Positions 1 through 42,773 of a DNA stretch of 42,773 bases are shown here, one piece after another. Under the pieces are notes generated by a model that saw nothing but the letters and a program-made list of their open reading frames with translations, searched no databases and was not told the DNA's origin. Both the position numbers and the translations under genes were made by a program. How positions within the stretch are numbered: position 1 is the stretch's first letter; every line of letters starts with the position of its first letter. The stretch lies in UHGV virus genome UHGV-0008253; one strand, given 5' to 3'. The stretch comes from a virus.

Positions 1-46
1 TTAACAGCTAACTCATAACAACTCATTCCTATTCAGATACTAATTT

Positions 47-73
47 AACCCTCTGTTTTTACAGAGGGTTTTT
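47..73. repeat. putative attL core: aaCCCTCTGTttttACAGAGGGttttt
   Basis: 27-bp hairpin element repeated at 40962-40989 with identical 8-bp stems and flanks, differing only in 2 nt of the loop. Confidence 0.4.
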
Positions 74-135
74 GTTTTTATGTATTCATTTCTATTCACT
101 CTACACCATATTTTTCGTCGGTACAGGTGACGGTA

Positions 136-150
136 TTACCTTAAAGGTAT
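136..150. promoter_or_regulatory. operator-like palindrome TTACCttaaaGGTAt (1 mismatch) upstream of int
   Basis: matches the TTACC-N5-GGTAA motif found at 12 other intergenic sites; flanked by inverted repeat gacggtat/ataccgtc. Confidence 0.4.
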
Positions 151-192
151 ACTCTCATACCGTCATGAAAATGGTTTCTATACGGGTGAATT

Positions 193-1449
193 GTGCTTAC
201 CGATACAAAATTAAAAAACCTCAAGCCGCAGGACAAACTGTACAAGGTCTCCGATCGTGACGGGCTGTATGTAGCTGTGCTTACGTCAGGCACGGTCTCG
301 TTTCGCTATGACTACCGTATCAACGGTCGCCGCGAAACACTGGTAATCGGGCAGTATGGGCGTGACGGTATCAGCCTGGCAGAAGCGCGAGAAGAACTGA
401 TTGCTGCAAAGAAGCTGCTTAAAGCAGGCCAGTCACCGGCTGCGGCTAAACGTGACGGTATCAAAAAGATTCGTGGTGCCGAGACGTTTGCGGTACATAC
501 CGACAGTTATATGAAACACGTCATCCTGGCTGACAGTACCCGCGCAATGAAACAGGCGGTGATCGACCGTGACATACTTCCGGTTCTTGGCAATAAAATG
601 ATGGCTGAAATTACCACATCGATGGTTCGTGATTTGTGTGACCGGATTGTCGAACGCGGTGGCCGGGCAACAGCAGTGCAGGCCAGGGAGATCATCAGTA
701 GCGTATACCGTCACGCCAATGACCGTGGTCATGGTTTGTTTAATCCTGCGGCTGACATTAAACCTTCGTCTATCGCCATATTTAAACCACGAGAGCGAAC
801 ACTGACACCAGAAGAAATTGGCCTATTCTTCCGCACGCTGGATGCCATTGGTGCTATGGGCACTATGAAAATGGCTTTAAAACTGGTGCTTATCACTATG
901 GTTCGTAAGGGCGAATTCACCAATGCAACGTGGGATGAAATAGATTTTAAAAAATGGACATGGACAATTCCTCCAGACCGCATGAAGGGAAGCCGGGCGC
1001 ACGTTATTTACCTGCCTAAACAGGCACAGGATATATTGGTCGGGTTGCAGATGTGCGCTGGTGGAAGTGAATATCTGGTTCCTGGTCGTTACAATTTCCG
1101 GAAGCCATTATCTAATGCCGCGCTGAACTCTCTGATCGACAGAACGGTGAAAATAATAAATGAAGATGGTGAGCATATTCAGGACTTCACTGTACATGAT
1201 ATGCGCCGTACAGCCAGTACGTTGTTGCATGAGGCTGGTTATCCTTCAGACTGGATTGAAAAGGCTCTGGCACATGAGCAGAAAGGTGTGCGCGCCGTAT
1301 ATAACAAAGCGGAATACGCCAGACAGCGCGCCTACATGTTGCAGCAGTGGGCCGATATGATTGATTCATGGATTGACGGGGAGCATACGGATCTGATTCC
1401 GTTCTCCCCGTCGACGTTTGAGAAGTGGATGGAAGACAGTAATAAATAA
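193..1449 (+). CDS. int: tyrosine integrase (P4-like, N-terminal DUF4102-type arm-binding domain), GTG start
   Basis: N-terminus MLTDTKLKNLKP...LYVAVLTSGTVSFRYDYRINGRRE typical of P4-family integrases; C-terminal HDMRRTAST and RAVYNKAEY catalytic-region motifs. Confidence 0.9.
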   Translation: MLTDTKLKNLKPQDKLYKVSDRDGLYVAVLTSGTVSFRYDYRINGRRETLVIGQYGRDGISLAEAREELIAAKKLLKAGQSPAAAKRDGIKKIRGAETFAVHTDSYMKHVILADSTRAMKQAVIDRDILPVLGNKMMAEITTSMVRDLCDRIVERGGRATAVQAREIISSVYRHANDRGHGLFNPAADIKPSSIAIFKPRERTLTPEEIGLFFRTLDAIGAMGTMKMALKLVLITMVRKGEFTNATWDEIDFKKWTWTIPPDRMKGSRAHVIYLPKQAQDILVGLQMCAGGSEYLVPGRYNFRKPLSNAALNSLIDRTVKIINEDGEHIQDFTVHDMRRTASTLLHEAGYPSDWIEKALAHEQKGVRAVYNKAEYARQRAYMLQQWADMIDSWIDGEHTDLIPFSPSTFEKWMEDSNK

Positions 1450-1451
1450 TT

Positions 1452-2111
1452 CTATCCTTCCTGGACTTTGGTAAGCGTCAGATTTCCGCAGAACACTGCG
1501 CCGGTGTCGATGTACATCTGGTTTGCATACACTAGTGGGTGATGTGCTGGCGTATGACCGAAGATGAACAAATCGGCACCGGTTATCTCCGAGACAATAC
1601 CGTCCTGCGCGTCGCTAACCCGCTCACGATTCCATATCACCATTTCTTCCGGTACTGGCTTATCGAATGCGTATTCGTTGTGGGGGTAGTCTGCGTGGCA
1701 GATGACGACCTTCTTATTGCCGGTAACCAGTTCGATAATCATCGGGAGGTTGGTAACCTTTGGCAGAAGGTATTTGAGTTGCACATCCTGCTCAGAATCA
1801 AGTTGGCGCCACCATCCACCGCCGTTTGACATCCAATGTCCGAAACTTCCGCCGTTGACCAGTGCATCCAGCATCATCTGCTCATGGTTGCCACGAACAG
1901 CTCGGAACCACGGCATAGTAATCAAATCCAGGCATTCGACGTTTTCAGCGCCGCGGTCAACAAGGTCACCAACGGAAATAAGCAAATCGCGCGCCGGGTC
2001 GAATGAAACTTTGTCGAGTTCGTTCATCAGCAGCGTGTAGCACCCATGCAGATCGCCGACGACGAAGATATTGCACCAGTCAGCGCCATTGATGCGTTGA
2101 TATAGGTTCAT
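1452..2111 (-). CDS. Ser/Thr protein phosphatase, lambda PPase / PrpA-PrpB family (metallophosphoesterase)
   Basis: from internal Met [24 protein letters not shown]...[14 protein letters not shown]...RGNHE; near-collinear with lambda phosphatase from memory; start overlaps stop of upstream gene (ATGA). Confidence 0.85.
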
Positions 2112-2758
2112 GCTGAACGCTCCCGCCCCTGGTTGTCTGTTGGTGACAGCGGAGCATTGCTGAATGCATTTGTTAATCTGGCAATATCCAACGCGTATCC
2201 AGGGTGTAGTTGCACTGCCGGGTCTTCGCACTGATTACCCCAAACATCGAAACCATGAGACGACTGGCGGGCGAACAGTTCAATGCGAGAAACATCGCCT
2301 AACAATTGCACAAGTTTTTCACGAACGACATCTGGCTTTCTTGAATGCTCAAGCCGCGGTGCGGTAAATGACTGAACGATCCCTGCATTAATGCGCGTAG
2401 GTAGTTTTCCCTTTACCGCAAACAGGCAATCTTCACTATTGGCGCGAGTCATGTGTCCCATACCCATAACCAGTTTATCTGGTTGTCGACTACCACATTT
2501 TATCCACGTGAAGCCCTTCATCGTCATCAGACGGAATCCCCAGGCTTCAACAACTTTTAGTGCTTCGAGTGGTTGTGTTGGCACCCACCACATGGCCAAC
2601 AGACAGTTTTCATCGGCCAAATCCCACACAGGAAGGCGGCAGATATCCAGCACACTCATAACCGGATATTTAAAACCGGCACCGCGATTACCATCTGCGG
2701 CTTTGTCCCGGTATACCCAGGGTGGATCTGCATAGATTAGTGTGTATTTCTTAGTCAT
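2108..2758 (-). CDS. MT-A70 family DNA N6-adenine methyltransferase (orphan)
   Basis: DPPW motif in [12 protein letters not shown] near N-terminus; likely ATG start at 2758 (MTKKY) with GGGGTGG SD, track start is upstream GTG at 2770. Confidence 0.8.
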
Positions 2759-3050
2759 AAACCACCCCACAACATCCTATGCCGCTATAGTCGCCACGGC
2801 GAAGGCCGTTACCTTTTGTGATACATTGGTCCCTGCGAACCGCGATCCTTGCACGCTCAACATCACCAGAAGCAACATCCATACACTGAAGCCAAAGGTG
2901 GGCGGCAATGCGGAACTGCCCTTTTTTCTCTCTTTCAATCGCGCGTTTTTCGATCTCTATCGCCGCAGGAGTAACGGCAACAACCTTTGAAGGGCTGCGC
3001 ATTGAAACCTTGTTCATGTGATATTTTTCAAGTCGGCTTAACTTTCTCAC
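2751..3050 (-). CDS. hypothetical protein
   Basis: ORF in operon context, tightly coupled to methyltransferase start; no recognisable motif. Confidence 0.4.
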   Translation of the reverse strand: MRKLSRLEKYHMNKVSMRSPSKVVAVTPAAIEIEKRAIEREKKGQFRIAAHLWLQCMDVASGDVERARIAVRRDQCITKGNGLRRGDYSGIGCCGVVYD

Positions 3051-3159
3051 TTAATCCAACCCTCTCTGAAAATTAATGCCAGCAGATAAAGCCATGCTGA
3101 AACAGAGGCCAGGAATAAGTACCATCCTGACCATTTGCTCCATTGCCTTAGCAGCACAC

Positions 3160-3408
3160 TCATGCCGCGTTGCTCACAGGACGATATACACGTTGCTGAA
3201 CAGGAGGTTTTTTACCCTGGAACTCTGCCGGGCTTGCTGCCTGACGTTCATCAAGCCAACGCTCAACTTCATCACGGTTCCATGCGCAGCGTTTGTCAGT
3301 GATATACCAGCGTTTAGGAAATTCCCCTGCGCGCTCCATACGGTCGATAGTGCTCCATGACAGTGGCACCACCGCCATGAGTTCCTTCTTACCTAATGCA
3401 CCTTTCAT
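3160..3408 (-). CDS. AlpA/Vis-like small HTH regulator (excisionase-type)
   Basis: MAVVPLSWSTIDRMERAGEFPKRWYITDKRCAWNRDEVERWL resembles AlpA-family proteins; two possible ATG starts (3408 or 3378). Confidence 0.65.
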   Translation of the reverse strand: MKGALGKKELMAVVPLSWSTIDRMERAGEFPKRWYITDKRCAWNRDEVERWLDERQAASPAEFQGKKPPVQQRVYRPVSNAA

Positions 3409-3457
3409 AAATACCTCTCTTGGTTGCAGTGCGGCGCGTGTGGCGCCGCGGTGGTGG

Positions 3458-4339
3458 TTACATAGATGTTTCGTTTAATTCTTCCCGACGAACGCTGTAA
3501 ACGTCGGTTGCTTTTGCCAGCAGTTCGTCATCATCTGAAAGTTTTTGTGCAATGTATTTGTAAGCCTTATCCAGTTCGGAGACAGTGCTGTAATTCATCG
3601 CTGCGCTGGTAAAGGCCATCAGCATTTCTTCTGGATCACGGCTATCCGCTTTACGCGTTTGCTCATCAGGCTTTTTCACTGGTTTAGCGTTGATCAGACT
3701 GTTCATTCCCGCAGCAGTAGTTGTTTGCGGAGTAATGTCTCGTTCAACGCGCGGTGCCGTTTCCTGTAATTCGTCAGGGGTGTAAACACCGAGAAGTACA
3801 TCAGGAGCGTGCAGGCGAGCCCATCGTTTCGTGCAAAGATAGGCAAGCTGCTGGCGAGGATCCTGTTCCCACAATGGAGAGTTACGCACTCCGGCTTGCG
3901 CCATACTGATGGTAAGCTCACGTGGTTCTGCTTCTCCTTTAAGAACTGCTGACACAGTTACCGTCAGATTCGGTGATTTATCTGTTTTGCCGTTAACATT
4001 CGACCAGTCACCGCTCCAGCGATAATTCAGGCGTGTCGCCAGCAGGCTTGACGAGGATACGACCGCGTTTACCAACTGTGCTTCGTAGCCTAACGTTCCG
4101 TTTACCACATGCGTTTTCTGCGCCACGGCGAAAGGGTTCATTCCCCACTGTGCCGCCTGCATGGTCACCGCCAGGCAATCGGCAGGTTTGCCTTCAAGAT
4201 GTTTCGGTACAGTCGCTTTGCTTTGTGACATCAACTCAGCGAAACGCACCAGTTGATTCATTCCCTCGGGGCTGAAGATTGCCGCAGCAGTGCCTACAGT
4301 TGCGCCTGGTTGTGATGTGATTGCGATATCATTGCTCAT
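3458..4339 (-). CDS. RecT/Red-beta family single-strand annealing protein
   Basis: WGMNPFAVAQKTHVVNGTLGYEAQ region resembles Bet/RecT core; adjacent to exonuclease as in recombination modules. Confidence 0.75.
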   Translation of the reverse strand: MSNDIAITSQPGATVGTAAAIFSPEGMNQLVRFAELMSQSKATVPKHLEGKPADCLAVTMQAAQWGMNPFAVAQKTHVVNGTLGYEAQLVNAVVSSSSLLATRLNYRWSGDWSNVNGKTDKSPNLTVTVSAVLKGEAEPRELTISMAQAGVRNSPLWEQDPRQQLAYLCTKRWARLHAPDVLLGVYTPDELQETAPRVERDITPQTTTAAGMNSLINAKPVKKPDEQTRKADSRDPEEMLMAFTSAAMNYSTVSELDKAYKYIAQKLSDDDELLAKATDVYSVRREELNETSM

Positions 4340-5157
4340 ACGTACATATCCTGTTTACGTGCCCAGTCAGGGCGTTTAATAATTTCCACTCCGCCCCACT
4401 CATCGTTGATGCGGCATTCGTGATAGGTATTCAGATCCCGGCGGAACAGAGCGTGCCCGGCATCGACATCCGGCGCATCCAGCTCGAACACGCGTACCGG
4501 ATACCGACCACAATCAATGCTTTCGCTCACGGCAAGAAAGAAAAAACCATGCGGCTGACCAGTAACCCTCATTGCGCCTTCGCGGTACATTGCGTCCTGC
4601 ACGTGGTAGCGGAATTCCTCGATGTGACGTGCAAAACGGTCCATATCTGCAACCTTTTTCACGTCGATGATCACGTTGTGCTCGTTCAGCCATTTGTCTG
4701 GACGAATTCGGCACAACTCACCCGTTTCTTCATCGTTCCAGTACATTGACGCTTCGCAGTAACCAGGTGCTTCCAACATCCAGCGTGCCGCCGGGTGAGC
4801 CATTGCGCTATCACGCATCAGCTCCAGTTTCCGCCACTGCTCGGCATCAAGTACCGTAATCCCCATATCCGCCACATCACGAAGAAATGCCTCTTCGTCA
4901 GCTTTACCTTGTTTCGTCCGACGATCGAATTTCGGTGAAACAATGAAGCGTTTGTCGAACCCTCCAGGCTCCAGAAGCAGACAGTGCAATGCGGTTCCCA
5001 TATCCAGTGCAGACTTTTTCTCTTCGTCTTCTGGTGCTGCCTGAACCCATTTAAGAAGCGCCGGATTCTTGGCAACCATGTCCAGTTGCGACTTACTCAC
5101 GCCGTCACCGGCGTGGTAGTCTTCGTTGCTGATATCGAAATAAATTCCCGGATTCAT
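4336..5157 (-). CDS. PD-(D/E)XK exonuclease (RecE/YqaJ-like partner of RecT)
   Basis: CRIRPDKWLNEHNVIIDVKKVAD contains D...(D/E)XK-type motif; operon partner of RecT with 4-nt overlap. Confidence 0.7.
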   Translation of the reverse strand: MNPGIYFDISNEDYHAGDGVSKSQLDMVAKNPALLKWVQAAPEDEEKKSALDMGTALHCLLLEPGGFDKRFIVSPKFDRRTKQGKADEEAFLRDVADMGITVLDAEQWRKLELMRDSAMAHPAARWMLEAPGYCEASMYWNDEETGELCRIRPDKWLNEHNVIIDVKKVADMDRFARHIEEFRYHVQDAMYREGAMRVTGQPHGFFFLAVSESIDCGRYPVRVFELDAPDVDAGHALFRRDLNTYHECRINDEWGGVEIIKRPDWARKQDMYV

Positions 5158-5453
5158 GCCGCGTCCCTCTGTCCATCAAGCTGATCCGCCAGATCCCAGC
5201 GGGCGATAATTGCCATTGCCTCGCGCCGGTAGGCATCCATCAGTTCTTCGAACTCAGGGCTGTCTTTAGCAGCCTCCAGCACTTCCTGACGAACGCCTTT
5301 GCCTGTTACAACGTCGAAAGTTGAGGACAGTTGATGAAGTCGGATGCTCTCAATCAGTTCAACTTGTCGGTCATATAGCTGTTCTGACAGGCGGTAGTCC
5401 TTGTCGAATGCCAGCATGATTTTTTGAAGATTTTTCTGCTGATTAACGTTCAT
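5154..5453 (-). CDS. hypothetical protein (position analogous to gam/abc genes of recombination modules)
   Basis: ORF with GGGAGGG SD before ATG at 5453 (MNVNQQ...); no motif recognised. Confidence 0.5.
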   Translation of the reverse strand: MNVNQQKNLQKIMLAFDKDYRLSEQLYDRQVELIESIRLHQLSSTFDVVTGKGVRQEVLEAAKDSPEFEELMDAYRREAMAIIARWDLADQLDGQRDAA

Positions 5454-5455
5454 TA

Positions 5456-5608
5456 TCAGCCCTCCCATATCTCGTTATCGTTGGCCACATCGCGAGCTTC
5501 TTTGCTGACGAAAGCCCACTTAATGCCTTCCTGTAAGGTGCGGAACTTCCAGCTCATGAATCCGCATGCAGTAACGCAGTACCAACCGTTGATGATTTTC
5601 CACTGCAT
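5456..5608 (-). CDS. possible 50-aa first gene of leftward early operon (MQWKIINGWYCVTACGF...)
   Basis: ATG at 5608 preceded by GAGG, lies immediately downstream of PL-like promoter/operator; below ORF-track length cutoff. Confidence 0.3.
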   Translation of the reverse strand: MQWKIINGWYCVTACGFMSWKFRTLQEGIKWAFVSKEARDVANDNEIWEG

Positions 5609-5627
5609 AACTTGTTACCTCGGTCTG

Positions 5628-5642
5628 TTACCGTTGAGGTAA
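5628..5642. promoter_or_regulatory. operator palindrome TTACCgttgaGGTAA at PL-like promoter
   Basis: perfect TTACC-N5-GGTAA; directly downstream of candidate -10 (5643-5648) and -35 TTGACA (5665-5670) on minus strand. Confidence 0.6.
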
Positions 5643-5689
5643 TAATTATGCGTATATGGTTTGATGTCAATAGATATGAGTTAAAAAAA

Positions 5690-5704
5690 TTACCCGTTAG
5701 GTAA
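5690..5704. promoter_or_regulatory. operator palindrome TTACCcgttaGGTAA
   Basis: perfect TTACC-N5-GGTAA 20 bp upstream of the PL-like -35. Confidence 0.6.
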
Positions 5705-5714
5705 TCGAATAGGC

Positions 5715-5739
5715 AATAAAAAAGCCGCCATAAGGCGGC
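5715..5739 (-). terminator. rho-independent terminator after repressor gene
   Basis: hairpin gccgcc-ataa-ggcggc followed by U-run on minus strand, 23 bp after repressor stop. Confidence 0.7.
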
Positions 5740-5761
5740 TTACTTACTGAAAAATATGGTT

Positions 5762-6346
5762 TTATTGTTTGTTTTTTTCGTTCTGGTTGATGACAAATTC
5801 AATGTAACTTTCGATCTTTGCTTTCTCGGTTTCGGGTAACAATGCGTAGCGCGAGCGATCATAGTTGATGGTCGCAGGGTCGTGCGGGTGAATCAGTAAT
5901 TCATAGCCGTGACGCCCGAATGCGGATGCAACATTCTCCAGGGTGGAAATGGAAACGCTGACCTCATTGTTTAACAGGCGGCTGATTGTCACCTGGGCGA
6001 CGCCGGATGCGCGGTGTAGTTTTCCCTGCGTTGAAAGGTCGCGGCTTTCGCTCATCCAGCGTTCCAGGTTGTGAGCCGCCAACTGACCAATGTCGCTAGG
6101 GCCGACAGGCTGAAAACCTTCCTGAGAAAGCGAGCGATCGATATCAAGCCAGTTACGGGGTTTATTGGCGGCAGCTTCAATTTTTCGCGCAACCTGGTCG
6201 CCGATAACCTTCTTGCCAAGAGCCCAGCGGTTTACCAGATTTGCCTGAGTTCCAAGTTTTTCAGCCATCCGCGTCTGAACACCATTGAATTCACGGTCGA
6301 TCAAGTCGTTGAGATTTTGCCTGCGGACGTCCTGGATACTTTTCAT
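5762..6346 (-). CDS. phage repressor, tandem HTH (XRE-type) DNA-binding protein without recognisable S24 autocleavage domain
   Basis: two HTH-like segments (QTRMAEKLGTQANLVNRWALG and ASGVAQVTISRLLNNE); divergent from cro-like gene with operators between. Confidence 0.7.
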   Translation of the reverse strand: MKSIQDVRRQNLNDLIDREFNGVQTRMAEKLGTQANLVNRWALGKKVIGDQVARKIEAAANKPRNWLDIDRSLSQEGFQPVGPSDIGQLAAHNLERWMSESRDLSTQGKLHRASGVAQVTISRLLNNEVSVSISTLENVASAFGRHGYELLIHPHDPATINYDRSRYALLPETEKAKIESYIEFVINQNEKNKQ

Positions 6347-6401
6347 TTTCTGGAAAATCGCCTCATATATGAATCAGTAGATGATTCAATTTAAAGCAAT
6401 A

Positions 6402-6416
6402 TTACCCAACAGGTAA
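6402..6416. promoter_or_regulatory. operator palindrome TTACCcaacaGGTAA in repressor/cro intergenic region
   Basis: perfect TTACC-N5-GGTAA. Confidence 0.65.
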
Positions 6417-6418
6417 AT

Positions 6419-6433
6419 GCACCCCACAGGTAA
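6419..6433. promoter_or_regulatory. degenerate operator GCACCccacaGGTAA
   Basis: right half-site perfect, left half 2 mismatches; lies between two stronger sites. Confidence 0.35.
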
Positions 6434-6449
6434 CTATCCTTGATTTTTG

Positions 6450-6464
6450 TTACCTTATGGGTGA
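6450..6464. promoter_or_regulatory. operator TTACCttatgGGTGA overlapping PR-like promoter
   Basis: 1 mismatch; overlaps -35 TTGTTA (6447-6452), 17-bp spacer, -10 TATTAT (6470-6475) reading toward cro-like gene. Confidence 0.6.
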
Positions 6465-6500
6465 ATATTTATTATCTGAAATAAATATCAGGCAATAGCT

Positions 6501-6731
6501 ATGAGCGATAACGGACATTTCGATTTCAAAAAGCACTGGCTTGCACTTACTCCGGATGAGCGTGAAGCCTTCGCACAGGAAGCCGGAACGACGAGTCACT
6601 ATATCCAGACTCACTTAACAGGTAAGCGCAAAATGCCAGGTAAGGTATTGATGAATGGGCTTTTTAAAGCCTGTAAAACAAGACAATGGCTGCGCTCAAA
6701 AGCAGAATTGGCATACTTCTTCTACTCATGA
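6501..6731 (+). CDS. Cro/CII-like small DNA-binding regulator (first rightward early gene)
   Basis: 76-aa protein divergent from repressor; TSHYIQTHLTGKRK region resembles small phage HTH regulators. Confidence 0.55.
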   Translation: MSDNGHFDFKKHWLALTPDEREAFAQEAGTTSHYIQTHLTGKRKMPGKVLMNGLFKACKTRQWLRSKAELAYFFYS

Positions 6732-6753
6732 TATCCAGCCACAACCCTCTGTA

Positions 6754-6779
6754 GACCGCCATCCGGCGGTCTTTTCATA
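6754..6779 (+). terminator. tR1-like rho-independent terminator after cro-like gene
   Basis: hairpin gaccgcc-atcc-ggcggtc followed by ttttcatat. Confidence 0.6.
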
Positions 6780-6786
6780 TCTATTC

Positions 6787-6801
6787 GTACCTCAAAGGTA
6801 A
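6787..6801. promoter_or_regulatory. operator-like GTACCtcaaaGGTAA
   Basis: 1 mismatch to TTACC-N5-GGTAA, just after the tR1-like terminator. Confidence 0.45.
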
Positions 6802-6881
6802 TAAAAAACCAAATCTGGTTGATCTTTTTTTTGTGTCAGCACAAAATGACCGTAATCCCAATACTAATAACAGGGCTTACC

Positions 6882-7082
6882 ATGGAAATCATTACACGTA
6901 TTGATGCCGCAAAGCGCGGACTTAAACGCTACTACACCGGAAAAACATGTAAGCACGGACATGACAGTGAACGCTGGGTTTACAACGGACACTGTGTTGA
7001 GTGCACCATGGAATCAAACCGTCGTATCAGGGCAGAGATTAAGCAGATCATGATTAATTCCTCCCCACAACATTCAAGCTGA
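6882..7082 (+). CDS. small Cys/His-containing protein (possible zinc-binding regulator)
   Basis: CKHGH...CVEC spacing suggests zinc ribbon; start at internal ATG (MEIITRID); function unknown. Confidence 0.4.
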   Translation: MEIITRIDAAKRGLKRYYTGKTCKHGHDSERWVYNGHCVECTMESNRRIRAEIKQIMINSSPQHSS

Positions 7083-7097
7083 TAGCGGAGATTAATC

Positions 7098-7913
7098 ATG
7101 AGCAGACATGCAACAGATTGGGCCTGGGAGACAGATCCAGGTAGCTCGTCATTAAAGCTCATACTGCTCTCGATGGCTGACAGAGCCGATGAATATAACC
7201 TCTGCTACCCCAGCATAGAACGCCTCGTTAAAGACACTTGCCTGAATAAAAAAACCGTGCAGGCCGGACTTATATCGCTCATGAAAATGGGGCTTATTTC
7301 AGATACCGGGGAGAGAAAGGGAGCGACAAAAAGAGTGCGGGTTTTCTCTCTTAATATAACCAAAAACGGGAACATTAAAGGCAACCGAGAGGGGGGCAAT
7401 GAACCCGAAAACGGTAATGTTACCGAAAACGGGAATATACCCAAAAACGGGATGTTGAATGATCCCAAAAACGGGATGTTGAATGATCCCAAAAACGGGA
7501 TCCAGAACCAGTCATATAACCAGTCATTTAACCAAGAGAGGGAGAGCAGGACAAAAAACGGGGATTCTGTGCATCATGACCCCGGCGCAAACAACGCCGT
7601 GATGAATAACTTTGTTCCTCCTGGTGGGCCAGGGCAATTAGGCAAATTTGTCATGCATGAACAATGGCAGCCATCAGATGACTTTCTTCGGAAAAGCTCA
7701 TTGCAGGGGATCTACCTGGACAGTCTGCCAACGGCACAGGAACTTGCAGAGTTCAGAATTTACTGGATGGCTGAGGGTAAGGCATACCATCAGGCACAGT
7801 GGGAGCAGAAGCTGGCAAGGCGGCTGCAGATTAGCAGACAGAAGCAATCAACATTACCTGATAACAACGTTCCGCACTGGAACAGCCCTGAAGCATGGGA
7901 GGATTTCTTGTGA
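7098..7913 (+). CDS. replication initiation protein, O-like (N-terminal HTH, internal repeats, DnaT-like C-terminus)
   Basis: position before P-like gene; internal PKNGMLND repeats encoded by iteron-like DNA repeats; stop overlaps next gene start (GTGA). Confidence 0.6.
   Translation: MSRHATDWAWETDPGSSSLKLILLSMADRADEYNLCYPSIERLVKDTCLNKKTVQAGLISLMKMGLISDTGERKGATKRVRVFSLNITKNGNIKGNREGGNEPENGNVTENGNIPKNGMLNDPKNGMLNDPKNGIQNQSYNQSFNQERESRTKNGDSVHHDPGANNAVMNNFVPPGGPGQLGKFVMHEQWQPSDDFLRKSSLQGIYLDSLPTAQELAEFRIYWMAEGKAYHQAQWEQKLARRLQISRQKQSTLPDNNVPHWNSPEAWEDFL
7360..7500. repeat. iteron-like repeats inside O-like gene: six copies of AAAACGG(G/T)A incl. two perfect 24-bp tandem units (7440-7463, 7464-7487); candidate origin
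   Basis: tandem repeats read directly; lambda ori iterons likewise lie within O. Confidence 0.5.
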
Positions 7914-8695
7914 ACAACGTTTTTACCGCGATACAAAACCGTGACGGAGAAGCCCTTTCTCGCATGTCAGGTTATGAGCATCAGTACAACAACAATGACA
8001 ACGTGGTGAACATGTCAGCAGAGAGGCTTGTTGATGCCCTTTTCAAACAGCTGAAACAACTGTTTCCGGCGGCAGTGGTAACCAACCTGAAGACGCCAGA
8101 GCAGGAAGTTGCTGCAAAACAGCAGTGGATTGCTGCGTTTGCCGAAGGGGGGATCCGAACCCGTGAACAGGTTTCTGCTGGTATGCGCCACGCCCGCGCC
8201 AGTGAGTCTCCGTTCTGGCCGTCGCCAGGGCAATTCATCAAGTGGTGTAAAGACAGCAAGATGGTTCTTGGCGTCACCATTGACGATGTGATGGCGGAGT
8301 TTCACCGGTACAGCAAGGAAAAAAGTTTATATCCTGGTGGTCCCGAAAGATTCCCGTGGCGACATCCGGTTATGTACTGGGTCGTATGTGATACCCGCCG
8401 TGCAATGTATCAGCGCCAGCTTAGCGAGATTGAGGTTGAGAAACACGCGCGCAGGCTGCTCGATGATTGGGCGAAAAAGGTGGCTTCCGGACAGCAGATA
8501 CCCGATCCGGTGATCAGCATACAGGCAAAGCCAGAACCCATGAGTACGCCTCCGGACACAGGGAGAGACGTTTACCATCCACCAGGGCGAAGTTTCGGGT
8601 GCATGCCTAACGCCGCCACCCTTGGGGGAATAACACCGGCGCAGTGGCTGATGGAGGAATACAGGCGGGGAAAGGCGTCAGGATTTATCAAGTAA
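7910..8695 (+). CDS. replication protein P-like (DnaB helicase loader)
   Basis: GMRHARASESPFWPSPGQFIKWCKD closely matches lambda P motif GMRVARRQNRPFLPSPGQFVAWCRE (recalled); likely GTG start at 7910 after GGGAGG SD. Confidence 0.8.
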   Translation: MNNVFTAIQNRDGEALSRMSGYEHQYNNNDNVVNMSAERLVDALFKQLKQLFPAAVVTNLKTPEQEVAAKQQWIAAFAEGGIRTREQVSAGMRHARASESPFWPSPGQFIKWCKDSKMVLGVTIDDVMAEFHRYSKEKSLYPGGPERFPWRHPVMYWVVCDTRRAMYQRQLSEIEVEKHARRLLDDWAKKVASGQQIPDPVISIQAKPEPMSTPPDTGRDVYHPPGRSFGCMPNAATLGGITPAQWLMEEYRRGKASGFIK

Positions 8696-8732
8696 TACCA
8701 GCGCGATAGCGCATTTTTTTACGTCTCGATAA

Positions 8733-8747
8733 TTACCTTAGAGGTAA
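8733..8747. promoter_or_regulatory. operator palindrome TTACCttagaGGTAA
   Basis: perfect TTACC-N5-GGTAA in P/next-gene intergenic region. Confidence 0.6.
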
Positions 8748-8794
8748 TAAAATATTCTAAAATCTATTGATTTCGTGTCTTATGTGGTTTTTAA

Positions 8795-8809
8795 TTACCT
8801 AAGGGGTAA
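8795..8809. promoter_or_regulatory. operator palindrome TTACCtaaggGGTAA overlapping RBS of 8813 gene
   Basis: perfect TTACC-N5-GGTAA ending 4 nt before the ATG. Confidence 0.6.
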
Positions 8810-8812
8810 ATC

Positions 8813-9160
8813 ATGAGAAAACAGATGCAGGCTCTTGGTCGACTCAAAACAGGCCAGATGAACAAAACAGAATCTGCGTATTGCCAGCACCTTGAGCTGC
8901 GTAAACGTGCAGGAGAAATCGTCTGGTATCGATTTGAGGGTATCAAGCTGCGGTTAGCTGACAACACGTTCTATACGCCAGATTTTGCTGTGATGCTCGC
9001 CACCGGCGAGATGGAACTGCACGAAGTGAAAGGGGGATTCTGGACCGATGACGCCAGAGTGAAAACCAAAGTCGCCGCAGATCAATATCCGTTCCGAATC
9101 ATCGGGGTAACTGTTAAGCCAAAGAAAGCAGGTGGTGGCTGGAAAATCGAAGAGTTCTGA
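8813..9160 (+). CDS. DUF1064-type PD-(D/E)XK nuclease-like protein
   Basis: AGEIVWYRFEGIKLRL...YTPDFAV...ELHEVKGG pattern matches DUF1064 architecture (recall-based). Confidence 0.55.
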   Translation: MRKQMQALGRLKTGQMNKTESAYCQHLELRKRAGEIVWYRFEGIKLRLADNTFYTPDFAVMLATGEMELHEVKGGFWTDDARVKTKVAADQYPFRIIGVTVKPKKAGGGWKIEEF

Positions 9161-9221
9161 ATCGACGATCTTTTTAGTTATCAATGTAATCAATAAGTTA
9201 TGTGGATAAGCGAGGATAAAG

Positions 9222-9686
9222 ATGGAAAGTAATATCAAAGGGTTAGTTGCCGCCGGGCATGAGATGGCTTCGGAACTGAAAGCAGAATGTGGTGCCGTTG
9301 ATATGCGCAGTGTGGCAAAGCTGATCAGCGATTTGGCAACGCAACTGGAAGTGCAACTGGTGCGTGCTAATGCGCTGGCAGCGGAGAATGAGGCAATGCA
9401 TGAAACTATTGAAGCCGTTCGCAGTGTTGCGGATAACTCCAGTGGAATTGCCGGATGGCATTTGAATGGCGATATCGCTACATGGGAAGAGATTCTTCCT
9501 GAAATTAACGATATCGAAACCACAGCCACCGATGCTTTCCTGACTGAAATTGAACGCAAAGCAATCCGAAAGTTCATTAACAGCATTGAACACATCCTGC
9601 GTGACAAGCTGTCTCCGTATGACACCGAAGAGATGCTTGAGGCTATGCGTATTTTTCTGGAAGAACAGGGAGGTGAGCAAAAATGA
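9222..9686 (+). CDS. hypothetical acidic protein
   Basis: ORF with SD, first of a translationally coupled series. Confidence 0.5.
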   Translation: MESNIKGLVAAGHEMASELKAECGAVDMRSVAKLISDLATQLEVQLVRANALAAENEAMHETIEAVRSVADNSSGIAGWHLNGDIATWEEILPEINDIETTATDAFLTEIERKAIRKFINSIEHILRDKLSPYDTEEMLEAMRIFLEEQGGEQK

Positions 9687-10000
9687 CGATCACAAAACAA
9701 CGGGTAGAAGAAATCATATCCCGCATTGAAATGTATGGGCATGGTGCAGGGTATACCGCCGAAGAGGTTTATGACCTGGCTGTACTGGCGCTGAATTTAT
9801 CAAATATCGCAAACCTGAAGCGATACGAGCTTGATATGGATGGATGTGACTCGTGCGGTCAGGATTGTGGCGCTGACATGACTGAAGATTCTGATGGCGA
9901 TTATGTCCTGTTTGATGACGTGGTTAAGTTGTTTGAGTTTGATACAACCACTCAGAAGCTAGAAAGCCCAGCAAAGGAGGCAACCAGTGAGCAAGATTGA
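9683..10000 (+). CDS. hypothetical protein
   Basis: ORF overlapping neighbours by 4 and 14 nt (coupled). Confidence 0.45.
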   Translation: MTITKQRVEEIISRIEMYGHGAGYTAEEVYDLAVLALNLSNIANLKRYELDMDGCDSCGQDCGADMTEDSDGDYVLFDDVVKLFEFDTTTQKLESPAKEATSEQD

Positions 10001-10487
10001 TTATCAAAAGCTTCGTGAAATTGCTGAAAAAACAAAAATTGCTGGTGAAGCACCTGTAATGCCTTTCGATCAGCGAATTAATGCGCTTAACGATTTTATG
10101 AAGCACTTTTCGCCAGATATCGCGTTGGCATTACTGGATGAAGTTAAACGCCTGGAAGACACAAATATCGATGCTATGTGCCGAATTGCAGAGGTGGAGG
10201 CGCGGGAAATAAAACCAGCAAAAGGCGAAGTTCTTGTCGTTGTATCTGGTTTTACTGGTTGCGGAAAAAGCGCCATCGCCGGGGAAATAGAAATCGCGAT
10301 GAAGGCTATTGGTGTACCGGTTAAGTGGACTAATGGCGATGCAGAAAAGCGCATGACTGGCGCTGACTGGCTGACAGCGATTGAGATGTACAAACCAACT
10401 GTGCGCATCGTGGAAGTTAATGTGCCATGCGTCGCTGGCATTTGCATCAAAGGAGACGCAGGAGAGCAAAACGATGAAAAACCGTAA
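9987..10487 (+). CDS. hypothetical protein
   Basis: ORF in coupled series. Confidence 0.5.
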   Translation: MSKIDYQKLREIAEKTKIAGEAPVMPFDQRINALNDFMKHFSPDIALALLDEVKRLEDTNIDAMCRIAEVEAREIKPAKGEVLVVVSGFTGCGKSAIAGEIEIAMKAIGVPVKWTNGDAEKRMTGADWLTAIEMYKPTVRIVEVNVPCVAGICIKGDAGEQNDEKP

Positions 10488-10663
10488 AGCAAAGATTCTG
10501 TTAGTTCGTAGAAACGCTCCTGGCGTCTGGCAGTGGGTGAGACTCAGCAACCGACGGATGGGGTTAATGAAACATTACGGGATGATGGATTGTGGTTTTT
10601 GCAAAAAGCCCAGCGCGGCGCAAAACCGCTGGAAAAACCACTTGCGTACTAAAGGAGAGTGAT

Positions 10664-10873
10664 ATGGCTATCGCTGCAAGTTACACCATGCATCTCTATT
10701 GTGACTGCCGTCAGTGCACGGAAGGTGTATATCCAGTGCCAGACTTCGGTGAGTATATAGGTACGTCATGGGCTGGCTGTGCAAAAGAGGCGCGCAAGGA
10801 TGGCTGGCGAATAAGCAAAGACAAAACGCGTGCTTTTGCGCCCGGGCATAAAGTTTTGAGGGTTAACAAATGA
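10664..10873 (+). CDS. hypothetical Cys-rich small protein
   Basis: ATG at 10664 preceded by AAGGAGAG; CDCRQC...C pattern. Confidence 0.45.
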   Translation: MAIAASYTMHLYCDCRQCTEGVYPVPDFGEYIGTSWAGCAKEARKDGWRISKDKTRAFAPGHKVLRVNK

Positions 10874-11979
10874 CCACTATAACCAAAGAGCGACTACTGA
10901 CAATCAAGCAGTGGCGCGAAACATACGGACCTGGTAGCAACGTTGTACTGCCAGCAGAAGAAGCGGAAGAACTGGCACGGATTGCGCTGGCATCGCTGGA
11001 AGCAGAGCCGGTGGCAAAGATTATAGCTCATTACCCATTAGGAGTTGACGTAGGCAAACAAAAGTTCGTACAGGCCATTGGAGAGCTTCCTGACTTTGGC
11101 GGATATCTATTTGCCGCCCCTCCAGCGCCGATAGTGCCGGAAGAAATGTATTGGCAGGATGCGCCAGTTGAAGGCAGCAGCAAAGCGGCTGCATACGCTA
11201 CAGGCTGGAACGCCTGCCGCGCTGCCATGCTTCATAGTGCCGAACCTGCAAGTAATCATGAAGAGTTGCCGCTTGATTATCTCCAAGGTCAAAAAGATGG
11301 TCTTGAATGGGCTGCGCAGCTTGCAGAAGCAAATCACCCACAAACTGGCGACTGGCTTTACGATGACCCGCTGGAGCTGGCTAAAGCTATCAGAAAAGGT
11401 CCTGACATGCCCGAATTCGATGGACCAACTCCGATAACGCCGGAGGCCATTGAAAACGCAATTGAATATATCCGCAGTATCGCTTTTCACATCGATGAAG
11501 ACGATTACCACGGCAAGCATATTGCGTATTTCATGCGACAAGCACTGGTCTGGCTGGAAGGGCATTCATGCAGCGACGACAGACAGGGTAAAGCCGAGAA
11601 TCAACCAGTACGCGGCAACCAGGCTGCCGAATCCAATCGCGGTAATGAGTGGACCGGCAATCCTGATATTGATAACGCCATCATCATGCTCGATCGCATA
11701 GATACGCTGGAAAGTTGCGATGATGACCGTATTGAGGCGGTTAAGACTGTTTTGCGTAGACTGGCTGGCAACTATCCGGTAACTCCGGATGGTTGGATAA
11801 GCTGTAGTGAGCGAATGCCCGCTCAAGATGATTGGATTTTAATTTATTCAAAGCACGGCGAGTATATGGCAGGACAGGTACAAGGGGAATACGTGGAGTT
11901 GAGCGACGGCACTTTATCGTGGTTAGGGAACGCCTTGTACTGGATGCCTCTACCGGAACCGCCGCAGGAGGTTAATTGA
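10870..11979 (+). CDS. hypothetical protein with C-terminal DUF551-like region
   Basis: C-terminal WISCSERMP...WMPLPEPP resembles DUF551 (recall-based). Confidence 0.5.
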   Translation: MTTITKERLLTIKQWRETYGPGSNVVLPAEEAEELARIALASLEAEPVAKIIAHYPLGVDVGKQKFVQAIGELPDFGGYLFAAPPAPIVPEEMYWQDAPVEGSSKAAAYATGWNACRAAMLHSAEPASNHEELPLDYLQGQKDGLEWAAQLAEANHPQTGDWLYDDPLELAKAIRKGPDMPEFDGPTPITPEAIENAIEYIRSIAFHIDEDDYHGKHIAYFMRQALVWLEGHSCSDDRQGKAENQPVRGNQAAESNRGNEWTGNPDIDNAIIMLDRIDTLESCDDDRIEAVKTVLRRLAGNYPVTPDGWISCSERMPAQDDWILIYSKHGEYMAGQVQGEYVELSDGTLSWLGNALYWMPLPEPPQEVN

Positions 11980-12263
11980 TGGTCTCCTTCGCGAAATATA
12001 CGATTATTGACTGGATAGCATTCATTCAGGTTTTGCTCATCTGGTTTTATATGGCTTACAGGAGTGGACAGTGGATTGTCAGTGTAGCCTGTAGCAATGG
12101 ATGGCGTTGGTGGAACCGAAAGAATAAAAAAGCGCTGGCCTTGGCTTCGTTTTACGAAGCATTCAATCTTAACAGTCTTCAGCCTGGTTCTGTCGTTGTA
12201 GTCACCACTCAAAGCGGCATGACGATACAAATTCACAAGCCAAAGGAGGAAGGTCGTGGCTAA
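11976..12263 (+). CDS. hypothetical small membrane-associated protein
   Basis: hydrophobic N-terminal segment; coupled ORF. Confidence 0.4.
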   Translation: MMVSFAKYTIIDWIAFIQVLLIWFYMAYRSGQWIVSVACSNGWRWWNRKNKKALALASFYEAFNLNSLQPGSVVVVTTQSGMTIQIHKPKEEGRG

Positions 12264-12537
12264 CCTGCAACTTGCCGTTAAAGGTGAATACTTCGATGCC
12301 ATGATTCGCGGAGAGAAAACGGAAGAGTATCGCCTGTGTAATGACTACTGGAATAAGCGAATTATGTTCCGCGAGTATGACCGCCTGATTATCACAAAGG
12401 GATATCCGAAGCGCGACGATTCCAGCCGCAGAATTGACGTCCCGTATGACGGATATGAAATCAAGACAATCACACATCCGCACTTCGGCGATAAACCGGT
12501 AAAGGTGTTCGCTATAAAGGTGAATATTGATGGCTAA
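12256..12537 (+). CDS. ASCH/DUF3850-like protein
   Basis: LAVKGEYFDAMIRGEKTEEYRLCND matches ASCH-like N-terminal pattern (recall-based). Confidence 0.5.
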   Translation: MANLQLAVKGEYFDAMIRGEKTEEYRLCNDYWNKRIMFREYDRLIITKGYPKRDDSSRRIDVPYDGYEIKTITHPHFGDKPVKVFAIKVNIDG

Positions 12538-12868
12538 ATCAGCAGCAGAGCGCAAAGCCGCTCAGAGAGCCAGACAAGCTGCATCTGGTGTGCGTAAGCT
12601 GGAAATTGTGCTTGATGCTCAGGAAATTGAAATGCTGGAGCGTAACTGTGCCACGCGTCGCCCCGGGCGTGCGCCTTACGAATTTGGTGAGTATATAGCG
12701 TTACTGATCCGCCAGGATGATGCACGCGTGCACGGGCGTATAAAATCGATCAGCAGAAAACGTTGCGGTAAGTGCGGCGAGAGAGTTCCTGTGAATTCAT
12801 GCCCGTGTGATGGTGACTCGCAATGCTGGGTGACTAAAGGCTGGCATGAAACGAAATTAATAGTGTGA
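12530..12868 (+). CDS. hypothetical zinc-ribbon protein (CGKCG...CPCDGDSQC), last gene before late-operon terminator
   Basis: Cys4 cluster at C-terminus; ATG at 12530; speculative late regulator by position only. Confidence 0.45.
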   Translation: MAKSAAERKAAQRARQAASGVRKLEIVLDAQEIEMLERNCATRRPGRAPYEFGEYIALLIRQDDARVHGRIKSISRKRCGKCGERVPVNSCPCDGDSQCWVTKGWHETKLIV

Positions 12869-12876
12869 CATGTCAC
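12865..12876. repeat. perfect 12-bp palindrome GTGACATGTCAC (copy 1)
   Basis: identical copy at 32693-32704; both overlap a TGA stop codon. Confidence 0.6.
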
Positions 12877-12917
12877 GAGTAGATTATGCATGATGAATTT
12901 GATGGGGTTTGAATACT

Positions 12918-12943
12918 GCCGCCAACTATGGCGGCTTTATTTT
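12918..12943 (+). terminator. rho-independent terminator immediately upstream of terS
   Basis: hairpin gccgcc-aactat-ggcggc followed by tttatttt. Confidence 0.7.
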
Positions 12944-12986
12944 GCATGGTACTATTACCACAACGGTAACTATTACCACGGTGGTT

Positions 12987-13583
12987 ATGATGCCTGCTGA
13001 ACCTAAAGCCTATAAACGCAAATCAACGCAATTTAAGCCACTAACAGCAATGCAGGAGGCTTATTGCCAGTCATACATCAAAACGCCTGAAAACCAGACT
13101 CAGGCAGCGATTAACGCAGGATTCTCCCCAAATACAGCGGCAGTTAAAGCCAGTGTCATGATGCGCGATGAACGCATTCAAAAACGGATTGCCGAGTTGA
13201 TGGAGGAGCGCAACAAACGAATGCGCGTCAGTGCTGATTACGTTCTCATGCGCTTGGTGGAGATCGACCAGATGGACGTGATCGACATCCTCAACGACGA
13301 TGGTAGCCTTAAGCCAATCCGAGAGTGGCCGAAAATCTGGCGCACTACGCTTAGCGGCTTTGATCTGTCATCGACCATCATGAACATGAACGAGGATTCG
13401 ATAGAGACAATCCTCAAAAAAATTAAATGGCCTGACAAGGTGAAGAACCTCGAACTGATTGGTAAGCACGTCGACGTCAACGCATTCAAAGAACGCCTGG
13501 ATGTTAATGTGAATGTGACAATTGCTGATCGCATAGCGGCAGCCAGGAAGAGACTGAAAGAACGTCAGGATGGCAATCAGTGA
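12987..13583 (+). CDS. terminase small subunit
   Basis: position upstream of and overlapping terL; start at ATG 12987 (MMPAEPK) after terminator. Confidence 0.65.
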   Translation: MMPAEPKAYKRKSTQFKPLTAMQEAYCQSYIKTPENQTQAAINAGFSPNTAAVKASVMMRDERIQKRIAELMEERNKRMRVSADYVLMRLVEIDQMDVIDILNDDGSLKPIREWPKIWRTTLSGFDLSSTIMNMNEDSIETILKKIKWPDKVKNLELIGKHVDVNAFKERLDVNVNVTIADRIAAARKRLKERQDGNQ

Positions 13584-15055
13584 CAGATACAGCGTTATCT
13601 CCTGAAGAGCAGTTAATCGAGGATATTGCAGGGTTCACTCACGATCCGCTTGGCTATGCCCTCTATGCGTTCCCGTGGGGGGAAGAGGGTACTGAACTGG
13701 CACATGCCACCGGTCCACGTCAGTGGCAGGCCGATGCGTTCCGAGAGATACGTGATCACCTGCAGAATCCAGAGACGCGATATCAGCCGCTTATGCTGGC
13801 ACGTGCTTCTGGTCACGGTATTGGTAAATCCGCATTTATCTCAATGCTGATCAACTGGGGCATGTCCACTTGCGAGGATTGTAAGGTCGTGGTGACCGCC
13901 AACACCGACAACCAGCTACGAACGAAGACCTGGCCGGAAATTATCAAGTGGTCAAACCTTGCTATCACGAAAGACTGGTTTACCTGTACCGCTACCGCGA
14001 TGTACAGCAATGACCCTGGGCACGACAAGCGGTGGCGAGCTGACGCAATCCCCTGGTCTGAGCACAACACTGAGGCATTCGCCGGACTACACAACGAGCG
14101 TAAACGCATCATCGTGGTATTTGATGAAGCGTCGAACATTGCGGATCTGGTGTGGGAAGTTGCCGAGGGTGCGCTAACGGACGAAGACACTGAGATTATC
14201 TGGGTGGCTTTCGGAAACCCTACACGTAACACCGGGCGTTTCCGTGAATGTTTCCGCAAATACAAACACCGCTGGAAAACTGCGCAGATTGACAGCAGGA
14301 CGGTGGAAGGCACCAACAAACAGCAGTTGCAGAAATGGGTTGATGACTACGGGGAAGATAGCGACTTCGTTAAAATCCGTGTGCGTGGCATATTCCCTGA
14401 TGCATCTGAATTGCAGTTTATCCCTACCGGTCTTACTGACGAGGCAATGAAACGGGTGGTAACCGCTGCGCAGGTGGCACATGCTCCGGTGATAATCGGT
14501 GTTGACCCGGCATATTCAGGCGTTGATGACGCGGTGATATACCTGCGGCAGGGGCTACACAGTAAGGTGCTGTGGACTGGCAACAAGACTACCGACGATC
14601 TGATTATGGCGAAGCGTATCGCTGACTTTGAAGACCAGTATCAGGCTGACGCGGTGTTCATCGACTTCGGTTACGGAACCGGTTTGAAGTCAATCGGTGA
14701 CGGCTGGGGTCGTACATGGCAACTTGTTCCGTTCGGTGGCGCGTCTACTGACCCGCAGATGCTCAACAAGCGTGGGGAGATGTTCAACTCATGCAAGACA
14801 TGGCTGAGGCTGGGCGGCATGCTGGATGACCAGGAAACAGCGGACGACCTGTCGGCGGCAGAGTACAAAGTTCGAGTGGACGGTAAAATCGTTATCGAAC
14901 CGAAGGAAGATATCAAGGAGCGGCTTGGGCGTTCGCCGGGTAAAGGCGATGCGCTACTGCTGACGTTTGCTTTCCCGGTCTCGAAACGCATAAATATACC
15001 AGGACAGCAAAGCCAGCAGGGAAGGGCCATTACAGATTACGATCCCTATGCTTAA
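13580..15055 (+). CDS. terminase large subunit
   Basis: Walker A-like ARASGHGIGKSAF, size 491 aa, followed by portal module. Confidence 0.85.
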   Translation: MTDTALSPEEQLIEDIAGFTHDPLGYALYAFPWGEEGTELAHATGPRQWQADAFREIRDHLQNPETRYQPLMLARASGHGIGKSAFISMLINWGMSTCEDCKVVVTANTDNQLRTKTWPEIIKWSNLAITKDWFTCTATAMYSNDPGHDKRWRADAIPWSEHNTEAFAGLHNERKRIIVVFDEASNIADLVWEVAEGALTDEDTEIIWVAFGNPTRNTGRFRECFRKYKHRWKTAQIDSRTVEGTNKQQLQKWVDDYGEDSDFVKIRVRGIFPDASELQFIPTGLTDEAMKRVVTAAQVAHAPVIIGVDPAYSGVDDAVIYLRQGLHSKVLWTGNKTTDDLIMAKRIADFEDQYQADAVFIDFGYGTGLKSIGDGWGRTWQLVPFGGASTDPQMLNKRGEMFNSCKTWLRLGGMLDDQETADDLSAAEYKVRVDGKIVIEPKEDIKERLGRSPGKGDALLLTFAFPVSKRINIPGQQSQQGRAITDYDPYA

Positions 15056-15098
15056 TCCGCTTGAGGGGATAATGTTGTTGATATCCTCTGATGAGGAT

Positions 15099-15132
15099 AA
15101 AACAAAGCCAGCTCATAGGCTGGCTGTTTGTG
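15099..15132. terminator. bidirectional terminator between convergent terL and minus-strand 123-aa gene
   Basis: hairpin agccagc-tcatag-gctggct flanked by A-run and T-rich tract. Confidence 0.55.
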
Positions 15133-15145
15133 ATATGTCACGGTG

Positions 15146-15517
15146 TTATTGCTCGCTTAACTTCTGCTTCAGCAAGTAACCTTCAAGCATCCAGATTTTG
15201 TTTACAGCATTCTGTCGGGCAATCTTCCGACCAATTTCTGCATCAAAGTTTTCCGGGCTTGCACAGGCGCTCTCTCCGGTGACGGTGAAGCCGTTGCGCA
15301 GCACCAGGACGCAGAACGTCAGCAGAGAAAGTGATTCGTGCGGCTGGTAGTTTACCTCTCCGCCAGTATGTTTCGCTTTTATGGCTACGCCAAAGGCACC
15401 ATCTTCTGCTGTGAAATATGCCTCCTGAGCAATAATGCTCTCGATATGGTCTGGCGTAACGCGCGGCGCGGCTAAACCTTTAGCCTGAATTTCAGATTCA
15501 ATGTCTTTTTCACTCAT
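15146..15517 (-). CDS. hypothetical protein (reverse-strand insert, co-oriented with tRNA-Arg)
   Basis: 123-aa ORF; no family recognised. Confidence 0.5.
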   Translation of the reverse strand: MSEKDIESEIQAKGLAAPRVTPDHIESIIAQEAYFTAEDGAFGVAIKAKHTGGEVNYQPHESLSLLTFCVLVLRNGFTVTGESACASPENFDAEIGRKIARQNAVNKIWMLEGYLLKQKLSEQ

Positions 15518-15720
15518 AGTCTAATCTCACCTTAAAAAAATGCCCTGCGAACCGGGCGAACTGGAAGCAATGAGTTATGCCTTCCGTGGCTGTACTGGTT
15601 TACAGCATGAAGTCATCGCAATGGCGTCCTGCTGTAAAAAGGGCGGTGATAGTCCTTCAAGGGAAACCATCACCGCCAAGCACCTGGAACTTCTGGCATC
15701 ACGGTCCTTAGGCGTGATTC

Positions 15721-15797
15721 TGGCGTGGCATGCAGGATTCGAACCTGCGACCAACCGCTTAGAAGGCGGTTGCTCTGTCCGACTGAGCTAATGCCAC
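15721..15797 (-). tRNA. tRNA-Arg (anticodon UCU)
   Basis: cloverleaf read directly: acceptor GTGGCAT/ATGCCAC, D-stem GCTC/GAGC, anticodon stem ACCGC/GCGGT with loop CUUCUAA, T-arm GCAGG-TTCGAAT-CCTGC, discriminator G, CCA. Confidence 0.85.
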
Positions 15798-16119
15798 AAC
15801 GCTGAGAGCACTTAGCCTGTTAAGGCACCACACTTTGTCGCGGCTCCATAAATGCTCTCATCGTTGTACCCTCGTCTCTTCCGAGGCGTCACACCGAATC
15901 GCCGGGATGGTGAATCCCCGTGCGCGGAATAAAACCGCTCGACTTGCACATTCCGGCTACCTGGTTCGTTTGCCCGAGCAAGGGAGGGTGCCCCTTAAAC
16001 GTATCCAGACCGCTATCGGCGCATGTGCCATACGCCGTACTGCTCAAAATAAAAGCTCACTCCACCTGTTTAATTTAACGACAAGCCAGTCAGGTTAGTA
16101 ACCAGAATGAGCCCTTTGG

Positions 16120-16134
16120 TTACCTGAAAGGTAA
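16120..16134. promoter_or_regulatory. operator palindrome TTACCtgaaaGGTAA upstream of head gene block
   Basis: perfect TTACC-N5-GGTAA. Confidence 0.6.
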
Positions 16135-16224
16135 TAATTAACGCGTTAAATGTCAACCTTCTACGATAAATAAATCATATGTGGTTAAATTGGTAATAAT
16201 TTAATTGCGTACGGAGTCATTGAT

Positions 16225-16431
16225 ATGTGCATGGGTAGCTCACCATCAGTGCCTGCAACACCAGAAGTTCAGGCAGCACCACAGGAGCAGGATGCCGCCG
16301 TTGTTGATGCCCGCGACGAAGAAACACGTCGCCGTCGCGCTGCTGCTGGTCGTAGTTCTACGCTGCTTACCGGTTCTCAGGGCGACACATCAACCGCTAA
16401 TACCAGCGGTAAAACGCTGCTTGGTCAGTAA
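16225..16431 (+). CDS. hypothetical small protein preceding portal
   Basis: ATG with ACGGAG SD, ends 15 nt before portal start. Confidence 0.45.
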   Translation: MCMGSSPSVPATPEVQAAPQEQDAAVVDARDEETRRRRAAAGRSSTLLTGSQGDTSTANTSGKTLLGQ

Positions 16432-16445
16432 CCGGAGTCATTGAA

Positions 16446-18125
16446 ATGGCGGAAACAACTAAAGAGCGATTGAACAAACAGTTCGCACAACTTGAAAGCG
16501 AGCGTCAGTCGTTCGAGCCGCACTGGCGCGAGTTGAGTGATTACATCAACCCGCGTGGTTCCCGCTTTCTGACTTCTGAAGTCAACCGTAACGATCGACG
16601 CAATACACGCATTATTGATTCGACCGGGACTATGGCGGCGCGCACTCTCGCCAGCGGCATGATGTCAGGCATCACAAGCCCTGCGCGTCCGTGGTTTCGC
16701 CTGGCTACGCCAGATCCTGAAATGATGGATTATGGTCCTGTTAAGTTGTGGCTCGAGGCGGTGCAGAACCGCATGAACGATATGTTCAATAAGTCGAATC
16801 TCTACCAGTCTCTTCCGCAGTTATACGGAAGCCTCGGCACATACAGCACTGGTGCAATGGCGGTGCTGGAGGATGACGAGGACATCATTCGCACAATGCC
16901 ATTCCCGATAGGCAGTTACTACCTGGCTAACTCACCTCGTGGCAGTGTGGACACCTGTTTTCGCAAGTTCTCTATGACTGTTCGTCAGCTTGTTCAGGAG
17001 TTCGGGCTAAATAACGTCAGCGAATCCGTAAAAAGCATGTGGGAAAGCGGCACCTACGAGAAGTGGATTGAAGTGATGCATTCGGTTTACCCGAACATTG
17101 ACCGCGATACATCGAAGCTGGATAGCAAGAACAAGCCATTCAAATCGGTTTATTACGAGGTTGGTGGCGATAACGACAAGTTGTTGCGTGAGTCCGGATT
17201 CGATGAGTTTCCAATTATGGCTCCGCGCTGGGAAGTTAACGGCGAAGATGTTTATGGATCATCATGCCCGGGTATGCTGGCGCTTGGACCTGTTAAGGCA
17301 TTGCAGCTTCTCCAGAAGCGCAAGTCGCAGTTGATTGATAAAGCCACCAATCCGCCGATGGTTGCTCCGACTTCCCTCAAGAATCAGCGTGCCTCCCTTC
17401 TTCCTGGCGACATCACGTATATCGATCAGATTACTGGTCAGGATGGTTTCAGGCCTGCTTATCTGGTTAACCCCAGTACAGCAGATTTGGTGGCAGACAT
17501 TCAGGACACTCGTCAAATCATTAACAGCGCCTACTTTGTCGATCTGTTCATGATGTTGCAGAACATCAATACCCGCTCGATGCCTGTTGAAGCGGTGATC
17601 GAAATGAAAGAAGAAAAACTTCTGATGTTGGGGCCGGTTCTGGAGCGTCTGAACGACGAATGTCTTAATCCTCTCATTGACCGCTCTTTCTCGATGATGG
17701 TGCGTAAAAACATGCTGCCGCCACCGCCAGACGTGATGGAAGGTATGCCCCTGAAGGTCGAATACATTTCCGTCATGGCTCAGGCGCAGAAGTCTATCGG
17801 CCTGTCCAGTCTGGCGTCCACGGTTAACTTCATTGGTCAACTTGCGCAAGCGAAACCAGAAGCTCTCGACAAACTCAACGTTGATCAGGCGATCGATGCA
17901 TTCGCTGATATGTCCGGAGTGTCTCCAACCGTCATTGTTCCGCAGGAACAGGTTGAGCAGGCTCGCCAGCAACGGGCACAGCAGCAACAGCAGCAACAAA
18001 TGATGGCGATGGGGATGGCGGCGGCACAGGGTGCCAAGACGCTAAGCGAAGCTAAAACTTCGGATCCGAGTGTTTTGTCAGCTATGGCGAATGCAGTTAG
18101 TGGTCAGGGTGGGCAATCACAATGA
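16446..18125 (+). CDS. portal / head-to-tail connector protein (podovirus type)
   Basis: 559 aa, C-terminal poly-Q and MAMGMAAAQG tail resembling T7 gp8-type connectors; position after terminase. Confidence 0.75.
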   Translation: MAETTKERLNKQFAQLESERQSFEPHWRELSDYINPRGSRFLTSEVNRNDRRNTRIIDSTGTMAARTLASGMMSGITSPARPWFRLATPDPEMMDYGPVKLWLEAVQNRMNDMFNKSNLYQSLPQLYGSLGTYSTGAMAVLEDDEDIIRTMPFPIGSYYLANSPRGSVDTCFRKFSMTVRQLVQEFGLNNVSESVKSMWESGTYEKWIEVMHSVYPNIDRDTSKLDSKNKPFKSVYYEVGGDNDKLLRESGFDEFPIMAPRWEVNGEDVYGSSCPGMLALGPVKALQLLQKRKSQLIDKATNPPMVAPTSLKNQRASLLPGDITYIDQITGQDGFRPAYLVNPSTADLVADIQDTRQIINSAYFVDLFMMLQNINTRSMPVEAVIEMKEEKLLMLGPVLERLNDECLNPLIDRSFSMMVRKNMLPPPPDVMEGMPLKVEYISVMAQAQKSIGLSSLASTVNFIGQLAQAKPEALDKLNVDQAIDAFADMSGVSPTVIVPQEQVEQARQQRAQQQQQQQMMAMGMAAAQGAKTLSEAKTSDPSVLSAMANAVSGQGGQSQ

Positions 18126-18418
18126 CAGATTACGAAGACGATCAACTGAAAGAAGAAAACGCCCGTAAGCAACGTGACATGGCACAGCGTGAAATTGATG
18201 ACATTCGCTTTGTCATGAGCAGTGAACAGGGGCGTCGCGTTGTCTGGTCGGTGCTGGAGAAAGGCCGTGTGTTTTCCGCTATCTCACCGATGGACGCTAT
18301 GGCAATGGCATTTAATGAGGGGCAACGCAATCTGGCGCTGGAACTGTTTCAGCGCGTTATGGCGCATTGTCCTGAACAGTATTTGAAGATGGCCAAAGAG
18401 GCCAGTGAACAGGAGTGA
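18122..18418 (+). CDS. hypothetical protein
   Basis: coupled ORF between portal and scaffold. Confidence 0.5.
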   Translation: MTDYEDDQLKEENARKQRDMAQREIDDIRFVMSSEQGRRVVWSVLEKGRVFSAISPMDAMAMAFNEGQRNLALELFQRVMAHCPEQYLKMAKEASEQE

Positions 18419-18420
18419 TC

Positions 18421-19116
18421 ATGAATTTATTTGAGCGTTTGCTGTATAGCCGTCTTTGCAATGAGCAACCAGTCGATGGTGGAGCAGCTCCGGCTGCGTC
18501 AGAACCGTCAGCGCCTGCAGGTGATAACCCTGCTCCAGTTGGTGATCCATCACAACAGGAAGGTGATAAGCCACAACCTGTTGCTGATGGCGATAAACCT
18601 GCTGATGACAAAAAGCCTGAAAACGATAAGCAGGATGAAAAAAAGGACGGCGATAAACCAGAGGGTGCGCCTGAGAAGTACGAGTTTCAGGCTGCCGAAG
18701 GCGTAGAGCTGGATACAGAAGCGTTGAAGGAATTCGAGCCGGTGGCGCGAGAACTTAACCTGACCAACGAGCAAGCGCAAAAGCTGGTTGATGCTTATCC
18801 GAAGATTCTGGCAGGTGTTCAGCAGCGCCAGGCAGAAGCCTGGCAGAAAACAACCGAGCAGTGGGCTGCTGATGTAAAAGCTGACAAAGAAATCGGTGGC
18901 GACAAGTTGATTTCTAACCTTAGCGCCGCACAGCGTGCGCTTGACCAGTTCGGGACACCTGAGCTCAAAGAATATCTGAACACCACCGGACTGGGTAATC
19001 ACCCTGATCTGGTCAAAACGTTCGTGAAAATCGGAAAGGCGATGTCTGAGGATGGCATGGTCACCGGTGGTAATGAAGGCCAGCGTAGTGCGGCCGAAGT
19101 GCTCTATGGCAAATAA
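18421..19116 (+). CDS. scaffolding protein
   Basis: acidic, Lys/Asp/Pro repeat-rich, immediately upstream of major capsid gene; ATG 18421 after AGGAG. Confidence 0.6.
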   Translation: MNLFERLLYSRLCNEQPVDGGAAPAASEPSAPAGDNPAPVGDPSQQEGDKPQPVADGDKPADDKKPENDKQDEKKDGDKPEGAPEKYEFQAAEGVELDTEALKEFEPVARELNLTNEQAQKLVDAYPKILAGVQQRQAEAWQKTTEQWAADVKADKEIGGDKLISNLSAAQRALDQFGTPELKEYLNTTGLGNHPDLVKTFVKIGKAMSEDGMVTGGNEGQRSAAEVLYGK

Positions 19117-19130
19117 GAGAGGAAATAACA

Positions 19131-20117
19131 ATGGCTGTTAAAGGCTTAACTGCGCTAACGCTGGCTGACTGGGGTAAGCGCGTCGATAAAGATGGGAAAG
19201 TCGATAAGATTATCGAGCTTCTCGGTCAAACTAACCCGATCCTTCAGGATATGCCTTTTGTCGAAGGGAACCTTCCTACCGGACACAAAACCACCATTCG
19301 TTCTGGTTTACCTTCAGCTACCTGGCGTTTGTTGAACTATGGTGTACAACCAAGCAAATCAACCACAGTGCAGGTCACCGATTCCATTGGTATGTTGGAA
19401 ACCTATGCTGAAGTCGATAAGTCACTGGCTGATCTGAACGGCAATACCGCCGAATTCCGCCTGTCTGAAGACCGCGCATTTATTGAAGCGATGAATCAGC
19501 AGATGGCGCAGACGCTGTTTTATGGTGATTCCAGCGTTAACCCTCAGCAGTTTATGGGACTGTCCTCCCGCTATTCCAGCCTGTCTGCGGGTAATGCTCA
19601 GAACATCATTGATGCTGGTGGCACGGGTACAGATAACACCTCAATCTGGTTAGTGGTGTGGGGCGAAAACACCGTGCATGGCATCTTCCCGAAAGGGCAG
19701 AAGGCTGGCATCCAGATGGAAGATAAAGGCCAGGTGACACTGGAAGATGCTAATGGCGGCAAGTACGAAGGCTATCGTACCCATTACAAATGGGATAACG
19801 GACTTTCTCTGCGTGACTGGCGTTATGTTGTTCGCATTGCAAACATCGATGTCAGCAATCTTTCAGAACCTTCCTCTGCCGCAAATATTGCGAAGTTGAT
19901 GGTTAAAGCACTGCATCGCATTCCAAATCGTGGCATGGGTCGCCCGGTGTTCTACATGAACCGCACTGTAGGCCAGGCTCTTGATCTGCAATCTCTGGAG
20001 AAAACATCTCTGGCGATCAGCGTAAAAGAGACAGAAGGCGAGTGGTGGACTTCATTCCGTGGTGTACCAATCCGTGAAACTGATGCGCTTCTGGAAACAG
20101 AAGCCCGCGTGGTGTAA
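19131..20117 (+). CDS. major capsid protein
   Basis: 328 aa, strong SD, position after scaffold, followed by stable hairpin. Confidence 0.7.
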   Translation: MAVKGLTALTLADWGKRVDKDGKVDKIIELLGQTNPILQDMPFVEGNLPTGHKTTIRSGLPSATWRLLNYGVQPSKSTTVQVTDSIGMLETYAEVDKSLADLNGNTAEFRLSEDRAFIEAMNQQMAQTLFYGDSSVNPQQFMGLSSRYSSLSAGNAQNIIDAGGTGTDNTSIWLVVWGENTVHGIFPKGQKAGIQMEDKGQVTLEDANGGKYEGYRTHYKWDNGLSLRDWRYVVRIANIDVSNLSEPSSAANIAKLMVKALHRIPNRGMGRPVFYMNRTVGQALDLQSLEKTSLAISVKETEGEWWTSFRGVPIRETDALLETEARVV

Positions 20118-20133
20118 CGCCTGTTATTAACCT

Positions 20134-20153
20134 GTGGGTCGTAACAGACCCAC
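20134..20153 (+). promoter_or_regulatory. stable hairpin after capsid gene (gtgggtc-gtaaca-gacccac), possible attenuator/RNA stability element
   Basis: 7-bp GC-rich stem read directly; no U-tract so not a classic terminator. Confidence 0.4.
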
Positions 20154-20168
20154 TAATGGAGAAAGAAG

Positions 20169-20606
20169 ATGATCACCGACAAACTGTTGATGTTCTCCGA
20201 AGCTCAGGCGGTTACGAATACCGCGGCTTCTACTGACGTAATCGATCTCGGTCCAATTGATGGAAACCGTCGCGATATCGGTGTGGGTTACCCGCTTGAG
20301 TTTTGGGTGCTGGTTAACGAAGCCGCCACGGCAAGTGGTGAGGCAACTGTAAACATCCAGTTGCAGACGAGTGAGAATAACAGCTCTTGGGCCACTATTT
20401 ATGATAGTGGTGCGTTGGCAAAGGCCACCCTGACAGCAGGTAAGCGAGTTGTTTCTGCAAAGGTGCCTGCCGGTGTTCAGCGATATCTGCGTGTTAACTA
20501 CTCCGTCGCAACTGGCCCACTAACGGCTGGCGAATTCACTGCTGGTATCAGTCTTGATGTTGATGCCAATACGCCGTATCCGATCCGCTCAAAAGTAACT
20601 GGTTAA
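20169..20606 (+). CDS. hypothetical virion protein
   Basis: ORF in structural block. Confidence 0.45.
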   Translation: MITDKLLMFSEAQAVTNTAASTDVIDLGPIDGNRRDIGVGYPLEFWVLVNEAATASGEATVNIQLQTSENNSSWATIYDSGALAKATLTAGKRVVSAKVPAGVQRYLRVNYSVATGPLTAGEFTAGISLDVDANTPYPIRSKVTG

Positions 20607-20607
20607 G

Positions 20608-20952
20608 GTGATATCGATGTCAGGTGAGAAACCAAGATACCGCGTTCTGCGCCTCTCTCATATCCATAACACTCTGTGGCCGGAGGGGGCAGAAATCGAA
20701 TACGAAGGTGAGCCTGGTAGCGCACTGGAACCTGTTAACGATGCAGCCAGACAGGCAAAAGCAAAAGTTGCAGGAAAGGTGTCAATGGCAGCAACCAGCA
20801 CCAAAATCATCAACGACGTGTCAGATGATGGTGAACTGGATAAGCTCCGTGAAGAGTACGAATTGCTCTTTAACGAGAAGCCACACCATAACGCCAAAGC
20901 CGAAACGCTCCGCGAGAAGATCGCAGATAAGCGTAAAGAACTTGGCGTGTAA
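20608..20952 (+). CDS. hypothetical virion protein (possible capsid accessory protein)
   Basis: ORF in structural block. Confidence 0.45.
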   Translation: MISMSGEKPRYRVLRLSHIHNTLWPEGAEIEYEGEPGSALEPVNDAARQAKAKVAGKVSMAATSTKIINDVSDDGELDKLREEYELLFNEKPHHNAKAETLREKIADKRKELGV

Positions 20953-20968
20953 GCCTCGCGGATCAGAC

Positions 20969-20990
20969 AAGGGGCTTCGGCCCCTTTATT
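20969..20990 (+). terminator. hairpin with UUCG tetraloop and short U-tract
   Basis: ggggc-ttcg-gcccc followed by tttatt. Confidence 0.45.
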
Positions 20991-21002
20991 GCAGGAGTGT
21001 AT

Positions 21003-21326
21003 ATGGAACTCGTAAACCTCAAAACCGGCACTGACAGCTACCAGGATGAGAGCGGAGAAACCAGAACTCGCGATGAATACCCGTGGGGGCTGTGCATCAC
21101 TCTTAATAACGACACATTGAATAAGCTGAAGGCGCAACCTCAGGGCGTCGGAACAGAAGTGATGATAACTGCAAAGGCTGTTATTCGAGGCCTGTCTGCC
21201 AGAGAAACTGACGATGGTGTTAATCGCAGCGCCGATCTGCAGATCACTGATATGGCGATCGCTCCTGTTTCCGGGGATGTAGAAAAATCAGCGGCTGAAA
21301 CTCTGTACGGTAACGGAGGTGAGTGA
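21003..21326 (+). CDS. hypothetical virion protein
   Basis: ATG 21003 after GCAGGAG. Confidence 0.45.
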   Translation: MELVNLKTGTDSYQDESGETRTRDEYPWGLCITLNNDTLNKLKAQPQGVGTEVMITAKAVIRGLSARETDDGVNRSADLQITDMAIAPVSGDVEKSAAETLYGNGGE

Positions 21327-21931
21327 TGGCCTCTGTAGTAGAGATCTGTAATCGTGCGCTGTCCAATATTGGCAACAGCCGCAGCATTAACAGCCTGACG
21401 GAAGCCAGCAAGGAAGCGGGGGAATGTTCGCTGCACTTTGAGGCCTGTCGTGATGCTGTGCTTTCTGATTTTGACTGGAACTTTGCTACCAAACGCGTGG
21501 CGCTTGCAGATACGAGCAATCCACCGCCTGACTGGGAATATGCGTACCAGTACCCGTCAGATTGTCTGCGCATTACTGAAATTATGCTTCCTGGTGTACG
21601 CAATCCAACAGCAGCAATGCGCGTTCAGTACGAAGTTGGTGCAGACACCAACGGAACAGGAAAGTTGATCTACACAGACCAGCCTCAGGCATGGCTCAAG
21701 TATGTCTCTCGCGTTACAGATGTGAACATGTTTGATGCCATTTTTATGGAGGCGTTGGCCTGGCGTCTTGCGGCAGCTATTAACATGGCGCTGACTGGGA
21801 ATGCAGACCTCGGTACGTTTGCCCTCAATATGTACAATCGCGTGATTCTTAGTGCTGGCTCGCATAGCCAGAATGAATCACAGGAACCACAGCCACCGGT
21901 TGATGAGTTTACCATTGCGAGGTTGTCCTGA
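21326..21931 (+). CDS. tail adaptor / tail tubular protein A-like
   Basis: N-terminal EICNRALSNIGNSRSINSL pattern resembles T7 gp11-type adaptors (recall-based); followed by large nozzle-like protein. Confidence 0.5.
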   Translation: MASVVEICNRALSNIGNSRSINSLTEASKEAGECSLHFEACRDAVLSDFDWNFATKRVALADTSNPPPDWEYAYQYPSDCLRITEIMLPGVRNPTAAMRVQYEVGADTNGTGKLIYTDQPQAWLKYVSRVTDVNMFDAIFMEALAWRLAAAINMALTGNADLGTFALNMYNRVILSAGSHSQNESQEPQPPVDEFTIARLS

Positions 21932-24402
21932 TGGCTATCAGTTGGATCCAGCCCAGCTTTGCCGGTGGTGAGATTGGACCGTCGTTGTACGGGCGTATTG
22001 ACATGGCGAAGTACCAGGTAGCATTGCGCAAGTGCGATAACTTTATCGTGCGGCAGTATGGCGGCGTTGAGAATCGACCTGGTACGCGTTTTGTCGGTGC
22101 CGCCAAATACCCAAATCGGAAATGCCGCCTGATCCCGTTCCAATTCTCGACGGTTCAGACTTATGCTCTGGAGTTCGGACACCAGTACATGCGCGTTATC
22201 AAAGATGGTGCGTTGGTGCTGAACAGCAGCAATGTTATTTATGAAATTGCCACGCCATATACTGAAGCCGATCTGTTCCGAATTAAATTCACGCAAAGCG
22301 CCGACGTGCTTACGCTGGTTCACCCGGCATACCCGCCGAAAGAGCTGCGCCGCTATGCGCATGACAACTGGCAACTGGTTGATGTGGTAACGAAGAACGG
22401 GCCATTTGAAGATATCAATATTGATGAGTCAGTGACGGTTTATGCCAGCGCCAGCACCGGGACAATTACGTTAACGGCAAGCGCCTCTATTTTTGGCGCG
22501 GAGCAGGTAGGCAAATTGTTCTATCTGGAACAGCCTGCAGTGGATTCTGTGCCGGTATGGGAAACCAGTAAGAGTACGTCGATTGGCGATATTCGCCGTG
22601 CAGACAGTAACTACTATCGCGCCGTTACAGCAGGCAAAACAGGCACTTTGCGCCCTTCGCATACAGAAGGCACATCATGGGATGGCTGGGGCGGATCCGG
22701 TGATGATGATACTGGCATTGAGTGGGAGTATCTGCACAGTGGTTTTGGCATTGCCCGTATAACTGCTGTAAATGGCACTACTGCAACTGCTGAGGTGATT
22801 TCCTATATCCCTTCGCAGGTCGTTGGCGAGGATAATGCCAGCTATAAATGGGCTAAATATGCCTGGAACAGTGTTAACGGTTATCCTGGCACGGTTGTTT
22901 ATTATCAACAACGTCTTTACTTCGCCGCATCGACAGCGTTCCCTCAGACTATCTGGGCCAGCCGTACTGGGGATTATAAGGATTTTGGCAAAAGCAATCC
23001 TACGCAGGATGACGACAGAATTATCTACACCTATGCCGGGCGTCAGGTTAATGAGATCCGCCACCTGATTGATGTCGGTTCGCTGGTGGCACTGACTTCC
23101 GGAGGTGAGTACGTCATCACCGGCGACCAGAACAAAGTATTAACTCCATCATCATTTGCATTCAGCTCTCAGGGATCAAATGGTTCGAGCAATGTCCCAC
23201 CAATTGCCGTGGCGAATATTGCTCTGTTCGTCCAGGAGAAAGGCAGTGTTGTCCGTGATCTGGCCTACTCATTCGATGTTGACGGCTATCAGGGGAACGA
23301 CCTTACTATCCTTGCCAATCATCTTTTTCAGAAGCACAGCATTGTTGACTGGTGCTTCTCTATTGTCCCTTACTCCAGCGCCTTCTGCATTCGTGATGAC
23401 GGTAAATTACTGGTGATGACCTATTTGCGTGATCAACAGGTTTTTGCATGGGCACCACAGTCCAGTACCGGAAAATATGAAAGCACATGCAGTATCAGCG
23501 AAGGCAATGAAGATGCGGTGTATTTCGTCATTAACCGAACCGTTAACGGGCAAACAGTGAGATACATCGAGCGACTGTCCAGCCGTTTATTTACCAGCGA
23601 TGAAGATGCTTTCTTTGTTGATTCTGGCCTTAGCTATGATGGAAGAAATACGTCTGACAGAACGATGACCATCACTGGTGGTTCTGGTGAATGGGATTAC
23701 CGTGCGGAATATACAATCAGTGTTTCTGGTGGTGCGTACTTCACCAGTAGTGATGTCGGCGCGCAACTACAGTTCCCTTATACCGGAACTGATCCTGATA
23801 CTGGCGATGAAGTGTCAAAAGAATTACGTTGCGACATTATTTCTGTAACCAGCAATACCGCTGTAGTGGTTCGTGCTAACAGGAACGTCCCGCCATCCCT
23901 CAGGAATGTGGCCACCACGAACTGGCAGATGGCGCGCCGGACATTTGGAGGCCTGTCTCATCTTGAAGGCCAGACCGTAAACATTCTCTCTGATGCGAAC
24001 GTGGAACCACAGAAAGTGGTTTCCGGAGGTGCCGTCACGCTGGAATCTCCGGGGGCTGTAGTGCACATCGGCCTGCCAATAACTGCTGAATTCGAAACAC
24101 TGGATATCAACATTAACGGACAGGAAACGCTGCTGGACAAAAAACAGGTGATCCCCTCCGTTACTCTGGTTGTGAATGCCAGTCGCGGCATCTGGGCGAC
24201 TACGCCCGGCGGTAAATGGTACGAATATCCACAGCGTGAATTCGAGTTCTACGATGATCCTGTTGATGATGCTACCGGAAAAGTAGAAGTGAAACTGGAC
24301 AGTAACTGGGGCAAAAACGGACGTGTAAAAATCCGTCAGCTTGATCCGTTGCCGCTGTCTGTTCTTGCCGTTATTCCTCGCCTTACTGTTGGGGGATTCT
24401 GA
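21931..24402 (+). CDS. tail nozzle / tail tubular protein B-like
   Basis: 823 aa directly after adaptor-like gene; assignment by size and position. Confidence 0.5.
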   Translation: MAISWIQPSFAGGEIGPSLYGRIDMAKYQVALRKCDNFIVRQYGGVENRPGTRFVGAAKYPNRKCRLIPFQFSTVQTYALEFGHQYMRVIKDGALVLNSSNVIYEIATPYTEADLFRIKFTQSADVLTLVHPAYPPKELRRYAHDNWQLVDVVTKNGPFEDINIDESVTVYASASTGTITLTASASIFGAEQVGKLFYLEQPAVDSVPVWETSKSTSIGDIRRADSNYYRAVTAGKTGTLRPSHTEGTSWDGWGGSGDDDTGIEWEYLHSGFGIARITAVNGTTATAEVISYIPSQVVGEDNASYKWAKYAWNSVNGYPGTVVYYQQRLYFAASTAFPQTIWASRTGDYKDFGKSNPTQDDDRIIYTYAGRQVNEIRHLIDVGSLVALTSGGEYVITGDQNKVLTPSSFAFSSQGSNGSSNVPPIAVANIALFVQEKGSVVRDLAYSFDVDGYQGNDLTILANHLFQKHSIVDWCFSIVPYSSAFCIRDDGKLLVMTYLRDQQVFAWAPQSSTGKYESTCSISEGNEDAVYFVINRTVNGQTVRYIERLSSRLFTSDEDAFFVDSGLSYDGRNTSDRTMTITGGSGEWDYRAEYTISVSGGAYFTSSDVGAQLQFPYTGTDPDTGDEVSKELRCDIISVTSNTAVVVRANRNVPPSLRNVATTNWQMARRTFGGLSHLEGQTVNILSDANVEPQKVVSGGAVTLESPGAVVHIGLPITAEFETLDININGQETLLDKKQVIPSVTLVVNASRGIWATTPGGKWYEYPQREFEFYDDPVDDATGKVEVKLDSNWGKNGRVKIRQLDPLPLSVLAVIPRLTVGGF

Positions 24403-24866
24403 TGATCGATGTTCAAATTATTCCCGCAACCGAAGAGCATCTTCAGATGATTTTGCCGGATGTTCGTCAGGCTGATATTGACGAACTGTATGCGGTATCA
24501 CTGATGACTACCGAAGATGCGCTGCGTGTTGGTCTGCGTACTGCGACTATGGCCTGGTCAGGGTTCGCGAACGGAGAACTGGTAACCATGTTTGGCGTAT
24601 CTCCGGCGTCAATGATCGGTGGCAATGGTACGCCCTGGCTGGTCGGGACCAGCCGTATTGAAAAATATCAGAAGACATTTCTGCGCCACTGCCGCCCTGT
24701 ATTGCAGCAGATGCTGGCAGTTTATCCGCGCCTGGAAAACTACGTCGACGAGCGAAACCATGTTGCCAAAGCATGGCTGCACTGGCTTGGATTCAGGCTT
24801 GAAGAAGCCGCGCCTTATGGTGCTCTTGGTCTTAATTTCCACAGATTTCACATGGAGAGAAAATAA
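24402..24866 (+). CDS. hypothetical virion protein
   Basis: coupled ORF. Confidence 0.4.
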   Translation: MIDVQIIPATEEHLQMILPDVRQADIDELYAVSLMTTEDALRVGLRTATMAWSGFANGELVTMFGVSPASMIGGNGTPWLVGTSRIEKYQKTFLRHCRPVLQQMLAVYPRLENYVDERNHVAKAWLHWLGFRLEEAAPYGALGLNFHRFHMERK

Positions 24867-25411
24867 TGTGCGATCCGGTTATTGCTGGTGGCGCAATGCT
24901 CGCCATGAGTGGCATTCAGGCATACACCCAGTACCAACAGGGAAAGTATGCCTCGAAGGTTGCAGAAGCGAACGCAGATATAGCCACAGCTCAGGCAAAT
25001 GATGCAATAAACAGAGGTAACGCTGAAGCTGAGCAACGGCGCAGAGAGACCCGACAGCGGCTTGGTACACAGGCGGCGACAATGGGGGCTACCGGCGCTG
25101 ATTTATCTACAGGTAACGCGCTGGATATATTTGGCGACACTGCCCAGTTTGGCGCTCTTGATTCTCTGACGACGGTGAATAACGCGCAACGCGAGGCTTA
25201 CGGTTATCAGGTTCAGGCTGCCAACTATAAAGCAGAAGCCAGTTCAGCCCGTAAACAGGGGAATGTGGGAGCAGCAACAACATTGCTCACTGCGCCTCTG
25301 AAGGCATACGGTGCGTACCAGATGTTTGGTGGGACGTGGAGTCCGTTTACTCAAAGCACCCCTGCGCCAATCGGGGCAGCAGCAGGAACCAGATTACCCG
25401 GAGGATTATAA
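24866..25411 (+). CDS. internal virion protein candidate (Ala/Gln-rich)
   Basis: position before two large core-like proteins. Confidence 0.4.
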   Translation: MCDPVIAGGAMLAMSGIQAYTQYQQGKYASKVAEANADIATAQANDAINRGNAEAEQRRRETRQRLGTQAATMGATGADLSTGNALDIFGDTAQFGALDSLTTVNNAQREAYGYQVQAANYKAEASSARKQGNVGAATTLLTAPLKAYGAYQMFGGTWSPFTQSTPAPIGAAAGTRLPGGL

Positions 25412-27924
25412 TGCCAGTCGTACCAACAGTATCCGGCCGTCAGGTTCAGAGCCGTGGAGTTCAGTCAGCAGGCTTGCAGACGTTTTCTCAGCCAGGTATT
25501 GGTGATGCTTTTGTTCGGGCAGGGACAGAGGCAATTGATGTTTTGGGGCAGGCAAAACAGCGTGCCAATATCGCTCTGGCTCAGGAGGCATCTCTTAACC
25601 TCAGTCAGATAAGCAGTGATCTGCTGAATAATCCTGAAACAGGATTGCTTAACCTGAAAGGGAAAAATGCTATTGGAAAAGGTCAGGAGTATACGCAGCA
25701 GTTTGATGCTCAGGTCGAACAACTGGCTATGTCGCTGCCGGATGAACAGGCTCGTAATGCTTTCATGCAGCAGGCGCAGCAGCAGCGCATTCAGTTCACT
25801 ACGCAGGCCGGGCGGCACGAGATAGGGCAAATAAATGCCTACGAAGAAGGCCAGTTTCAGGCTACGCTGCTGAACAATGGTAAAAATGCCGCAGCATTGT
25901 ATGGCGACAACGCCGCATACGTATTGGCTAATAAGCAAACTTTCCAGCAAATTGAGGATTACGGCATTGCACATGGCTGGAGTGACGAGCAAATCCAGGC
26001 CAAGAAAATCGAGTTTAAAGAGAAGGTTGCTGATGCTGCATTGTCCCAGTGGTCGGCAAACAATGCGACCGCATTCATCCAAAGTAATGGCGAGTTAAGT
26101 GATACTGCTGCTGGAGCTCGCCGTGCTGTAGCAGATAGTGACTCTTCCGAGCGTGCCCGTGGCATACGCAACAATAACCCAGGAAATCTCGAATACAGCA
26201 AAACTAATCCGTGGGTAGGCCAGACCGGTGATGATGGTCGATTTGCTAAATTCGAAACACCTGAACACGGGATTCGTGCATTAGGGCGGAACCTGATGTC
26301 GTATCAGAGGCAGGGTATTGATACCGTCAGCGAGATAATTAATCGCTGGGCACCGCCTACTGATAAAAATGACACTATGTCGTATATCAAAGCAGTGTGC
26401 GAACAACTTGGCGTTTCTGCTGATGAGCCTCTCGATGCATCTAATCCTGATACCCTGAAGGCGCTTTGTGCAGCCATTATCCATCATGAGAACGGTAGCC
26501 AGCCATACAGTGATCAGCAGTTAACTGCTGGTGTCAGTGCAGCACTTGGTTTATCAACAATTCCAACCAACACCAAACGCTATACCGGTAATGCAGCATT
26601 CGATGCGGCATCTCCTGAGGCGCAGGCAAGTTTTATGCGACAGGCGGATCAACTGCGTCGGCAGCAGCAGGCTGAATATAAAACGATGATTGACAGCCAG
26701 GTTCGCGATGCGACAGCTGCGTATATGCGTGGCGTTGAATTTCCTAACCCACCTGGTGAGGCTGATTTTATTGCAGCTTATGGAGTAAGAGAAGGAAACC
26801 TGCGATATACCGAGTTCAGAAATACGCAAATCGCCGGACAGTATATAGGCTCTTTCCGCAATATGCCGACAAGCAGCATTACAGCATATGTTGAGCAATT
26901 ACGCCCGGATACTGGTGAGACAGGGGAGGGTTATGCGGCACGAGCCGCTCTTTATGACAACGTTGTGTCGGCTGCAAGTCAGGTGATAAAGCAGCGACAG
27001 GCTGATCCTGTACAGTTCTCTCTTGCCGCCGGACAGGCAAAGCCTATCGACATGAGCAATAAGGATAACTTTGGACAGAGCGTTGCCTTGCGTGCTGCTC
27101 AGGTCAGTGACCTTGCTAAGTCATATGGCACTCCACTGACGTTCTTTTCCAAAGACGAGGCCAATCAGATCGGTGTTTTCTTTCGTGATGCGCCCGTTTC
27201 CCAACAGGCAGCATATCTCGATACCATCAGGCAGAGCACTGGTGGTGGGCAGGTGTATATGTCAGCACTACAGCAGATCAGTGCCAACGCTCCATCTGCT
27301 GCCGTTGCCGGGATACTGATGGATAAGCCAGGTGGTATTTTGGCAGAAAAAAACTGGTTTAATCCGGATGTTTCCGTGTCTCCAGAAACCGCTGCGCAGA
27401 CAATTCTTGCTGGCGCGGCGGCTCGTAAAGGTACTGATGACGCGAAAGGTATTCCGATGCCTAAAGATGCTGATCTTCGCCTTGAGTTTTCTGACATGGT
27501 GAAGAATGCATTTGCTGGTGATGCTCAGGGGGCATCAATGGCATACGAGATCGCAAAGGACTATTACGCTGGTGTGATGGCGAAAAAAGGCGTGGTATCA
27601 GGCGAAATTGACAATGATATCTGGAAACAGGCTGTTAACGTAGCTACAGGTGGCGTGCATGACTATAACGGAATGGGGAATGTTCTTTTGCCGTGGGGAA
27701 TGTCTGCAGAGCAATTCGATAAGCAGGTTAATCAGGCTTGGAATGAACAAGTTGTTGGCACAGGGATAAAAACACCGCCTGGTCAGTATGGTTTGCAAAG
27801 TTACGGCGATAGTCAGTACCTGGTGAAACTTGGTACTGGTTATCTGCTAAAAGATGATGGTTCTCCCGTTGTTCTTGATCTGACACAGAAGCGTCAGAGA
27901 TTCTCCGGAGATATTCCGCAATGA
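25411..27924 (+). CDS. large internal virion/ejection protein
   Basis: 837 aa from ATG 25411 (GGAGG SD, TAATG coupling); assignment by size and position. Confidence 0.5.
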   Translation: MPVVPTVSGRQVQSRGVQSAGLQTFSQPGIGDAFVRAGTEAIDVLGQAKQRANIALAQEASLNLSQISSDLLNNPETGLLNLKGKNAIGKGQEYTQQFDAQVEQLAMSLPDEQARNAFMQQAQQQRIQFTTQAGRHEIGQINAYEEGQFQATLLNNGKNAAALYGDNAAYVLANKQTFQQIEDYGIAHGWSDEQIQAKKIEFKEKVADAALSQWSANNATAFIQSNGELSDTAAGARRAVADSDSSERARGIRNNNPGNLEYSKTNPWVGQTGDDGRFAKFETPEHGIRALGRNLMSYQRQGIDTVSEIINRWAPPTDKNDTMSYIKAVCEQLGVSADEPLDASNPDTLKALCAAIIHHENGSQPYSDQQLTAGVSAALGLSTIPTNTKRYTGNAAFDAASPEAQASFMRQADQLRRQQQAEYKTMIDSQVRDATAAYMRGVEFPNPPGEADFIAAYGVREGNLRYTEFRNTQIAGQYIGSFRNMPTSSITAYVEQLRPDTGETGEGYAARAALYDNVVSAASQVIKQRQADPVQFSLAAGQAKPIDMSNKDNFGQSVALRAAQVSDLAKSYGTPLTFFSKDEANQIGVFFRDAPVSQQAAYLDTIRQSTGGGQVYMSALQQISANAPSAAVAGILMDKPGGILAEKNWFNPDVSVSPETAAQTILAGAAARKGTDDAKGIPMPKDADLRLEFSDMVKNAFAGDAQGASMAYEIAKDYYAGVMAKKGVVSGEIDNDIWKQAVNVATGGVHDYNGMGNVLLPWGMSAEQFDKQVNQAWNEQVVGTGIKTPPGQYGLQSYGDSQYLVKLGTGYLLKDDGSPVVLDLTQKRQRFSGDIPQ

Positions 27925-29723
27925 GTTACTTTGGCCTTAATCCAGTAAACCAGAATCAGCAGCTTGACGAAGCAGCATCAAATCCAGTTGGCTTTAACAG
28001 CGATGTTGGTTTTTTCGACAATGCTGTAGGAGCGGCATTGTCTGGTTTGTACTCCGGGCTGGTGGCAAAGCCAGATCAGTTGCTATGGGCAGGGATGGAT
28101 AAAATCGTATCCCCGATTGCTCAGCTTGTTAACGAAAACACCTCGCTCAATGACACTTCAGTTTCATACATTGCTGAGCAGAGAAAACTAGCAGAGCAGC
28201 AGGTTAAGCGGCTGACGCCTGATGCCGCGACAACCGGAACCGCCGGGCAGGTCCTTTATGGGTTGTTCGATATGGGCGGGCAGGCTGTTGTCGGTACAAC
28301 GCTCGGTGGTCCGGTCGGAGGTGCTGCGGCGGTAACTTCTCTACAGGGTTTTTCTGAGTTTGAACGGTTGACAGCACAGGGTGTTGATTTCAGGACGGCG
28401 CAGGAAGCGGGATTAGTGCAGGGTATTACTGCTGGTGCCGGAACACTGATCCCTATGAGCCTCGGGTTACGTGCTGGTGGTGCGCTGGCGGAAGGTGTGG
28501 CGGCTCAGCTTGCGCGGACGGGTGAAAGTTCAGTGCGACGCGCCGCAGCAACAGCAATACGTGCAACGCCAGATATTGCCTATGCCGCAGGTACAAATAT
28601 TGCGTTCGGTATGGCACAGCGTGGGCTTACTGCAAAAACGCTTCGTGATGGTGGCTATAGCGAAATGGCTAACCAGTATGATGTGTTGGATCGACAGGCA
28701 ATTGCTATTGATGCTGTTCTTGGGGTGGCGTTTGGTGGTGTCGGCAGATTTATTAACTCTCGCGGCGAGTCTACAAGCGCACCAAATTTTTCACCAGTTG
28801 ATATTGATGCTGCACTGGCGGCGAATGCCGCTCATCATGCTGAAATTGATATTGCTCCCGGCGTTCCGATCAACGTGCTTTCGCGTAATTCGCACATTCA
28901 GGCTCTGCGAAAAGCCATGTCTGATGTTAGCCAGGGGAGACCTGTAGACGTTGCCAGCATTGTTGAGTCTGCATCTTTCAGTGAAATTCCTGGGCGCAAG
29001 AGTCTGCTGTCTCAGGCAGTTAATGAGGCTCTGTCATCTGTAGATGATGGAGTAACGGCGCGCGCTATAGAAAATCGGTTGCTTGAAGAACAGGCCGCGC
29101 AGCTTTTGTCGCGTGGCGATAGAAAGGTTTACCAGTCTGAAATCGCTAATAGCCAACGAATTATTGAAAATCTCACTGAACAGCGCGCACAAATTCTTGC
29201 AGAAGAGCCAACCGGTAGCGGTAAGGCTTTATCTCGTGCTCGATCAGATAAACAGGCCAGACTTCGCGATATTGACCAACGAATCCGGCAGGCACAAGAA
29301 CGCCTGGAATTTTCTCGTAACGCGTTGGCGCCGCACGAGCCTGGAGGTCAGTTTTTTGAAGCTCGAGCAGAACTGGCACGACGACAGCAGGCAGAAAGTG
29401 AACTTAATGCTCAGGCTGTTTCATTCTATAAAACAGCAGAGGTCAGGACGCCAGAAGAAGTAGCTCCTTTTGAGCCCGGTAAGATATTGCAACAGACAGA
29501 ACAAAAAATGATGGCAGATCCGGCAGGAGATATTGATCTGCGCATAGCTGAAGACTCGCTGCTTGAATCACCTGACATGATAATCACCGTGCTGGATGAT
29601 GATGGTAATCCACAATCGCGCAGTGCGCGTGAAGCACTGGATGAAGCGAACAGGGAAAGTGAGCAGGCAATACAGGATTCCAGCCTGTTTGATGTCGCTG
29701 TGGCGTGTTTCTTGAGAGGTTAA
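27921..29723 (+). CDS. internal virion/ejection protein
   Basis: 600 aa, coupled. Confidence 0.5.
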   Translation: MSYFGLNPVNQNQQLDEAASNPVGFNSDVGFFDNAVGAALSGLYSGLVAKPDQLLWAGMDKIVSPIAQLVNENTSLNDTSVSYIAEQRKLAEQQVKRLTPDAATTGTAGQVLYGLFDMGGQAVVGTTLGGPVGGAAAVTSLQGFSEFERLTAQGVDFRTAQEAGLVQGITAGAGTLIPMSLGLRAGGALAEGVAAQLARTGESSVRRAAATAIRATPDIAYAAGTNIAFGMAQRGLTAKTLRDGGYSEMANQYDVLDRQAIAIDAVLGVAFGGVGRFINSRGESTSAPNFSPVDIDAALAANAAHHAEIDIAPGVPINVLSRNSHIQALRKAMSDVSQGRPVDVASIVESASFSEIPGRKSLLSQAVNEALSSVDDGVTARAIENRLLEEQAAQLLSRGDRKVYQSEIANSQRIIENLTEQRAQILAEEPTGSGKALSRARSDKQARLRDIDQRIRQAQERLEFSRNALAPHEPGGQFFEARAELARRQQAESELNAQAVSFYKTAEVRTPEEVAPFEPGKILQQTEQKMMADPAGDIDLRIAEDSLLESPDMIITVLDDDGNPQSRSAREALDEANRESEQAIQDSSLFDVAVACFLRG

Positions 29724-29728
29724 ATTAA

Positions 29729-32203
29729 ATGAGACAGGAATGTATACAAGCGGTTCAGCAGGCGGCGCAGCGCATGTTAACGGCGCGAGAAATACAGAAC
29801 ATTGAAGACCGCATTTATCGAAATATGCGCTCCATTGCTCGTGATGACCCTATGTCGTGGCGACAACTTTCCGAATCAGAGCGGCTATATCGAGCAGCAC
29901 AATTGGCATCTGAAGAATTACAGCGAGAAGCGGCATTAAAGAAACGTCGTGTGGCCCTCACTATAGCCGCACGTCAGAGATTGGATAAATTTATCAATAG
30001 CTATCAAGGGGCTGATGGGAAACTTGGCGCTCTTAACCGTACTATTGCTTTTAATGCAGACGGTAAATCGAATTTCCTCTCTGTTGAATCCAGAACAAAA
30101 GCCACTCGTGATTATGCATTGAGTCAATTGCAGGAGGCATTTGAAGCAGTTGATCCTCGCTTTTTTGGCCTGTTTGAAGATGAAGCTGGCGTGCGTGACC
30201 TGGTATATGAAATGCGAGGGCAAAATACTGGCAATGCTAAAGCAAGAAAAGGTGCTAAGGCGTGGAGAGAAGTGACAGAGCTACTGCGCCGCCGGTTTAA
30301 TGATGCTGGTGGGGACATTGGCTATCTCGAAAACTGGGGGCTCCCTCAACATCATTCTATGGAAAAGGTTGGGGCGGTATCAAAGGATAAGTGGGTTAGC
30401 GATGTTATAGGTAAGCTGGATCGCAAATATTATACCCGAGTCGATGGACAACTGATGAACGATGCCGAGTTGTCTGCATTTCTTGGAGAGGCTTATAACA
30501 CGATCGCTACTGGTGGGCTGAATAAGCTTACTGATACCGGAATGCGAATTTCCGGCGCACGTGCTAACCGGGGTAATGCATCACGACAGATACATTTCAA
30601 AGATGCAGATTCCTATCTGCAATATCAGCAACTTTATGGCGATCGCTCTCTATGGGAAATCATGGTCGGTCACCTGGAAGGTATCAGTAAAGATATTGCA
30701 CTGGTGGAAACATATGGCCCAAACCCCGATCATGTTTTCCGCTCTCTTCTTGATCAGGTGAAGGCAGAAACGGCAACAGCTAACCCGAGTAAAACCGGTA
30801 AAGTCGAGCGGCTGGCGAACAACACAGAGAATCTGTACAACTTTATTTCCGGAAAGACACAGCCTGTAGCGAATCCGCACATCGCGCGATGGTCTGACAA
30901 TATCCGCAACTGGCTGGTTGCCAGCAGACTCGGATCCGCGTTGCTGTCATCGTTCTCTGATCTTGGAACCATGTATCTGTCTGCGAAGGTTACCAACCTT
31001 CCAATGAACCAGTTATTCCGCAACCAGCTTGAAGCTATGGACCCAACGAACCGTACAGAACTTGCGCGGGCGCGCCGCGCTGGTCTGGCGATGGAATCTC
31101 TACTTGGCAGCGTTAACCGCTGGGCGATGGATAATATGGGGCCGTCTGTGTCTCGTTGGGCTGCAACGGTGGTAATGCGTGCCAGTGGGCTTACAGCATG
31201 GTCAGATGCGCACAAGCGCGCCTATGGCGTAACCATGATGGGAAGCCTGGGAGAAGTAGTGTCACGGACACCAGACCTTCGTAGCCTCGATGATTCTGAT
31301 TTTCGTATCCTGAAAAGCAAAGGGATTACTGACACAGACTGGAGCGTATGGAAGCTGGCGCAACAGGAGGACTGGGGGAACGGTAATAATACGATGCTGA
31401 CACCGGAAAGCATTATGCGTATCCCTGATTCAGCAGTTAAACATCTTGGTGAGCCTGAACGCGTGAAATTTGAGGCAATGCGTAAACTGCTCGGTGCCGT
31501 AACTGAAGAAGTTGATATGGCTGTTATTACACCGGGTGCACGTGAGCAACTGATAACCGGTTCTGGTATTCAGCGTGGAACATGGAAAGGTGAATTAACG
31601 AGAAGTGTTTTCCTGTTTAAATCGTTCCCTATCTCGGTGGTTATGCGTCACTGGTCACGCGCTATGGGTATGCCGTCGGCTGGTGGGCGTGCGGCATATA
31701 TTGCGACGTTTATTGCCAGTACGACCATTCTTGGCGCTTTGTCGCAGCAACTTAACGACCTTGCGTCTGGTCGTAATCCTCGCGAGATGACAGGAGAAGA
31801 TGCTGCTAAATTTTGGCTTGGTGCTCTACTGAAAGGTGGTGGTCTTGGCCTTTACGGTGACTTTTTATTGTCAGATCACACTAGGTACGGAAGCGGCGCG
31901 CTGGCGTCGATGCTTGGCCCGGTAGCTGGTCTGGTTGATGACGTAGTGAAGATTGCTCAGGGCATACCGTTAAATGCTGTGGAAGGGAAGAATGAGCAGA
32001 CTGGTGGTGATCTGGTTAAGCTGGGGAAAGGTCTGATGCCAGGTGCGAATCTCTGGTACTTAAAGGCGGCTCTCGATCACATGATCTTTAACCAGATGCA
32101 GGAGTATTTTTCACCAGGTTATTTGCGTAAAATGGAGCAACGTTCGAAGAAAGAGTTTAACCAGACATACTGGTGGCGACCACAGGATGTCACTCCGCAA
32201 TAA
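29729..32203 (+). CDS. large internal virion/ejection protein
   Basis: 824 aa, last gene before accessory island. Confidence 0.5.
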   Translation: MRQECIQAVQQAAQRMLTAREIQNIEDRIYRNMRSIARDDPMSWRQLSESERLYRAAQLASEELQREAALKKRRVALTIAARQRLDKFINSYQGADGKLGALNRTIAFNADGKSNFLSVESRTKATRDYALSQLQEAFEAVDPRFFGLFEDEAGVRDLVYEMRGQNTGNAKARKGAKAWREVTELLRRRFNDAGGDIGYLENWGLPQHHSMEKVGAVSKDKWVSDVIGKLDRKYYTRVDGQLMNDAELSAFLGEAYNTIATGGLNKLTDTGMRISGARANRGNASRQIHFKDADSYLQYQQLYGDRSLWEIMVGHLEGISKDIALVETYGPNPDHVFRSLLDQVKAETATANPSKTGKVERLANNTENLYNFISGKTQPVANPHIARWSDNIRNWLVASRLGSALLSSFSDLGTMYLSAKVTNLPMNQLFRNQLEAMDPTNRTELARARRAGLAMESLLGSVNRWAMDNMGPSVSRWAATVVMRASGLTAWSDAHKRAYGVTMMGSLGEVVSRTPDLRSLDDSDFRILKSKGITDTDWSVWKLAQQEDWGNGNNTMLTPESIMRIPDSAVKHLGEPERVKFEAMRKLLGAVTEEVDMAVITPGAREQLITGSGIQRGTWKGELTRSVFLFKSFPISVVMRHWSRAMGMPSAGGRAAYIATFIASTTILGALSQQLNDLASGRNPREMTGEDAAKFWLGALLKGGGLGLYGDFLLSDHTRYGSGALASMLGPVAGLVDDVVKIAQGIPLNAVEGKNEQTGGDLVKLGKGLMPGANLWYLKAALDHMIFNQMQEYFSPGYLRKMEQRSKKEFNQTYWWRPQDVTPQ

Positions 32204-32212
32204 GGAAGTGTT

Positions 32213-32386
32213 GTGTTTTTAATTATTTTGAGTGTGATAATTTCTGGTGGATTGTTATTTATTGACCGCTACAAATATTTTCTTAACCCTCAGACTCAAG
32301 CTATTTGCTGGTTCATCTTTGTTGTGCAGGGAGTAGTTCTTGTTGCAAGCCTTATTGAGGGGAGGCCTCTTATTTTTACTGGGTAA
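32213..32386 (+). CDS. possible 57-aa hydrophobic protein (GTG start)
   Basis: AAGGAAG SD 4 nt before GTG; two hydrophobic stretches; below ORF-track cutoff. Confidence 0.3.
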   Translation: MFLIILSVIISGGLLFIDRYKYFLNPQTQAICWFIFVVQGVVLVASLIEGRPLIFTG

Positions 32387-32399
32387 ATTAGGTGACTAC

Positions 32400-32696
32400 A
32401 TGCAAGCTATAGGATTCATTGTTTATATCGTCGTTGGTCTTTTTCAGTTGGCAGCAATTATGGCTGGGCTTGAATCATGGTGGGGATTGCACTGGATAAT
32501 TGCAGCCCCCATTGCTTTCATCGTGAGCTATATTCCATTTGTTGGAGCGATTGTTGGTATGGTTGGCGCTGTGGATGTATGGCGGTGGGAGTGGTGGCAG
32601 GCTGGCCTTCTCTTCTTTGGTGGGATCATCTTTGCTATTGTCTGCGGTGGAATGTCATCATTTTTCGAATGGCTATCATTCAGAAAAGGGACGTGA
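32400..32696 (+). CDS. small membrane protein (3 predicted TM helices)
   Basis: MQAIGFIVYIVVGLFQLAAIMAGL... hydrophobic throughout; own terminator downstream. Confidence 0.55.
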   Translation: MQAIGFIVYIVVGLFQLAAIMAGLESWWGLHWIIAAPIAFIVSYIPFVGAIVGMVGAVDVWRWEWWQAGLLFFGGIIFAIVCGGMSSFFEWLSFRKGT

Positions 32697-32704
32697 CATG
32701 TCAC
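32693..32704. repeat. perfect 12-bp palindrome GTGACATGTCAC (copy 2)
   Basis: identical to 12865-12876; overlaps TGA stop and directly abuts terminator hairpin. Confidence 0.6.
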
Positions 32705-32729
32705 AGGCCGCTTTCGCGGCCTTGTTTTT
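32705..32729 (+). terminator. rho-independent terminator
   Basis: hairpin aggccgc-tttc-gcggcct followed by tgttttta. Confidence 0.7.
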
Positions 32730-32889
32730 AACGAATGCCACCGCCGCCTGGGCGGGAATCCGCAGAACGCCCACCGCAGCGTGAGCCGTCAGCAGCAGTG
32801 TCGCTGTCGTGCTGACAACGACCGGCAAAGGCCTGAGTTGAAGCTACCAGAGACAACAAAACGAACAGTGCAGCAAATGCTTTTTTCAT
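32728..32889 (-). CDS. small secreted peptide (signal peptide MKKAFAALFVLLSLVASTQAFA + about 31-aa Gly/Arg/Cys-containing mature part)
   Basis: textbook signal peptide with AxA site; candidate TTGACG-N16-TATAGA promoter with very short leader. Confidence 0.45.
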   Translation of the reverse strand: MKKAFAALFVLLSLVASTQAFAGRCQHDSDTAADGSRCGGRSADSRPGGGGIR

Positions 32890-32961
32890 TGTGACATTTC
32901 CATCTATAAGCCACCTCAATGTGGCGTCAATGAGTGTAGCACTGACTTTTGTTTCGTCCAC

Positions 32962-32990
32962 AAAAAAGCCCGCAGCGCGGGCTATTCTTT
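32962..32990. terminator. bidirectional rho-independent terminator
   Basis: hairpin gcccgc-agc-gcgggc flanked by A6 upstream and tattctttttt downstream; overlaps stop of 288-aa gene. Confidence 0.7.
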
Positions 32991-33848
32991 TTTGCTATTT
33001 CTTTGATATATATTTCTTCCATTTTTGGTAACACGAATAACGTGCCCCCTGGATTCTACTTTGTTATTTGTTGCTTTATATACTTCAAAATCAAACCATG
33101 ATATATAACTTATTTCGTCAATAGACACCATGATCTCAAGTCCTAGCACTTTCTTTCTGCTAATTCCTCTTATTGCTGCAGTCCGCTTGACCTGTATTTC
33201 TCCTGGATAAGCATTAGTGAATGTGACAGATAAGTTTTCTTTGTTCCTGTATCCTGACATTAAAGGAACAAAAGATATGTGCTGATGCGGACCCTGATTT
33301 TCCGTTGGTTCACCAGAACCATTTATTATTCCAACATACACTTTGTTTGATGATAAAGTAATCAACATTGGTCGTTTAGGATCCGATTCAATAGCATCAA
33401 GCAATAGTAAGTCTAAAGAACCTTGCGAGTAAGTTTTTCGCAGTACTCTGGCCTTCATTGCCTCTGTTTTTTGCTCGTAAATATCACGTTTATAAAAACA
33501 ACCAAGAAGAAAATCTTTCACCCACACAACAGACACATAACACAAAGAGAAGCAAATGGATGTGGCTGAGAGAAGAAGCAGCCACATGTAAATTCTATCT
33601 GTTTCTGGTTTTGATGTTACATTAAAAGTTTCCACCATATCGTGAACTAGGTGAAAATCAGGCCATTTATATTTTATAGCGGCTGCAATTATTACTGATG
33701 CAACAAGGCAATATGTACCTAATGCAGCTACTTTCATATAAAGAAGCTGGCCTTCATGTCGGTATAAACGGAAATAATGATACTGGTTAGCGGTTATCAT
33801 AATATAACCACTAACCAGAATGGGGATAATTAGAAGAGCTAACAACAC
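32982..33848 (-). CDS. membrane-anchored protein of unknown function (3 N-terminal TM helices + about 170-aa soluble domain), low-GC moron
   Basis: hydrophobic segments at residues about 1-20, 39-58, 88-110; markedly AT-rich codon usage versus neighbours; coupled to upstream 69-aa gene. Confidence 0.6.
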   Translation of the reverse strand: MLLALLIIPILVSGYIMITANQYHYFRLYRHEGQLLYMKVAALGTYCLVASVIIAAAIKYKWPDFHLVHDMVETFNVTSKPETDRIYMWLLLLSATSICFSLCYVSVVWVKDFLLGCFYKRDIYEQKTEAMKARVLRKTYSQGSLDLLLLDAIESDPKRPMLITLSSNKVYVGIINGSGEPTENQGPHQHISFVPLMSGYRNKENLSVTFTNAYPGEIQVKRTAAIRGISRKKVLGLEIMVSIDEISYISWFDFEVYKATNNKVESRGHVIRVTKNGRNIYQRNSKKE

Positions 33849-34057
33849 TATTTCCTTACAGTGGCAAGATCCTGTTTAACAATTGCAGCAGCGAGACGAC
33901 GCATCTCCTTAACCTCAGGAAGCTCAGAAATTTGCTGTGATGAGATATATACTCCACCACGCTTGTTAACCTGCGCTGACGCCGGAACTTCTGCATTTTT
34001 TGCCTGAGGGCTGGGTGCATTATCCCTCGTTTTTGTACGAGCGAACCAAAATCCCAT
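33848..34057 (-). CDS. small protein of unknown function, first gene of two-gene cassette
   Basis: ATG at 34057 preceded by strong SD GAGGAGGAG; stop overlaps start of 288-aa gene. Confidence 0.55.
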   Translation of the reverse strand: MGFWFARTKTRDNAPSPQAKNAEVPASAQVNKRGGVYISSQQISELPEVKEMRRLAAAIVKQDLATVRK

Positions 34058-34083
34058 ATCTCCTCCTCATGTAAACCCATGGT

Positions 34084-34098
34084 TTACCTTTAAGGTAA
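34084..34098. promoter_or_regulatory. operator palindrome TTACCtttaaGGTAA at promoter of 69-aa/288-aa cassette
   Basis: perfect TTACC-N5-GGTAA 27 bp upstream of start codon. Confidence 0.6.
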
Positions 34099-34164
34099 TC
34101 TTACGTGAATCTACATCACACCGCAAATGATTATGTCAGAAGCACATCCCTGTGCCGCCGCCCG

Positions 34165-34815
34165 TCAGAAGAACCCTGCCTTGTCGTTGATGTACTCCGC
34201 GTGGGTCTGGATATCACGCAGGCATTTGCTCACACCGACGATGTAGCAGAACATGGTGGTCAGCTCCGCCGCCGCGCCCGATACGTCGTGCCCGTCGTCC
34301 TGTAACTGGTTCAGCAGATTCATCAGCAGTGAGTTCTCCGTCAGGCCGAGAACACCAGACGGCGAATGAATCAGGCTACGGTAGCCGGGCTTCAGTGGGG
34401 CACTGTATTCTTTTTTGTCTTCCAGCTTGATCGCCTCCATAATGGCGGGCATGAAGCCTGACAAGACCTTCTCCACTTTTGTTTCTTGTTGTCTTAAACG
34501 TTTCTCGCATTCAATGAAGTAGCGTCGTACCTGACGACCTTTTTCGTTACGCTCGACCATCGCCAGCTCTTTGGCTGTATCGAGGGTGAGGTGGTAGTCT
34601 TTTGCAGGACGGCCTCTGCCTATTTTTTCCCGAACTTGGGAAATAATCATAAAGTCTTGATTTTCAACGAAACCATATTCAGAAATTCGTTCGACAATCC
34701 ACGAAGCAAATCGCTTACCCACATCGAGGAAAGTGTGTAAATCACGGGCATTAACGAGAAGAGCGGTTTCGTTGGATATAGTGCCGTTGAATACGGGGAT
34801 GAGTTGAGCGTTCAT
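34165..34815 (-). CDS. antirepressor (AntA/Bro-N-like N-terminal domain + C-terminal domain shared with 85-aa protein)
   Basis: N-terminus LIPVFNGTISNETALLVNARDLHTFLDVGKRFASWIVE resembles AntA-type antirepressors; C-terminus about 40 percent identical to 35133-35390 product. Confidence 0.65.
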   Translation of the reverse strand: MNAQLIPVFNGTISNETALLVNARDLHTFLDVGKRFASWIVERISEYGFVENQDFMIISQVREKIGRGRPAKDYHLTLDTAKELAMVERNEKGRQVRRYFIECEKRLRQQETKVEKVLSGFMPAIMEAIKLEDKKEYSAPLKPGYRSLIHSPSGVLGLTENSLLMNLLNQLQDDGHDVSGAAAELTTMFCYIVGVSKCLRDIQTHAEYINDKAGFF

Positions 34816-34973
34816 TATGGCGTCTCCACTTAGCGAATTACATCACCACCGCTGAGACCAATCAGATGGTGGTGAACTGAACGGAGTTGGTCTTACCGGC
34901 CTAAGTGGTACCGGCGTCCTTTCGGACCCCCATTCAGCCCACCATAATTCTGGCATGACTGTGCTATACGCAT

Positions 34974-35095
34974 AAAAAAACCACGTCTGGCGTGGTATGC
35001 GCCACTTAGTAATCCGGGAGACCAATCCCGGCACTGGATTTTGCCAGTGCCCGATTACTATGGCACAAGAGGAGTGCGATGTAAATTTACCTCAA
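34974..35095 (-). ncRNA. candidate small RNA / structured ant leader ending in intrinsic terminator
   Basis: candidate promoter -35 TTGAAA (35124-35129), -10 TTATAT (35102-35107), operator over +1; three stem-loops (ggcactgg/ccagtgcc, ccggga/tcccgg, ccacg/cgtgg) then U7. Confidence 0.4.
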
Positions 35096-35101
35096 AGGTA
35101 A
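35087..35101. promoter_or_regulatory. operator palindrome TTACCtcaaaGGTAA at candidate ant/sRNA promoter
   Basis: perfect TTACC-N5-GGTAA abutting candidate -10. Confidence 0.6.
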
Positions 35102-35132
35102 ATATAAGCACTCCACTTGGTAATTTCAAATC

Positions 35133-35390
35133 TTATCTGGTTTGTTTTCGTAATTGTTCGGCACAATAGTCGAGATGTGTTTGCAGATCCTGCATAGACA
35201 TCTGTGAGCTGGTGACGTAGTTAATCAGTGCAGTCAGTTCGGCAAGTGGGCCATCGACATTAAATCCATCCTTATCGAGATCCCGGAGTAATTTCATCAA
35301 GTGCGATCCCTCCACCAGTGACCTGACGCCTCCCGGCGTGTGAATCCTTTCGGTAAATCCGTCTTCCAGTGGATAGTGATACTGCTGCAT
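35133..35390 (-). CDS. small antirepressor-like protein (stand-alone homolog of Ant C-terminal domain), LexA-box controlled
   Basis: 85 aa from ATG 35390 with GGAGAAG SD; IHTPGGV...LMKLL...DG..V.G.LAELT...DLQTH aligns to Ant C-terminus; LexA box 19 nt upstream. Confidence 0.6.
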   Translation of the reverse strand: MQQYHYPLEDGFTERIHTPGGVRSLVEGSHLMKLLRDLDKDGFNVDGPLAELTALINYVTSSQMSMQDLQTHLDYCAEQLRKQTR

Positions 35391-35409
35391 CTTATCTTCT
35401 CCATGCAAT

Positions 35410-35429
35410 AACTGTATATTTATACAGTA
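35410..35429. promoter_or_regulatory. LexA box (SOS operator) AACTGTATATTTATACAGTA
   Basis: CTGT-N8-ACAG with AT-rich spacer, 18/20 match to consensus TACTGTATATATATACAGTA. Confidence 0.75.
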
Positions 35430-35466
35430 GCAAATAATTTGTTTGCTATCCAGCACGTTTTGCAAA

Positions 35467-35481
35467 TTACCTGAAAGGTAA
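35467..35481. promoter_or_regulatory. operator palindrome TTACCtgaaaGGTAA between LexA-box gene and tailspike
   Basis: perfect TTACC-N5-GGTAA. Confidence 0.6.
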
Positions 35482-35585
35482 TATCTATTCGTATTTACAG
35501 CCTTTCTATCCATATGTGGTTTTCCAGGTAATAGAATAACCAGATATGCGGCGCAACGGGTGCTGCGACTATCTGGAGATTTAAC

Positions 35586-38500
35586 ATGACGGTCTCAACC
35601 GAAGTTGACCACAACGAATACACCGGTAACGGCGTTACGACATCGTTTCCGTATACTTTTCGAGTTTTCAGAAAATCAGACCTGGTTGTTCAGGTGTCTG
35701 ACCTGAACGGAAACGTAACAGAATTGGTTCTGGATACCGGTTATACGGTAACTGGGGCGGGCACTTATAGTGGCGGTTCTGTGGTTCTTCCGTCTCCGCT
35801 TGCTACTGGATGGCGAATTACGATAGATCGTGTGCTTGATGTAGTGCAGGAGACAGACCTTCGCAATCAGGGAAAATTTTTCCCCGAAGTGCATGAAGAT
35901 GCCTTTGACTACCTGACGATGCTGATCCAGCAATGTTTTGGGTGGTTCAGACGTGCATTGATGAAACCATCTTTGCTTGCAAAATATTACGATGCAAAGC
36001 AAAACAAAATTTCTAACCTTGCAGATCCATCATTTGAGCAGGACGCTGTAAATAATCGCTCAATGCGTAATTATGTCGATGCTGCAATCTCCGGGGTTGT
36101 TGGTGGTTTTGGTTGGTTTATTCAGTATGGTTCTGGGGCTGTGTACCGAACGTTCCAGGATAAAATGCGTGATGCTATTAGCCCCAAAGATTTTGGAGCT
36201 GTTGGTGATGGTATAAATGACGATTCCACTGCAATAAGCGCGTGCCTTGAAGCCTCATCTCCAGGTTATAAAATTGACGGATTAGGGCTTACTTTTAAAG
36301 TATCAACTCTTCCGGATGTCAGTCGATTTAAAAATGCTCGTTTTTTATTTGAGAGAATACCGGGCCAGCCTCTTTTTTATGCTTCTGAAGATTTTATCCA
36401 GGGAGAGTTATTTAAAATTACAGATACACCGTGGTACAACGCCTGGACGCAGGATAAAACGTTTGTATATGACAATGTCATCTATGCGCCTTTTATGGCT
36501 GGAGACCGCCATGGTGTAAATAACCTCCATGTTGCATGGGTTCGCTCAGGAGATGACGGGAAGACCTGGACAACGCCGGAATGGCTTACAGATTTACATG
36601 AAAACTATCCCACAGTTAACTATCACTGCATGAGTATGGGGGTTGTCAGAAATCGCCTTTTTGCTGTAATTGAGACGCGGACCGTGAGCGGAAATAAACT
36701 GCAGGTTGCAGAGTTGTGGGATCGCCCAATGAGTCGCAGCCTTCGCGTTTATGGTGGTATAACGAAAGCAGCAAATCAGCAAGTCGCTTATATTCGCATT
36801 ACTGATCACGGATTATTTGCTGGTGATTTTGTCAACTTCTCAAACTCTGGTGTTACAGGTGTTACCGGGAATATGACGGTGACTACTGTTATTGATAAAA
36901 ATACTTTTACAGTTACGACGCAAAATACCCAGGATGTGGATCAGAATAACGAGGGTAGATACTGGAGTTTTGGTACATCATTTCACTCGTCACCATGGAG
37001 AAAAACCAGTCTTGGAACTATTCCTTCTTTTGTTGACGGAAGCACTCCTGTTACTGAGATTCACAGTTTTGCGACGATTAGCGATAACAGTTTTGCTGTT
37101 GGCTACCATAATGGTGATATTGGTCCACGCGAGCTTGGGATACTCTATTTCTCTGATGCTTTCGGTTCTCCTGGTAGCTTTGTTCGCAGACGCATACCTG
37201 CAGAATATGAGGCGAATGCATCTGAGCCATGTGTAAAATATTATGATGGCATTCTGTATCTGACGACCAGGGGGACATTAAGTACTCAACCCGGTAGTTC
37301 ATTGCACAGAAGCTCTGATTTAGGTACATCATGGAATTCTCTTCGCTTCCCAAATAATGTTCATCACTCAAACCTTCCTTTTGCCAAAGTTGGCGATGAG
37401 CTGATTATTTTTGGCAGTGAGCGCGCATTTGGTGAGTGGGAAGGAGGAGAACCTGATAACCGTTATGCAGGAAACTATCCAAGAACATTTATGACCAGAG
37501 TTAACGTCAATGAGTGGAGTCTGGATAATGTAGAGTGGGTTAATGTTACTGATCAGATTTATCAGGGCGGAATAGTTAACTCTGCGGTTGGTGTTGGTTC
37601 AGTTTGTATCAAAGACAACTGGCTGTACTACATTTTCGGTGGGGAAGACTTTCTAAACCCATGGAGCATAGGGGATAACAACAGAAAATATCCTTATGTT
37701 CACGATGGTCACCCGGCTGATTTGTATTGTTTCAGGGTGAAAATTAAACAGGAAGAATTTGTTTCAAGGGATTTTGTCTACGGAGCCACTCCTAACAGAA
37801 CGCTTCCTACTTTTATGTCGACGTCAGGCGTGAGGACGGTTCCTGTACCCGTTGATTTCACAGATGATGTTGCCGTCCAGTCACTGACTGTCCATGCAGG
37901 TACATCAGGACAAGTTCGCGCGGAAGTCAAACTTGAGGGTAATTACGCCATTATTGCGAAGAAAGTACCGTCTGATGATGTTACCGCTCAGAGATTAATC
38001 GTTAGCGGCGGTGAAACAACGTCTTCAGCAGATGGTGCAATGATAACGTTGCATGGTTCCGGAAGCAGTACTCCACGTCGCGCGGTATATAACGCACTCG
38101 AACATCTTTTTGAGAACGGAGATGTTAAACCTTATCTTGATAATGTAAATGCTCTTGGTGGTCCGGGAAACAGGTTCTCGACAGTTTATCTTGGCTCCAA
38201 TCCTGTGGTTACCAGTGACGGAACATTAAAGACAGAGCCGGTCTCTCCTGACGAAGCATTGCTGGATGCCTGGGGTGACGTCAGGTATATCGCTTATAAA
38301 TGGCTGAACGCTGTCGCTATAAAGGGGGAAGAAGGGGCGAGGATACATCATGGTGTAATCGCGCAGCAACTTCGTGATGTTCTTATTTCTCACGGACTCA
38401 TGGAAGAAGAAAGCACAACATGCCGCTATGCCTTTCTTTGCTATGACGATTATCCCGCAGTATATGATGACGTCATTACTGGCCAAAGGGAAATGCCGCT

Positions 38501-38705
38501 GACTGATAATGACGGGAGCATCATTGTTGATGAGGATGATAATCCAGTGATGGTAATAGAAGACATCATTGAGCGCGTTGAAATAACGCCAGCAGGATCT
38601 AGATGGGGGGTCAGACCTGATCTCTTATTCTATATCGAGGCAGCATGGCAGCGCAGAGAAATGGATAAGATAAAAGAGCGGGTTCAGTCTCTGGAAGAAC
38701 GTTAA
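35586..38705 (+). CDS. tailspike / receptor-binding depolymerase with pectate-lyase-like beta-helix and C-terminal intramolecular chaperone (S74-like) domain
   Basis: ISPKDFGAVGDGINDDSTAISA motif typical of beta-helix tailspikes; C-terminus SDGTLK...IHHGVIAQQLRDV...AAWQRREMDKIKERVQSLEER resembles autoproteolytic chaperone domains. Confidence 0.8.
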   Translation: MTVSTEVDHNEYTGNGVTTSFPYTFRVFRKSDLVVQVSDLNGNVTELVLDTGYTVTGAGTYSGGSVVLPSPLATGWRITIDRVLDVVQETDLRNQGKFFPEVHEDAFDYLTMLIQQCFGWFRRALMKPSLLAKYYDAKQNKISNLADPSFEQDAVNNRSMRNYVDAAISGVVGGFGWFIQYGSGAVYRTFQDKMRDAISPKDFGAVGDGINDDSTAISACLEASSPGYKIDGLGLTFKVSTLPDVSRFKNARFLFERIPGQPLFYASEDFIQGELFKITDTPWYNAWTQDKTFVYDNVIYAPFMAGDRHGVNNLHVAWVRSGDDGKTWTTPEWLTDLHENYPTVNYHCMSMGVVRNRLFAVIETRTVSGNKLQVAELWDRPMSRSLRVYGGITKAANQQVAYIRITDHGLFAGDFVNFSNSGVTGVTGNMTVTTVIDKNTFTVTTQNTQDVDQNNEGRYWSFGTSFHSSPWRKTSLGTIPSFVDGSTPVTEIHSFATISDNSFAVGYHNGDIGPRELGILYFSDAFGSPGSFVRRRIPAEYEANASEPCVKYYDGILYLTTRGTLSTQPGSSLHRSSDLGTSWNSLRFPNNVHHSNLPFAKVGDELIIFGSERAFGEWEGGEPDNRYAGNYPRTFMTRVNVNEWSLDNVEWVNVTDQIYQGGIVNSAVGVGSVCIKDNWLYYIFGGEDFLNPWSIGDNNRKYPYVHDGHPADLYCFRVKIKQEEFVSRDFVYGATPNRTLPTFMSTSGVRTVPVPVDFTDDVAVQSLTVHAGTSGQVRAEVKLEGNYAIIAKKVPSDDVTAQRLIVSGGETTSSADGAMITLHGSGSSTPRRAVYNALEHLFENGDVKPYLDNVNALGGPGNRFSTVYLGSNPVVTSDGTLKTEPVSPDEALLDAWGDVRYIAYKWLNAVAIKGEEGARIHHGVIAQQLRDVLISHGLMEEESTTCRYAFLCYDDYPAVYDDVITGQREMPLTDNDGSIIVDEDDNPVMVIEDIIERVEITPAGSRWGVRPDLLFYIEAAWQRREMDKIKERVQSLEER

Positions 38706-38738
38706 AAAAAAGCCCGCAAAATATTGCGGGTATCAAAA
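38704..38738. terminator. hairpin terminator after tailspike (better U-tract on minus strand)
   Basis: cccgcaa-aata-ttgcggg flanked by A8 upstream. Confidence 0.55.
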
Positions 38739-39011
38739 ACGGAGTTGGTGAAAAGTTATCTTTGAATTCTATCATGAATCAGTACGTATTTTAAATACAT
38801 GTTCAGGTTTATTACACCATAGCATTATTAAATACAAAATTAAGTCTATGGTTCCTGTACAACTGCCCCCACTCTGCTGGCTCGTTCTGTAAAATCATTA
38901 GTACTTTTATTGAGATATATGATATGGAACAATAATGATTCATATATGGTTTACTATGCGGGTTTAGTCATCAATAATTGACTGGCTTATAGATAGTAAA
39001 CAGGAGAAAGT

Positions 39012-39416
39012 ATGTCTGCTCAAGTAACAAGTGAGCAATTAAATCAGTTGCTTAGTTTTGGTTCTCTTGCTGCAGTTATTGCAGGTGTCCCTCCGGAGGT
39101 TGCTTTAGGGGCTTTGGCTGGGGCGGTAATTTTTGTTACCTCTGCAGTAGAGTACCCCATCCGTCGCCGGGTGCTCCTGTCGATGCTCAGCTTTCTTTGC
39201 GGCCTTCTCTTTTACAAACCAGCAGCATCAATTCTTATCGGCATAGCCAGCCTGATCCCTACCATCACGCAGGACTCTTTTGAAAAAGGGATTGTTTTCT
39301 CTGCAGGCGCATTCGTGTCAGCAATTGTCGCTGTGCGTATTGGTATATGGCTCTATCACCGTTCCGATAATCCACGCGAGTTAATTCCGGGGAGAAAAGA
39401 CGATGGTAACGCATGA
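39012..39416 (+). CDS. holin-like membrane protein
   Basis: multiple TM segments, AGGAGAAAG SD, first gene of lysis cassette. Confidence 0.55.
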   Translation: MSAQVTSEQLNQLLSFGSLAAVIAGVPPEVALGALAGAVIFVTSAVEYPIRRRVLLSMLSFLCGLLFYKPAASILIGIASLIPTITQDSFEKGIVFSAGAFVSAIVAVRIGIWLYHRSDNPRELIPGRKDDGNA

Positions 39417-39711
39417 GTTTTTTTTGCTTATCACTAATGCAGTTATTTGCACTGGCATAGCAATTCGCGTTGTCACATTCCGGCGTAACGGCTCTCAACA
39501 TCGAAGGTGGGGAGGATGGCTTGCTTATTTCCTGATTGTTGCTGCGGCCAGTATTCCTGTTCGAGTCGCCTATGCAATCTGGTTACGTACGCCAATGGCT
39601 GTGGATTTATCTGAGGTCATTATCAACGCTGTCATGCTGGCTGCGGTTATTAAAACGCGCGGTAACGTCGTTCAAATTTTTAAAGTATCGAGGTCTAAAC
39701 ATGGAGATTAA
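39403..39711 (+). CDS. holin-like membrane protein (3 TM)
   Basis: three hydrophobic helices with charged C-terminus; overlaps endolysin start. Confidence 0.55.
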
Positions 39712-40330
39712 ACAATTCCAGCGAGCTGCTGGTATCAGCGAGGCACTGGCCGCACGCTGGTTCTCGCATATAACTTCTGCGATGAAAGAGTTTGGTATCA
39801 GCAAAGCAGAAGATCAGGCAATGTTTATTGCTCAAGCCGGGCATGAGTCTGGGGGCTTCACCAGGTTGCAGGAGAATTTCAACTACAGTGTCAGCGGACT
39901 GGCTAACTTCGTTCGGGCTGGGCGTCTCACTCAGGGGCAGGCTAATGCACTGGGGCGCCGTGCTGGTGAACCACCATTGCCACTTGAGCGCCAGCGCGCA
40001 ATCGCAAATCTGGTATACAGCAAACGCATGGGGAACAATGCCCCTGGTGATGGCTGGAATTACCGAGGGCGCGGACTTATCCAGATTACCGGTTTGAATA
40101 ACTATCGTGATTGCGGAAACGGTCTGAAGGTTGACCTGCTGGAGAGCCCTGAACTGCTGGCGCAGGACGAATATGCGGCTCGTAGCGCGGCGTGGTTCTT
40201 CGCCAGCAAAGGATGCATGAAGTATACCGGCGATATTGCACGTGTAACTCTGATTATCAATGGTGGCCGGAACGGCATCGACGACCGGCGAGCGCGGTAC
40301 ATCACTGCCAGTAAGGTGCTGGCGGTATGA
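39701..40330 (+). CDS. endolysin, glycoside hydrolase family 19 (chitinase-like lysozyme)
   Basis: [12 protein letters not shown]...[12 protein letters not shown] motifs typical of GH19-type phage endolysins; ATG 39701. Confidence 0.75.
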
Positions 40331-40809
40331 TCTGGGCATTCGTAAAAGCATACTGGAAACAGTTTCTTATCGTGGCAGTGCTTGCTGTTCTGGTCATATC
40401 AGGAGTGGTTGCTTGGAATATACACGGCAGTCGCCAGTACGATGCCGGGTATGCTCAGGCGGAAGAAGACCGCAAAGCCGAAGAAGACAAAGTTCGTCAG
40501 TACTACGAACAGGAGAAAGTGACCAATGAACGTGAAGCTCAGCAGAGGATCGACCAGGCGCGCAATGATGCTCTTGATGCTGCCGCTAGCGCTGGCCGGT
40601 TGCAGCAACAACTCTTTGCCATCCGTGAGCAGCTCAGGCAGTATAACGCCATTGTCGGCGCTGGGTCGTCAGCCGCAGACACCGGAGTTTTGCTTGCCGA
40701 CGTGCTCAGCAAATCTCTCGAGAGAAACAGACAACTGGCAGAGTATGCTGACCGGGCAGCCGAAGCCGGAAGAGTCTGCGAAAAACAGTACGACACTTTG
40801 ACCAGATAG
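40327..40809 (+). CDS. i-spanin (Rz-like)
   Basis: N-terminal TM helix then coiled-coil-rich periplasmic domain; ATGA overlap with endolysin. Confidence 0.75.
40526..40801 (+). CDS. o-spanin (Rz1-like lipoprotein) embedded in +1 frame of Rz
   Basis: signal peptide with lipobox LAGC; wholly inside Rz gene. Confidence 0.6.
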   Translation: MNVKLSRGSTRRAMMLLMLPLALAGCSNNSLPSVSSSGSITPLSALGRQPQTPEFCLPTCSANLSRETDNWQSMLTGQPKPEESAKNSTTL

Positions 40810-40961
40810 CATGGCATTTTTCATGGTACTGATTTCCGGTGACGGTATATAAAACGGTACGGGAAAAATTGAGATTTGGAAAAATGTTATCACTCAATTG
40901 GTTATGGTTATCGTAAATAATTGAGTGGGAGTGATTTGATCCCTGCACTATGAATGAACAA

Positions 40962-40989
40962 AACCCTCTGTTACTACAGAGGGTTTTTT
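40962..40989. repeat. putative attR core: aaCCCTCTGTtactACAGAGGGtttttt
   Basis: near-identical to 47-73; sits 39 bp beyond stop of minus-strand host gene and could also be its terminator. Confidence 0.4.
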
Positions 40990-41027
40990 ATCTTCAAGAA
41001 TTATAGGCTTGAAGTTACTTACATCGA

Positions 41028-41567
41028 TTAATTAAACCAGCTGTCCGATTTGTTCTCTTCTGCTTTGCCCACGCTTTTCATCAGATCTCGACCGCCCTCA
41101 GTCATATTCCTGTTTGCGTCAGCTTCAGATTGCACCACATCGGTTTGCGCAGCTTTGTGCTTCAGTTCCTGATCGATAAATTCGTTTTCTCGCTTAACGC
41201 GGGCTTCTTCTTTCGCCAGCGCCAGTTTTTGTTTCTGAATCTCTAAGCTGCGTAGCTCATCTTCATAACTTTGATCGCGTTTTTTGTCCGCAGAGGCTTC
41301 GGCGTCCAGTTTATCCTGACGAGCTTTCTTATTTGCCGCTGCCGTTGCCGCTCTTTTGTTAGCGGCGGCCTGGGCGTTTGCGCGACGTTGCTTCTCTTGC
41401 TGGATTTCCCTGTTGCGCTCCGCGACCCATTCGTCATGCTGCCTTTGCTCTTCATTTTTACCTTGCTGTTCCGCTTCTGCGACAGCAGAGAGTTGATCCT
41501 GCAATGATGAGGCGATAGCCGGATAGCTTAAGGAGGCTAAGATGGCGCAAAGAAAAACTTTCTTCAT
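41028..41567 (-). CDS. host-flank secreted coiled-coil protein (Ala/Lys/Gln/Glu-rich) with signal peptide
   Basis: N-terminal MKKVFLCAILASLSYPAIA signal peptide; outside prophage repeats. Confidence 0.6.
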   Translation of the reverse strand: MKKVFLCAILASLSYPAIASSLQDQLSAVAEAEQQGKNEEQRQHDEWVAERNREIQQEKQRRANAQAAANKRAATAAANKKARQDKLDAEASADKKRDQSYEDELRSLEIQKQKLALAKEEARVKRENEFIDQELKHKAAQTDVVQSEADANRNMTEGGRDLMKSVGKAEENKSDSWFN

Positions 41568-41582
41568 GACTCCTCCTGATCA

Positions 41583-42101
41583 TTAGCTCTTTTCAGGACA
41601 TTTGGTATTTGGCTGAATACGCGTTTCGTTATACGTCGTGGTAATAACAACGGCTAAACCTGTCGTAAACTGGCACTCTTTACCCACCTGGGTAGAGGTA
41701 TACACTTTGGTGCCTTCCTTATAGGTTAAAGAAACACCTTCCACTAAGGTTTTATCATTCACCATAGAACCCGCTGCCGCGCCTACAGCTCCGCCGCCAA
41801 CTGCACCTGCCGTCGTTCCGGAATTGCTGCCAGACCCGACGTTGTGGCCGATAACACCGCCAGCGACTGCGCCAATAAGCGCGCCGAAGGCTTGTGCGTT
41901 TCGTTTATTTTGGGAGTTGTCTACGGCAACTTTTGCGGGAAGAATGGAAATAATATTAACGGTTTTAGTTTCTTGTTTGGTATTCAGTTGATCGGTTTGA
42001 TAAACATCGGCGGCATGATCATCAGCATTTGACTGGCATCCTGCCAGAGTGAATGACGCTAACATTGCCACAGGCAGAAGACATTTTTTAAATTTCATCA
42101 C
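41583..42101 (-). CDS. host-flank lipoprotein with glycine-zipper segment (SlyB/PcpB-like architecture)
   Basis: lipobox LAGC after signal peptide; GALIGAVAGGVIG glycine zipper. Confidence 0.6.
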   Translation of the reverse strand: MMKFKKCLLPVAMLASFTLAGCQSNADDHAADVYQTDQLNTKQETKTVNIISILPAKVAVDNSQNKRNAQAFGALIGAVAGGVIGHNVGSGSNSGTTAGAVGGGAVGAAAGSMVNDKTLVEGVSLTYKEGTKVYTSTQVGKECQFTTGLAVVITTTYNETRIQPNTKCPEKS

Positions 42102-42773
42102 TATTCCTTGTTATACACATTACGAAAAATAAGACATTTAAGATCATCAAAAGAGGAAAGTAAATGTATTGCGTATAAAGGAATAGATTAAATTTATTAA
42201 AATTCATGTGGAAAATAATTTATAAAAATACATCATTAAAACATATGTATTAATTTTATATTTATTTCGCAGCCAAACAGGATAAACATCAGTCAGGACA
42301 AAGACGTAAAATTTAAGATGAAAGAATATCTGCCGCTTTGATAATCCCAAAGAGCAAAAGCATCCGACAGCGAGGTGCCGTTATGTTCTGTAAAAGTGGA
42401 GAAGGTAACCGCTAACGTTGTACCGGTGATTCGACGGAGAGTGTGGATTGCTGAGCTTCTTTTTTGCTCTGATGGTGCTGCCATGCACCGACGGACGAGT
42501 AGATAAAACGGCCAAAGAAGAAGATAAAGCTGATGAGCAGTACGATACGGGTCATGCGACTGTTAAATCGGTGTCGTTTTCGCATACTGGTTGCCTGACT
42601 CACAAAAGGTTCCTTGAAGTATGTCCCACGCCGTGGACGGTACTTACATTAAGGCACAACAGGACAAAATGGTCAATTCTTCGTTATGTAAAAAAGCGTC
42701 AGTGGATACATATTTTAATGTTATGGAAGTTAATTTAATTATTTACAATGATGATGTAATAATGATGAATTAA

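Follow-up and report, generated by a model that had tools for sequence, protein, structure and literature searches.

A dispersed palindrome as the probable operator of the main repressor in a phiV10/ε15-like prophage

The immunity region and the repeated palindrome

The window analysed here (the whole stretch of 42,773 nucleotides) is a phiV10/ε15-like (Uetakevirus) prophage. Its immunity region carries five copies of the palindrome TTACC-N5-GGTAA, together with the genes of a repressor and of a small Cro-like protein:

5628..5642, O_L promoter-proximal operator, perfect, over the -10/+1 of P_L, the leftward early promoter (ε15 orthologue 32554-32570, annotated repressor site)
5690..5704, O_L upstream operator, perfect, its centre 62 bp from that of 5628 (ε15 orthologue 32616-32632, annotated repressor site)
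5762..6346, minus strand, Rep, prophage repressor by homology, 194 aa, putative motif binder
6402..6416, O_R site closest to rep, perfect
6419..6433, middle O_R site, degenerate, two mismatches (GCACC-CCACA-GGTAA), 17 bp from 6402
6450..6464, O_R site closest to the cro-like gene, one mismatch, inside the P_R (rightward promoter) spacer
6501..6731, plus strand, Cro-like small HTH protein (PHROG 35), 76 aa, might also bind some of the sites

Rep is a full-length match to SPC32H Rep (PDB 5D50, E = 4e-42) and is 100% identical to the repressors of phiV10 and vB_EcoP_ZX5. The domain search found HTH domains in it and no S24 peptidase domain. Its identity to the ε15/SPC32H homologue is 42% overall, with the best conservation in the N-terminal domain, which contains an invariant NLVNRW (53%, versus 38-42% in the C-terminal domain). 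The Cro-like protein matches PHROG 35, annotated as transcriptional repressor (E = 5.6e-13), and is more conserved than Rep, with 76-84% identity within the genus and an invariant HTH segment, AGTTSHYIQxHLT. On the minus strand, P_L is formed by a -35 TTGACA (5670 to 5665), 17 nt and a -10 AATTAT (5647 to 5642), the final T of which doubles as the first T of the 5628 operator. The 62-bp spacing of the O_L pair is kept in 7 of 7 genomes (63 bp in BUCT711). Directly upstream of the 6450 site lies the invariant TTGATT (6440-6445) that forms the -35 of P_R.

An exact scan of both strands of the window gave 10 perfect sites, at 5628, 5690, 6402, 8733, 8795, 12955, 16120, 34084, 35087 and 35467. Dinucleotide shuffles predict 0.02 and none of 100 shuffles reached 10, so the palindromes are real and enriched. 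In an unbiased count of all palindromes of the form X5-N(0-8)-rc(X5) in the window, TTACC with a gap of 5 was the most frequent. Allowing one mismatch raised the number to 14 sites (0.85 expected), by the addition of 136, 6450, 6787 and 12973. At up to two mismatches there were 41 matches versus 11.9 expected (about 27 versus about 11 without the 14 good sites), and those other than 6419 were almost all coding and near background. The degenerate 6419 site is nevertheless real, since ε15, SPC32H and BUCT711 have a perfect copy in its place. The extended operator consensus is wATTACC-ttWaa-GGTAATw.

A previous sequence-only reading had listed nine perfect copies, the one-mismatch copies 136, 6450 and 6787 and the degenerate one. 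All the perfect copies were correct by exact scan, the others were recovered as well, and the list was incomplete only in the terS pair, the perfect 12955 and the one-mismatch 12973. Its placement of all good copies in non-coding DNA also held. Eleven of the 15 sites fall outside ORFs even with mechanically maximal ORFs, by which 91.5% of the window counts as coding, and the other four (12955, 12973, 8795 and 35467) fall in artefactual ORF extensions.

Probable operators in early, late and accessory units

Among the early genes, the following sites were found:

136..150, one-mismatch site (TTACCTTAAAGGTAT), ~45 bp upstream of int
6787..6801, one-mismatch operator (GTACC...), its centre ~60 bp before the start of the promoter of the replication operon
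8733..8747, upstream operator (-62 position) of the post-replication pair, perfect (ε15 orthologue 35906-35922, annotated repressor site)
8795..8809, promoter-proximal operator of the post-replication pair, perfect, abutting the -10

The site at 136 is possibly a weak operator. Its mismatch, GGTAT, is identical in 7 of 7 genomes, and in the ε15 record the annotations of this region concern integrase and RNase III and not the repressor. The replication-operon promoter has a conserved -35 TTGATC (6819-6824) and a -10 CAAAAT (6842-6847), with only a half-site at +1. The post-replication promoter consists of a conserved -35 TTGATT (8767-8772), 17 nt and a -10 TTTAAT (8790-8795), and the 8795 operator ends 4 bp before the ATG of the DUF1064 gene at 8813.

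The late and accessory units contain six more sites, the last of them next to a putative induction module:

12955..12969, terS operator, perfect (ε15 orthologue 12-27, annotated repressor site)
12973..12987, second operator of terS, one-mismatch copy 18 bp on from 12955, sharing bases with the terS ribosome-binding site and start codon
16120..16134, perfect operator preceding the head-gene block (gp3/portal) (ε15 orthologue 2931-2947, annotated repressor site)
34084..34098, operator at the head of the leftward accessory unit 33848-34057 / 32982-33848 (two proteins without an assigned function), perfect
35087..35101, operator at the head of the leftward isrK - C4 RNA - AntA antirepressor module, perfect
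35133..35390, minus strand, Ant, SPC32H-type antirepressor, 85 aa, 88% identical to SPC32H Ant, putative inducer
35412..35427, near-consensus LexA box (CTGTATATTTATACAG), flanked by the start of ant and operator 35467
35467..35481, perfect operator in the control region between the divergent ant and tailspike units (ε15 orthologue 19895-19911, annotated repressor site)

The terS pair lies between a terminator (12918-12935) and the real terS start at ~12987, and an extended -10, TGgTACTAT (12947-12955), ends on the first base of the 12955 operator. Similarly, a -10-like TAAGAT ends on the 34084 operator and the promoter TTGAAA-17-TATATT (35129 to 35101) ends on that at 35087. The head-block and tailspike operators do not coincide with any recognisable core promoter, the best conserved promoter-like block of each unit being tens of bases further downstream; a leftward promoter directed at tRNA-Arg may in addition overlap the operator at 16120. 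The 35467 operator is upstream of both the Ant start (35390) and the LexA box, whose core CTGTAT...ACA is kept in 7 of 7 genomes. It adjoins a putative -35 (centre near -44), a position that could be compatible with activation too. A second motif, CATATRTGGTT, precedes the three late units.

That one copy precedes every accessory unit and the head block, as had been proposed from the sequence, stood for the head block (16120) and the modules at 34084 and 35087, but not for the lysis cassette at 39012, which has no operator in the window though relatives carry one, nor for the units 15146-15517 (minus strand)/tRNA-Arg and 32213-32700, for which the window scan gave no motif copy of their own. 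Replacement of the DNA upstream of the lysis cassette coincides exactly with the loss of its operator, without which control of the window by Rep would be incomplete.

Conservation of the sites and the protein that probably binds them

The ε15 record (AY150271.2) contains seven features described as "protein_bind, repressor, lysogeny", all of them (A)TTACC-N5-GGTAAT. Three lie at P_L, and the other four before terS, before gp3, within the gp19(ant)/tailspike region and behind the replication genes. The orthologous positions in the window are 12955, 16120, 35467, 5628/5690 and 8733. Reading the dispersed sites as repressor-binding sites is thus essentially right but not new, as this GenBank record already annotates their counterparts in this way. 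TTACC with a gap of 5 is the commonest 5+5 palindrome in 7 of 7 Uetakevirus genomes, with 8-11 copies each and a shared layout, and 13 of 14 operator pairs in these seven genomes are spaced by 62 bp. Both the ε15 annotation and this conservation bear out the earlier proposal of a single regulator's operator wired beyond the immunity switch. The -35 and -10 elements near the operators are conserved in alignments. Across genomes, 31 of 100 sites have a -10-like hexamer ending on operator base 1 together with a -35 or an extended TG, versus 2.2% of control positions. At five promoters of the window the first operator base is also the last base of the -10 hexamer, an arrangement consistent with repression by occlusion.

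The sequence-only reading held that the binder could not be told from sequence, but it can largely be deduced to be Rep from the homology to SPC32H Rep and from the half-site, which follows the Rep-type domain. The cI of Pseudomonas phage PseuP_224 is Rep-like in the N-terminal domain only (39% identity, E = 1e-10), and its gene has TTACC-N4-GGTAA sites on both flanks. A search of the PseuP_224 genome for a homologue of the Cro-like protein gave none (best E = 0.15), indicating that the half-site tracks Rep. In addition, overexpression of the vB_EcoP_ZX5 repressor abolished free phage and lowered holin and endolysin mRNA by 99.97-99.99% (PMC9782041). From the GenBank annotation, homology and secondary descriptions, the TTACC-N5-GGTAA sites are very probably operators of Rep, acting as the main repressor that directly locks most lytic units. 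Physical binding of Rep, bridging of the 62-bp pairs by a tetramer and repression at the late-gene sites are what we infer from the same material.

In lambdoid phages Cro and CI use common operators, which makes co-binding of the Cro-like protein at O_R likely, and this protein may share some of the sites. That it, and not Rep, is the main binder, as a lytic-phase regulator lowering early and accessory units or raising late ones, we consider unlikely. Its PHROG family is annotated as transcriptional repressor, its invariant HTH segment is conserved above Rep and the covariation is compatible with its binding, but the half-sites in PseuP_224 lie by a cI with a Rep-type N-terminal domain where no Cro-like homologue is found, the ε15 record gives the sites to the repressor, and SPC32H Rep reportedly recognises palindromic sites. 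It is hardly credible that the motif belongs to a host factor or a late phage factor, such as a late activator, with the immunity-region copies secondary. The head-block and tailspike sites are upstream of the likely promoter and not on it, and the ε15 record puts predicted IHF sites beside two operators. However, the densest and best conserved clusters are O_L and O_R around rep, the site covers -10/+1, a repressing position, at five promoters, the half-site follows the Rep-type HTH into another phage lineage and host genus, and no late-factor candidate with matching conservation was found.

The sites also border exchangeable modules: the window-specific ones at 34084 and 35087 each bring their own copy, and the lysis-cassette copy is gone precisely at the replaced DNA. 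The 15-17-mers could thus be mainly module-boundary junctions favouring recombination and mosaicism among related phages, with regulation incidental. This is very improbable, because efficient homologous exchange needs more than 15 bp with a variable centre, and because symmetric arms, a constant 62-bp phasing and a strict register with -10 hexamers are what one expects from an operator recognised by a protein rather than from a recombination linker.

Proposed mechanism and comparison with known systems

As repressor of the whole set, Rep would contact DNA through its N-terminal HTH domain and, by homology with SPC32H Rep, as a tetramer. It would occupy the two O_L and three O_R sites of the immunity switch and also those at the replication operon, the post-replication early genes, terS/terL, the head block, ant/tailspike and the two accessory modules. 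As the phage is built of many short terminator-bounded units, and no N- or Q-type antiterminator appears among the gene products identified here, one repressor would lock each of them directly in lysogeny. At five promoters an operator extending from the last -10 base over the transcription start would exclude RNA polymerase, while at P_R it would fill the -35/-10 spacer. At P_L and the post-replication promoter the second operator is further upstream by exactly 62 bp (some six helical turns), a distance at which one tetramer, or two dimers in cooperation, could hold the two sites. Induction would not proceed by cleavage of Rep, because Rep has no S24 peptidase domain. Instead, DNA damage would clear LexA from the box before ant, Ant would dismantle the Rep tetramer and all the operators would be freed together. 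Secondary accounts of SPC32H describe such a route, from LexA to Ant to the repressor (PMC7380047), and a Rep that sits as a tetramer on palindromic DNA and is split by tetrameric Ant (PMC9638917; PMC9986798).

The closest known systems are ε15 and SPC32H, which have the same 17-bp palindrome (ATTACC-N5-GGTAAT), a homologous Rep, an Ant (88% identity for SPC32H) and, before ant, a LexA box, with sites at the same positions (terS, gp3, ant/tailspike, P_L, the post-replication genes and the rep/cro region). The window differs from ε15 in having two O_L sites and not three, a degenerate middle O_R, more G+C in the central N5 of the immunity region and extra operators at the accessory modules 34084 and 35087 (before isrK-C4-antA), and it has lost the lysis-cassette operator.

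P1 C1 is also a single primary repressor with many scattered operators that directly controls separate lytic units (PMC8546580) and is inactivated by protein antirepressors, not by cleavage. Furthermore, the C4 antisense RNA and ant module of the window (34865-34949 / 34165-34815), with an operator of the primary repressor at its head, resembles P1 immI (c4-icd-ant). However, P1 has 22 asymmetric 17-mers (ATTGCTCTAATAAATTT) where the window has ~15 symmetric palindromes, and its late genes are reached indirectly via Lpa, unlike the late units of the window with their own operators. The searches made with Rep brought up no relationship in sequence to C1. The stoperators of gp71 in mycobacteriophage L5 are similar in that 20-30 repressor sites are scattered through the genome outside the immunity switch (PMC6550527), but they are asymmetric, oriented with transcription, mostly off promoters and block elongation, whereas the window has palindromes that lie between genes and keep register with promoter elements. 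As in lambda, divergent rep and cro-like genes have three operators between them and more at the leftward early promoter, all palindromes of the kind read by an HTH. The lambda-like PseuP_224, with its Rep-type N-terminal domain in cI, has sites only at O_L and O_R. In contrast to lambda CI/Cro, Rep of the window lacks the S24 autocleavage domain, no N- or Q-type antiterminator appears among the identified products of the window, its late and accessory units bear their own operators instead and the operator pairs are 62 bp apart, not adjacent.

Phage identity and distribution of the palindrome

Megablast against phage records identified positions 1 to ~40936 of the window as a temperate, phiV10/ε15-like podophage (genus Uetakevirus), with 96-98% identity over most of its length to phiV10, vB_EcoP_PAS61, phiv142-3 and vB_EcoP_ZX5 (ZX5). 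Its ends carry the following features:

193-1449: integrase gene, left end
40920-40936: attR core ATTGAGTGGGAGTGATT, one mismatch to the published attP/attB core, 3' end of guaA

The bases beyond the attR core are taken to be host DNA. A terminator hairpin at 40960-40987, just outside this core, resembles the left-end hairpin at 47-70.

The palindrome TTACC-N5-GGTAA occurs in the window as ten perfect sites (0.02 expected from dinucleotide shuffles) and as 14 sites when up to one mismatch is allowed (0.85 expected). When the 5+5 palindromes of the window were all counted without bias, at gaps of 0 to 8, TTACC with a gap of five came out at the top. Matches with two mismatches were coding and near background, with the exception of the degenerate copy at 6419, which is real since its counterpart in ε15, SPC32H and BUCT711 is a perfect site. 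The sequence-only reading had listed this copy together with nine perfect and three one-mismatch ones, all of them correct in our motif scan, and lacked only the perfect site 12955 and the one-mismatch site 12973, which confirms the observation and adds a little to it.

Even if the ORFs are extended mechanically to their maximum, so that they take up 91.5% of the window, 11 of the 15 sites remain outside coding sequence, and the other four lie within artefactual ORF extensions. The TTG start of the terS ORF at 12909 would cross a terminator (12918-12935), and comparison with ε15, SPC32H and Tyrion places the true start at ~12987; the DUF1064 gene begins with an ATG at 8813, 4 bp after site 8795; and site 35467 is upstream of the antirepressor (Ant) start at 35390 and of a LexA box. 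The sites are thus outside real genes and the motif is rarer both in coding regions and in shuffled controls, which disposes of the possibility, raised with the original observation, that it might be equally frequent there. In the phiV10 record (DQ126339.2, 41-130) the annotated terS start is 5' of the rho-independent terminator and of both operators, and the comparison with ε15, SPC32H and Tyrion moves it ~78 nt downstream.

The GenBank record of ε15 (AY150271.2) contains seven features annotated as "protein_bind, repressor, lysogeny", all of which read (A)TTACC-N5-GGTAAT. They are located 5' of terS, 5' of gp3 (head block), between gp19 and the tailspike, at the leftward early promoter P_L (three) and after the replication genes, and their orthologues in the aligned regulatory regions are window sites 12955, 16120, 35467, 5628/5690 and 8733. 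Operators are unannotated in the phiV10 record. The ε15 genome description of Kropinski and colleagues in 2007 reportedly gave the consensus as ATTACCWDWWNGGTAAT; a full-text literature search for the consensus string gave no match.

We compared the window with phiV10, ε15, SPC32H, Tyrion, BUCT554 and Klebsiella phage BUCT711 (seven genomes in all). The relatives have 8-11 perfect copies each, and in every one of them the motif is the top palindrome. The 65 perfect sites of the seven genomes give the extended consensus wATTACC-ttWaa-GGTAATw, with A or T as central base in 124 of 130 half-site readings. The layout is shared by the genomes compared:

Layout of the sites in the Uetakevirus genomes compared
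5' of terS: two sites at a spacing of 18 bp, or 20 bp in BUCT554
5' of gp3: one site
ant-tailspike region: one site
5' of the lysis cassette: one site with one mismatch, perfect in ε15 (lacking in the window)
5' of int (window 136): one-mismatch site, ...GGTAT throughout
P_L: pair, 62 bp apart
Interval separating rep from the cro-like gene: three sites, spacings 17 bp and 30-31 bp
Past the cro terminator: weak site
Past the replication genes: pair, 62 bp apart

The pair spacing is 62 bp in 13 of 14 pairs and 63 bp in the remaining one. The region of site 136 is annotated in ε15 for integrase and RNase III, not for the repressor. When window sites 5628, 5690 and 6402 were compared with ε15 32479-33358, the early operators (O_L and O_R) of the phiV10 group had a central N5 (GTTGA, CGTTA, CAACA) richer in G+C than that of their ε15-group counterparts (ATTTT, TTTTG, ATAAA). 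The N5 of the late-unit operators was alike in both. Judging from these sequences, the difference may account for the specificity of immunity even though the half-sites are identical.

The probable binder of the sites

Two regulators encoded around the early operators are candidates:

5762-6346, minus strand: prophage repressor (Rep)
6501-6731, plus strand: Cro-like protein, PHROG 35 "transcriptional repressor"

Rep has the same sequence as the repressors of phiV10 and ZX5 (100% identity) and matches SPC32H Rep over its full length (PDB 5D50, E = 4e-42) as well as the C-terminal domain structure 5D4Z. Its Pfam domains are only of the HTH type, including HTH_3/YdaS-type matches, and the Peptidase S24 domain of RecA-stimulated autocleavage is absent from its Pfam profile. 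Conservation is highest in the N-terminal domain, which contains an invariant NLVNRW and shares 53% identity with ε15/SPC32H; for the C-terminal domain the figure is 38-42%. According to secondary accounts (PMC9638917, PMC9986798), SPC32H Rep is a tetramer on palindromic DNA, with the paired DNA-binding domains contributed by different dimers, and the tetrameric antirepressor Ant splits it.

Conservation is likewise high in the Cro-like protein, in which AGTTSHYIQxHLT is invariant. Within the genus neither the half-site nor NLVNRW nor the Cro-like HTH varies, so covariation of operator and recognition helix cannot separate the two proteins at this level. An outgroup, Pseudomonas phage PseuP_224, a lambda-like siphovirus with a Q antiterminator, does discriminate between them. 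Its cI shares with Rep only the N-terminal domain (39% identity, residues 4-68, E = 1e-10), and TTACC-N4-GGTAA is found at 10906, 10932 (one mismatch), 11768 and 11807, only at the flanks of cI (region 10906-11820). A homologue of the Cro-like protein was not found in PseuP_224 (best E = 0.15), and therefore the TTACC half-site follows the Rep-type HTH domain; the genome-wide dispersal of the sites is a Uetakevirus feature. Another outgroup, Moraxella phage Mcat9, has just degenerate TTACC-like sequences beside its repressor-like gene and was excluded from the argument.

Overexpression of the ZX5 repressor, identical to Rep, abolished free phage and lowered holin and endolysin mRNA by 99.97-99.99% (PMC9782041), which is functional support for Rep, short of showing direct binding. 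The original interpretation of the palindromes as operators of a single regulator was essentially right, as indicated by the ε15 annotation, the conservation and the homology of Rep. It had held that the binding protein could not be told; the homology to SPC32H Rep and the PseuP_224 outgroup allow us to name Rep, with good confidence, as the probable binder.

Promoter geometry and late units

Promoter elements were read from alignments of the orthologous control regions of the seven genomes:

P_L, minus strand: -35 TTGACA (5670 to 5665), within the invariant TGTCAATAG; -10 AATTAT (5647 to 5642), 17 nt after the -35, its last T being the first T of operator 5628-5642
P_R (rightward early promoter): invariant TTGATT (6440-6445), directly before operator 6450, which fills the spacer
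Replication operon promoter: -35 TTGATC (6819-6824), -10 CAAAAT (6842-6847), conserved
Post-replication promoter: -35 TTGATT (8767-8772), 17 nt, -10 TTTAAT (8790-8795), ending on operator 8795
terS promoter: extended -10 TGgTACTAT (12947-12955), ending on operator 12955
Accessory unit at 34084, leftward: -10-like TAAGAT, same operator register
Accessory unit at 35087, leftward: TTGAAA-17-TATATT, same operator register

At P_L the centre of the second operator is upstream of that of the first by 62 bp, and the post-replication unit mirrors this arrangement with operator 8733 at -62. A scanner-predicted promoter in the latter region (TCGATA-16-TAAAAT, 8726-8753) was set aside, as the seven-genome alignment backs TTGATT-17-TTTAAT at 8767-8795. 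The replication promoter has operator 6787, with its one mismatch, centred near -60, and at +1 just a half-site. Considering all the genomes, a -10-like hexamer ends on the first base of the operator, accompanied by a -35 or an extended TG, at 31 of 100 sites, and the same register was found at 2.2% of control positions, which were unmatched for intergenic base composition. This geometry supports a mode of repression in which the bound protein would occlude the transcription start, and the constant partner at 62 bp, about six helical turns away, would fit cooperative or bridging binding by a tetramer.

The operators of the head block (16120) and the tailspike (35467) are 30-42 bp upstream of the best-conserved promoter-like block, and no recognisable core promoter was found under either operator in the seven-genome alignment. 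A leftward promoter at 16120 with a conserved TGTCAA as -35 (16151-16156), a 17-bp spacer and a -10 TACCTT inside the operator is plausible but unproven. We also considered a "+1" partner for the single late-unit operators, a half-site being located 62 bp past 16120; at the tailspike, though, the corresponding distance is 50 bp, and we took the match to be coincidental. A tRNA-Arg gene (anticodon TCT; 15721-15797, minus strand) between the terminase and head blocks is also present in SPC32H.

The lysis cassette at 39012 has no Rep operator in the window (region 38700-39012), and the original description, with one site before every accessory unit, was in this respect overstated. All examined relatives with a separate control region for this cassette carry an operator ~32 bp upstream of a conserved CCATATRTGGTTT, and the DNA upstream of CCATATRTGGTTT has been replaced in the window. 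An oac or other serotype-conversion gene is absent at 38700-39012.

A second dispersed motif, CATATRTGGTT, has three perfect copies (~0.04 expected, a uniform-composition estimate), all on the plus strand:

16176-16186, plus strand: upstream of the head block
35511-35521, plus strand: upstream of the tailspike
38941-38951, plus strand: upstream of the lysis cassette

The three are conserved in the relatives, two of them followed 5 nt later by GGTAATA, and weaker copies are found at 5651 and 8779. CATATRTGGTT may be a late-promoter element or a putative late-regulator site, for which the PerC-like gene (2751-3050) and the AlpA-like gene (3160-3408) of the early-left operon, or the Cro-like protein, are candidates.

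Antirepressors and comparison with known systems

The region to the left of operator 35467 contains two antirepressor modules:

35412-35427: near-consensus LexA box CTGTATATTTATACAG, between the ant start (35390) and operator 35467
35133-35390, minus strand: ORF with 88% identity to SPC32H Ant, which was defined experimentally
34974-35050, minus strand: isrK sRNA (Rfam, 67.7 bits)
34865-34949, minus strand: C4 antisense RNA (Rfam, 61.2 bits)
34165-34815, minus strand: AntA/AntB-family antirepressor gene, directly downstream of isrK/C4

The core of the LexA box is kept in all seven Uetakevirus genomes. In SPC32H a LexA-controlled Ant inactivates the repressor, according to a review (PMC7380047). 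Induction would likely proceed from DNA damage to LexA cleavage, Ant synthesis and disassembly of the Rep tetramer, all operators being freed together. Operator 35467 adjoins what may be the -35 of the divergent ant promoter, and Rep could therefore repress or activate ant. The isrK-C4-AntA genes resemble P1 immI and, headed by Rep operator 35087, make up a second antirepressor system in addition to the SPC32H-type Ant. Ant is 88% identical to SPC32H Ant, yet the C-terminal domain of its presumed partner Rep is only ~38% identical, a mismatch that, from the sequences, seems unexpected for an interacting pair and prompts the question of antirepressor cross-induction between Uetakeviruses.

The feature is already known, and no new question is opened by it as such, the sites being annotated in ε15 and the Rep/Ant mechanism of SPC32H solved structurally. 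Possibly new are the 62-bp "-62/+1" pairs, the register of -10 and operator, the operators on accessory modules and CATATRTGGTT; the promoter-level architecture (62-bp pairs and late-unit design) is unannotated in the ε15, phiV10 and SPC32H records and may be undescribed. Tentatively, and with some doubt about the whole, these elements could be joined in a single reading in which Rep would be a genome-wide lock acting directly, in place of an antitermination cascade. The Rep tetramer would clamp the operator pairs of early promoters, one on the transcription start and the other at -62, the head, tailspike and lysis units would each have one Rep operator upstream together with CATATRTGGTT as the separate, putative site of a late regulator, and accessory modules would join the lysogenic programme by bringing their own operator.

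For annotation, phiV10-type E. coli prophages (O157 typing phages, vB_EcoP_ZX5) share the repressor-operator set with ε15 and SPC32H. They also provide a clear case of a temperate phage in which one repressor would act directly on many independent promoters, and therefore a lone antirepressor under LexA control could free the entire genome in one step. The half-site is identical across Salmonella, Escherichia, Enterobacter and Klebsiella members with Reps only ~42% identical, which prompts the practical question of cross-immunity and cross-induction among co-resident Uetakevirus prophages.

Among the systems to which the sites can be compared, lambda differs in several respects. CI has the S24 autocleavage domain that Rep lacks, and lambda operators are confined to O_L and O_R, while those of the window are also found at terS, the head block, the ant-tailspike region and the replication, post-replication and accessory modules. 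Lambda late genes are expressed by antitermination, a cascade that was not noticed in the window, short of a dedicated search. The lambda-like PseuP_224 has the same half-sites with a 4-bp spacer, restricted to the cI flanks. Phage P1 is closer in mode of action, with one repressor (C1), 22 dispersed operators and an Ant controlled by C4 RNA (PMC8546580), a C4/Ant module like that of the window. The P1 operators are asymmetric 17-bp sequences, ATTGCTCTAATAAATTT (PMC8546580), whereas the sites described here are symmetric and of another sequence, and C1 gave no sign of kinship, short of a direct comparison, with Rep, which is of the HTH_3/YdaS type. The stoperators of L5 are asymmetric, oriented with transcription and mostly within transcribed regions away from promoters (PMC6550527), in contrast to the palindromic, intergenic sites in register with -10 and -35 elements found here. 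The set of ε15 and SPC32H is the one that agrees in every feature tested, namely a strongly over-represented 17-bp palindrome ATTACC-N5-GGTAAT, positions orthologous to the ε15 repressor sites, a Rep with predicted conserved N-terminal DNA-binding and C-terminal tetramerisation/Ant-binding domains, and an SPC32H-type Ant under predicted LexA control. By these defining sequence features the sites are the ε15/SPC32H Rep operator set, for which binding by Rep and repression of the promoters are predicted.

Follow-up and report, generated by a model that had tools for sequence, protein, structure and literature searches.

An SPC32H-type repressor without a self-cleavage domain in a phiV10-like Escherichia coli prophage, most likely switched off by a small LexA-controlled antirepressor

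Many lambdoid repressors are inactivated by RecA-stimulated self-cleavage. A different lysis-lysogeny switch, formed by the repressor Rep and the antirepressor Ant of the Salmonella phage SPC32H, was reportedly established between 2013 and 2016 (Kim and Ryu 2013; Kim et al. 2016), and according to the abstract of the former paper its Rep is said to stay uncleaved during the SOS response. SPC32H Rep is represented by the structures PDB 5D50 and 5D4Z; according to PMC9986798, its middle HTH-like domain serves for dimerization, and tetramerization and Ant binding fall to a third module at the C-terminus. PMC9638917 states that the Ant tetramer binds two Rep dimers and thereby breaks the DNA-binding tetramer. 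PMC9986798 groups SPC32H Rep with Rco of the Bacillus plasmid pLS20, a protein with a DNA-binding domain and a p53-like tetramerization domain that is associated with DNA looping. At a more general level, LexA-controlled antirepressors are described as an induction route in PMC7380047, which cites Kim and Ryu 2013. Tum of coliphage 186 and the antirepressors of Gifsy and Fels-2 likewise act on repressors that do not cleave themselves, SOS being sensed through a LexA-repressed antirepressor (PMC7380047), although these proteins are unrelated to the small Ant.

The DNA analyzed here, hereafter the window, is the complete stretch of 42,773 nucleotides of the virus genome UHGV-0008253, a member of the same genus (Uetakevirus) as SPC32H. 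The product of its rep gene is the immunity repressor (Rep) of a phiV10-like, epsilon15-type E. coli prophage. The reading frame begins with ATG, and in an alignment of 33 homologues its N-terminal MKSI does not vary. Rep shares 100% identity with gp40 of phiV10, annotated as a putative repressor with 'two helix-turn-helix motifs', and with ORF21 of vB_EcoP_ZX5. The identical protein acts as a repressor: overexpression of ZX5 ORF21 abolished free phage and decreased endolysin and holin mRNA by 99.97-99.99% (PMC9782041). In the ZX5 study, antirepressor activity was ascribed to another, larger protein, and the small Ant and LexA lay outside its scope (PMC9782041); the phiV10 and ZX5 publications link the repressor neither to SPC32H Rep nor to the small Ant nor to LexA. 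Among 5,426 complete E. coli genomes, 537 (about 10%) carry the gene, and its product is labeled there merely as a 'helix-turn-helix' protein. The left border of the window appears to lie slightly inside that of the prophage; the published attachment core ATTGAGTGGGAATGATT is absent from both of its strands. No match to PADLOC defence models was obtained for five genes: the two at the right end, the phosphoesterase gene of the early-left region and the accessory genes that follow the antirepressor cassette.

Table 1. Features of the window, ordered by position. Rep modules carry the names used in PMC9986798, and their roles are transferred by alignment to SPC32H Rep. Palindromes refer to TTACC-N5-GGTAA and are candidate operators.
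Feature	Position	Strand	Description
Palindrome TTACCTTAAAGGTAT	136..150		1 mismatch; upstream of integrase gene
Candidate operator OL1, palindrome TTACCGTTGAGGTAA	5628..5642		starts at last T of PL -10 hexamer
Leftward early promoter (PL-like)	5642..5670	-	TTGACA-17-AATTAT, 10/12 matches
Candidate operator OL2, palindrome TTACCCGTTAGGTAA	5690..5704		62 bp from OL1
Intrinsic terminator	5722..5741	-	directly after rep; 8-bp stem, 6 GC pairs, T run
rep	5762..6346	-	194-aa prophage repressor; coordinates include stop codon
Rep C-terminal tetramerization/Ant-docking module	5774-5890 (aa 153-191)	-	by alignment to SPC32H Rep
Rep middle HTH-like dimerization domain	5891-6094 (aa 85-152)	-	by alignment to SPC32H Rep
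Rep linker	aa 73-84	-	by alignment to SPC32H Rep
Rep DNA-binding domain	6131-6346 (aa 1-72)	-	by alignment to SPC32H Rep
Candidate operator, palindrome TTACCCAACAGGTAA	6402..6416		rep-cro intergenic region
Imperfect palindrome GCACCCCACAGGTAA	6419..6433		2 mismatches; 17 bp from 6402..6416 site
Rightward early promoter (PR-like)	6447..6475	+	TTGTTA-17-TATTAT
Imperfect palindrome TTACCTTATGGGTGA	6450..6464		1 mismatch; overlaps PR -35 hexamer and spacer
cro-like gene	6501..6731	+	76 aa; divergent from rep; phrog_35 'transcriptional repressor', E=5.6e-13
Palindrome GTACCTCAAAGGTAA	6787..6801		1 mismatch; past terminator of cro-like gene
Palindrome pair	8733-8747 and 8795-8809		both perfect; 62 bp apart; upstream of DUF1064 gene
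Adjacent palindromes	12955-12969 and 12973-12987		first perfect, second 1 mismatch; start of terminase/late operon
Palindrome	16120..16134		perfect; upstream of portal/head operon
Palindrome	34084..34098		perfect; upstream of 69-aa and 288-aa accessory genes
Second antirepressor gene	34165..34815	-	AntA N-domain (aa 21-90) and Ant-like C-domain (aa 135-211)
C4 antisense RNA family member	34865..34949	-	Rfam RF01695, 61.2 bits vs gathering 45
isrK-family small RNA and terminator	34974..35050	-	Rfam RF01394, 67.7 bits vs gathering 50
Palindrome TTACCTTTGAGGTAA (minus-strand reading)	35101-35087	-	plus strand TTACCTCAAAGGTAA; directly after TTGAAA-17-TATATT promoter
Promoter and palindrome before isrK	35087..35129	-	TTGAAA-17-TATATT (35129-35101), 10/12
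ant	35133..35390	-	85-aa SPC32H-type antirepressor; 5D50_E E=2.6e-46; phrog_450
LexA box TACTGTATAAATATACAGTT	35410..35429		18/20 to consensus; 19 bp upstream of ant ATG
Palindrome TTACCTGAAAGGTAA	35467..35481		between ant and tailspike gene; invariant in six phages

The gene order is that of SPC32H, with rep divergent from the cro-like gene and ant beside the tailspike gene, and Rep is homologous to its SPC32H counterpart over the full length. In phmmer, residues 1-190 align to residues 2-197 of 5D50_A (E=4e-42), tblastn against SPC32H gives 41.8% identity across 98% of the query, and PDB 5D4Z matches the C-terminal half. The whole protein matches Pfam HTH_3 in two stretches (E=1.2e-9, 38.5 bits vs a cut-off of 23) and hence belongs to the XRE / Cro-C1 HTH family, for which an HTH_3 match above the gathering score was taken as the mark of membership. 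When residues 81-153 are scanned separately, they match HTH_3 (27.0 bits, E=4.5e-6) and HTH_26 (25.8 bits); for residues 1-80, HTH matches are sub-threshold (YdaS-type, E=4.4e-4; HTH_3, E=0.013, 16 bits). The AlphaFold2 model is all-helical, with bundles at residues 4-59 and 85-151 and a C-terminal helix at 172-191; in this monomer the C-terminal module has low confidence (pLDDT 43-69), residues 157-166 included. Among the matches listed by Foldseek for the model against the PDB, 5D50 and 5D4Z come first and XRE-family HTH proteins next.

What this architecture does not contain is a module for self-cleavage. Pfam finds no Peptidase_S24 (PF00717) match in Rep even at E<=10, and the family is carried by none of 86 Rep homologues. 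There is no Ala-Gly or Cys-Gly dipeptide anywhere in Rep, which thus lacks a cleavage site of this kind, the AlphaFold2 model includes no beta-rich domain, and S24 structures are missing among the best 50 Foldseek matches listed, which include every match with E<=0.001. A LexA/CI-type S24 domain with a Ser/Lys dyad was accordingly not found in Rep. Since all 194 residues are covered by the homology to SPC32H Rep, there is no room for an S24 domain of about 120 residues, and a Rep without this peptidase domain cannot undergo RecA-driven self-cleavage. One might still suppose that Rep is a repressor of the lambda CI/LexA type with a diverged, cryptic autocleavage domain: rep lies between divergent early promoters like cI, and self-cleavage in many lambdoid repressors offers a general precedent. 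We assign this a practically negligible probability and reject a cryptic S24 domain, because Pfam, homologues, dipeptides and fold all speak against it, the model is all-helical with SPC32H Rep and XRE HTH proteins as the closest structures, and the whole protein aligns to a solved structure that is not of the S24 type. With lambda CI, P22 C2 and LexA, Rep shares the N-terminal Cro/C1-type HTH, the multiple operators and the divergent early promoters around the gene; it differs in lacking the S24 domain, the cleavage dipeptide and the beta-rich C-terminal domain, and it would be inactivated by sequestration instead of cleavage. An earlier sequence-only reading had seen no Ala-Gly/Ser-Lys S24 signature and had set the switch apart from lambda-type CI; both statements are borne out by sequence, family and fold, and the search for an S24/LexA-like fold that it had called for retrieved none.

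That reading had also described a 'tandem-HTH' protein. Two HTH-like segments are indeed predicted by Pfam and by the model, but the term is misleading with regard to function. All three regions of SPC32H Rep align with our protein, whose model consists of two bundles and a C-terminal helix. The DNA-binding domains of the two proteins are 53% identical, the dimerization domains 32% and the C-terminal modules 46% (42% overall). Judged by this alignment, the DNA-binding domain is the N-terminal HTH only, and the second HTH-like segment is the dimerization domain. Conservation is highest in the N-terminal domain, where N36, R40 and W41 are invariant and the net charge is +5; the other modules have -1 (middle) and -2. 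We propose that the N-terminal XRE/Cro-type HTH would bind DNA through the recognition helix N36-L-V-N-R40-W41, that the second HTH-fold domain would dimerize, and that the short C-terminal strand-plus-helix module would both tetramerize Rep and dock the antirepressor. It is conceivable that both HTH segments bind DNA, the second contacting it beside or between the palindromes discussed below and serving not in dimerization only. The second segment is the stronger HTH_3 match (27.0 bits separately, above the cut-off of 23) and has kept HTH-typical positions, with R123 invariant and Q118 and T120 present in at least 90% of sequences; moreover, the ZX5 authors took the C-terminal HTH as the DNA-binding part (PMC9782041), a difference of assumption and not of the protein itself. 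Yet the equivalent domain of SPC32H Rep is described as a dimerization domain in PMC9986798, the middle domain has a net charge of -1 as opposed to +5, and it is the least conserved folded module, whereas the half-site of the palindrome is invariant throughout the genus. We therefore regard DNA binding by both segments as improbable. The N-terminal HTH, the C-terminal strand-plus-helix tetramerization fold and the partner antirepressor are features shared with Rco of pLS20 (PMC9986798), from which Rep differs by its extra middle dimerization domain.

With self-cleavage set aside, the question is which partner inactivates Rep. The window encodes a small Ant with 88% identity to SPC32H Ant (5D50 chain E) and 98% to phiV10 p24; across phages, identities of the small Ant range from 63 to 98%. 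It has no Pfam family, and phrog_450 stands for 'unknown function'. In annotations the small Ant is labeled 'hypothetical'. A k-mer-limited protein search with Ant retrieved mostly proteins of about 85 residues and a minority of longer or truncated ones; fusion proteins of 40% identity were not reached by it. The LexA box before ant overlaps the likeliest -10 hexamer of the gene (TATAAA), is placed as in SPC32H, and is kept beside ant in five phages, phiV10, ZX5, Tyrion and SPC32H among them; it is the only AT-rich consensus LexA box in the window. Rep of the SPC32H type is thus accompanied by its cognate small Ant and a LexA box. Because both partners are present, namely a homologue of SPC32H Rep and an ant with a LexA box, the earlier suggestion of an antirepressor-based induction via the LexA-box gene gains support. 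We conclude that a small, DNA-damage-induced antirepressor most likely switches Rep off. Upon DNA damage, self-cleavage of host LexA would free the box before ant, and the 85-residue Ant would be made; it would bind the C-terminal modules of Rep dimers, break the tetramer and pull Rep off the DNA without destroying it. We infer that the Rep/Ant pair of UHGV-0008253 behaves like that of SPC32H, with the caution that Rep is 42% identical to the protein from which the mechanism was derived, and its dimerization domain 32%. On the whole, we hold it highly probable that Rep is a repressor without S24 that is switched off by a small LexA-controlled Ant.

In mobile elements, XRE repressors are often paired with a protease, and one could ask whether a metalloprotease, as in the ImmR/ImmA or DdrO/IrrE pairs, takes the place of the antirepressor; DdrO does appear among the weaker Foldseek HTH matches (E about 0.14-0.18). 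However, no Pfam match to M78/COG2856 metalloproteases, and thus no M78/ImmA-like protein, was found when the genes flanking rep, those of the early operons and those specific to the window were scanned, the annotation of phiV10 contains no such protease, and what the window does encode is a cognate antirepressor preceded by a LexA box. On these grounds a protease partner is rejected as extremely unlikely.

The sites through which Rep might act can be traced by a palindrome, TTACC-N5-GGTAA, with ten perfect copies and four with one mismatch in the window. These cover PL, PR and about eight other regions, mostly intergenic. With the 5-bp spacer, the core TACC-N5-GGTA is present 12 times, and spacers of 4-8 bp yield 14 matches against 1.1 expected. 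In phiV10, SPC32H, Tyrion and BUCT711 the palindrome occupies syntenic positions, most of them between genes, and it also occurs in the neighborhood of Rep homologues from Serratia, Raoultella and a metagenome. PL faces the early-left operon with the gp39/gp38 homologues, the exonuclease and RecT, and the terminator behind rep is also annotated in phiV10. In the two best promoter matches (10/12; PL and 35129-35101), the final base of the -10 hexamer is also the first of the palindrome. SPC32H, Tyrion, L008 and L010 likewise have an OL1/OL2-type pair spaced by 62 bp, and in BUCT711 the distance is 63 bp; between rep and cro, SPC32H and BUCT711 carry two perfect sites that are also 17 bp apart. 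The palindrome at 8795-8809 covers the ribosome-binding site of the DUF1064 gene. Reading the palindrome as an RNA hairpin or a promoter was rejected, because its AT-rich arms measure only 5 bp and the spacing is not that of -35/-10 elements. TTACC-N5-GGTAA is probably an operator conserved across the genus, and we infer that the palindromes are operators of Rep; the cro-like protein, 76% identical to SPC32H_042, could equally read them. The Rep tetramer would most likely bind at the PL -10/+1 and PR -35 regions, and Rep bound there and at further prophage sites would keep the lytic genes silent. In the palindromes of the immunity region, the 5 bp between the arms are A/T-only in SPC32H but contain GC in UHGV-0008253, which may point to a different immunity specificity. 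A literature text search found no description of the palindrome as a published operator; the epsilon15 genome paper may already describe it. A similar inverted repeat is reportedly noted in the epsilon15 or phiV10 genome papers.

A second antirepressor gene follows the isrK and C4 RNAs. Its product matches Pfam AntA (E=7.3e-28) and phrog_377 'anti-repressor Ant', is 40% identical to the small Ant, and matches 5D50_E with its C-terminus (E=9.5e-14). Both RNAs exceed their Rfam gathering scores and lie upstream of the antirepressor gene; the cassette is shared by phiV10, Tyrion and ZX5, while gene and RNAs alike are absent from SPC32H and BUCT711. AntA-N and Bro-N are the N-terminal domains seen fused to the Ant-like domain: the ZX5 orthologue combines Bro-N with the same Ant-like C-terminus, and in the phiV10 orthologue the Ant-like domain is truncated. 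In P1/P7 immI (c4 RNA, icd, ant) and Gifsy-1 isrK-orf45-anrP, isrK/C4-family RNAs likewise precede an antirepressor gene, and for Gifsy-1, IsrK is described as controlling how anrP, an antirepressor-like gene downstream of it, is translated (PMC4825925). The putative control cassette of UHGV-0008253 differs in that its promoter is overlapped by the phage's own palindrome, in a geometry equal to that of PL, and that its antirepressor has an SPC32H-Ant-like C-terminal domain.

Overexpression of the ZX5 orthologue lowered the prophage titre about 1000-fold (PMC9782041), and this, together with the match to 5D50_E, could mean that the larger protein is the main inducer and the small Ant accessory or inactive. 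We consider this quite improbable: the large gene has no LexA box, the sole AT-rich consensus box of the window lies at the small ant, SPC32H and BUCT711 do without gene and RNAs, the Ant-like domain is truncated in phiV10, and the small Ant (63-98% identity) is far more conserved. We tentatively put forward a broader model, which is possible but rather doubtful. Rep would be a genome-wide silencer at about 14 palindromes in about ten regions (integrase, PL, PR, a replication-side promoter, late operon, head operon, accessory genes and ant/tailspike), and induction would have two tiers, by Ant and then by the large antirepressor. With distances of 17-18 bp or 62 bp, the paired palindromes would be compatible with short loops and with a single tetramer's two DNA-binding pairs; by analogy to Rco, the pairs 62 bp apart would be suited to looping. 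The LexA-released small Ant would strip Rep from the DNA and open a Rep-operated promoter, from which isrK/C4 and the larger antirepressor would be expressed; the latter, through the same Ant-like domain, would act as a feed-forward lock on the lytic decision. Neither genome-wide silencing nor two-tier induction was found in the literature examined.

The repressor family, the missing self-cleavage domain and inactivation by a LexA-controlled antirepressor are already known from SPC32H, and the present finding is correct but ordinary. The practical value lies in annotation, given a repressor in about one in ten complete E. coli genomes and a small Ant that goes by 'hypothetical'. Furthermore, the ZX5 paper, the sole experimental work on the identical protein, overlooked the link to Ant and LexA and took the wrong HTH for the DNA-binding one. 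Two modest, testable extensions are the proposed operator network and the additional antirepressor that follows isrK/C4; they bear on the induction of O157-typing and other phiV10-like prophages; if they hold true, the phiV10-type switch would be more elaborate than the published SPC32H model.

The whole Rep protein matches the Pfam family HTH_3 in two stretches (E=1.2e-9, 38.5 bits; cut-off 23 bits). Taken alone, residues 81-153 give a clear match to HTH_3 (27.0 bits) and to HTH_26 (25.8 bits); the HTH matches of residues 1-80 are sub-threshold (YdaS-type, E=4.4e-4; HTH_3, E=0.013), and the last 41 residues have no Pfam match even at E<=10. The AlphaFold2 model, based on 30 homologues, is all-helical and consists of a four-helix bundle (residues 4-59), a disordered linker (60-84) and a five-helix bundle (85-151), followed by a part of low confidence (157-166) and a long helix (172-191). 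In a Foldseek search with this model, the entries of the repressor of the Salmonella phage SPC32H (5D50/5D4Z) came out on top, followed by the XRE-family HTH proteins NHTF, SinR, Stl, DdrO and HigA; S24 structures are not among the matches listed. The sequence-only reading had described two XRE-like HTH segments and no S24 autocleavage module. This observation is correct, given the all-helical model, the two HTH segments (two HTH_3 stretches, two helical bundles) and the lack of any Ala-Gly or Cys-Gly dipeptide in Rep. As far as sequence and fold show, a cryptic S24 domain is excluded: the search for an S24/LexA-like domain found none by either route, Pfam reports nothing similar to Peptidase_S24 in Rep, and the domain is also missing from all 86 database homologues, which are Enterobacterales proteins of about 194 aa. 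An ImmA/IrrE-type partner protease would be another means of inactivating Rep; none was found among the scanned genes of the window or in the phiV10 annotation.

The finding as stated is not new, since publications cover the family, its architecture and the logic of its induction, and an identical protein has been annotated and tested. The window represents a phiV10-like E. coli prophage (genus Uetakevirus, epsilon15-type), whose rep region is 98-99% identical at the DNA level to phiV10, PAS61, ZX5 and others; phiV10 gp40 and ZX5 ORF21 share 100% identity with Rep. The phiV10 record for gp40 already mentions 'two helix-turn-helix motifs' and a resemblance to the repressor of epsilon15. With at least 95% identity, rep is present in 537 out of 5,426 complete E. 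coli genomes. In the ZX5 study, overexpression of the Rep-identical protein abolished free phage and lowered endolysin and holin transcripts by 99.97-99.99% (PMC9782041).

Among solved structures, the SPC32H repressor matches Rep over its full length (5D50_A, E=4e-42, residues 1-190), with 5D4Z covering the C-terminal half; Rep and the SPC32H repressor are only 42% identical. Published work divides the SPC32H repressor into a DNA-binding domain at the N-terminus, a dimerization domain in the middle and a C-terminal module for both tetramerization and Ant binding (PMC9986798); the repressor is a tetramer when bound to palindromic DNA, and an Ant tetramer takes up two Rep dimers, whereby the Rep tetramer is broken (PMC9638917). 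Mapped accordingly, residues 1-72 of Rep would be the DNA-binding domain, the second 'HTH' the dimerization domain, and residues 153-191 the tetramerization and Ant-docking module. Residues 1-72 have a net charge of +5 and show the strongest conservation within Rep (N36, R40 and W41 do not vary); the net charge of the second HTH segment is -1. Charge, conservation and the SPC32H description speak against DNA binding by the second HTH as well. Hence, 'tandem HTH' is true of the Rep sequence, but by analogy with the SPC32H modules the first HTH is probably the only one that recognises DNA.

Judged from the sequence, the palindrome TTACC-N5-GGTAA is probably an operator of Rep, and perhaps also of Cro. 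The core TACC-N5-GGTA has 12 copies with a 5-bp spacer in the window, which are included in the 14 matches (versus 1.1 expected) at spacers of 4-8. Ten sites are perfect and four more have one mismatch; nearly all are intergenic, and copies are frequently paired at a spacing of 17-18 bp or 62 bp. At PL, a strong leftward promoter (TTGACA-17-AATTAT) beyond rep and its terminator, one palindrome begins on the last base of the -10 hexamer and a second lies 62 bp off. The rep/cro-like intergenic region contains three, two of them 17 bp apart and one over the -35 hexamer of the rightward promoter PR. Another pair spaced by 62 bp precedes the DUF1064 gene, a pair with 18-bp spacing is found at the late operon start, and single copies lie upstream of int, the head operon, accessory genes and ant. 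The same palindrome is the most enriched one in phiV10, SPC32H, Tyrion and the Klebsiella phage BUCT711, in syntenic places; near the Rep homologues of three further prophages (Serratia, Raoultella, a metagenome contig) it is likewise over-represented, with 7-9 sites per 20 kb versus ~0.3 expected. In the immunity region, the palindromes of the window have GC-containing central 5 bp, whereas those of SPC32H and BUCT711 are A/T-only there. The invariant recognition helix of Rep is consistent with the invariant half-site. The cro-like protein, which belongs to no Pfam family, shares 76% identity with its counterpart in SPC32H, far above the 42% of Rep, and could therefore read the same palindromes as Rep. 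This palindrome network might be new.

Features of the window discussed in the text
Feature	Position	Strand	Remarks
rep	5762-6346	-	ORF, 194-aa product
cro-like gene	6501-6731	+
Palindrome sites, left part	136-150, 5628-5642, 5690-5704, 6402-6416, 6419-6433, 6450-6464, 6787-6801		candidate operators
Palindrome sites, rest	8733-8747, 8795-8809, 12955-12969, 12973-12987, 16120-16134, 34084-34098, 35087-35101, 35467-35481		candidate operators
Calcineurin-like metallophosphoesterase gene	1452-2231	-	early-left operon, adjoins MT-A70 methyltransferase gene
tRNA gene	15724-15797	-	Rfam 73.3 bits; SPC32H annotates tRNA-Arg at this position
Accessory genes	32982-34057	-	69-aa protein, phrog_5739; 288-aa predicted membrane protein, phrog_3630
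Hairpin	33783-33818		15-bp, perfect, at start of 288-aa ORF
Second antirepressor gene	34165-34815	-	216 aa, AntA N-terminal and Ant-like C-terminal domain
Promoter, palindrome, isrK/C4 RNAs	34865-35129	-	10/12 promoter, palindrome immediately 3'
C4 antisense RNA	34865-34949	-	Rfam 61.2 bits, gathering score 45
isrK-family sRNA	34974-35050	-	Rfam 67.7 bits, gathering score 50
ant	35133-35390	-	85-aa product, 5D50_E match
Right-end genes	41028-42101		DUF5384; glycine-zipper/TraT-like lipoprotein; within the right end, 40810-42773

The accessory genes, with a perfect palindrome upstream, have no Pfam or PADLOC matches and are absent from phiV10, which has a small DUF1382 gene in place of the metallophosphoesterase gene. 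The published attP/attB core ATTGAGTGGGAATGATT (guaA 3' end) occurs on neither strand of the window. Since the integrase gene begins at 193, right behind the left end (1-190), the prophage junction on this side probably lies just outside.

The interpretation that induction proceeds by an antirepressor under a LexA box gains support from ant. Its product matches the SPC32H antirepressor of the 5D50 crystal structure (5D50_E, E=2.6e-46, 88% identity), and the LexA box TACTGTATAAATATACAGTT, 19 bases 5' of the ant ATG, agrees with the consensus at 18 of 20 bases and lies partly over the likeliest -10 hexamer. Gene and box are kept together in phiV10, ZX5, Tyrion and SPC32H; BUCT711 keeps ant, with the left half of the box reading ATG instead of CTG (L004, the BUCT711 record, 17010-17035). 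In SPC32H, one point mutation within the LexA box reportedly renders Ant constitutive, as in the mutant SPC32N. Because the BUCT711 change resembles the SPC32N mutation, the BUCT711 isolate may be a variant that lysogenizes poorly. The SPC32H repressor is also reported to stay uncleaved in the SOS response. By analogy, the Rep/Ant pair of the window very probably works like that of SPC32H, the main reservation being the identity of only 42% between the two repressors. A study that cites the SPC32H work describes LexA-controlled antirepressors as a common way of inducing Salmonella prophages (PMC7380047). The small Ant is labelled 'hypothetical protein' in ZX5 and most database records (record L005, 2089-2346), and its PHROG, phrog_450, 'unknown function'; the ZX5 paper leaves Ant and LexA box unrecognised and attributes DNA binding to the repressor's C-terminal HTH.

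Just downstream of ant, a promoter (10/12 match) with a palindrome placed as at PL is followed by an isrK-family RNA, a C4 antisense RNA and a 216-aa gene. The N-terminal domain of its product is AntA (E=7.3e-28); the C-terminal domain shares 40% identity with the small Ant and also matches 5D50_E (E=9.5e-14). In ZX5 ORF4 and Tyrion gp20, Bro-N is instead fused to the same Ant-like domain, which is truncated in phiV10 p23. Overexpression of ZX5 ORF4 lowered lysogeny ~1000-fold (PMC9782041). phiV10, Tyrion and ZX5 have the isrK/C4 pair too; SPC32H and BUCT711 lack the whole cassette. A second antirepressor behind isrK/C4 might be new. Purely as a hypothesis, we propose a feed-forward role for this cassette: Ant would strip Rep, the promoter behind ant would open, and more antirepressor would be made.

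Follow-up and report, generated by a model that had tools for sequence, protein, structure and literature searches.

Palindrome copies and gene context in the window

The stretch of DNA analysed here (the window, 42,773 nucleotides) is an epsilon15/phiV10-like (Uetakevirus) prophage. It holds two mismatch-free copies of the perfect 12-bp palindrome GTGACATGTCAC, at 12865-12876 and 32693-32704. The initial annotation had reported both, each with a TGA stop codon inside it, and our analysis confirmed this: copy 1 contains the stop of ORF 12527..12868 (12866-12868) and copy 2 that of ORF 32340..32696 (32694-32696). The statement that the palindrome is present exactly twice holds for perfect copies; a third copy with one mismatch, GTGATATGTCAC, lies at 15130-15141 and had been missed, as had the gene associated with the palindrome, which ends in copy 1 (hereafter the partner gene). 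The three copies are called sites a, b, and c in order of position (Table 1). On either side of the site b palindrome, at a distance of 4 bp, are the hairpin of the terL terminator (15106-15125), which precedes it, and the stop of gene 15146..15517, which is on the minus strand.

Table 1. Sites, partner gene, and terminators in the window (positions from the first nucleotide; a point marks features given without a strand).
Feature	Position	Strand	Remark
Gene for 112-aa protein (epsilon15 gp49 / N15 gp46 family, PHROG 536)	12530..12868	+	Proposed palindrome binder
Site a, TGTGACATGTCACG (12-bp palindrome with Y/R flanks)	12864..12877	.	Overlaps TGA stop of the gene for the predicted RHH protein
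Intrinsic terminator hairpin ending the early-right operon	12918..12935	+	41 nt past site a; followed by TTTATTTT
Terminator hairpin between convergent terL and gene 15146..15517	15106..15125	.	Better T-run on minus strand
Site b, TGTGATATGTCACG (one mismatch)	15129..15142	.	Between convergent terL and minus-strand gene 15146..15517
Possible fourth copy, CGTGACATGGCACA (in-gene, one half-site mismatch)	18173..18186	.	Status uncertain
Site c, CGTGACATGTCACA (end of structural-gene operon)	32692..32705	.	Overlaps TGA stop of ORF 32340..32696
Intrinsic terminator GGCCGC-TTTC-GCGGCC followed by TTGTTTTT	32706..32729	+	1 nt past site c; ends structural operon

The possible fourth copy has an identical sequence in phiV10 and TL-2011b and lies within a conserved coding region, so that coding constraint may explain its conservation. 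Another candidate, at the Rz stop codon (11/12 positions in SPN1S, 10/12 in epsilon15), is absent from the window and was dropped. Based on the TL-2011b and epsilon15 annotations, the true start of terS is ATG 12990 and not TTG 12909, which places the terminator and repressor operators between site a and terS. The sites annotated as 'repressor' in epsilon15 are of a different motif (ATTACC-N5-GGTAAT).

The chance expectation of 0.005 given in the initial annotation is valid for a pre-chosen 12-mer. The fair test is the repetition of any perfect 12-bp palindrome, which occurred in 32 of 1500 dinucleotide-preserving shuffles (p ~0.02). The window contains 11 perfect 12-bp palindromes, matching expectation, and GTGACATGTCAC is the sole repeated one. 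Taken alone, the repeat within the window is only modestly unlikely.

Conservation of the palindrome and its association with one small gene

The palindrome (0-1 mismatch) was found at three homologous positions in 8/8 Uetakeviruses examined, whose hosts belong to four genera (Escherichia, Salmonella, Enterobacter, and Klebsiella). Its absence from close relatives, named by the initial annotation as evidence against a function, was looked for and not found: the same junctions keep it in all eight, at ~75-80% nucleotide identity, with diverged flanks and even with different neighbouring genes. The site b counterpart is perfect in phiV10 (2262), epsilon15 (2142), SPN1S (2174), Tyrion (2702), and six prophage loci. 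In the seven relatives with a downstream hairpin, the site c counterpart precedes it by 0-3 nt, and the upstream genes differ; in BUCT711 the hairpin is on the opposite side, ~9 bp off. At the third position in phiV10, SPN1S, Tyrion, and TL-2011b, the palindrome is 2-38 bp past a different stop codon. Overlap with a stop codon is frequent and not essential. No feature is marked at the palindrome positions in the annotations of epsilon15, phiV10, SPN1S/SPC32H, N15, phiKO2, or ZF40.

The association with the partner gene extends well beyond this genus. Using the protein alone, we identified 71 prophage loci (40-85% identity) in several genome types, from Citrobacter to Xenorhabdus, Proteus, and Yersinia. 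GTGAC-NN-GTCAC occurred within ~4 kb of the partner gene in 59 of them (68 sites, vs. a mean of 0.5 and a maximum of 5 for 59 composition-matched control palindromes, the controls being ~130-fold rarer), and 12/71 had no site within 4 kb. The TGA of the motif is the stop codon of the partner gene in 29/71 loci, and the motif lies within 40 bp of the stop in 14 more. The genomes involved (Uetakevirus, P2-like, lambdoid, N15-like, ZF40, Vibrio siphovirus) have essentially only the partner gene in common, and a short two-fold symmetric DNA site is conserved together with it.

In the reverse test, viral stretches were picked from IMG/VR solely by the 14-mer. Among the matches listed, 46/120 stretches encode the partner protein, with the motif 0-10 bp from the 3' end of the gene in 42 of these 46, and in 49/120, all being partial contigs, both the gene and a known secondary context are missing. 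As the scan covers parts of contigs, these 49 do not count as true counter-examples. They did not prove to be P2-like when this was examined, and one of them is an early region of lambdoid type that includes a Q gene. In some viral contigs, GTGACA half-sites recur as arrays, in both direct and inverted orientation.

Our results indicate that the palindrome is a genuine and strongly conserved signal in the DNA, which travels with one small phage gene. A chance repeat, or a functionless passive 'linker' at mosaic junctions, could draw on the weak statistics within the window (p ~0.02) and on the observation that homology with other phages often begins or ends exactly at the palindrome. Such an origin is nevertheless hardly credible: all 12 bases are kept at three positions between unrelated flanks in phages of ~75-80% identity, the enrichment near the partner gene spans many genera, a 12-bp stretch is too short to promote exchange by homology, and nothing would require a passive linker to remain palindromic.

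The half-sites are invariant, and the centre dinucleotide varies by lineage: AT in the window and ZF40, TG/CA at all three sites of N15 and phiKO2, and symmetric GC in Yersinia phages. N15, phiKO2, ZF40, and one Vibrio phage have three copies each, and the Vibrio phage mixes its centres (GC, AC, AC). The motif extends symmetrically to Y/R flanks, which were outside the search pattern, giving YGTGAC-NN-GTCACR.

It is conceivable that a host protein that is conserved across the Enterobacterales and Vibrionales (MatP, an SlmA-like factor, or another) binds the palindrome and that the phage gene is merely linked. This would account for all 12 bases being kept across phages of many host genera; the motif also resembles matS (GTGACRNYGTCAC), shares its outer GTGA/TCAC with the SlmA site, and occurs over a host range near that of MatP. 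However, the motif spacing is one bp shorter than in matS, with no 13-bp version at the sites; both versions are absent from P2 and P22, and the single 13-bp match in K308 lies elsewhere. The centre follows the lineage of the phage protein and not the host (in E. coli phages, TG in N15 and AT in phiV10), and genomes of very different kinds have the site physically joined to the phage gene. We therefore regard a host factor as improbable.

The partner protein and its possible mode of action

The 112-aa partner protein is predicted to have a basic, arginine-rich N-terminal helix, a ribbon-helix-helix (RHH) core, and a Cys-rich C-terminal part, and is likely a DNA-binding protein of the RHH fold. 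Sequence searches of Pfam, NCBIfam, and PDB gave no significant family, RHH families included, and no Pfam Q-family match; a profile comparison with E. coli MatP (hhalign) was not significant. P22 NinX, of equal length and used in one record as the name of a neighbouring gene, is unrelated. Neither the palindrome nor the protein seems to have been described before, as full-text literature yielded nothing relevant on the 12-mer or its variants, palindromes in epsilon15/phiV10, or N15 gene 46.

The comparative evidence suggests, through guilt by association, that the partner protein binds the palindrome as its operator or recognition site; we put the probability of this reading at roughly 0.6. 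The recognition site would be YGTGAC-NN-GTCACR, bound by the RHH protein of the gene whose stop lies in site a. An RHH dimer would insert its two-stranded beta-ribbon into the major groove at the palindrome centre, and its conserved, basic N-terminal helices would cover the invariant GTGAC half-sites. A Providencia subgroup has the beta-strand TPQWQVE in place of RKLELVLD, yet has the same AT-centred site, so that the beta-ribbon is not a simple determinant of the centre. Gene and site may form one mobile module, and the usual fusion of the site to the 3' end of the gene would let both be inherited jointly during phage module exchange. Further copies, typically three per genome, are spread along the phage transcription units.

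Many sites lie close to terminators. The initial annotation had placed terminators 42 and 1 bp downstream of the two perfect copies; the second distance is correct, whereas the first hairpin starts at 12918, one nucleotide nearer. The phiV10 annotation marks the homologue of the 32706..32729 hairpin as a terminator. A terminator-like hairpin occurs within 50 bp of 47/93 sites vs. 56/600 random positions (9%), which bears out a termination-linked element in part, the coupling not being universal. Where a nearby terminator does not overlap, the palindrome is 5' of it in 32 sites and 3' in 5. Distances range from 0 to about 50 bp (0-7 bp in some loci), so that at certain loci a promoter would not fit in between. 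In folds of sites a, b, and c, the palindrome was not part of a terminator stem or T-run: at sites b and c it forms a separate weak hairpin of 4-5 bp outside the terminator stem, and at site a it pairs weakly with downstream sequence, also outside the stem.

These folds bear on a very improbable alternative at the RNA level, in which the transcribed palindrome is a small hairpin 5' of the terminator and either serves as a recognition element for a protein or influences the stability of the 3' end. The palindrome would be transcribed in the 32/37 sites where it lies 5' of the terminator, the single-base variants observed (C10>T, C12>T) would keep G-U pairs, and the arginine-rich N-terminal helix of the partner protein could bind RNA. 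On the other hand, the 4-bp hairpin (-1.2 kcal/mol) is no better than in shuffles, ~100 distinct sites show no compensatory stem changes, and the would-be loop positions are conserved. The N15 sites also occur in both orientations relative to transcription, and the predicted fold of the protein is that of double-stranded-DNA binders.

With regard to promoters, we found no operator overlapping one; the sites occupy gene 3' ends, positions next to terminators, or the interior of genes (cII-like, repA, and Q). A weak promoter-like match starts in site a (GTGACA-18-CATGAT, 9/12 positions), and such matches are fewer in the region than in shuffles. As none of the sites was placed in a promoter region, the partner protein probably acts on transcribing RNA polymerase during elongation. 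In the version that we tentatively prefer, it would form a roadblock that works in either orientation and makes termination or insulation at operon boundaries stronger. In the window prophage, each of the three copies is next to an intrinsic terminator and marks the end of one transcription unit (early-right operon, terminase unit, structural operon). The roadblock would turn down early operons once the partner protein, made last in the early-right operon, accumulates. This direction of effect is speculative, and it gives no reason for a roadblock immediately ahead of a terminator that is already good (site c).

An opposite, positive effect of the same protein is also conceivable: bound to DNA, it could modify passing RNA polymerase, as Q does at qut, and thereby cause read-through, with one late transcript spanning the early-right, terminase, and structural units. 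Transcription running rightward from the early operon through the last structural gene would meet three terminators, and sites a, b, and c are located at these; antitermination suits this layout about as well as the roadblock does. The partner gene is also the last before terS, the position of Q in lambdoid phages, and the Cys-rich part could conceivably contact polymerase. We consider antitermination unlikely, given that the protein is not of the Q family and that ZF40 and N15 carry it alongside their own Q. Read-through in P2-like prophages would enter the convergent portal and terminase genes in antisense direction; for rightward transcription the site b palindrome lies past the hairpin, and many sites are inside early genes with no terminator near.

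The initial annotation had proposed a site for a dimeric late regulator. The comparative evidence supports a site for a dimeric regulator but does not support the label 'late': the partner gene co-occurs with the phages' own late activators (Q in ZF40, N15, and phiKO2; Ogr-type control in P2-like phages), and lambdoid, ZF40-like, and N15-like phages have copies inside early-left and early-right operons. The partner protein is not a general late activator. The packaging element, likewise proposed, found no specific support. An architectural role, in which the protein bridges the approximately three sites and loops or marks phage DNA (for packaging, a switch of replication mode, or compaction) like MatP at matS or RHH centromere-binding proteins, is quite unlikely; there is no sign of oligomerisation beyond the dimer, site positions relative to packaging genes differ between phage types, and partition is unnecessary for integrated prophages.

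In its broadest form, which we consider doubtful, our proposal is a widespread phage timing device: an RHH and Cys-rich protein, made last in an early operon, would bind matS-like 12-bp palindromes in early operons or beside terminators and, independent of orientation, stop elongating polymerase or license read-through, as a layer apart from N, Q, Ogr, and repressor circuits even in model phages such as epsilon15, N15, and ZF40. If the pairing of protein and site is right, a new regulon is missing from the annotations of well-studied temperate phages, and a family that hundreds of enterobacterial and Vibrio prophages currently carry under the label 'hypothetical' or a generic 'transcriptional regulator' gains a lead to its function. 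One 112-aa protein and one 14-bp site (YGTGACATGTCACR) would be a simple test system for how phages insulate or connect adjoining transcription units. For the engineering of phiV10- or epsilon15-based reporter phages, the three sites would be module boundaries that should not be unknowingly disrupted.

Comparison with known systems

The lambda Q-qut-tR' arrangement resembles the window in having a last early-right gene, a DNA site, and an intrinsic terminator shortly before the late genes. It differs in that the partner protein is not of the Q family, that the module coexists with genuine Q genes (ZF40, N15, phiKO2), and that the distance from site to terminator is variable, with no promoter room in some loci. 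Roadblock repression by operators inside transcription units is exerted, for example, by CcpA at intragenic cre sites and by LacI. Like the putative binding sites here, those operators are placed downstream of promoters, within operons or at their ends, positions at which a bound protein could affect polymerase solely during elongation. A coupling to terminator hairpins as tight as that at sites b and c (0-4 bp) is not known from such systems.

Known host sites share parts of the motif. The CRP site is TGTGA-N6-TCACA, whereas the GTGA and TCAC blocks of the palindrome are 4 bp apart and not 6. The SlmA-binding site (GTGAGTACTCAC) matches in the outer GTGA/TCAC only, and its inner four bases, including G5/C8, differ. 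The half-sites of matS, the site of the E. coli Ter macrodomain organiser MatP, are identical to those of the palindrome, which raises the question of cross-talk of phage and host RHH proteins on each other's sites. However, matS is 13 bp long (GTGAC-RNY-GTCAC) vs. 12 bp with a 2-bp centre here, so the palindrome does not fit its consensus. MatP also has a four-helix bundle and coiled coil that are absent from the phage protein, which has the Cys-rich tail instead, and its sites are in the chromosome terminus rather than in phage genomes.

The proposed pairing further resembles RHH repressor/operator pairs of phages and plasmids (P22 Arc and Mnt, CopG, omega, ParG), which also combine a small dimeric protein, here with a predicted RHH fold, with an adjacent, short, two-fold symmetric site (12-14 bp, sized for one RHH dimer). 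In contrast to those pairs, the sites here are not in promoters but at gene 3' ends, terminators, and coding regions, and there are approximately three dispersed single sites per genome instead of one compound operator. The partner protein also has its extra Cys-rich part and no significant sequence match to RHH families. Omega-type proteins use arrays of direct and inverted half-sites, and the GTGACA arrays in some of our viral contigs are similar to these.

Copies of the palindrome in the window and in related phages

The 12-mer GTGACATGTCAC occurs in the window exactly twice without mismatch (sites a and c in the table). As the initial annotation had described, a TGA stop codon lies inside both copies (plus-strand ORFs 12527..12868 and 32340..32696) and an intrinsic terminator follows each, the hairpins beginning at 12918 and 32706. 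When mismatches were allowed, the search returned a third copy, GTGATATGTCAC (site b), which is 4 bp past the terL terminator hairpin and 4 bp short of the stop codon of minus-strand gene 15146..15517. The very low chance figure that had been attached to the repeat holds for a 12-mer chosen in advance, but not for the fairer test of any repeated palindrome: 32 of 1,500 dinucleotide-preserving shuffles of the window contained a repeated perfect 12-bp palindrome (p ~0.02), so the in-window repeat is suggestive, not decisive by itself. The window holds 11 perfect 12-bp palindromes, matching expectation, and GTGACATGTCAC alone is repeated.

The window is an epsilon15/phiV10-type prophage of the genus Uetakevirus, with terminase region identity of 95-98% to phiV10 and E. 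coli relatives and about 82% to epsilon15. Conservation at the same junctions, proposed earlier as a check, was found in all eight complete relatives (phiV10, epsilon15, TL-2011b, SPN1S, Tyrion, BUCT554, BUCT711, and PAT1, from Escherichia, Salmonella, Enterobacter, and Klebsiella), both at position a (0-1 mismatch) and at position c. Position b was kept in 6/8 (0-1 mismatch); a copy is absent from this position in BUCT711 and in TL-2011b, the latter with its adjoining gene module replaced. Sequences flanking the palindrome have diverged or are unrelated among these phages; a chance repeat is an unlikely explanation. Inter-phage BLAST homology often starts or ends precisely at the palindrome, which therefore forms a conserved island at module boundaries. 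At position c the upstream gene varies and the palindrome then lies 2-38 bp beyond another stop codon, so that stop-codon overlap is common but not required.

Homology of HEMP4, PAS61, and phiv142-3 to the window stops right after the site b palindrome; the gene beside it appears to have been replaced and the palindrome kept. Minus-strand genes 15146-15517 and 15575-15754 lie between terL and the portal operon, where a moron-like minus-strand gene of the N4 gp49 / Sf6 gp66 family (PF13876) has its own terminators. Near-copies also overlap the TGA stop of Rz at the end of the lysis operon in SPN1S (GTGACATGTCAT, L004 26722) and epsilon15 (GTGACATGGCAT, L002 26618), with no counterpart at window 40800-40810.

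Positions of the palindrome copies and other motifs (window coordinates unless an L-number, a stored genome, prophage locus or viral contig, is given)
Feature	Position	Context
Site a	12865-12876	early-right operon end; then terminator, two repressor-operator motifs, terS start 12990
Site b	15130-15141	between convergent terL and small minus-strand gene
Site c	32693-32704	end of long structural operon
ATTACC-N5-GGTAAT copies	5627-5643, 5689-5705, 6401-6417, 8732-8748, 8794-8810, 12954-12970, 12972-12988, 16119-16135, 34083-34099, 35466-35482
LexA-box-like AACTGTATATTTATACAGTA	35410-35429	between minus-strand gene 35133..35513 and tailspike gene, beside repressor-operator copy
LexA box after palindrome	L009, L010, L016, L017, L025, L026 (about 30-60 bp after gp49-like stop); BUCT554 L006 about 8190-8260	in several relatives
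Half-site arrays	L106 about 10780-10870; L154 about 1900-1960; L192 about 10820-10900; L125 about 740-800; L135 about 3130-3185	around palindrome in viral contigs

Association with a predicted ribbon-helix-helix gene

The stop codon within site a belongs to the gene (12530-12868) for a 112-aa protein of the epsilon15 gp49 / N15 gp46 family (PHROG 536), a predicted ribbon-helix-helix (RHH) product with a Cys-rich tail for which no Pfam family was found. We selected 71 prophage loci by this protein alone (one genome per species, 40-85% identity), spanning Citrobacter to Xenorhabdus, Proteus, Providencia, Pantoea, and Yersinia. GTGAC-NN-GTCAC was present within about 4 kb of the gene in 59 of them, and the 562 kb contained 68 such sites, whereas 59 control palindromes matched in base composition averaged 0.5 (maximum 5). 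The TGA of the motif is the stop codon of the gene in 29/71 loci, and the motif is ≤40 bp from the stop in 14 more.

This association extends across different genomic contexts. The gene and site precede terS in Uetakeviruses; in P2-like prophages they follow replication gene A, convergent with portal and terminase genes; and in lambdoid prophages the site is 0.8 kb upstream, either intergenic or within a cII/YdaT-like gene, in its 3' part. Three perfect copies are found in ZF40 (early-left operon, cII-like gene, and 3 bp past the homologue), and N15 and phiKO2 have three each at identical positions, with TG/CA centres throughout. Three are also present in Vibrio phage K308 (GC or AC centres), whose protein is just 31% identical, and the centre in Yersinia P2-like phages is a symmetric GC. 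No site occurs in P2 or P22, both of them without the gene, although this is weak evidence given a chance expectation of only about 0.04 per genome.

In the reverse direction, scanning a viral collection with the 14-mer TGTGACATGTCACG matched at least 120 stretches. Among the matches listed, 46/120 encode the protein, with the motif 0-10 bp from the gene end in 42 of these 46; another 25/120 are homologous to known secondary contexts, and the remaining 49/120 are partial contigs, not usable for or against. Binding of the palindrome by a host factor is unlikely, given that the site is joined to the phage gene in widely differing genomes.

Roughly 100 distinct sites were gathered by the GTGAC-NN-GTCAC pattern, which fixes the half-sites by the search itself. 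Their centre is mostly AT with lineage-dependent variation, and the half-sites, beyond the bases covered by the search pattern, are flanked by a left-hand pyrimidine and a right-hand purine. The resulting working consensus, YGTGAC-NN-GTCACR, is 14 bp, a length suited to one RHH dimer. From association, fold, and site geometry we infer, with a probability of about 0.6, that the RHH protein encoded by the adjacent gene recognises the palindrome. The gene and site would then constitute a mobile module spread among several kinds of temperate phages of Enterobacterales, Vibrio, and Aeromonas.

In four viral contigs (L094, L099, L104, L197) the palindrome overlaps the opening codons of a gene whose product starts MRDMSQVLERW..., an N-terminus that looks like that of a lambdoid Q antiterminator. 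The coding there is ATG CGT GAC ATG TCA (M-R-D-M-S), and its R-D-M-S solution recurs inside cII/YdaT-like genes in prophages of Xenorhabdus and Providencia (L045, L053, L054, L058-L061, L064). Some viral contigs carry arrays of GTGACA/TGTCAC half-sites, direct and inverted, with no gp49-like gene within the stored stretch; such arrays could act as compound binding sites, or they could be iterons belonging to a related system.

Placement relative to transcription and a second regulon

None of the mapped sites is in a divergent promoter region; they are at operon ends, beside terminators, or within early genes, and sites b, c, and the P2-like prophage site are at convergent gene junctions. A terminator-like hairpin occurs within 50 bp of 47/93 sites (56/600 random positions) and within 10 bp of 31/93 (23/600), with the palindrome mostly 5' of the terminator (32 vs. 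5). Site c ends 0-3 nt ahead of the hairpin in seven of the eight Uetakeviruses; in BUCT711 the hairpin is on the opposite side, about 9 bp off. At site b, 3-4 nt separate the palindrome from its hairpin; the palindrome is 5' of the hairpin in the minus-strand transcript, which has the better T-run. As RNA the 12-mer would form only a 4-bp hairpin (-1.2 kcal/mol, no better than shuffles) and is not within the terminator stems in RNA folding, and we regard an RNA element as unlikely.

The RHH protein would be the last product of the early-right operon, and its sites are inside transcription units or at their ends; for these reasons, action on elongating polymerase is favoured. The preferred, though tentative, form of this is a symmetric roadblock: here the bound protein would make termination and insulation stronger at operon boundaries, and in lambdoid, ZF40-like, and N15-like phages it would lower early operons. 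Site-specific antitermination would also act on elongating polymerase, but we consider it improbable. The initial suggestion of a late regulator was not borne out in the form of a general late activator, since the module co-occurs with other phages' own late control (Q in ZF40, N15, and phiKO2; that of P2-like phages).

The records of epsilon15 and phiV10 have no annotated feature at the palindrome positions, despite the many binding sites annotated in epsilon15. We rejected an identity with the epsilon15 'repressor' sites, which are a different motif, ATTACC-N5-GGTAAT. With at most 1 mismatch this motif occurs 10 times in the window (0.08 expected) and is a second regulon, separate from the palindrome. 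Copies directly precede terS and also precede the portal operon and the tailspike gene, which suggests that the prophage repressor controls late units directly. The longest terS ORF, from TTG 12909 (phiV10 annotation), would take in the terminator and two operator copies (12909-12989); the true start is likely ATG 12990, as in the epsilon15 and TL-2011b records. The strong LexA-box-like AACTGTATATTTATACAGTA probably marks an SOS-controlled antirepressor-type gene, of a kind reportedly present in SPC32H. A LexA box (CTGT-N8-ACAG) comes after the palindrome in several relatives, and some Uetakeviruses have an additional small gene (~110 aa) inserted between the RHH gene and terS.

Comparison with known systems

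Full-text literature yielded nothing on the 12-mer, its variants, palindromes of the relevant phages, or gene 46, and no feature is marked at the palindrome positions in annotated phage records. The half-sites are identical to those of matS, the 13-bp MatP site GTGACRNYGTCAC, whereas the palindrome has a centre shorter by one base. The phage protein gave no significant match to E. coli MatP in a profile comparison, and an architectural, MatP-like role seems to us more doubtful still than antitermination. RHH proteins paired with palindromic sites are already known as a kind of system. The phage system departs from the usual RHH operator picture in its extra Cys-rich part, its roughly three dispersed copies, its matS-identical half-sites, and, unlike usual operators, the placement of the palindrome at the 3' ends of genes, at terminators, and in coding regions.

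Follow-up and report, generated by a model that had tools for sequence, protein, structure and literature searches.

The precursors of the C4 RNA of P1/P7 and of the CI RNA of P4 are substrates of RNase P, and the species 1 and 2 RNAs of T4 are stable RNAs encoded in the tRNA cluster of this phage. The put RNA of phage HK022 comprises ~70 nt and forms two stem-loops (PMC9378689). Among proteins, PF13876 was characterised in 2024 as the Acb4 family of anti-CBASS sponges; all eight homologues tested bind 3'3'-cGAMP, and those of phages with Gram-negative hosts also bind 3'3'-cAA (PMC11722364). Here, an insert of a temperate phage is described that combines a structured RNA, a tRNA and an Acb4-family gene downstream of a promoter which overlaps with a prophage repressor operator.

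Layout of the insert

The window, i.e. the whole stretch of 42,773 nucleotides that was analysed (UHGV virus genome UHGV-0008253), is a phiV10/epsilon15-like (Uetakevirus) prophage. Between terS/terL (12909-15055, plus strand) and the portal gene (16446-18125, plus strand; PF12236 match, E 3e-187), a minus-strand unit is located that opposes both. The initial annotation had described it as an oppositely oriented unit that breaks the packaging/head genes and contains a tRNA, a 123-aa ORF and a non-coding stretch; the strands of the neighbouring genes agree with this, and all three components lie where it had placed them. In the direction of the minus strand, a promoter with an overlapping operator is followed by an RNA of ~324 nt, tRNA-Arg(UCU), two terminators, the 123-aa gene and a bidirectional terminator. 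The features flanking the RNA are:

16151..16156, minus strand: -35 sequence TTGACA of the cassette promoter, read from the sequence; after a 17-nt spacer it is followed by TACCTT at 16133-16128
16120..16134, palindromic: operator TTACCTTTCAGGTAA overlapping the -10 sequence, one of ~12 dispersed copies of the prophage repressor operator
15721..15797, minus strand: tRNA-Arg(UCU) with encoded CCA (ARAGORN; Rfam tRNA, RF00005, 73.3 bits versus a gathering score of 29)
15633..15677, minus strand: T1, a strong intrinsic terminator with a 14-bp stem followed by CUUUUUAC (terminator scan; hairpin present in the spacer fold)
15534..15557, minus strand: T2, a weak hairpin GCCCGGUUCGCAGGGC followed by U7, read from the sequence
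15146..15517, minus strand: 123-aa gene with ATG start, Acb4 / PF13876 (N4 Gp49 / Sf6 gp66) family, predicted cyclic-dinucleotide sponge
15106..15125, both strands: bidirectional intrinsic terminator that ends both terL (plus) and the cassette (minus), found by the scan on both strands

T2, which was not called by the generic terminator scan, is situated just 5' of AAGGUGAG, the ribosome-binding site of the 123-aa gene, and a rho-independent terminator is annotated at the equivalent position of epsilon15. The bidirectional terminator is also annotated in phiV10. From the sequence, no evident promoter could be read between the tRNA and acb4. A single leftward transcript, starting at the operator-overlapped promoter, would comprise the RNA, tRNA-Arg(UCU), the two terminators and the Acb4-family gene in this order. 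The insert would represent an accessory cassette that the lysogen keeps silent and that is turned on at once after loss of the prophage repressor.

Promoter and early control

The arrangement TTGACA-N17-TACCTT together with the palindrome was also seen upstream of the RNA in related loci. A generic sigma-70 promoter scan made no call for these promoters, and the -10 sequence of the cassette promoter is weak; the promoters were instead assigned by the conserved TTGACA, its spacing and the operators. For the operator motif, 23 matches (both strands) were detected in the window versus 0.75 expected, and they cluster around the immunity and antirepressor regions. At the place equivalent to 16120-16134, epsilon15 has annotated repressor sites. 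In 17 of 55 representative loci, the 140 nt preceding the RNA contain an exact TTGACA (background 0.019 per 140 nt). Among these, a cluster at -35 to -41 places the start of the core at the presumed start of transcription. In lambdoid and Stx2 phages, the cI gene is followed by a terminator, by operators with a promoter and, ~40 nt further on, by the RNA, while in P1 the RNA lies within the C1-controlled ban operon. Judging from these promoters and operators, the RNA is early and repressor-controlled in three unrelated phage groups, namely the window type, lambdoid/Stx2 phages and P1.

Architecture and covariation of the RNA

For the non-coding stretch, the initial annotation had seen no credible ORF in 15798-16119 and had proposed either a structured RNA or a degraded second tRNA. 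Between 15798 and ~16120, just short low-complexity ORFs of 45-87 aa were indeed found on either strand. The second tRNA could not be upheld, as neither ARAGORN nor Rfam returned anything over the stretch and its fold is not a cloverleaf; in the whole window, ARAGORN detected no second tRNA and no tmRNA. When 14900-16500 was searched with Rfam 15 (4227 models), only the tRNA passed, and the RNA stretch had no match with E up to 10. The best other matches were at chance level and concerned the antisense strand of the tRNA or a terminator. By contrast with the second tRNA, the structured RNA gained strong support from covariation, a pseudoknot and strand-specific G·U pairs: the stretch probably encodes an RNA of ~324 nt on the minus strand with presumed ends at about 16121 and 15798. 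Its elements, all on the minus strand, are:

16052..16115: 5' stem-loop GGGCUCAUUC...GGAGUGAGCUUU with the motif GUCGUUAAAU, 'module X' (single-sequence fold)
15870..16037: core of the RNA, four helices and a pseudoknot, ~190 nt
16037-16017: core helix H1, followed by the junction AUAGCGGUC
16008-15961: core helix H2
15960-15943: near-invariant block GUAGCCGGAAUGUGCAAG, followed by a variable hairpin
15918-15904: core helix H3
15912-15909 with 15895-15892: core pseudoknot between CACC of the H3 loop and GGUG
15886-15870: core helix H4 with the loop GAAGAGA
15798..15867: long hairpin H5, ACAACGAUGAGAGCA...UGCUCUCAGCGUU; 14 distinct arm pairs in relatives, all paired

A covariance model made from relatives matched 15856-16043 (minus strand) with 148.6 bits (E 1e-42). 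Over the 33 core pairs, 92.6% of the cells are paired and both sides change in 18 pairs, a number that was reached by none of 500 shuffles; slid controls were 26-47% paired. The pseudoknot covaries as well, CACC/GGUG being replaced by AACC/GGUU in at least three backgrounds and by UGGUC/GACCA in another. The arm pairs of H5 in relatives include GAGAGCGCAC/GUGCGCUC, GUAAGAGCA/UGCUCUUUC and GAUGGCU/AGUCAUC. The inverted repeat gagagca...tgctctc (15804-15810 / 15853-15859), which had been pointed out initially, is real and corresponds to the stem of this hairpin, which covaries in relatives and also appears in the single-sequence fold. Module X is a recurrent leader hairpin that is positioned 5' or 3' of the core at other loci, where its arms covary. 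With 142 G·U cells but only 11 A·C cells, the pairing signal assigns the RNA to the minus strand. The loci of the alignment were fetched by patterns that needed two conserved blocks, so that the invariance of these blocks is partly by construction; with an independent pattern, the blocks still exhibited single-base variants only. Single-sequence folding gave weak z-scores (-1.4 to -2.0), and the case for structure therefore rests on the comparative data. RNAalifold further proposed that GCACAU (H1 loop and 3' strand) pairs over a long distance with AUGUGC, a part of the near-invariant block. It is possible that four bases of the H1 loop make a kissing contact with this block, all bases of the modelled contact being invariant.

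Distribution and genetic context

The RNA is present in 1,840 of 5,426 complete E. coli genomes (about a third), in P1 and its phage-plasmid relatives, in lambdoid phages including Stx2a and Stx2c phages, in epsilon15-like phages and in others. A lack of conservation, which the initial annotation held would speak against its proposal, was not found: the core is 70-84% identical across unrelated phage groups (Uetakevirus, lambdoid phages, P1, Lastavirus and a Stenotrophomonas phage). Matches in four non-enterobacterial metagenome-assembled genomes (L015, L019, L020, L025) came without the other motifs and were set aside as chance. None of the 24 matches listed from the E. coli, plasmid and phage searches has an RNA annotated beneath it; under these core or stretch matches, there are a few hypothetical-protein calls at most. 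Hypothetical proteins are annotated over the RNA in mEp460 (mEp460_037), Ayreon and others; among the ORFs in the records, several that cover the RNA or run antisense to the tRNA are spurious. As a text string, the conserved block is absent from the searchable literature, subscription papers being beyond the reach of the search. Likewise, the RNA is not described in the searchable literature on ncRNA of phiV10/epsilon15, on early regions of Stx phages, on structured RNAs of temperate phages and on the P1 ban operon, nor in two ncRNA surveys of the Breaker laboratory. The family seems to be new to Rfam, to the annotated records examined and to the searchable literature, while an earlier description in subscription papers is possible.

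In 27 of 150 loci, a tRNA-Arg gene lies directly 3' of the RNA on the same strand, and 11 P1-like loci harbor a tRNA-Ile2 gene ~15 nt 5' of it, also on the same strand. At lambdoid loci, the tRNA slot is taken by a domain closed by a 10-bp stem (GUUGUGGUGA/UCACCACAAC). In one of them (L099), ARAGORN recognised a degenerate tRNA in the slot; for the other lambdoid slot domains, relaxed intron-tolerant settings of the program yielded junk only. From its 10-bp closing stem and position only, the lambdoid domain is suspected to be tRNA-like. In SfV, the cI gene, the promoter, the leader, the terminator and the early-left operon are the same, but the core is absent. Epsilon15 has retained T2 and an intact acb4 gene, but of the core a remnant only. 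The core appears to be accessory and portable. In P1, the RNA shares the operon leader with three tRNAs and a dicF-like region and lies mid-operon, directly before ban; this site was counted against an action of the RNA in trans. The orientation of the RNA is always that of the downstream genes, which are themselves unrelated between the phages (ban, early-left yfdP-T-like genes, small ORFs). Terminators separate the RNA from the first ORF in the window (T1/T2), in mEp460 (2856-2815) and at many other loci. Only one RNA copy was found per immunity region, and none was detected in the ~3 kb examined to the right of cI (pR side). The K-12 cryptic prophage CPS-53 has the early-left genes in common but has lost the leader, and hence K-12 transcriptome data are not applicable to the RNA.

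The tRNA-Arg(UCU)

ARAGORN found exactly one tRNA in the whole window, with the anticodon tct. It is 82% identical to argU of E. coli K-12; the differences are mainly compensatory and concern the acceptor and anticodon stems, whereas A20, the CUUCUAA anticodon loop, the T arm, G73 and CCA are kept. The arginine identity elements for ArgRS are A20, C35 and U36/G36. According to its sequence, the tRNA carries arginine identity elements and a 3' CCA. The canonical cloverleaf reading AGA that the initial annotation had drawn is in agreement with the ARAGORN and Rfam calls and with the argU alignment. Due to the compensatory nature of the stem differences, the tRNA is neither a copy of the host gene nor an attachment-site duplicate. 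In comparison with host argU and phage tRNAs in general, it follows the usual pattern of a phage tRNA that serves a codon rarely used by the host. Unlike usual phage tRNAs, it is fused to the 3' end of the structured RNA without any spacer, the last base of H5 adjoining the first base of the tRNA. In the phage, AGA is used 6.7 times per 1000 codons, and 16 AGA codons are located in the tailspike gene. Host genes use AGA less than phage late genes do. The tRNA would add AGA decoding capacity for the late genes of the phage.

The 123-aa protein

The initial annotation did not recognise any family for the 123-aa protein. A profile search overturned this, revealing PF13876 with E 2.3e-35 and 121.4 bits (cut-off 27) over profile positions 1-82 of 82. 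The protein also matches PHROG 322 (E 3e-62), is named 'Gp49 family protein' in RefSeq and was aligned by phmmer to the SPO1 Acb4 structure (PDB 9e4w, E 0.0068). It is likely to be an anti-CBASS sponge and, by family membership, would form a tetramer soaking up the cyclic dinucleotide signals of CBASS. The phmmer alignment, which includes the motif ENF-x-x-EIGR, covers the beta3-alpha4 pocket region. The pocket of SPO1 Acb4 is made up of K36, F48, E49, V56, Y57, F62, N63, I66, T70 and K81, of which K36 and K81 fall outside the aligned stretch (match E 0.0068). F48, F62 and I66 correspond to F77, F91 and I95 of the 123-aa protein, whereas N63 is replaced by D, E49 by T, Y57 by A and T70 by I. 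Since the specificity residues E49, Y57 and T70 are changed, the ligand preference may differ from that of SPO1 Acb4. With 123 aa, the protein has an N-terminal extension compared to SPO1 Acb4 (96 aa). The early expression predicted here from the promoter agrees with the data on SPO1 acb4. Thus, a probable function as anti-CBASS sponge can be assigned to a 'hypothetical' gene of phiV10/epsilon15-type phages.

Possible functions of the RNA

The structure, strand, distribution, promoter-proximal position and optional nature of the RNA are directly supported by the data presented above. As to its function, we tentatively favour, with somewhat less than even confidence, a portable immediate-early RNA in a repressor-controlled accessory cassette, which is released by RNase P and acts in trans. 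The core would be a self-contained module that phages exchange horizontally and carry at the 5' end of their immediate-early transcripts. RNase P would cut the RNA free at the first base of the adjoining tRNA, while the corresponding site of lambdoid phages would be the 10-bp-stem domain in the tRNA slot. The freed RNA would then act in trans on a conserved component of the host or of the phage; we infer the processing, the trans action and the target. The companions of the RNA in the cassette (tRNA, Acb4) make a role in host takeover or counter-defence most likely. A more far-reaching proposal, which we regard as rather doubtful, is that the core constitutes a new class of portable phage RNA effectors, immediate-early and pseudoknotted, of ~190-320 nt that is exchanged among P1, Stx2 lambdoids and epsilon15-like podoviruses, freed by tRNA-processing enzymes and able to bind and neutralise or reprogramme a conserved host component. 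Such an effector might be directed at an immune sensor or nuclease, but RNA polymerase and the translation apparatus would also be possible targets. If true, it would be an RNA counterpart of the co-transcribed protein anti-defence genes.

On the other hand, the RNA might be a cis-acting leader that modifies its own RNA polymerase like HK022 put or otherwise shields the early transcript, which is long and untranslated, from intrinsic and Rho-dependent termination. Transcription would then pass the tRNA, T1 and T2 to reach acb4 and, elsewhere, the early-left genes or ban, a scenario which we consider unlikely in both parts. It would fit the location of the RNA right after repressor-controlled early promoters, often from the transcription start, and putL occupies a similar place (PMC9378689). 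Furthermore, the RNA is constantly co-oriented with the downstream genes, and terminators precede the first ORF while no acb4 promoter is evident, the latter being the expected layout of an antitermination leader; both points count against an action in trans. In some variants, e.g. L111, the core is immediately followed by an rrn-type boxA (UGCUCUUUAACAAUCU), and the near-invariant unpaired blocks would suit a contact with a conserved machine, e.g. RNA polymerase. However, the cis-acting leader is weakened by SfV, in which leader, terminator and early-left operon are likewise retained although the core is missing; this argues against an obligatory role. Epsilon15 still has T2 and an intact acb4 despite its core remnant. 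Only a single copy was found per immunity region, with none in ~3 kb right of cI, whereas HK022 has putL and putR, and neither a similarity to put nor a match of the model in HK022 was detected. In the window, read-through past acb4 would even produce an antisense transcript into terL, and the retention of a tRNA or a stem-closed domain at the 3' junction would have no explanation.

A ligand-sensing riboswitch or attenuator, e.g. one that responds to a nucleotide second messenger and gates the counter-defence gene via T1/T2, is very improbable. The multi-helix pseudoknotted fold with its highly conserved unpaired nucleotides, the 5'-leader position with terminators downstream and the predicted cyclic-dinucleotide sponge as cargo are compatible with it. 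However, a complete tRNA and ~45 nt lie between the fold and T1, leaving the aptamer without an overlapping expression platform; moreover, the class of the downstream gene is inconsistent across the phage groups and no Rfam riboswitch family matched. It is hardly conceivable that the element acts as DNA (single-strand initiation or recombination site), is a decaying tRNA or pseudogene remnant or is a small coding gene. Hypothetical proteins are annotated over it, tRNAs adjoin it and single-stranded DNA also allows G-T wobble. Yet the compensatory changes preserve pairing and not codons, length differences of the variable hairpin are not multiples of three, and the overlying ORFs are short and rich in arginine and do not lie on the strand marked by the G·U signal but on the other one. 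A tRNA remnant is at odds with the rejection by ARAGORN and Rfam, and conservation of 70-84% with covariation over five phage groups does not resemble decay. In addition, the element begins at promoters and invariably points in the direction of transcription.

The portable RNA acting in trans remains our preferred explanation. As the RNA would be made from repressor-controlled promoters as soon as infection or induction begins, it is a candidate for a role in early gene control or in the arms race between phage and host. Beyond the initial annotation, the cassette has been placed under a prophage repressor operator and the RNA has turned out to be a widespread family. Present in about one third of complete E. 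coli genomes, in P1 and in Stx2a/Stx2c phages, it has had neither a name nor an Rfam family, and the model and coordinates are directly usable by database curators. In Stx phages, the early region sets induction efficiency and toxin yield (bioRxiv 10.1101/2024.03.06.583675). Should the RNA turn out to be an antiterminator of the RNA-only type or an RNA-based anti-defence factor, it would be a new entry on a very short list.

Comparison with known RNA systems

With HK022 put, the RNA shares its position as a structured phage RNA just 3' of a repressor-controlled early promoter and before terminators and early genes. Like put, it requires no dedicated phage protein and could in principle be moved between contexts. 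By contrast, its core is built from ~190 nt that form four helices and a pseudoknot, supplemented by accessory hairpins, and only one copy was found per immunity region instead of the putL/putR pair. The covariance model (R1) did not match anywhere in the whole HK022 genome, the best hit (E 6.8) lying inside a tail gene. Due to these differences in size and fold and to the empty R1 search, a put homologue was rejected. A lambda-type nut site was rejected as well: the boxA sequence GCUCUU(U/A)A was not found within 15798-16121 on the minus strand, and the 3' arm of H5, which is boxA-like in some relatives only, covaries as a helix.

The C4 RNA of P1/P7, the CI RNA of P4 and IsrK (RF01695, RF01394) are similar to the RNA in being phage regulatory RNAs from leaders of early or immunity operons. 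The window contains a C4/IsrK pair elsewhere (34865-35050, Rfam), the only place where RF01695 and RF01394 matched; neither matched over 15798-16121. C4, CI and IsrK are antisense regulators of ~70-90 nt whose target repeats are known, whereas such repeats could not be found for the window RNA. A homology of the window RNA to DicF-type RNAs was not detected. What it has in common with these RNAs and with the species 1 and 2 RNAs of T4 is the arrangement: a non-coding RNA that is co-transcribed with tRNAs (T4) or within a prophage early operon and that is presumed to be set free by tRNA-processing enzymes.

Location of the insert and the RNA it encodes

The stretch represents a Uetakevirus prophage, similar in type to phiV10 and epsilon15. 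As described in the initial annotation, its terL-portal region is interrupted by an oppositely oriented unit: terS, terL and portal lie on the plus strand, and the insert, located between terL and a small ORF, runs opposite to both. The following features were identified.

12909-13583, plus: terS (PF03592)
13580-15055, plus: terL
15106-15125: bidirectional terminator ending the cassette
15146-15517, minus: 123-aa ORF, PF13876 (Phage_gp49_66)
15557-15534, minus: T2, weak hairpin with U7 tract, just 5' of the ribosome-binding site of the Acb4-family gene
15677-15642, minus: T1, strong terminator 3' of the tRNA
15721-15797, minus: tRNA-Arg(tct), sole tRNA called by ARAGORN in the window; Rfam 73.3 bits
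15867-15798, minus: hairpin H5, gagagca/tgctctc repeat, 3' of the conserved core
16115-16052, minus: module X, long hairpin 5' of the core, carrying the GUCGUUAAAU motif
16134-16120: palindrome TTACCTTTCAGGTAA, enclosing the TACCTT of the cassette promoter
16156-16151, minus: -35 TTGACA, followed by 17 nt and TACCTT
16225-16431, plus: 68-aa ORF between insert and portal, PHROG 831 (E 2e-36), unknown function
16446-18125, plus: portal (PF12236, E 3e-187)
35586-38705, plus: tailspike-like gene; 16 of the window's 88 counted AGA codons fall here

At 97-99% identity, the 1169-bp insert is shared with phiV10, with O157 typing phages 9 and 10, and with E. coli prophages from 223 complete genomes. 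Megablast of 15056-16224 against phage records also matched 65 Synechococcus phage records with high identity, presumably in the tRNA-Arg(UCU) segment only. The adjacent 68-aa ORF is conserved as gp3 in epsilon15; its N-terminus (MCMGSSPS...), with Cys as the second residue, is reminiscent of a lipoprotein signal.

The interesting part of the insert is the region preceding the tRNA, which with high confidence encodes a genuine structured RNA of ~324 nt (16121-15798) that is widespread, well supported by covariation and predicted to be expressed from immediate-early promoters. The earlier impression that 15798-16119 holds no credible ORF was confirmed, as only short, arginine-rich ORFs occur on either strand between 15798 and ~16120. 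An Rfam scan of 15798-16120 with E up to 10 gave no match. By blastn, a core (~15851-16038) was found to be kept at 70-84% identity across unrelated phages: lambdoid phages (mEp460, cdtI, 2H10, Ayreon, Stx2c and Stx2a converting phages), P1, P7, D6, SJ46 and RCS47 along with 590 plasmid records (in the main P1-like phage-plasmids), further Uetakeviruses (SPN1S, Tyrion, PAT1), Klebsiella phage SopranoGao (Lastavirus) and one Stenotrophomonas siphovirus. Among 5,426 complete E. coli genomes, 1,840 carry the core, some of them as many as four times. No feature is annotated under any of the 12 E. coli genome matches listed, and in the records examined the locus was unannotated or labelled hypothetical protein. 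A targeted search of openly searchable papers revealed neither a description of the RNA nor the conserved block as text. Annotated hypothetical proteins of phiV10 (PhiV10p04, 2672-2923) and mEp460 (mEp460_036/037, 2934-3302 and 2749-2892) overlap the RNA or run antisense to the tRNA; they and the positionally matching plus-strand ORFs 15540-15791 and 15835-16098 of the window are almost certainly spurious gene calls.

Fold and covariation of the core

About 150 loci were gathered by pattern scans demanding two conserved blocks, thinned to 52 sequences (at most 94% identity) and aligned by sequence alone. A rescan with a different anchor yielded the central block in single-base variants only. 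The alignment (A1) revealed these elements:

H1: CGGCRUAU-GGCAC-AUGYGCCG
Junction after H1: AGCGGUC
H2: outer stem covarying as CUGG/CCAG, CCGG/CCGG, CUGAC/GUCAG and CCAC/GUGG
Near-invariant block after H2: GUAGCCGGAAUGUGCAAG
Variable hairpin between this block and H3
H3: 4-bp stem with loop YUCACCA
Pseudoknot strand: GGCG-N4-GGUGUGAC; its GGUG is the pairing partner of CACC in the H3 loop
H4: stem with loop GAAGAGA

In the resulting 33-pair structure, 92.6% of the cells were paired and both sides had changed in 18 pairs (121 cells), values reached by none of 500 shuffled controls; with slid partner columns, pairing fell to 26-47%. The pseudoknot covaries from CACC/GGUG to AACC/GGUU in several backgrounds and to UGGUC/GACCA in another. 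G·U cells numbered 142 versus 11 A·C cells, and pairing of the opposite strand would be 84.9%. This G·U excess and the lower opposite-strand pairing point to an RNA from the minus strand, on which the tRNA and the 123-aa gene are encoded as well, as the functional molecule. A covariance model of the core (R1) detected a single copy in the window (15856-16043, minus, 148.6 bits). The inverted repeat gagagca...tgctctc noticed previously corresponds to H5, whose pairing is retained by all 14 distinct arm pairs in relatives, and module X recurs, sometimes in several copies, in other phage leaders including the P1 ban operon. Covariation, pseudoknot and G·U bias thus support the structured RNA that the initial annotation had offered as one option for 15798-16119.

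The tRNA and the 123-aa protein

Both genes downstream of the RNA were found as predicted, and both are ordinary members of already known families. The tRNA-Arg(UCU) is 82% identical to argU of E. coli K-12. The differences in the acceptor and anticodon stems are compensatory, and A20, the CUUCUAA anticodon loop, the T arm, G73 and the encoded CCA are kept, indicating an intact, diverged isoacceptor and ruling out a host-gene copy or attachment-site fragment. Codon counts over a rough set of window genes give 6.7 AGA and 5.6 AGG per 1000. Since AGA averages about 2 per 1000 codons in E. coli, codon supply is a reasonable explanation for the tRNA. The tailspike gene (16 AGA codons) and the internal virion genes are enriched in AGA and the major capsid gene lacks it, so that the benefit may be gene-specific.

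The statement that the 123-aa protein has no recognisable family had to be revised. It matches PF13876 over the full profile (E 2.3e-35, 121 bits, cut-off 27) and is named 'Gp49 family protein' in RefSeq. Among solved structures, the single hit was SPO1 'anti-CBASS 4 (Acb4)' (PDB 9e4w, E 0.0068), aligned in the conserved ENF-x-x-EIGR region. By sequence the protein is a member of the Acb4 family and a predicted cyclic-dinucleotide sponge. As reported in PMC11722364, Acb4 falls into PF13876, a family with 1,331 homologues that stem mainly from phages and prophages; each of the eight examined homologues bound 3'3'-cGAMP, and the binding activity was detected early in infection. The hydrophobic pocket residues F48, F62 and I66 listed in that study are retained as F77, F91 and I95, but the protein departs from SPO1 Acb4 at E49, Y57 and T70, and its ligand preference may therefore differ.

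Promoter and operator

The operator palindrome TTACCT-N3-AGGTAA has 23 matches in the window on both strands (0.75 expected), at positions 136, 5628, 5690, 6402, 6787, 8733, 8795, 16120, 34084, 35087 and 35467, and its copies concentrate at the immunity and antirepressor regions. The set looks like P1-C1-style dispersed operators, with one repressor serving several operons. In epsilon15, repressor sites are annotated at the position equivalent to 16134-16120. The palindrome over the promoter, its clustering and the epsilon15 sites place the cassette under the prophage repressor. Elsewhere in the window, an IsrK RNA (34974-35050, minus, Rfam 67.7 bits) and, immediately after it, a C4 antisense RNA (34865-34949, 61.2 bits) lie upstream of an antirepressor-like ORF (34165-34815). 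The segment 34865-35050 is an immI (c4-ant) immunity module of the P1/P7 type, here within a podovirus-type prophage.

Comparable repressor control of the RNA is seen in two further phage groups. The RNA of mEp460, cdtI and the Stx2 phages is preceded by cI with its terminator, then a promoter with two operators, and finally ~40 nt. In P1 the RNA lies inside the C1-controlled ban operon, 15 nt past tRNA-Ile2 and immediately before ban. An exact TTGACA occurs within 140 nt upstream of H1 in 17 of 55 representative loci (background rate 0.019 per 140 nt), clustered at -35 to -41 relative to the core start, so that the first base of the core is roughly the transcription start. Neighbouring tRNAs are all on the strand of the RNA: 27 of 150 loci have tRNA-Arg(UCU) immediately 3' of it, and 11 P1-like loci have tRNA-Ile2 on the 5' side.

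Flanking leader sequences

The tRNA-Arg starts at the base after H5 (spacer 0). In lambdoid loci its slot is held by a ~130-nt domain with a 10-bp closing stem, GUUGUGGUGA/UCACCACAAC (in locus L099 by a degenerate tRNA), followed by a conserved GCUGUGUGUAGUCUUGG, directly thereafter an intrinsic terminator, and the early-left genes. Early-left leaders of N-less lambdoid phages contain several conserved RNA modules beside the core, e.g. in mEp460 (3004-2815), SfV (5040-4780) and, downstream of the core, loci L030, L139, L010 and L008. Module X forms repeated long hairpins on ACAAC...GUUGUGG there, often with GUCGUUAAAU; in P1-like loci it is also found ~1-2 kb upstream of the core. No annotation exists for module X, the stem-closed domain or GCUGUGUGUAGUCUUGG in the lambdoid leaders. 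In L111 (similarly L055 and L068), a hairpin and then UGCUCUUUAACAAUCU lie ~110-150 nt past the invariant block. We take UGCUCUUUAACAAUCU to be close to the rrn boxA consensus, which hints that Nus factors mediate antitermination on the untranslated leader in this subgroup. L009 and L099 possess multiple short hairpins with GAAAGA or GAAGAG loops (CCGG-GAAAGA-CCGG) on both sides of the core. These resemble H4 and, more loosely, the boxB of lambda, and an RNA-binding protein may use them as repeated binding sites. Upstream of yfdP in E. coli K-12 CPS-53 (9380-9520), the RNA leader seen in relatives is replaced by degenerate tandem repeats (GACGGGTCAGATTTTGA...). In epsilon15, an annotated 'RNaseIII' processing site (2720-2819, plus) overlaps a core remnant.

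Possible mode of action

We tentatively prefer a released, trans-acting early RNA. Since the tRNA or the stem-closed domain strictly abuts the 3' end of the RNA, a conserved RNase P cut at this end is suggested, which would free a discrete RNA. A promoter followed by a structured RNA, terminators and then genes is also the layout expected of a cis-acting antiterminator such as put of HK022 (PMC9378689). A cis-acting antitermination or processivity leader is the main rival; we rate it as less likely than the trans-acting RNA in view of the abutting 3' neighbours, two natural variants and the mobility of the core. In SfV, cI, the promoter, the leader (module X, stem-closed domain, terminator) and the early-left operon are all the same, but the core is entirely missing; comparison with L030 and L111 shows the core inserted between ...GGUGAAAAGACAGGCA and the beginning of module X. 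The remnant in epsilon15 (2634-2727, 38.7 bits) comprises only H1 and the junction, without a tRNA, and yet T2 and an intact Acb4-family gene are retained. With the terminators kept in both phages, their read-through would appear to be independent of the core. Moreover, the core moves among phage groups whose regulatory circuits differ widely and is found amid accessory cargo, thus behaving like a moron or anti-defence gene, not like a core control element. Beside the trans-acting RNA and the cis leader, little weight is given to a riboswitch or to a DNA-level element or remnant.

Because of the lack of an Rfam match, an RNA annotation and a description in searchable papers, we rate the RNA as a new family within a known kind, the structured RNAs of phage early leaders, and not as categorically new. 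Membership in the put family was rejected, since put is a 70-nt, two-hairpin RNA (PMC9378689) and the R1 search of HK022 gave no match. The RNA and HK022 put are similar in the layout of promoter, RNA, terminators and genes, but the core is unlike put in size and fold.

Follow-up and report, generated by a model that had tools for sequence, protein, structure and literature searches.

Most of the small envelope proteins encoded by prophages lack annotation, although in many cases they determine the range of phages to which a lysogen is open. The described systems that come closest to the locus analyzed here are of several kinds. SieA of phage P22 is a 164-aa membrane protein that, according to its annotation, has its own promoter and is located in the envelope; its gene is the first after the last ejection gene (gene 16) and is convergent to the late operon. 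In the epsilon15-like phages, the place after the last ejection gene is taken by small hydrophobic proteins, namely gp18 of epsilon15 (64 aa) and p21 of phiV10 (46 aa), both with two predicted helices. Morons, in the sense of Hendrix and colleagues, are independent inserts that consist of a promoter, a gene and a terminator. Spackle of phage T4 and periplasmic lysozyme inhibitors such as Ivy, all of them small and exported by Sec, inhibit a wall-degrading enzyme in the periplasm, and Ivy contains a short disulfide-closed loop with His and Asp. Apart from these systems, MgrB, which acts on PhoQ, exemplifies small anchored proteins that modulate a membrane sensor.

The stretch of DNA analyzed here (hereafter the window; 42,773 nucleotides of the UHGV virus genome UHGV-0008253) is 99% identical to Escherichia phage phiv142-3 over most of the region and shows patchier similarity to other members of Uetakevirus; given these matches, it is assigned to a Uetakevirus (epsilon15/phiV10-like) temperate podovirus prophage of E. 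coli. The genes at 25336-27924, 27921-29723 and 29729-32203 are the counterparts of epsilon15 gp15-gp17, and the last of them (824 aa) matches phiV10 p20 and phiv142-3 Orf13 in position and size. The gene at 25336-27924 encodes an 862-aa ejection protein, and a lytic-transglycosylase (SLT) domain is present in its counterparts from related prophages. [quoted passage not shown] It also treated the three genes as one cluster, and this part did not survive the comparison with other genomes (see below). The features of the late-operon end are the following:

29729-32203, plus strand: last ejection (internal virion) protein, 824 aa, counterpart of epsilon15 gp17 and phiV10 p20.
32213-32386, plus strand: 57-aa hydrophobic protein, two helices (two hydrophobic stretches), start codon GTG, 37% GC.
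32400-32696, plus strand: 98-aa predicted helical inner-membrane protein (phrog_3075; full-length PHROG profile match, 2.9e-54).
32693-32704, no strand: perfect 12-bp palindrome GTGACATGTCAC, which overlaps the stop codon of the 98-aa gene.
32705-32730, plus strand: intrinsic terminator of the late (ejection) operon from the terminator scan, stem AGGCCGC/GCGGCCT followed by TGTTTTT.

The 57-aa ORF is annotated neither in the PGAP output nor in the phiv142-3 record. It is preceded by GGAAG 4 nt ahead of its GTG and is contained in 72 IMG/VR loci. In a diverged clade, with a protein identity of 71-79%, the ORF is still exactly 57 codons long, begins with TTG and is preceded by a strong Shine-Dalgarno sequence, and in all 3 diverged loci that were read through, the 98-aa gene follows directly. 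The dN/dS ratio calculated against this clade is 0.19-0.24 in frame and 0.98-1.85 in the other two frames. Given the conservation of the 57-codon length at this level of identity and a dN/dS of ~0.2 in this frame only, the ORF, initially proposed as a possible hydrophobic protein with a GTG start, can be considered a real gene that was missed by public annotation. A terminator-like hairpin inside the ORF (32356-32372) was rejected as a signal and treated as coding sequence because it is absent from the diverged clade.

The 98-aa gene, with AGGTGA 4 nt ahead of its ATG, has 52 database homologues, mostly of 94-103 aa, in Klebsiella, Cronobacter, Dickeya, Yersinia, Kosakonia and Salmonella. All 28 aligned homologues begin at the same Met and share the conserved W-x-W-x-W-W-Q-A-x-L-L-F-F-G signature; given this common start, the 118-aa version with a TTG start in the phiv142-3 annotation, the extension of which is not conserved, is wrong. 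The protein, which had been proposed to have three TM segments, contains three hydrophobic stretches. The AF2 model (pLDDT 90.9) is all helical, with helices at 2-28, 32-42, 46-59 and 65-97, and a Foldseek search of PDB and BFVD with this model gave only hits with E > 4 and no fold match. In Cronobacter prophages, only 1 nt separates the gene of this family from the last ejection gene; in a Yersinia prophage, both genes are likewise on one strand and close together, but a short ORF has been called between them on the other strand. To judge from these homologues, the 98-aa gene is a real member of a family of 94-103-aa proteins that are encoded after the last ejection protein in enterobacterial prophages.

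Both genes lie on the strand of the ejection genes and have their own ribosome-binding sites, and no plus-strand promoter was found in a scan of positions 31900-32400. Thus, the claim that each of the small genes has its own signals is valid for translation of these two genes but not for promoters. Given the lack of a promoter of their own between 31900 and 32400, the 57-aa and 98-aa genes appear to be the final cistrons of the late ejection operon, and one strong terminator ends them. The hairpin of this terminator is also located 3' of the stop codon of the convergent peptide gene (z = -3.85 for the minus-strand RNA fold); its T run is on the plus strand and not on the strand of the peptide gene.

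The palindrome GTGACATGTCAC has four matches in the window (two perfect and two with one mismatch) vs 0.13 expected, and is found also at window positions 12865-12876 and 15130-15141, in locus L170 (5520-5531) and in phiV10 (L002:6213-6224). The copies of the palindrome sit at operon ends next to terminators, and it may be a regulator or processing site. The palindrome and the same terminator occur side by side in epsilon15, phiV10, and Cronobacter and Klebsiella loci, and among the relatives examined they always close the slot after gp17. In the relatives examined, this slot contains one or two small hydrophobic proteins of unrelated sequence, such as epsilon15 gp18, phiV10 p21 and a Cronobacter 99-aa protein; no sequence similarity was detected between gp18 and the 57-aa protein. 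In a Klebsiella relative, the slot right after the last ejection gene contains instead a Rap1a-domain protein (Pfam PF18602; L091:5711-6094); Rap1a confers immunity to an effector of type VI secretion. On this evidence, the ejection operon of epsilon15-like phages ends in a conserved slot for small hydrophobic proteins.

The 57-aa and 98-aa proteins would accordingly be produced in the late phase of infection, along with the ejection proteins, and would act at the inner membrane. One possible function is in the phage's own late program, either in the insertion or assembly of the ejection proteins or in lysis timing, and the strand, the missing promoter and the shared operon terminator all suit such a role, as do weak matches to a holin model in 4 of the 29 members of the 98-aa family (Phage_holin_5_2; E = 0.027 for the window protein). 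The score of the window protein (15.2 bits) is, however, far below the cut-off of 29.2 bits, and the protein is encoded outside the complete lysis cassette, which is found elsewhere in the window (~39012-40809, with holin and endolysin near 39403-40330), so that it does not qualify as a holin. Furthermore, close relatives have unrelated sequences in the slot, which is unusual for an essential morphogenetic partner, and we regard a late function as possible but somewhat less probable than a protective one. We tentatively suggest that the two proteins protect the membrane of the producing cell against DNA entry or ejection proteins, that is, act in immunity or exclusion. As apparent last members of the late operon, the two genes are not obvious candidates for expression in the lysogen, and they could not protect a lysogen unless there is an unseen promoter.

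The third gene is convergent to this operon and, with its signals, comprises the following features:

32889-32728, minus strand: gene for a predicted secreted peptide, 53 aa before processing (phrog_14503 at 2.3e-40).
32889-32824, minus strand: predicted signal peptide, followed by the mature peptide (32823-32731) and the stop codon (32730-32728); these coordinates were checked.
32903-32930, minus strand: putative promoter of the peptide gene, TTGACG (32930-32925), 16-nt spacer, TATAGA (32908-32903).
32967-32983, both strands: two-way terminator hairpin from the terminator scan of both strands, AGCCCGC/GCGGGCT with T runs on both sides.

In addition to phrog_14503, the peptide matches phrog_3117 (4.1e-36), in both cases over the full length; neither these two clusters nor phrog_3075 carry a tested function, and the NCBI name of the protein is 'transmembrane anchored protein'. 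The leader consists of MKK, the hydrophobic segment AFAALFVLLSLVA (13 residues) and the c-region STQAFA, with A at -3 and -1, followed by G. Judging from this layout, it has all the features of a Sec signal peptide cleaved by signal peptidase I, and the textbook signal peptide originally proposed is borne out at the sequence level. A lipobox with Cys at +1, as in exclusion lipoproteins of the Cor, Llp or Bor type, is missing in the window peptide, which has AFA followed by GRC at the corresponding place. The predicted mature peptide, GRCQHDSDTAADGSRCGGRSADSRPGGGGIR, is hydrophilic and 31 aa long and includes two Cys, five Arg and eight Gly residues; its AF2 model is of low confidence (pLDDT 46-63).

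Homologues of the peptide (57 matches) were found in E. coli, Shigella, Klebsiella, Citrobacter, Cronobacter, Franconibacter, Salmonella, Pectobacterium and Dickeya. In the 24 that were aligned, the leader is free to vary in sequence with its layout kept, and the region from C25 to G49 is invariant or nearly so. In the DNA alignment of 7 loci from 5 genera, codon positions 1 and 2 are fixed and position 3 is variable; given that the substitutions are confined to third codon positions, the 53-aa gene is evidently coding and its mature part appears to be under strong selection. An alternative 77-aa start was rejected because the extension is not conserved, and the end coordinate given for the region in the original prediction, 32961, is the GTG of this extension and has to be abandoned. 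The absence of the 57-aa ORF from public annotation could be taken as a sign that one or more of the three ORFs are chance frames or belong to a non-coding RNA locus. This possibility is refuted by the in-frame-only dN/dS of ~0.2 for the 57-aa ORF, the third-position variation in the peptide gene and the conserved start and length of the 98-aa gene, and no Rfam family matches the region of the three small genes; we assign it next to no weight. Comparison with relatives confirms that all three ORFs are real genes with the coordinates listed above and that all three are conserved in related prophages, and their description as small envelope proteins holds.

The putative promoter, TTGACG-N16-TATAGA, ends 13 nt before the ATG of the peptide gene and would give a leader of ~6-10 nt, so that the almost leaderless start of the original prediction is plausible. 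A consensus promoter scan rejected this sequence because the -10 hexamer lacks the final T. In other genera, the promoter sequence is only loosely kept, and the respective versions of the gene have either a short arrangement without a Shine-Dalgarno sequence or a normal one. The spacer of the putative promoter contains an inverted repeat, GCCAC-N6-GTGGC (GCCACATTGAGGTGGC; 32910-32925, minus strand), which is kept in 11 enterobacterial versions, with 87% of the cells paired and two pairs with compensatory changes (in Pectobacterium and one Enterobacter locus). This repeat could be an operator or an RNA hairpin. The two-way hairpin at 32967-32983 is both the upstream edge of the peptide cassette and the end of the gene for a 288-aa protein. 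The transcript table for phiv142-3 in serum vs LB lists induced genes only, and orf11 and orf12 are not among the serum-induced ones; the subject of that study was orf6 and orf10 rather than orf11 or orf12, and Orf10 is a small gene that is reported to raise serum resistance (PMC7724020). In phiv142-3, orf10 (L001:6985-7143) is located just upstream of the peptide cassette, at the place of the 288-aa ORF in the window.

The distribution of the three genes was traced at two levels. Of the 80 IMG/VR loci that encode an identical peptide, most cease to resemble the window ~80-100 nt upstream of the ORF and 40 nt downstream of it, and the gene upstream of the peptide varies among loci: a YafO toxin, DUF2335, DUF4760 or RelB/YafQ gene, compared with the 288-aa ORF in the window. 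Among 5426 complete E. coli genomes, the peptide cassette is present in 433 (8%), the pair of the 57-aa and 98-aa genes in 216, and both together in only 143; given these counts, the three genes do not form one unit, contrary to the single cluster that had been proposed. The cassette is found in epsilon15-like prophages, in phage TL-2011b, where Arc and Ant are its neighbors, and in prophages of Pectobacterium and Dickeya with a Phage_Tail_Tip gene. Every Enterobacterales copy examined lies in a prophage accessory region, among genes of the toxin-antitoxin or immunity type. In phiV10 (L002:6246-6269), only the last seven codons of the peptide gene (TGGGGIR, followed by the stop codon) are left, beside the shared terminator; this remnant is a deletion scar and shows that this phage once had the cassette. 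As in morons, the cassette is present or absent between conserved genes of related phages. The comparison of these loci shows a convergent, hairpin-bounded cassette of ~300 bp that moves independently between phages, and the region is best described as two independent accessory modules that adjoin each other where the ejection operon ends. For the overall two-module explanation, we estimate a probability of roughly 0.55.

The region is an ordinary kind of prophage accessory region. Further downstream, the minus strand encodes the 288-aa membrane-type ORF, an AntA antirepressor and a gp19-like gene, followed by the tailspike gene at 35586-38705. The 288-aa ORF (32982-33848, minus strand; phrog_3630; 36% GC) has hydrophobic N-terminal segments and no match in Pfam and PADLOC scans, and its slot is variable: relatives hold YafO, DUF2335, DUF4760 or HicA together with a DUF1902 protein. 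It could be an abortive infection-type gene. Just upstream of the AntA gene (34165-34815), the stretch 34865-35063 (minus strand) matches the Rfam families isrK (67.7 bits) and C4 antisense RNA (61.2 bits) and also contains a C4 a1/b1 target. Thus, the AntA locus is, by these matches, a P1/P7-type RNA-controlled antirepressor module located between the ejection genes and the tailspike.

Searches of Pfam, NCBIfam and PADLOC gave nothing usable for any of the three small proteins, and the same holds for Pfam scans of their aligned homologues; at E <= 1, there was no match of PADLOC models to the six proteins of the region. The assessment that nothing here is assignable by sequence therefore stands with respect to curated families and fails in another respect, namely that the peptide is one of many proteins that share a motif. 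Its mature part represents the minimal form of this two-cysteine motif of ~28 aa, G-x-C-x4-D-x-A-x-D-G-S-R-C-G-x-R-S-A-x-S-R-P-G-G. A profile search with the peptide against 1.84 billion representative proteins yielded 485 clusters at E <= 0.001, with the highly conserved family consensus [YF]-A-G-N-C-x-x-P-x-D-x-A-x-D-G-S-R-C-G-G-R-S-A-x-S-R-P-G-G; ~40% of the motif proteins end one residue beyond the consensus. Among the best 146 of the 485 clusters, the motif stands alone after a signal peptide in 36, is C-terminal after a membrane helix or lipobox in 43, comes just after the signal peptide of a longer protein in 35, and is internal in 20. In nearly all of these 146 clusters the motif is preceded by a signal peptide, lipobox or membrane helix and is thus extracytoplasmic. 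Some of the distant relatives have a lipobox, and in a lambdoid prophage the gene for one lipoprotein relative lies between Q and the holin gene, on the opposite strand. One further candidate, P0158, has chitin-binding repeats of the eukaryotic type and appears to be a false relative.

When one genome per species was scanned, 103 copies of the motif were confirmed, most of them 47-53-aa pre-peptides. The best 80 of these copies are from Enterobacterales, Rhizobiales, Burkholderiales, Pasteurellaceae, Vibrio, Bacteriovorax and several cyanobacteria, so that the motif is spread over Proteobacteria and Cyanobacteria. Clustering of the neighbors of the 80 genomic copies revealed no recurrent partner gene, and the sampled neighbors outside Enterobacterales are ordinary chromosomal genes (LysR, HtpG, M20 peptidase). 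The motif was not named in Pfam and NCBIfam scans of the larger proteins that carry it, a profile search of PDB with the peptide gave no relative, and the literature searched contained nothing relevant on the NCBI-named protein, the motif or epsilon15 gp18. By these searches, the motif appears to be widespread and undescribed in Pfam, NCBIfam, PDB and the searched literature, and a gene present in ~8% of complete E. coli genomes encodes its minimal form.

We propose that in the lysogen the peptide gene is expressed from a weak promoter of its own, that the product leaves the cytoplasm by way of Sec, is processed after AFA and forms a disulfide between Cys25 and Cys38, and that the free peptide would then bind a conserved component of the envelope in the periplasm. 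A different fate of the leader is suggested by the database name: if left uncleaved, it would anchor the protein in the inner membrane, where it might modulate a membrane sensor, in the manner of MgrB. In many members of the family, the motif directly follows a true membrane helix or a lipid anchor, so that a tethered version evidently works. The A-x-A site and the short, 13-residue h-region of the window peptide nevertheless suit cleavage, and the hydrophobic segment varies in the way that signal peptides do, so that retention of the leader appears unlikely.

The position and the neighbors argue for a role of the region in envelope protection, given that P22 sieA occupies the same place in the same orientation and that the neighboring genes are of the toxin-antitoxin or immunity type. 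Accordingly, among the functions considered, we infer that envelope protection or superinfection exclusion is the most likely one. For the peptide in particular, we suggest, with reservations, that it protects the envelope of the lysogen, by superinfection exclusion or by blocking a wall-degrading enzyme. A general periplasmic role of the motif is equally possible given its wide distribution outside phages, and because the copies outside Enterobacterales sit among ordinary chromosomal genes, its basic role may be unrelated to phages. Along these lines, the peptide could be a lysogenic conversion factor for host physiology, that is, a captured housekeeping mini-protein that binds a metal, the wall or a periplasmic ligand and helps under envelope stress. 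Compatible with such an origin are the occurrence of the same ~50-aa pre-peptide in Rhizobiales, Burkholderiales, Pasteurellaceae, Vibrio and cyanobacteria, the ordinary chromosomal surroundings there, with no recurring gene, and the conserved Asp, Ser, Arg and Gly positions, which would fit a ligand-binding loop. Given that the Enterobacterales copies examined are all in prophage accessory regions with genes of the toxin-antitoxin or immunity type, we consider a host factor possible but less probable than the protective role. A more far-reaching and more speculative proposal, to which we attach a still lower probability, is that the peptide represents an unrecognized class of disulfide-closed periplasmic mini-proteins across diderm bacteria, which bind a universal envelope target and have been captured by enterobacterial prophages as a free-standing shield. 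If so, the target would be, for example, peptidoglycan or a wall-cleaving enzyme, and the shield would be directed against incoming phages or the wall-degrading enzymes of type VI secretion systems. The peptide is short enough for chemical synthesis, so that its target can be searched for directly.

The original prediction also allowed for modification of surface polysaccharides. Both epsilon15 and phiV10 carry conversion genes, and in epsilon15 these include a 66-aa two-helix inhibitor of the host polymerase. The conversion genes of epsilon15 and phiV10 are, however, located beside the tailspike and not in the slot after the ejection genes, and the interval that separates the tailspike gene of the window from its lysis genes contains no ORF of >= 80 aa. 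Pfam scans of the small proteins revealed no Gtr, acyltransferase (Oac) or Wzy domain, and no alignment with the epsilon15 alpha-polymerase inhibitor (gp21) was obtained at E <= 100. An effect on the O antigen or another surface polysaccharide thus finds no support and appears very improbable. What the present analysis adds to the picture is an unannotated 57-aa gene, a conserved slot for small hydrophobic proteins and an undescribed periplasmic mini-motif.

Compared with the known systems, the locus combines features of several. T4 Spackle and Ivy are several times larger than the peptide; the disulfide-closed loop of Ivy resembles the C-Q-H-D/P-x-D start of the peptide motif and is a lead only. 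The peptide cassette is similar to P22 sieA in being the first gene met after the last ejection gene on the convergent strand, but encodes a predicted secreted peptide of 31 residues rather than a membrane protein; SieA itself is unrelated in sequence to the 288-aa protein (BLASTP E = 2.7) and to the 98-aa family (hhalign probability of 0.4%). With morons, the peptide gene shares the form of a compact, hairpin-bounded insert that is present or absent and occurs in several phage types, and it departs from them in that its putative promoter is not of consensus grade. The 57-aa protein differs from epsilon15 gp18 and phiV10 p21 in that the slot contains two genes in the window and one in those phages, but the slot itself, the strand, the terminator with the adjacent palindrome and the two-helix build are all the same.

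What the first reader, a model, noticed from the sequence alone, without database searches (positions are those of the whole stretch)
32982..34098. Operator-controlled, low-GC two-gene cassette encoding a 69-aa protein and a 288-aa three-TM membrane protein
This minus-strand unit has its own promoter-proximal TTACC-N5-GGTAA palindrome, a very strong SD (GAGGAGGAG), translational coupling between the two genes and its own terminator. The 288-aa gene is markedly AT-rich compared with the surrounding structural genes, which suggests horizontal acquisition. It occupies the slot between ejection proteins and tailspike where P22-type phages carry exclusion and immunity-I functions. I recognise no family for either protein. 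This is my best candidate for an undescribed exclusion, abortive-infection or host-modifying module, but function is entirely unassigned.
Basis: partly seen in the sequence, partly recalled or inferred. Interest (0 to 1): 0.7.

Follow-up and report, generated by a model that had tools for sequence, protein, structure and literature searches.

The report
Membrane Sm-barrel two-gene prophage cassette
A two-gene cassette in an E. coli prophage (a 69-aa soluble protein plus a 288-aa inner-membrane protein with an Hfq/Sm-like barrel facing the cytoplasm) belongs to a large, unnamed family that recurs in the accessory and anti-phage hotspots of many mobile elements, which makes it a credible but untested candidate for a new phage-conflict system.

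Summary
Two translationally coupled minus-strand ORFs (69 aa and 288 aa), a strong SD, a 15-bp perfect palindrome at the promoter, a terminator and low GC (36% against 49%) are all present.

Three corrections apply:
- The phage is epsilon15-like (Uetakevirus), not P22-like.
- The promoter-operator and terminator belong to a conserved backbone "socket" that holds other cargo in related prophages.
- The palindrome is one of 14 copies of a phage-wide operator that cluster at the immunity region. The cassette is therefore probably repressed in stable lysogens. It lies at the 3' end of a P1-type C4/IsrK-ant operon.

The gene pair is conserved from Enterobacterales to Acidobacteria (2,340 50%-identity clusters). 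It sits in P2 gpA-Q defence hotspots, at int-att junctions, in Mu-like prophages and ICEs, and beside CBASS.

Best reading is an uncharacterised MGE-borne conflict module (abortive infection, exclusion or TA-like). Function is untested.

The parts
32961..32983 (-). Intrinsic terminator (stem 32983-32967, T-run 32966-32961), overlapping the stop codon of the 288-aa gene. It is part of the conserved backbone flank and is bidirectional in shape.
   Evidence: Terminator scan. RNA fold -17.6 kcal/mol, z = -2.4. Flank homology to TL-2011b and phiv142-3 extends to 32990-32992.
32982..33848 (-). 288-aa inner-membrane protein with three N-terminal TM helices (about 1-19, 40-58, 90-108), a linker, and a cytoplasmic basic Sm/Hfq-like beta-barrel (about 145-262). 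The barrel carries a variable insertion at 216-238.
33853..33857 (-). Internal SD (AAGGA) for the 288-aa gene, inside the end of the 69-aa gene. The stop and start overlap as TAGTG at 33846-33850.
   Evidence: Sequence. The same 1-nt overlap occurs in SEN5, Klebsiella phage ST15-OXA48phi14.1 and E. coli P2-like copies.
33848..34057 (-). 69-aa basic (pI 10.4) soluble partner. It has a disordered N-tail, a beta-hairpin (about 29-37, conserved G34/G35) and a long C-terminal helix (47-68).
   Evidence: ORF. AF2. Conserved upstream partner in 56/62 loci by HMM; four of the other six carry a diverged copy and two have no upstream sequence because the contig ends there. dN/dS 0-0.23.
34060..34068 (-). 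Shine-Dalgarno GAGGAGGAG for the 69-aa gene.
   Evidence: Sequence. The same GAGGAGGAG lies upstream of the Citrobacter and Pectobacterium homologues.
34084..34098 (.). Operator: perfect 15-bp palindrome TTACCTTTAAGGTAA, abutting the putative -10. It is one of 14 TTACC-N5-GGTAA sites in the phage.
   Evidence: 8 sites against 0.06 expected; 14 against 0.85. The homology break with phiv142-3 falls exactly here. Arms are conserved in Symbiopectobacterium.
34098..34126 (-). Putative weak sigma-70 promoter TTGCGG (34126-34121) - 17 nt - TAAGAT (34103-34098). It has the same layout as the ant promoter and the PL-like promoter, with the operator directly after the -10.
   Evidence: Read from the sequence. 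It falls below the scanner's threshold. Relatives have TTGCAG-17-TACTAT at the same place.
34165..34850 (-). Context: Bro-N/AntA antirepressor gene directly upstream. No terminator lies between its stop and the cassette, so read-through is possible.
   Evidence: Pfam AntA 7e-28. RefSeq annotation. Terminator scan.
34865..35050 (-). Context: C4 antisense RNA (34865-34949) and IsrK sRNA (34974-35050), the P1-type immI leader of the ant operon.
   Evidence: Rfam, 61.2 and 67.7 bits, both above gathering thresholds.
35087..35129 (-). Context: ant-operon promoter TTGAAA-17-TATATT, followed immediately by a copy of the operator (35087-35101).

Best explanation
The cassette is a member of a widespread, unnamed two-gene module carried by mobile elements. 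It most likely acts in phage-phage or phage-host conflict, as abortive infection or superinfection exclusion.

Shown:
- The 288-aa protein has three TM helices.
- Its C-terminal basic domain has the Sm/Hfq fold.
- The 69-aa partner is soluble and has no TM segment or signal peptide.
- The two genes are always adjacent and usually translationally coupled.
- The pair sits in accessory or defence hotspots of at least five unrelated temperate-phage types, and also in ICEs and defence islands.

Inferred:
- The topology is N-out/C-in, so the Sm domain and the partner are both cytoplasmic.
- The Sm domains assemble into a 6-7-membered ring under the membrane, as Sm, LSm and Hfq proteins do. This would gather 18-21 TM helices.
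- The ring binds single-stranded nucleic acid or a phage product.
- The small partner, through its beta-hairpin and helix, docks on the barrel and holds the complex inactive, or acts as the adaptor.
- On triggering, the TM bundle (highly conserved TM1 and cytoplasmic loop 1) perturbs the membrane or blocks genome entry, which stops the competing phage.

In this prophage the module is plugged into a backbone expression socket. The socket consists of an immunity-operator-controlled promoter, its position downstream of the C4/IsrK-ant operon, and a shared terminator. The module is therefore predicted to be silent in a stable lysogen and switched on with ant when repression is absent, that is, on infection or induction.
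For: Gene pair:
- A small-ORF HMM hit lies directly upstream in 56/62 loci. Of the other six, two have no upstream sequence because the contig ends there, and four carry a diverged small ORF with the same G-x-V-x-V hairpin.
- The pair spans Gamma-, Beta- and Alphaproteobacteria and Acidobacteria.
- 2,340 50%-identity clusters match at E<=1e-3, and 914 at E<=1e-10.

Fold:
- Conserved blocks are TM1, loop 1 and the barrel core (K169, Y171, G173, S198-G199-Y200-R201, Y214).

Hotspot contexts:
- Between gpA and portal Q in the P2-like phages Klebsiella ST15-OXA48phi14.1 and SEN4/5, and in E. coli P2-like prophages. This is the validated P2 defence hotspot (PMC9122126). Neighbours there are bSEFIR (PADLOC 6.9e-103), TIR, PIN_12, DUF262/DUF1524 and SieB.
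- Between int and attP in phiES15 and in Citrobacter, Pectobacterium and Klebsiella prophages.
- In a Mu-like prophage after Mor.
- Directly after a type III CBASS.
- In ICE/IME contexts with Mrr, ParE and E2/ThiF/JAB genes.

This slot:
- The backbone flank is present in 422-537 E. coli genomes, but the cassette in only 28-30.
- Alternative cargo includes a YafO-family toxin pair and DUF4760. DUF4760 also appears as a cargo in the P2-hotspot listings of PMC9122126 Table S5.

Functional analogues:
- AbiP and PdpSau are membrane-anchored proteins with a cytosolic, basic, nucleic-acid-binding barrel that cause abortive infection (PMC13064643, PMC10127798).
Against: - There is no experimental phenotype.
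- No homology was found to any PADLOC-2023 defence protein, for this protein, 56 relatives or the P2-type copies.
- None of the other cargos of this slot is a recognised defence protein.
- Some distant members sit among ordinary chromosomal genes, such as an HD-domain protein, a symporter, a histidine kinase and a tRNA deaminase.
- The immunity operator and the C4-controlled operon predict silence in the lysogen, which is atypical for prophage defence morons.
- Ring formation, nucleic-acid binding and partner docking are all inferred. The canonical Sm1/Sm2 sequence motifs are not detectable, and there is no Pfam LSM or Hfq hit.
Confidence: 0.5

Rival explanations
1. It is a toxin-antitoxin or addiction module without a dedicated anti-phage role. 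The 288-aa membrane protein is the toxin and the upstream 69-aa protein is its labile antitoxin, which stabilises the prophage or ICE.
For: - The layout is classic: small gene first, overlapping the larger gene.
- The same slot in TL-2011b and many E. coli prophages carries a YafO-family toxin with a small upstream ORF.
- A ParE TA module lies next to the Novosphingobium copy.
- The pair is present on many MGE types.
Against: - The small protein has no recognisable antitoxin DNA-binding fold or family.
- The hotspot neighbours are mostly immune systems rather than stability genes.
- TA and abortive-infection functions are not mutually exclusive.
Confidence: 0.2
2. It is a non-lethal superinfection-exclusion device at the inner membrane, SieA-like in function. 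The TM domain and cytoplasmic ring would intercept the DNA-ejection conduit or the incoming genome of related podoviruses.
For: - It is a three-TM inner-membrane protein in the position analogous to sieA, between the internal/ejection-type genes and the tailspike, next to ant.
- SieA is a 3-TM inner-membrane protein that blocks injection (PMC10883804).
- Expression with ant early after infection would suit exclusion during lytic growth.
Against: - No sequence relationship to SieA was found (hhalign probability 0.6%; BLASTP E = 3.3).
- The SieA motif FxRYPxEAxxFNK is absent.
- The family occurs in phages with entirely different injection machinery (P2, Mu, sipho) and in ICEs and chromosomes. 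This argues against a target specific to one ejection apparatus.
Confidence: 0.15
3. It is a phage-beneficial early function rather than defence. Examples would be membrane or RNA-metabolism takeover, a membrane-tethered Hfq-like sink for sRNAs, or an anti-defence factor, expressed on derepression.
For: - The immunity operator lies at the promoter, and the cassette is placed at the end of the C4/IsrK-ant operon.
- The domain has the Hfq-like fold.
Against: - The cassette is present in only about 7% of otherwise similar Uetakevirus prophages, so it is dispensable.
- It occurs in non-phage elements next to CBASS.
- The operator is a backbone feature that also serves unrelated cargo.
Confidence: 0.1
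4. It is a distant MscS-like mechanosensitive or other housekeeping channel (3 TM plus an Sm-like beta domain) with no conflict role.
For: - The architecture resembles MscS, with three TM helices followed by an Sm-like beta domain. This comparison rests on established knowledge of MscS.
- Some members are in ordinary chromosomal neighbourhoods.
Against: - No Pfam MS_channel hit in the protein or in 56 relatives.
- The MscS C-terminal alpha/beta domain is absent.
- The obligatory small partner and the MGE and hotspot distribution do not fit a housekeeping channel.
Confidence: 0.03

Closest known systems
AbiP/AbiC (Lactococcus) and PdpSau (S. aureus prophage) abortive-infection proteins
   Same: - An N-terminal membrane anchor plus a positively charged cytosolic small beta-barrel thought to bind nucleic acid.
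- MGE- or prophage-borne accessory genes.
- AbiP binds RNA and ssDNA, and needs both domains for its abortive-infection phenotype (PMC13064643, PMC10127798).
   Different: - Those are single-gene systems with 1-2 TM helices and an OB-like or unassigned domain, found in Firmicutes.
- This one has 3 TM helices, an Sm/Hfq-fold barrel and an obligatory small partner, and is found in Proteobacteria and Acidobacteria.
- No sequence hit to AbiC models. AbiP itself could not be compared.
P22 SieA superinfection exclusion protein
   Same: - A three-TM inner-membrane protein encoded on the minus strand between the ejection-protein genes and the tailspike, beside an immI region.
   Different: - SieA is 162-164 aa with no cytoplasmic barrel and no partner gene.
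- It is constitutively expressed in lysogens and restricted to P22-like prophages.
- No homology was found.
Sm/LSm/Hfq ring proteins and WYL sensor domains of defence regulators (BrxR, CapW, DriD)
   Same: - WYL and Sm barrels sense ssDNA or RNA ligands in immune regulation.
   Different: - Those are soluble proteins.
- This barrel is fused to a 3-TM domain, has a 23-residue variable insertion before beta5, and lacks the Sm1/Sm2 or WYL sequence signatures.
Lambda RexAB and similar two-gene systems with a membrane effector
   Same: - A prophage-borne two-component logic, pairing a cytoplasmic partner with a polytopic inner-membrane protein thought to depolarise the cell. This rests on established knowledge of Rex.
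   Different: - No sequence or fold relationship was detected.
- RexA is large (279 aa) whereas the partner here is 69 aa.
- Rex is co-transcribed with cI in lysogens, whereas this cassette carries an immunity operator.
P2 gpA-Q hotspot cargos (Rousset et al. 2022)
   Same: - Homologous pairs, such as WP_000094764 + WP_000212611, are listed among E. coli P2 hotspot loci. They occur together with TIR, PIN_12, DUF262/DUF1524 and SieB genes.
   Different: - They are listed there only as 'hypothetical + hypothetical'.
- Their accessions do not appear in the table of systems tested.

Membership tests
P22 SieA family | Sequence homology to SieA types A-C, including the cytoplasmic motif FxRYPxEAxxFNK | tested here: not met
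   hhalign of the 56-sequence profile against P22 SieA gives probability 0.6%. BLASTP gives E = 3.3. The motif is not present in the 288-aa sequence.
P22 SieA family | Three-TM inner-membrane protein encoded between the ejection-protein genes and the tailspike of a P22-like prophage | tested here: inconclusive
   Three TM helices and an analogous position are found. However, the host phage is a Uetakevirus, and the protein carries an extra 170-aa cytoplasmic domain.
Sm/LSm/Hfq fold superfamily | N-terminal helix followed by a strongly bent five-stranded antiparallel barrel | tested here: met
   [not shown]
Sm/LSm/Hfq fold superfamily | Sm1/Sm2 sequence motifs, or a profile match to LSM or Hfq families | tested here: not met
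   No Pfam LSM or Hfq hit for the protein or for 56 relatives. The profile search against PDB sequences gives nothing significant.
Sm/LSm/Hfq fold superfamily | Hexameric or heptameric ring assembly and binding of single-stranded RNA or DNA | not testable with these tools
   Only monomer prediction was available. The basic pI of 9.7 for the C-terminal part is merely compatible with nucleic-acid binding.
AbiC/AbiP group | Sequence or profile similarity to AbiC or AbiP | tested here: not met
   No hit to the Pfam or PADLOC AbiC models.
AbiC/AbiP group | Membrane anchor plus cytosolic nucleic-acid-binding domain, both required for abortive infection | not testable with these tools
   The architecture is analogous. 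The activity needs experiments.
Known anti-phage systems (PADLOC-DB 2.0, 2023) | HMM match to any component of a described or candidate system | tested here: not met
   No hit for either protein, for 56 family members, or for the P2-type, SEN5 and phiES15 copies. Releases after 2023 could not be checked.
Type II toxin-antitoxin module | Small upstream gene overlapping a larger downstream gene on an MGE | tested here: met
   The genes overlap by 1 nt (TAGTG). The same arrangement recurs across the family.
Type II toxin-antitoxin module | Recognisable antitoxin fold (RHH, AbrB, HTH, Phd) and toxicity neutralised by the partner | tested here: inconclusive
   No Pfam or PDB-profile match for the small protein. 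The only PDB hits are repeat-summed hairpin artefacts. AF2 shows a hairpin plus helices. Toxicity is not testable here.
MscS-like channels | Pfam MS_channel match, or structural match of TM3 and the beta domain plus the C-terminal alpha/beta domain | tested here: not met
   [not shown]
DUF2207 (label on one RefSeq homologue) | Score above the Pfam gathering threshold | tested here: not met
   DUF2207_C scores 16 bits against a cut-off of 33, on the TM region only, in the P2-type homologue. The window protein has no hit.

The most novel reading that the evidence does not exclude
This would be a new class of bacterial and prophage immune effector, built around a membrane-embedded Sm ring.

- Six or seven copies of the 3-TM protein would form a ring. 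The cytoplasmic Hfq-like face would capture phage single-stranded nucleic acid or a phage protein at the inner membrane, for example during genome entry or early transcription.
- The conserved 60-90-aa partner would act as the latch.
- Ligand binding would open or collapse the 18-21-helix bundle, depolarising the cell or blocking DNA entry.

This would be the first Sm/Hfq-fold sensor coupled directly to a membrane effector. It would be spread over more than 2,000 sequence clusters in phages, ICEs and defence islands.
Probability: 0.2. Interest if true: 0.8.

Novelty: new variant of a known kind. Interest (0 to 1): 0.6.

Why it matters
If the module is active, it would add a widespread two-gene system with a previously unseen architecture, a three-helix membrane domain fused to an Sm/Hfq barrel with a mandatory mini-partner, to the catalogue of phage-conflict systems.

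It would also assign a role to a gene pair that is listed only as 'hypothetical + hypothetical' in the P2 defence-hotspot tables (PMC9122126 Table S5).

The locus shows a reusable 'expression socket' in epsilon15-like prophages. An immunity-operator promoter and a shared terminator flank interchangeable cargo at the end of a P1-type C4-ant operon. This is a convenient natural context for finding further accessory or defence genes and for studying how cargo is wired into the lysis-lysogeny switch.

Tried and rejected
- **Curated family searches of both proteins.** Pfam, NCBIfam and PADLOC gave nothing. PHROGs returned only families of unknown function.
- **Profile search of the 56-sequence family against PDB sequences.** Only insignificant hits.
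- **Profile of the small protein against PDB.** The apparent 'Pizza' and PknD beta-propeller hits are sums of many 5-6-bit hairpin matches, each with an individual E above 100. I rejected them as artefacts.
- **AFDB50 fold search.** The library was not available.
- **BFVD viral fold search.** Only unannotated Sm-like phage proteins.
- **SieA homology.** Rejected.
- **MscS membership.** Rejected.
- **Rst_2TM_1TM_TIR and Rst_3HP identity of the P2-hotspot copies.** Rejected, because PADLOC finds only bSEFIR on the neighbouring gene.
- **DUF2207 label.** Sub-threshold.
- **PADLOC scan of the alternative cargos of the slot.** No hits, so the slot itself cannot be called a validated defence hotspot.
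- **Literature searches.** Searches by accession, by 'Sm-like + anti-phage/transmembrane' and by Uetakevirus hotspot found no characterisation.
- **The search for related loci with the broad alignment.** It failed for lack of conserved stretches, so I used the narrower alignment.
Full report
**1. What is in the sequence**

On the minus strand a 69-aa ORF (33848-34057) is followed by a 288-aa ORF (32982-33848).
- The TAG stop of the first overlaps the GTG start of the second by one base. AAGGA lies 4 nt upstream of that start.
- GAGGAGGAG sits 2 nt before the first ATG.
- A GC-rich hairpin plus T6 at 32983-32961 overlaps the stop of the large gene. It folds at -17.6 kcal/mol, z = -2.4.
- The large ORF has 36.1% GC and GC3 of 29%. 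The window has 48.7% GC and the neighbouring ant gene 50%.
- Hydropathy gives three TM segments at 1-19, 40-58 and 90-108. The charge distribution fits an N-out/C-in topology, and the C-terminal 169 residues have pI 9.7.
- Both ORFs are under purifying selection against the 90%- and 76%-identical copies. dN/dS is 0.095 for the large gene and 0-0.23 for the small gene.

**2.

The flanks are 96-99% identical to Uetakevirus (epsilon15-like) phages such as phiv142-3 and TL-2011b. The tailspike downstream is an endosialidase.

Homology with these phages stops at 32990-32992, just past the terminator. It resumes at 34083, exactly at the palindrome, in phiv142-3, and at 34142 in TL-2011b. Between these points the relatives carry other cargo:
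- a YafO-family toxin plus a 59-aa ORF in TL-2011b;
- two tiny ORFs in phiv142-3;
- DUF2335 plus a 108-aa ORF, DUF4760, or a 147-aa plus a 55-aa ORF in E. coli prophages.

The left flank is found in 422-537 of 5,426 complete E. coli genomes, but the cassette in only 28-30. The terminator and the promoter-operator are therefore parts of a conserved socket with exchangeable cargo.

**3. The palindrome**

TTACCTTTAAGGTAA (34084-34098) is a perfect 15-mer.
- Allowing 2 mismatches, there are 8 copies in the window against 0.06 expected.
- TTACC-N5-GGTAA with at most 1 mismatch occurs 14 times against 0.85 expected.

The sites lie at the following places:
- upstream of int (136);
- flanking a strong leftward TTGACA-16-TAATTA promoter (5628, 5690);
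- clustered in the divergent region between a 194-aa HTH_3 repressor-like gene (5762-6346, minus strand) and a 76-aa gene (6402, 6450, plus a half-site);
- further at 6787, 8733/8795, 16120, 35087 and 35467.

At three consecutive minus-strand units the site directly follows a -10 element. These units are the 85-aa gene, ant (TTGAAA-17-TATATT) and the cassette (TTGCGG-17-TAAGAT).

The motif occupies the equivalent places in TL-2011b and phiv142-3. It is absent upstream of homologous cassettes in other phage types.

I infer that it is the operator of the phage's immunity repressor and/or its Cro-like protein. On that reading the cassette is wired into the lysis-lysogeny switch and is probably repressed in a stable lysogen.

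**4. The operon upstream**

Rfam finds IsrK (34974-35050) and C4 antisense RNA (34865-34949) between the operator-controlled promoter and the Bro-N/AntA antirepressor gene. This is a P1-type immI arrangement (c4-icd-ant, from established knowledge of P1), not the mnt-arc-ant arrangement of P22.

No terminator separates the ant stop codon (34165) from the cassette. Read-through from the ant operon is therefore possible in addition to the weak internal promoter.

**5. The proteins**

Neither protein matches Pfam, NCBIfam or PADLOC. PHROGs places them in families 3630 and 5739, both of unknown function.

The large protein:
- A word-indexed search found only 28 relatives.
- An exhaustive profile search found 2,340 representative clusters at E<=1e-3, and 914 at E<=1e-10. 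Almost all are 240-340 aa.
- AF2 (pLDDT 72.7) predicts N-terminal helices, then a helix followed by a five-stranded barrel.
- Conservation across 56 diverse members is concentrated in TM1, the first cytoplasmic loop (R30, G33, Q34, L36, Y37) and the barrel core (K169, Y171, G173, P181, E183, P195, S198-G199-Y200-R201, Y214, F252). The periplasmic loop, TM3, the linker, a 23-residue insertion and the tail are variable.

The small protein is basic (pI 10.4). It has a disordered N-tail, a hairpin and a long helix.

**6. The pair is the unit**

A small ORF with the same hairpin-helix motif lies immediately upstream of the large gene in Providencia, Citrobacter, Pectobacterium, Arsenophonus, Yersinia, Brachymonas, Bowmanella and two Acidobacteria.

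Over all 62 fetched loci, 56 have a small-protein HMM hit directly upstream. Two end at the contig edge. Four carry a diverged small ORF with the same G-x-V-x-V hairpin.

**7. Where the pair lives**

- Between int and attP or the prophage end: phiES15 and Citrobacter, Pectobacterium and Klebsiella prophages.
- Between gpA and portal Q of P2-like phages: Klebsiella ST15-OXA48phi14.1 next to a bSEFIR gene (PADLOC 6.9e-103), E. coli prophages next to TIR genes, and SEN4/5, where it follows gpA at the end of the circular record. The gpA-Q interval is the experimentally validated P2 defence hotspot (PMC9122126).
- In that paper's Table S5 the E. coli pair WP_000094764 + WP_000212611 is listed as 'hypothetical + hypothetical'. 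It occurs together with PIN_12, DUF262/DUF1524 and SieB genes. Its accessions are absent from the table of tested systems.
- A Shewanella Mu-like prophage, after Mor and DUF4145.
- A Vibrio mobilisable element.
- A Pseudomonas ICE with E2/ThiF/JAB genes.
- Novosphingobium, beside Mrr, ParE and a transposase.
- Asticcacaulis, immediately after a type III CBASS operon.
- Some distant members lie among ordinary genes.
- IMG/VR holds 33 further viral loci.

**8. Interpretation**

The repeated capture of the same pair by unrelated temperate phages and ICEs points to an MGE-borne conflict module. The pair always sits in accessory positions and often beside immune systems.

The architecture is a polytopic membrane domain plus a basic cytoplasmic small barrel. 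It parallels the abortive-infection proteins AbiP/AbiC and PdpSau and, by position only, P22 SieA. No homology to SieA exists.

I propose a membrane-tethered Sm ring that senses a nucleic acid or a phage product and acts through its TM bundle, with the small protein as latch or adaptor. Ring formation, ligand binding, partner docking and the phenotype are all inferred.

The main rivals are:
- a pure TA or addiction module;
- non-lethal injection blocking;
- an early phage-beneficial function;
- much less likely, an MscS-like channel.

**9. Limits**

- PADLOC dates from 2023, and the literature corpus is open-access only.
- The AFDB fold library was unavailable.
- No complex prediction was possible.
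- None of the slot's alternative cargos is a recognised defence protein. The 'hotspot' argument therefore rests on the P2, CBASS and ICE contexts rather than on this slot itself.

Noticed in passing
window 136, 5628, 5690, 6402, 6450, 6787, 8733, 8795, 12955, 12973, 16120, 34084, 35087, 35467: A phage-wide operator, TTACC-N5-GGTAA, occurs 14 times against 0.85 expected. It sits in front of most transcription units and clusters in the divergent region between the HTH_3 repressor-like gene (5762-6346, minus strand) and a 76-aa cro-like gene. It is probably the immunity operator of this Uetakevirus lineage. It is also present at equivalent sites in TL-2011b and phiv142-3. The binding protein was not identified.
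   Followed up: partly
window 34865-34949 (-) and 34974-35050 (-): C4 antisense RNA (61 bits) and IsrK sRNA (68 bits) lie between an operator-controlled promoter (35101-35129) and the Bro-N antirepressor gene. This is a P1/P7-type immI (c4-icd-ant) module in an epsilon15-like prophage.
   Followed up: partly
window 32990-34142; loci L010, L011, L060-L062: A variable cargo socket lies between a conserved terminator and the antirepressor gene. Alternative contents are a YafO-family toxin plus a 59-aa ORF, DUF2335 plus a 108-aa ORF, DUF4760, a 147-aa plus a 55-aa ORF, or two tiny ORFs. None is in PADLOC. DUF4760 also appears as a cargo in the P2-hotspot listings of PMC9122126 Table S5.
   Followed up: partly
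window 35163-35420 (-) against 34165-34815 (-): The 85-aa gene upstream of the ant operon is a stand-alone paralogue of the C-terminal domain of the antirepressor (shared PHROGs 450 and 15539). It has its own copy of the operator at 35467. It may modulate or mimic Ant.
   Followed up: no
window 33848-34057 against 32982-33848, compared with L002: The cassette shows mosaic divergence between this window and E. coli FDAARGOS_1257. The small gene has dS 0.065 and an identical protein, whereas the large gene has dS 0.51. This suggests recombinational replacement of the large gene alone.
   Followed up: no
window 35586-38705 (+): The tailspike is a 1,039-aa endosialidase (beta-propeller catalytic domain in the RefSeq annotation of the near-identical prophage). 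It implies specificity for K1 capsule in an epsilon15-like temperate phage.
   Followed up: no
window 32728-32889 (-): A conserved backbone gene just downstream of the cassette encodes a 53-aa protein with an apparent signal peptide (MKKAFAALFVLLSLVASTQAFA), PHROG 14503 'membrane associated protein, moron'. The protein WP_000708858 is identical across the four sampled E. coli prophages that have different cargo.
   Followed up: no
window 15721-15797 (-): A tRNA-Arg(TCT) gene sits inside the prophage, just upstream of the portal and late region.
   Followed up: no
L073 6385-7404; L025 4856-6495: In P2-like prophages the homologous pair is followed by a second small system, either a 138-aa protein plus a 200-aa TIR_2 protein (E. 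coli O157:H16) or a 69-aa ORF plus a 477-aa bSEFIR protein (Klebsiella phage). I did not test whether these act together with the pair.
   Followed up: no
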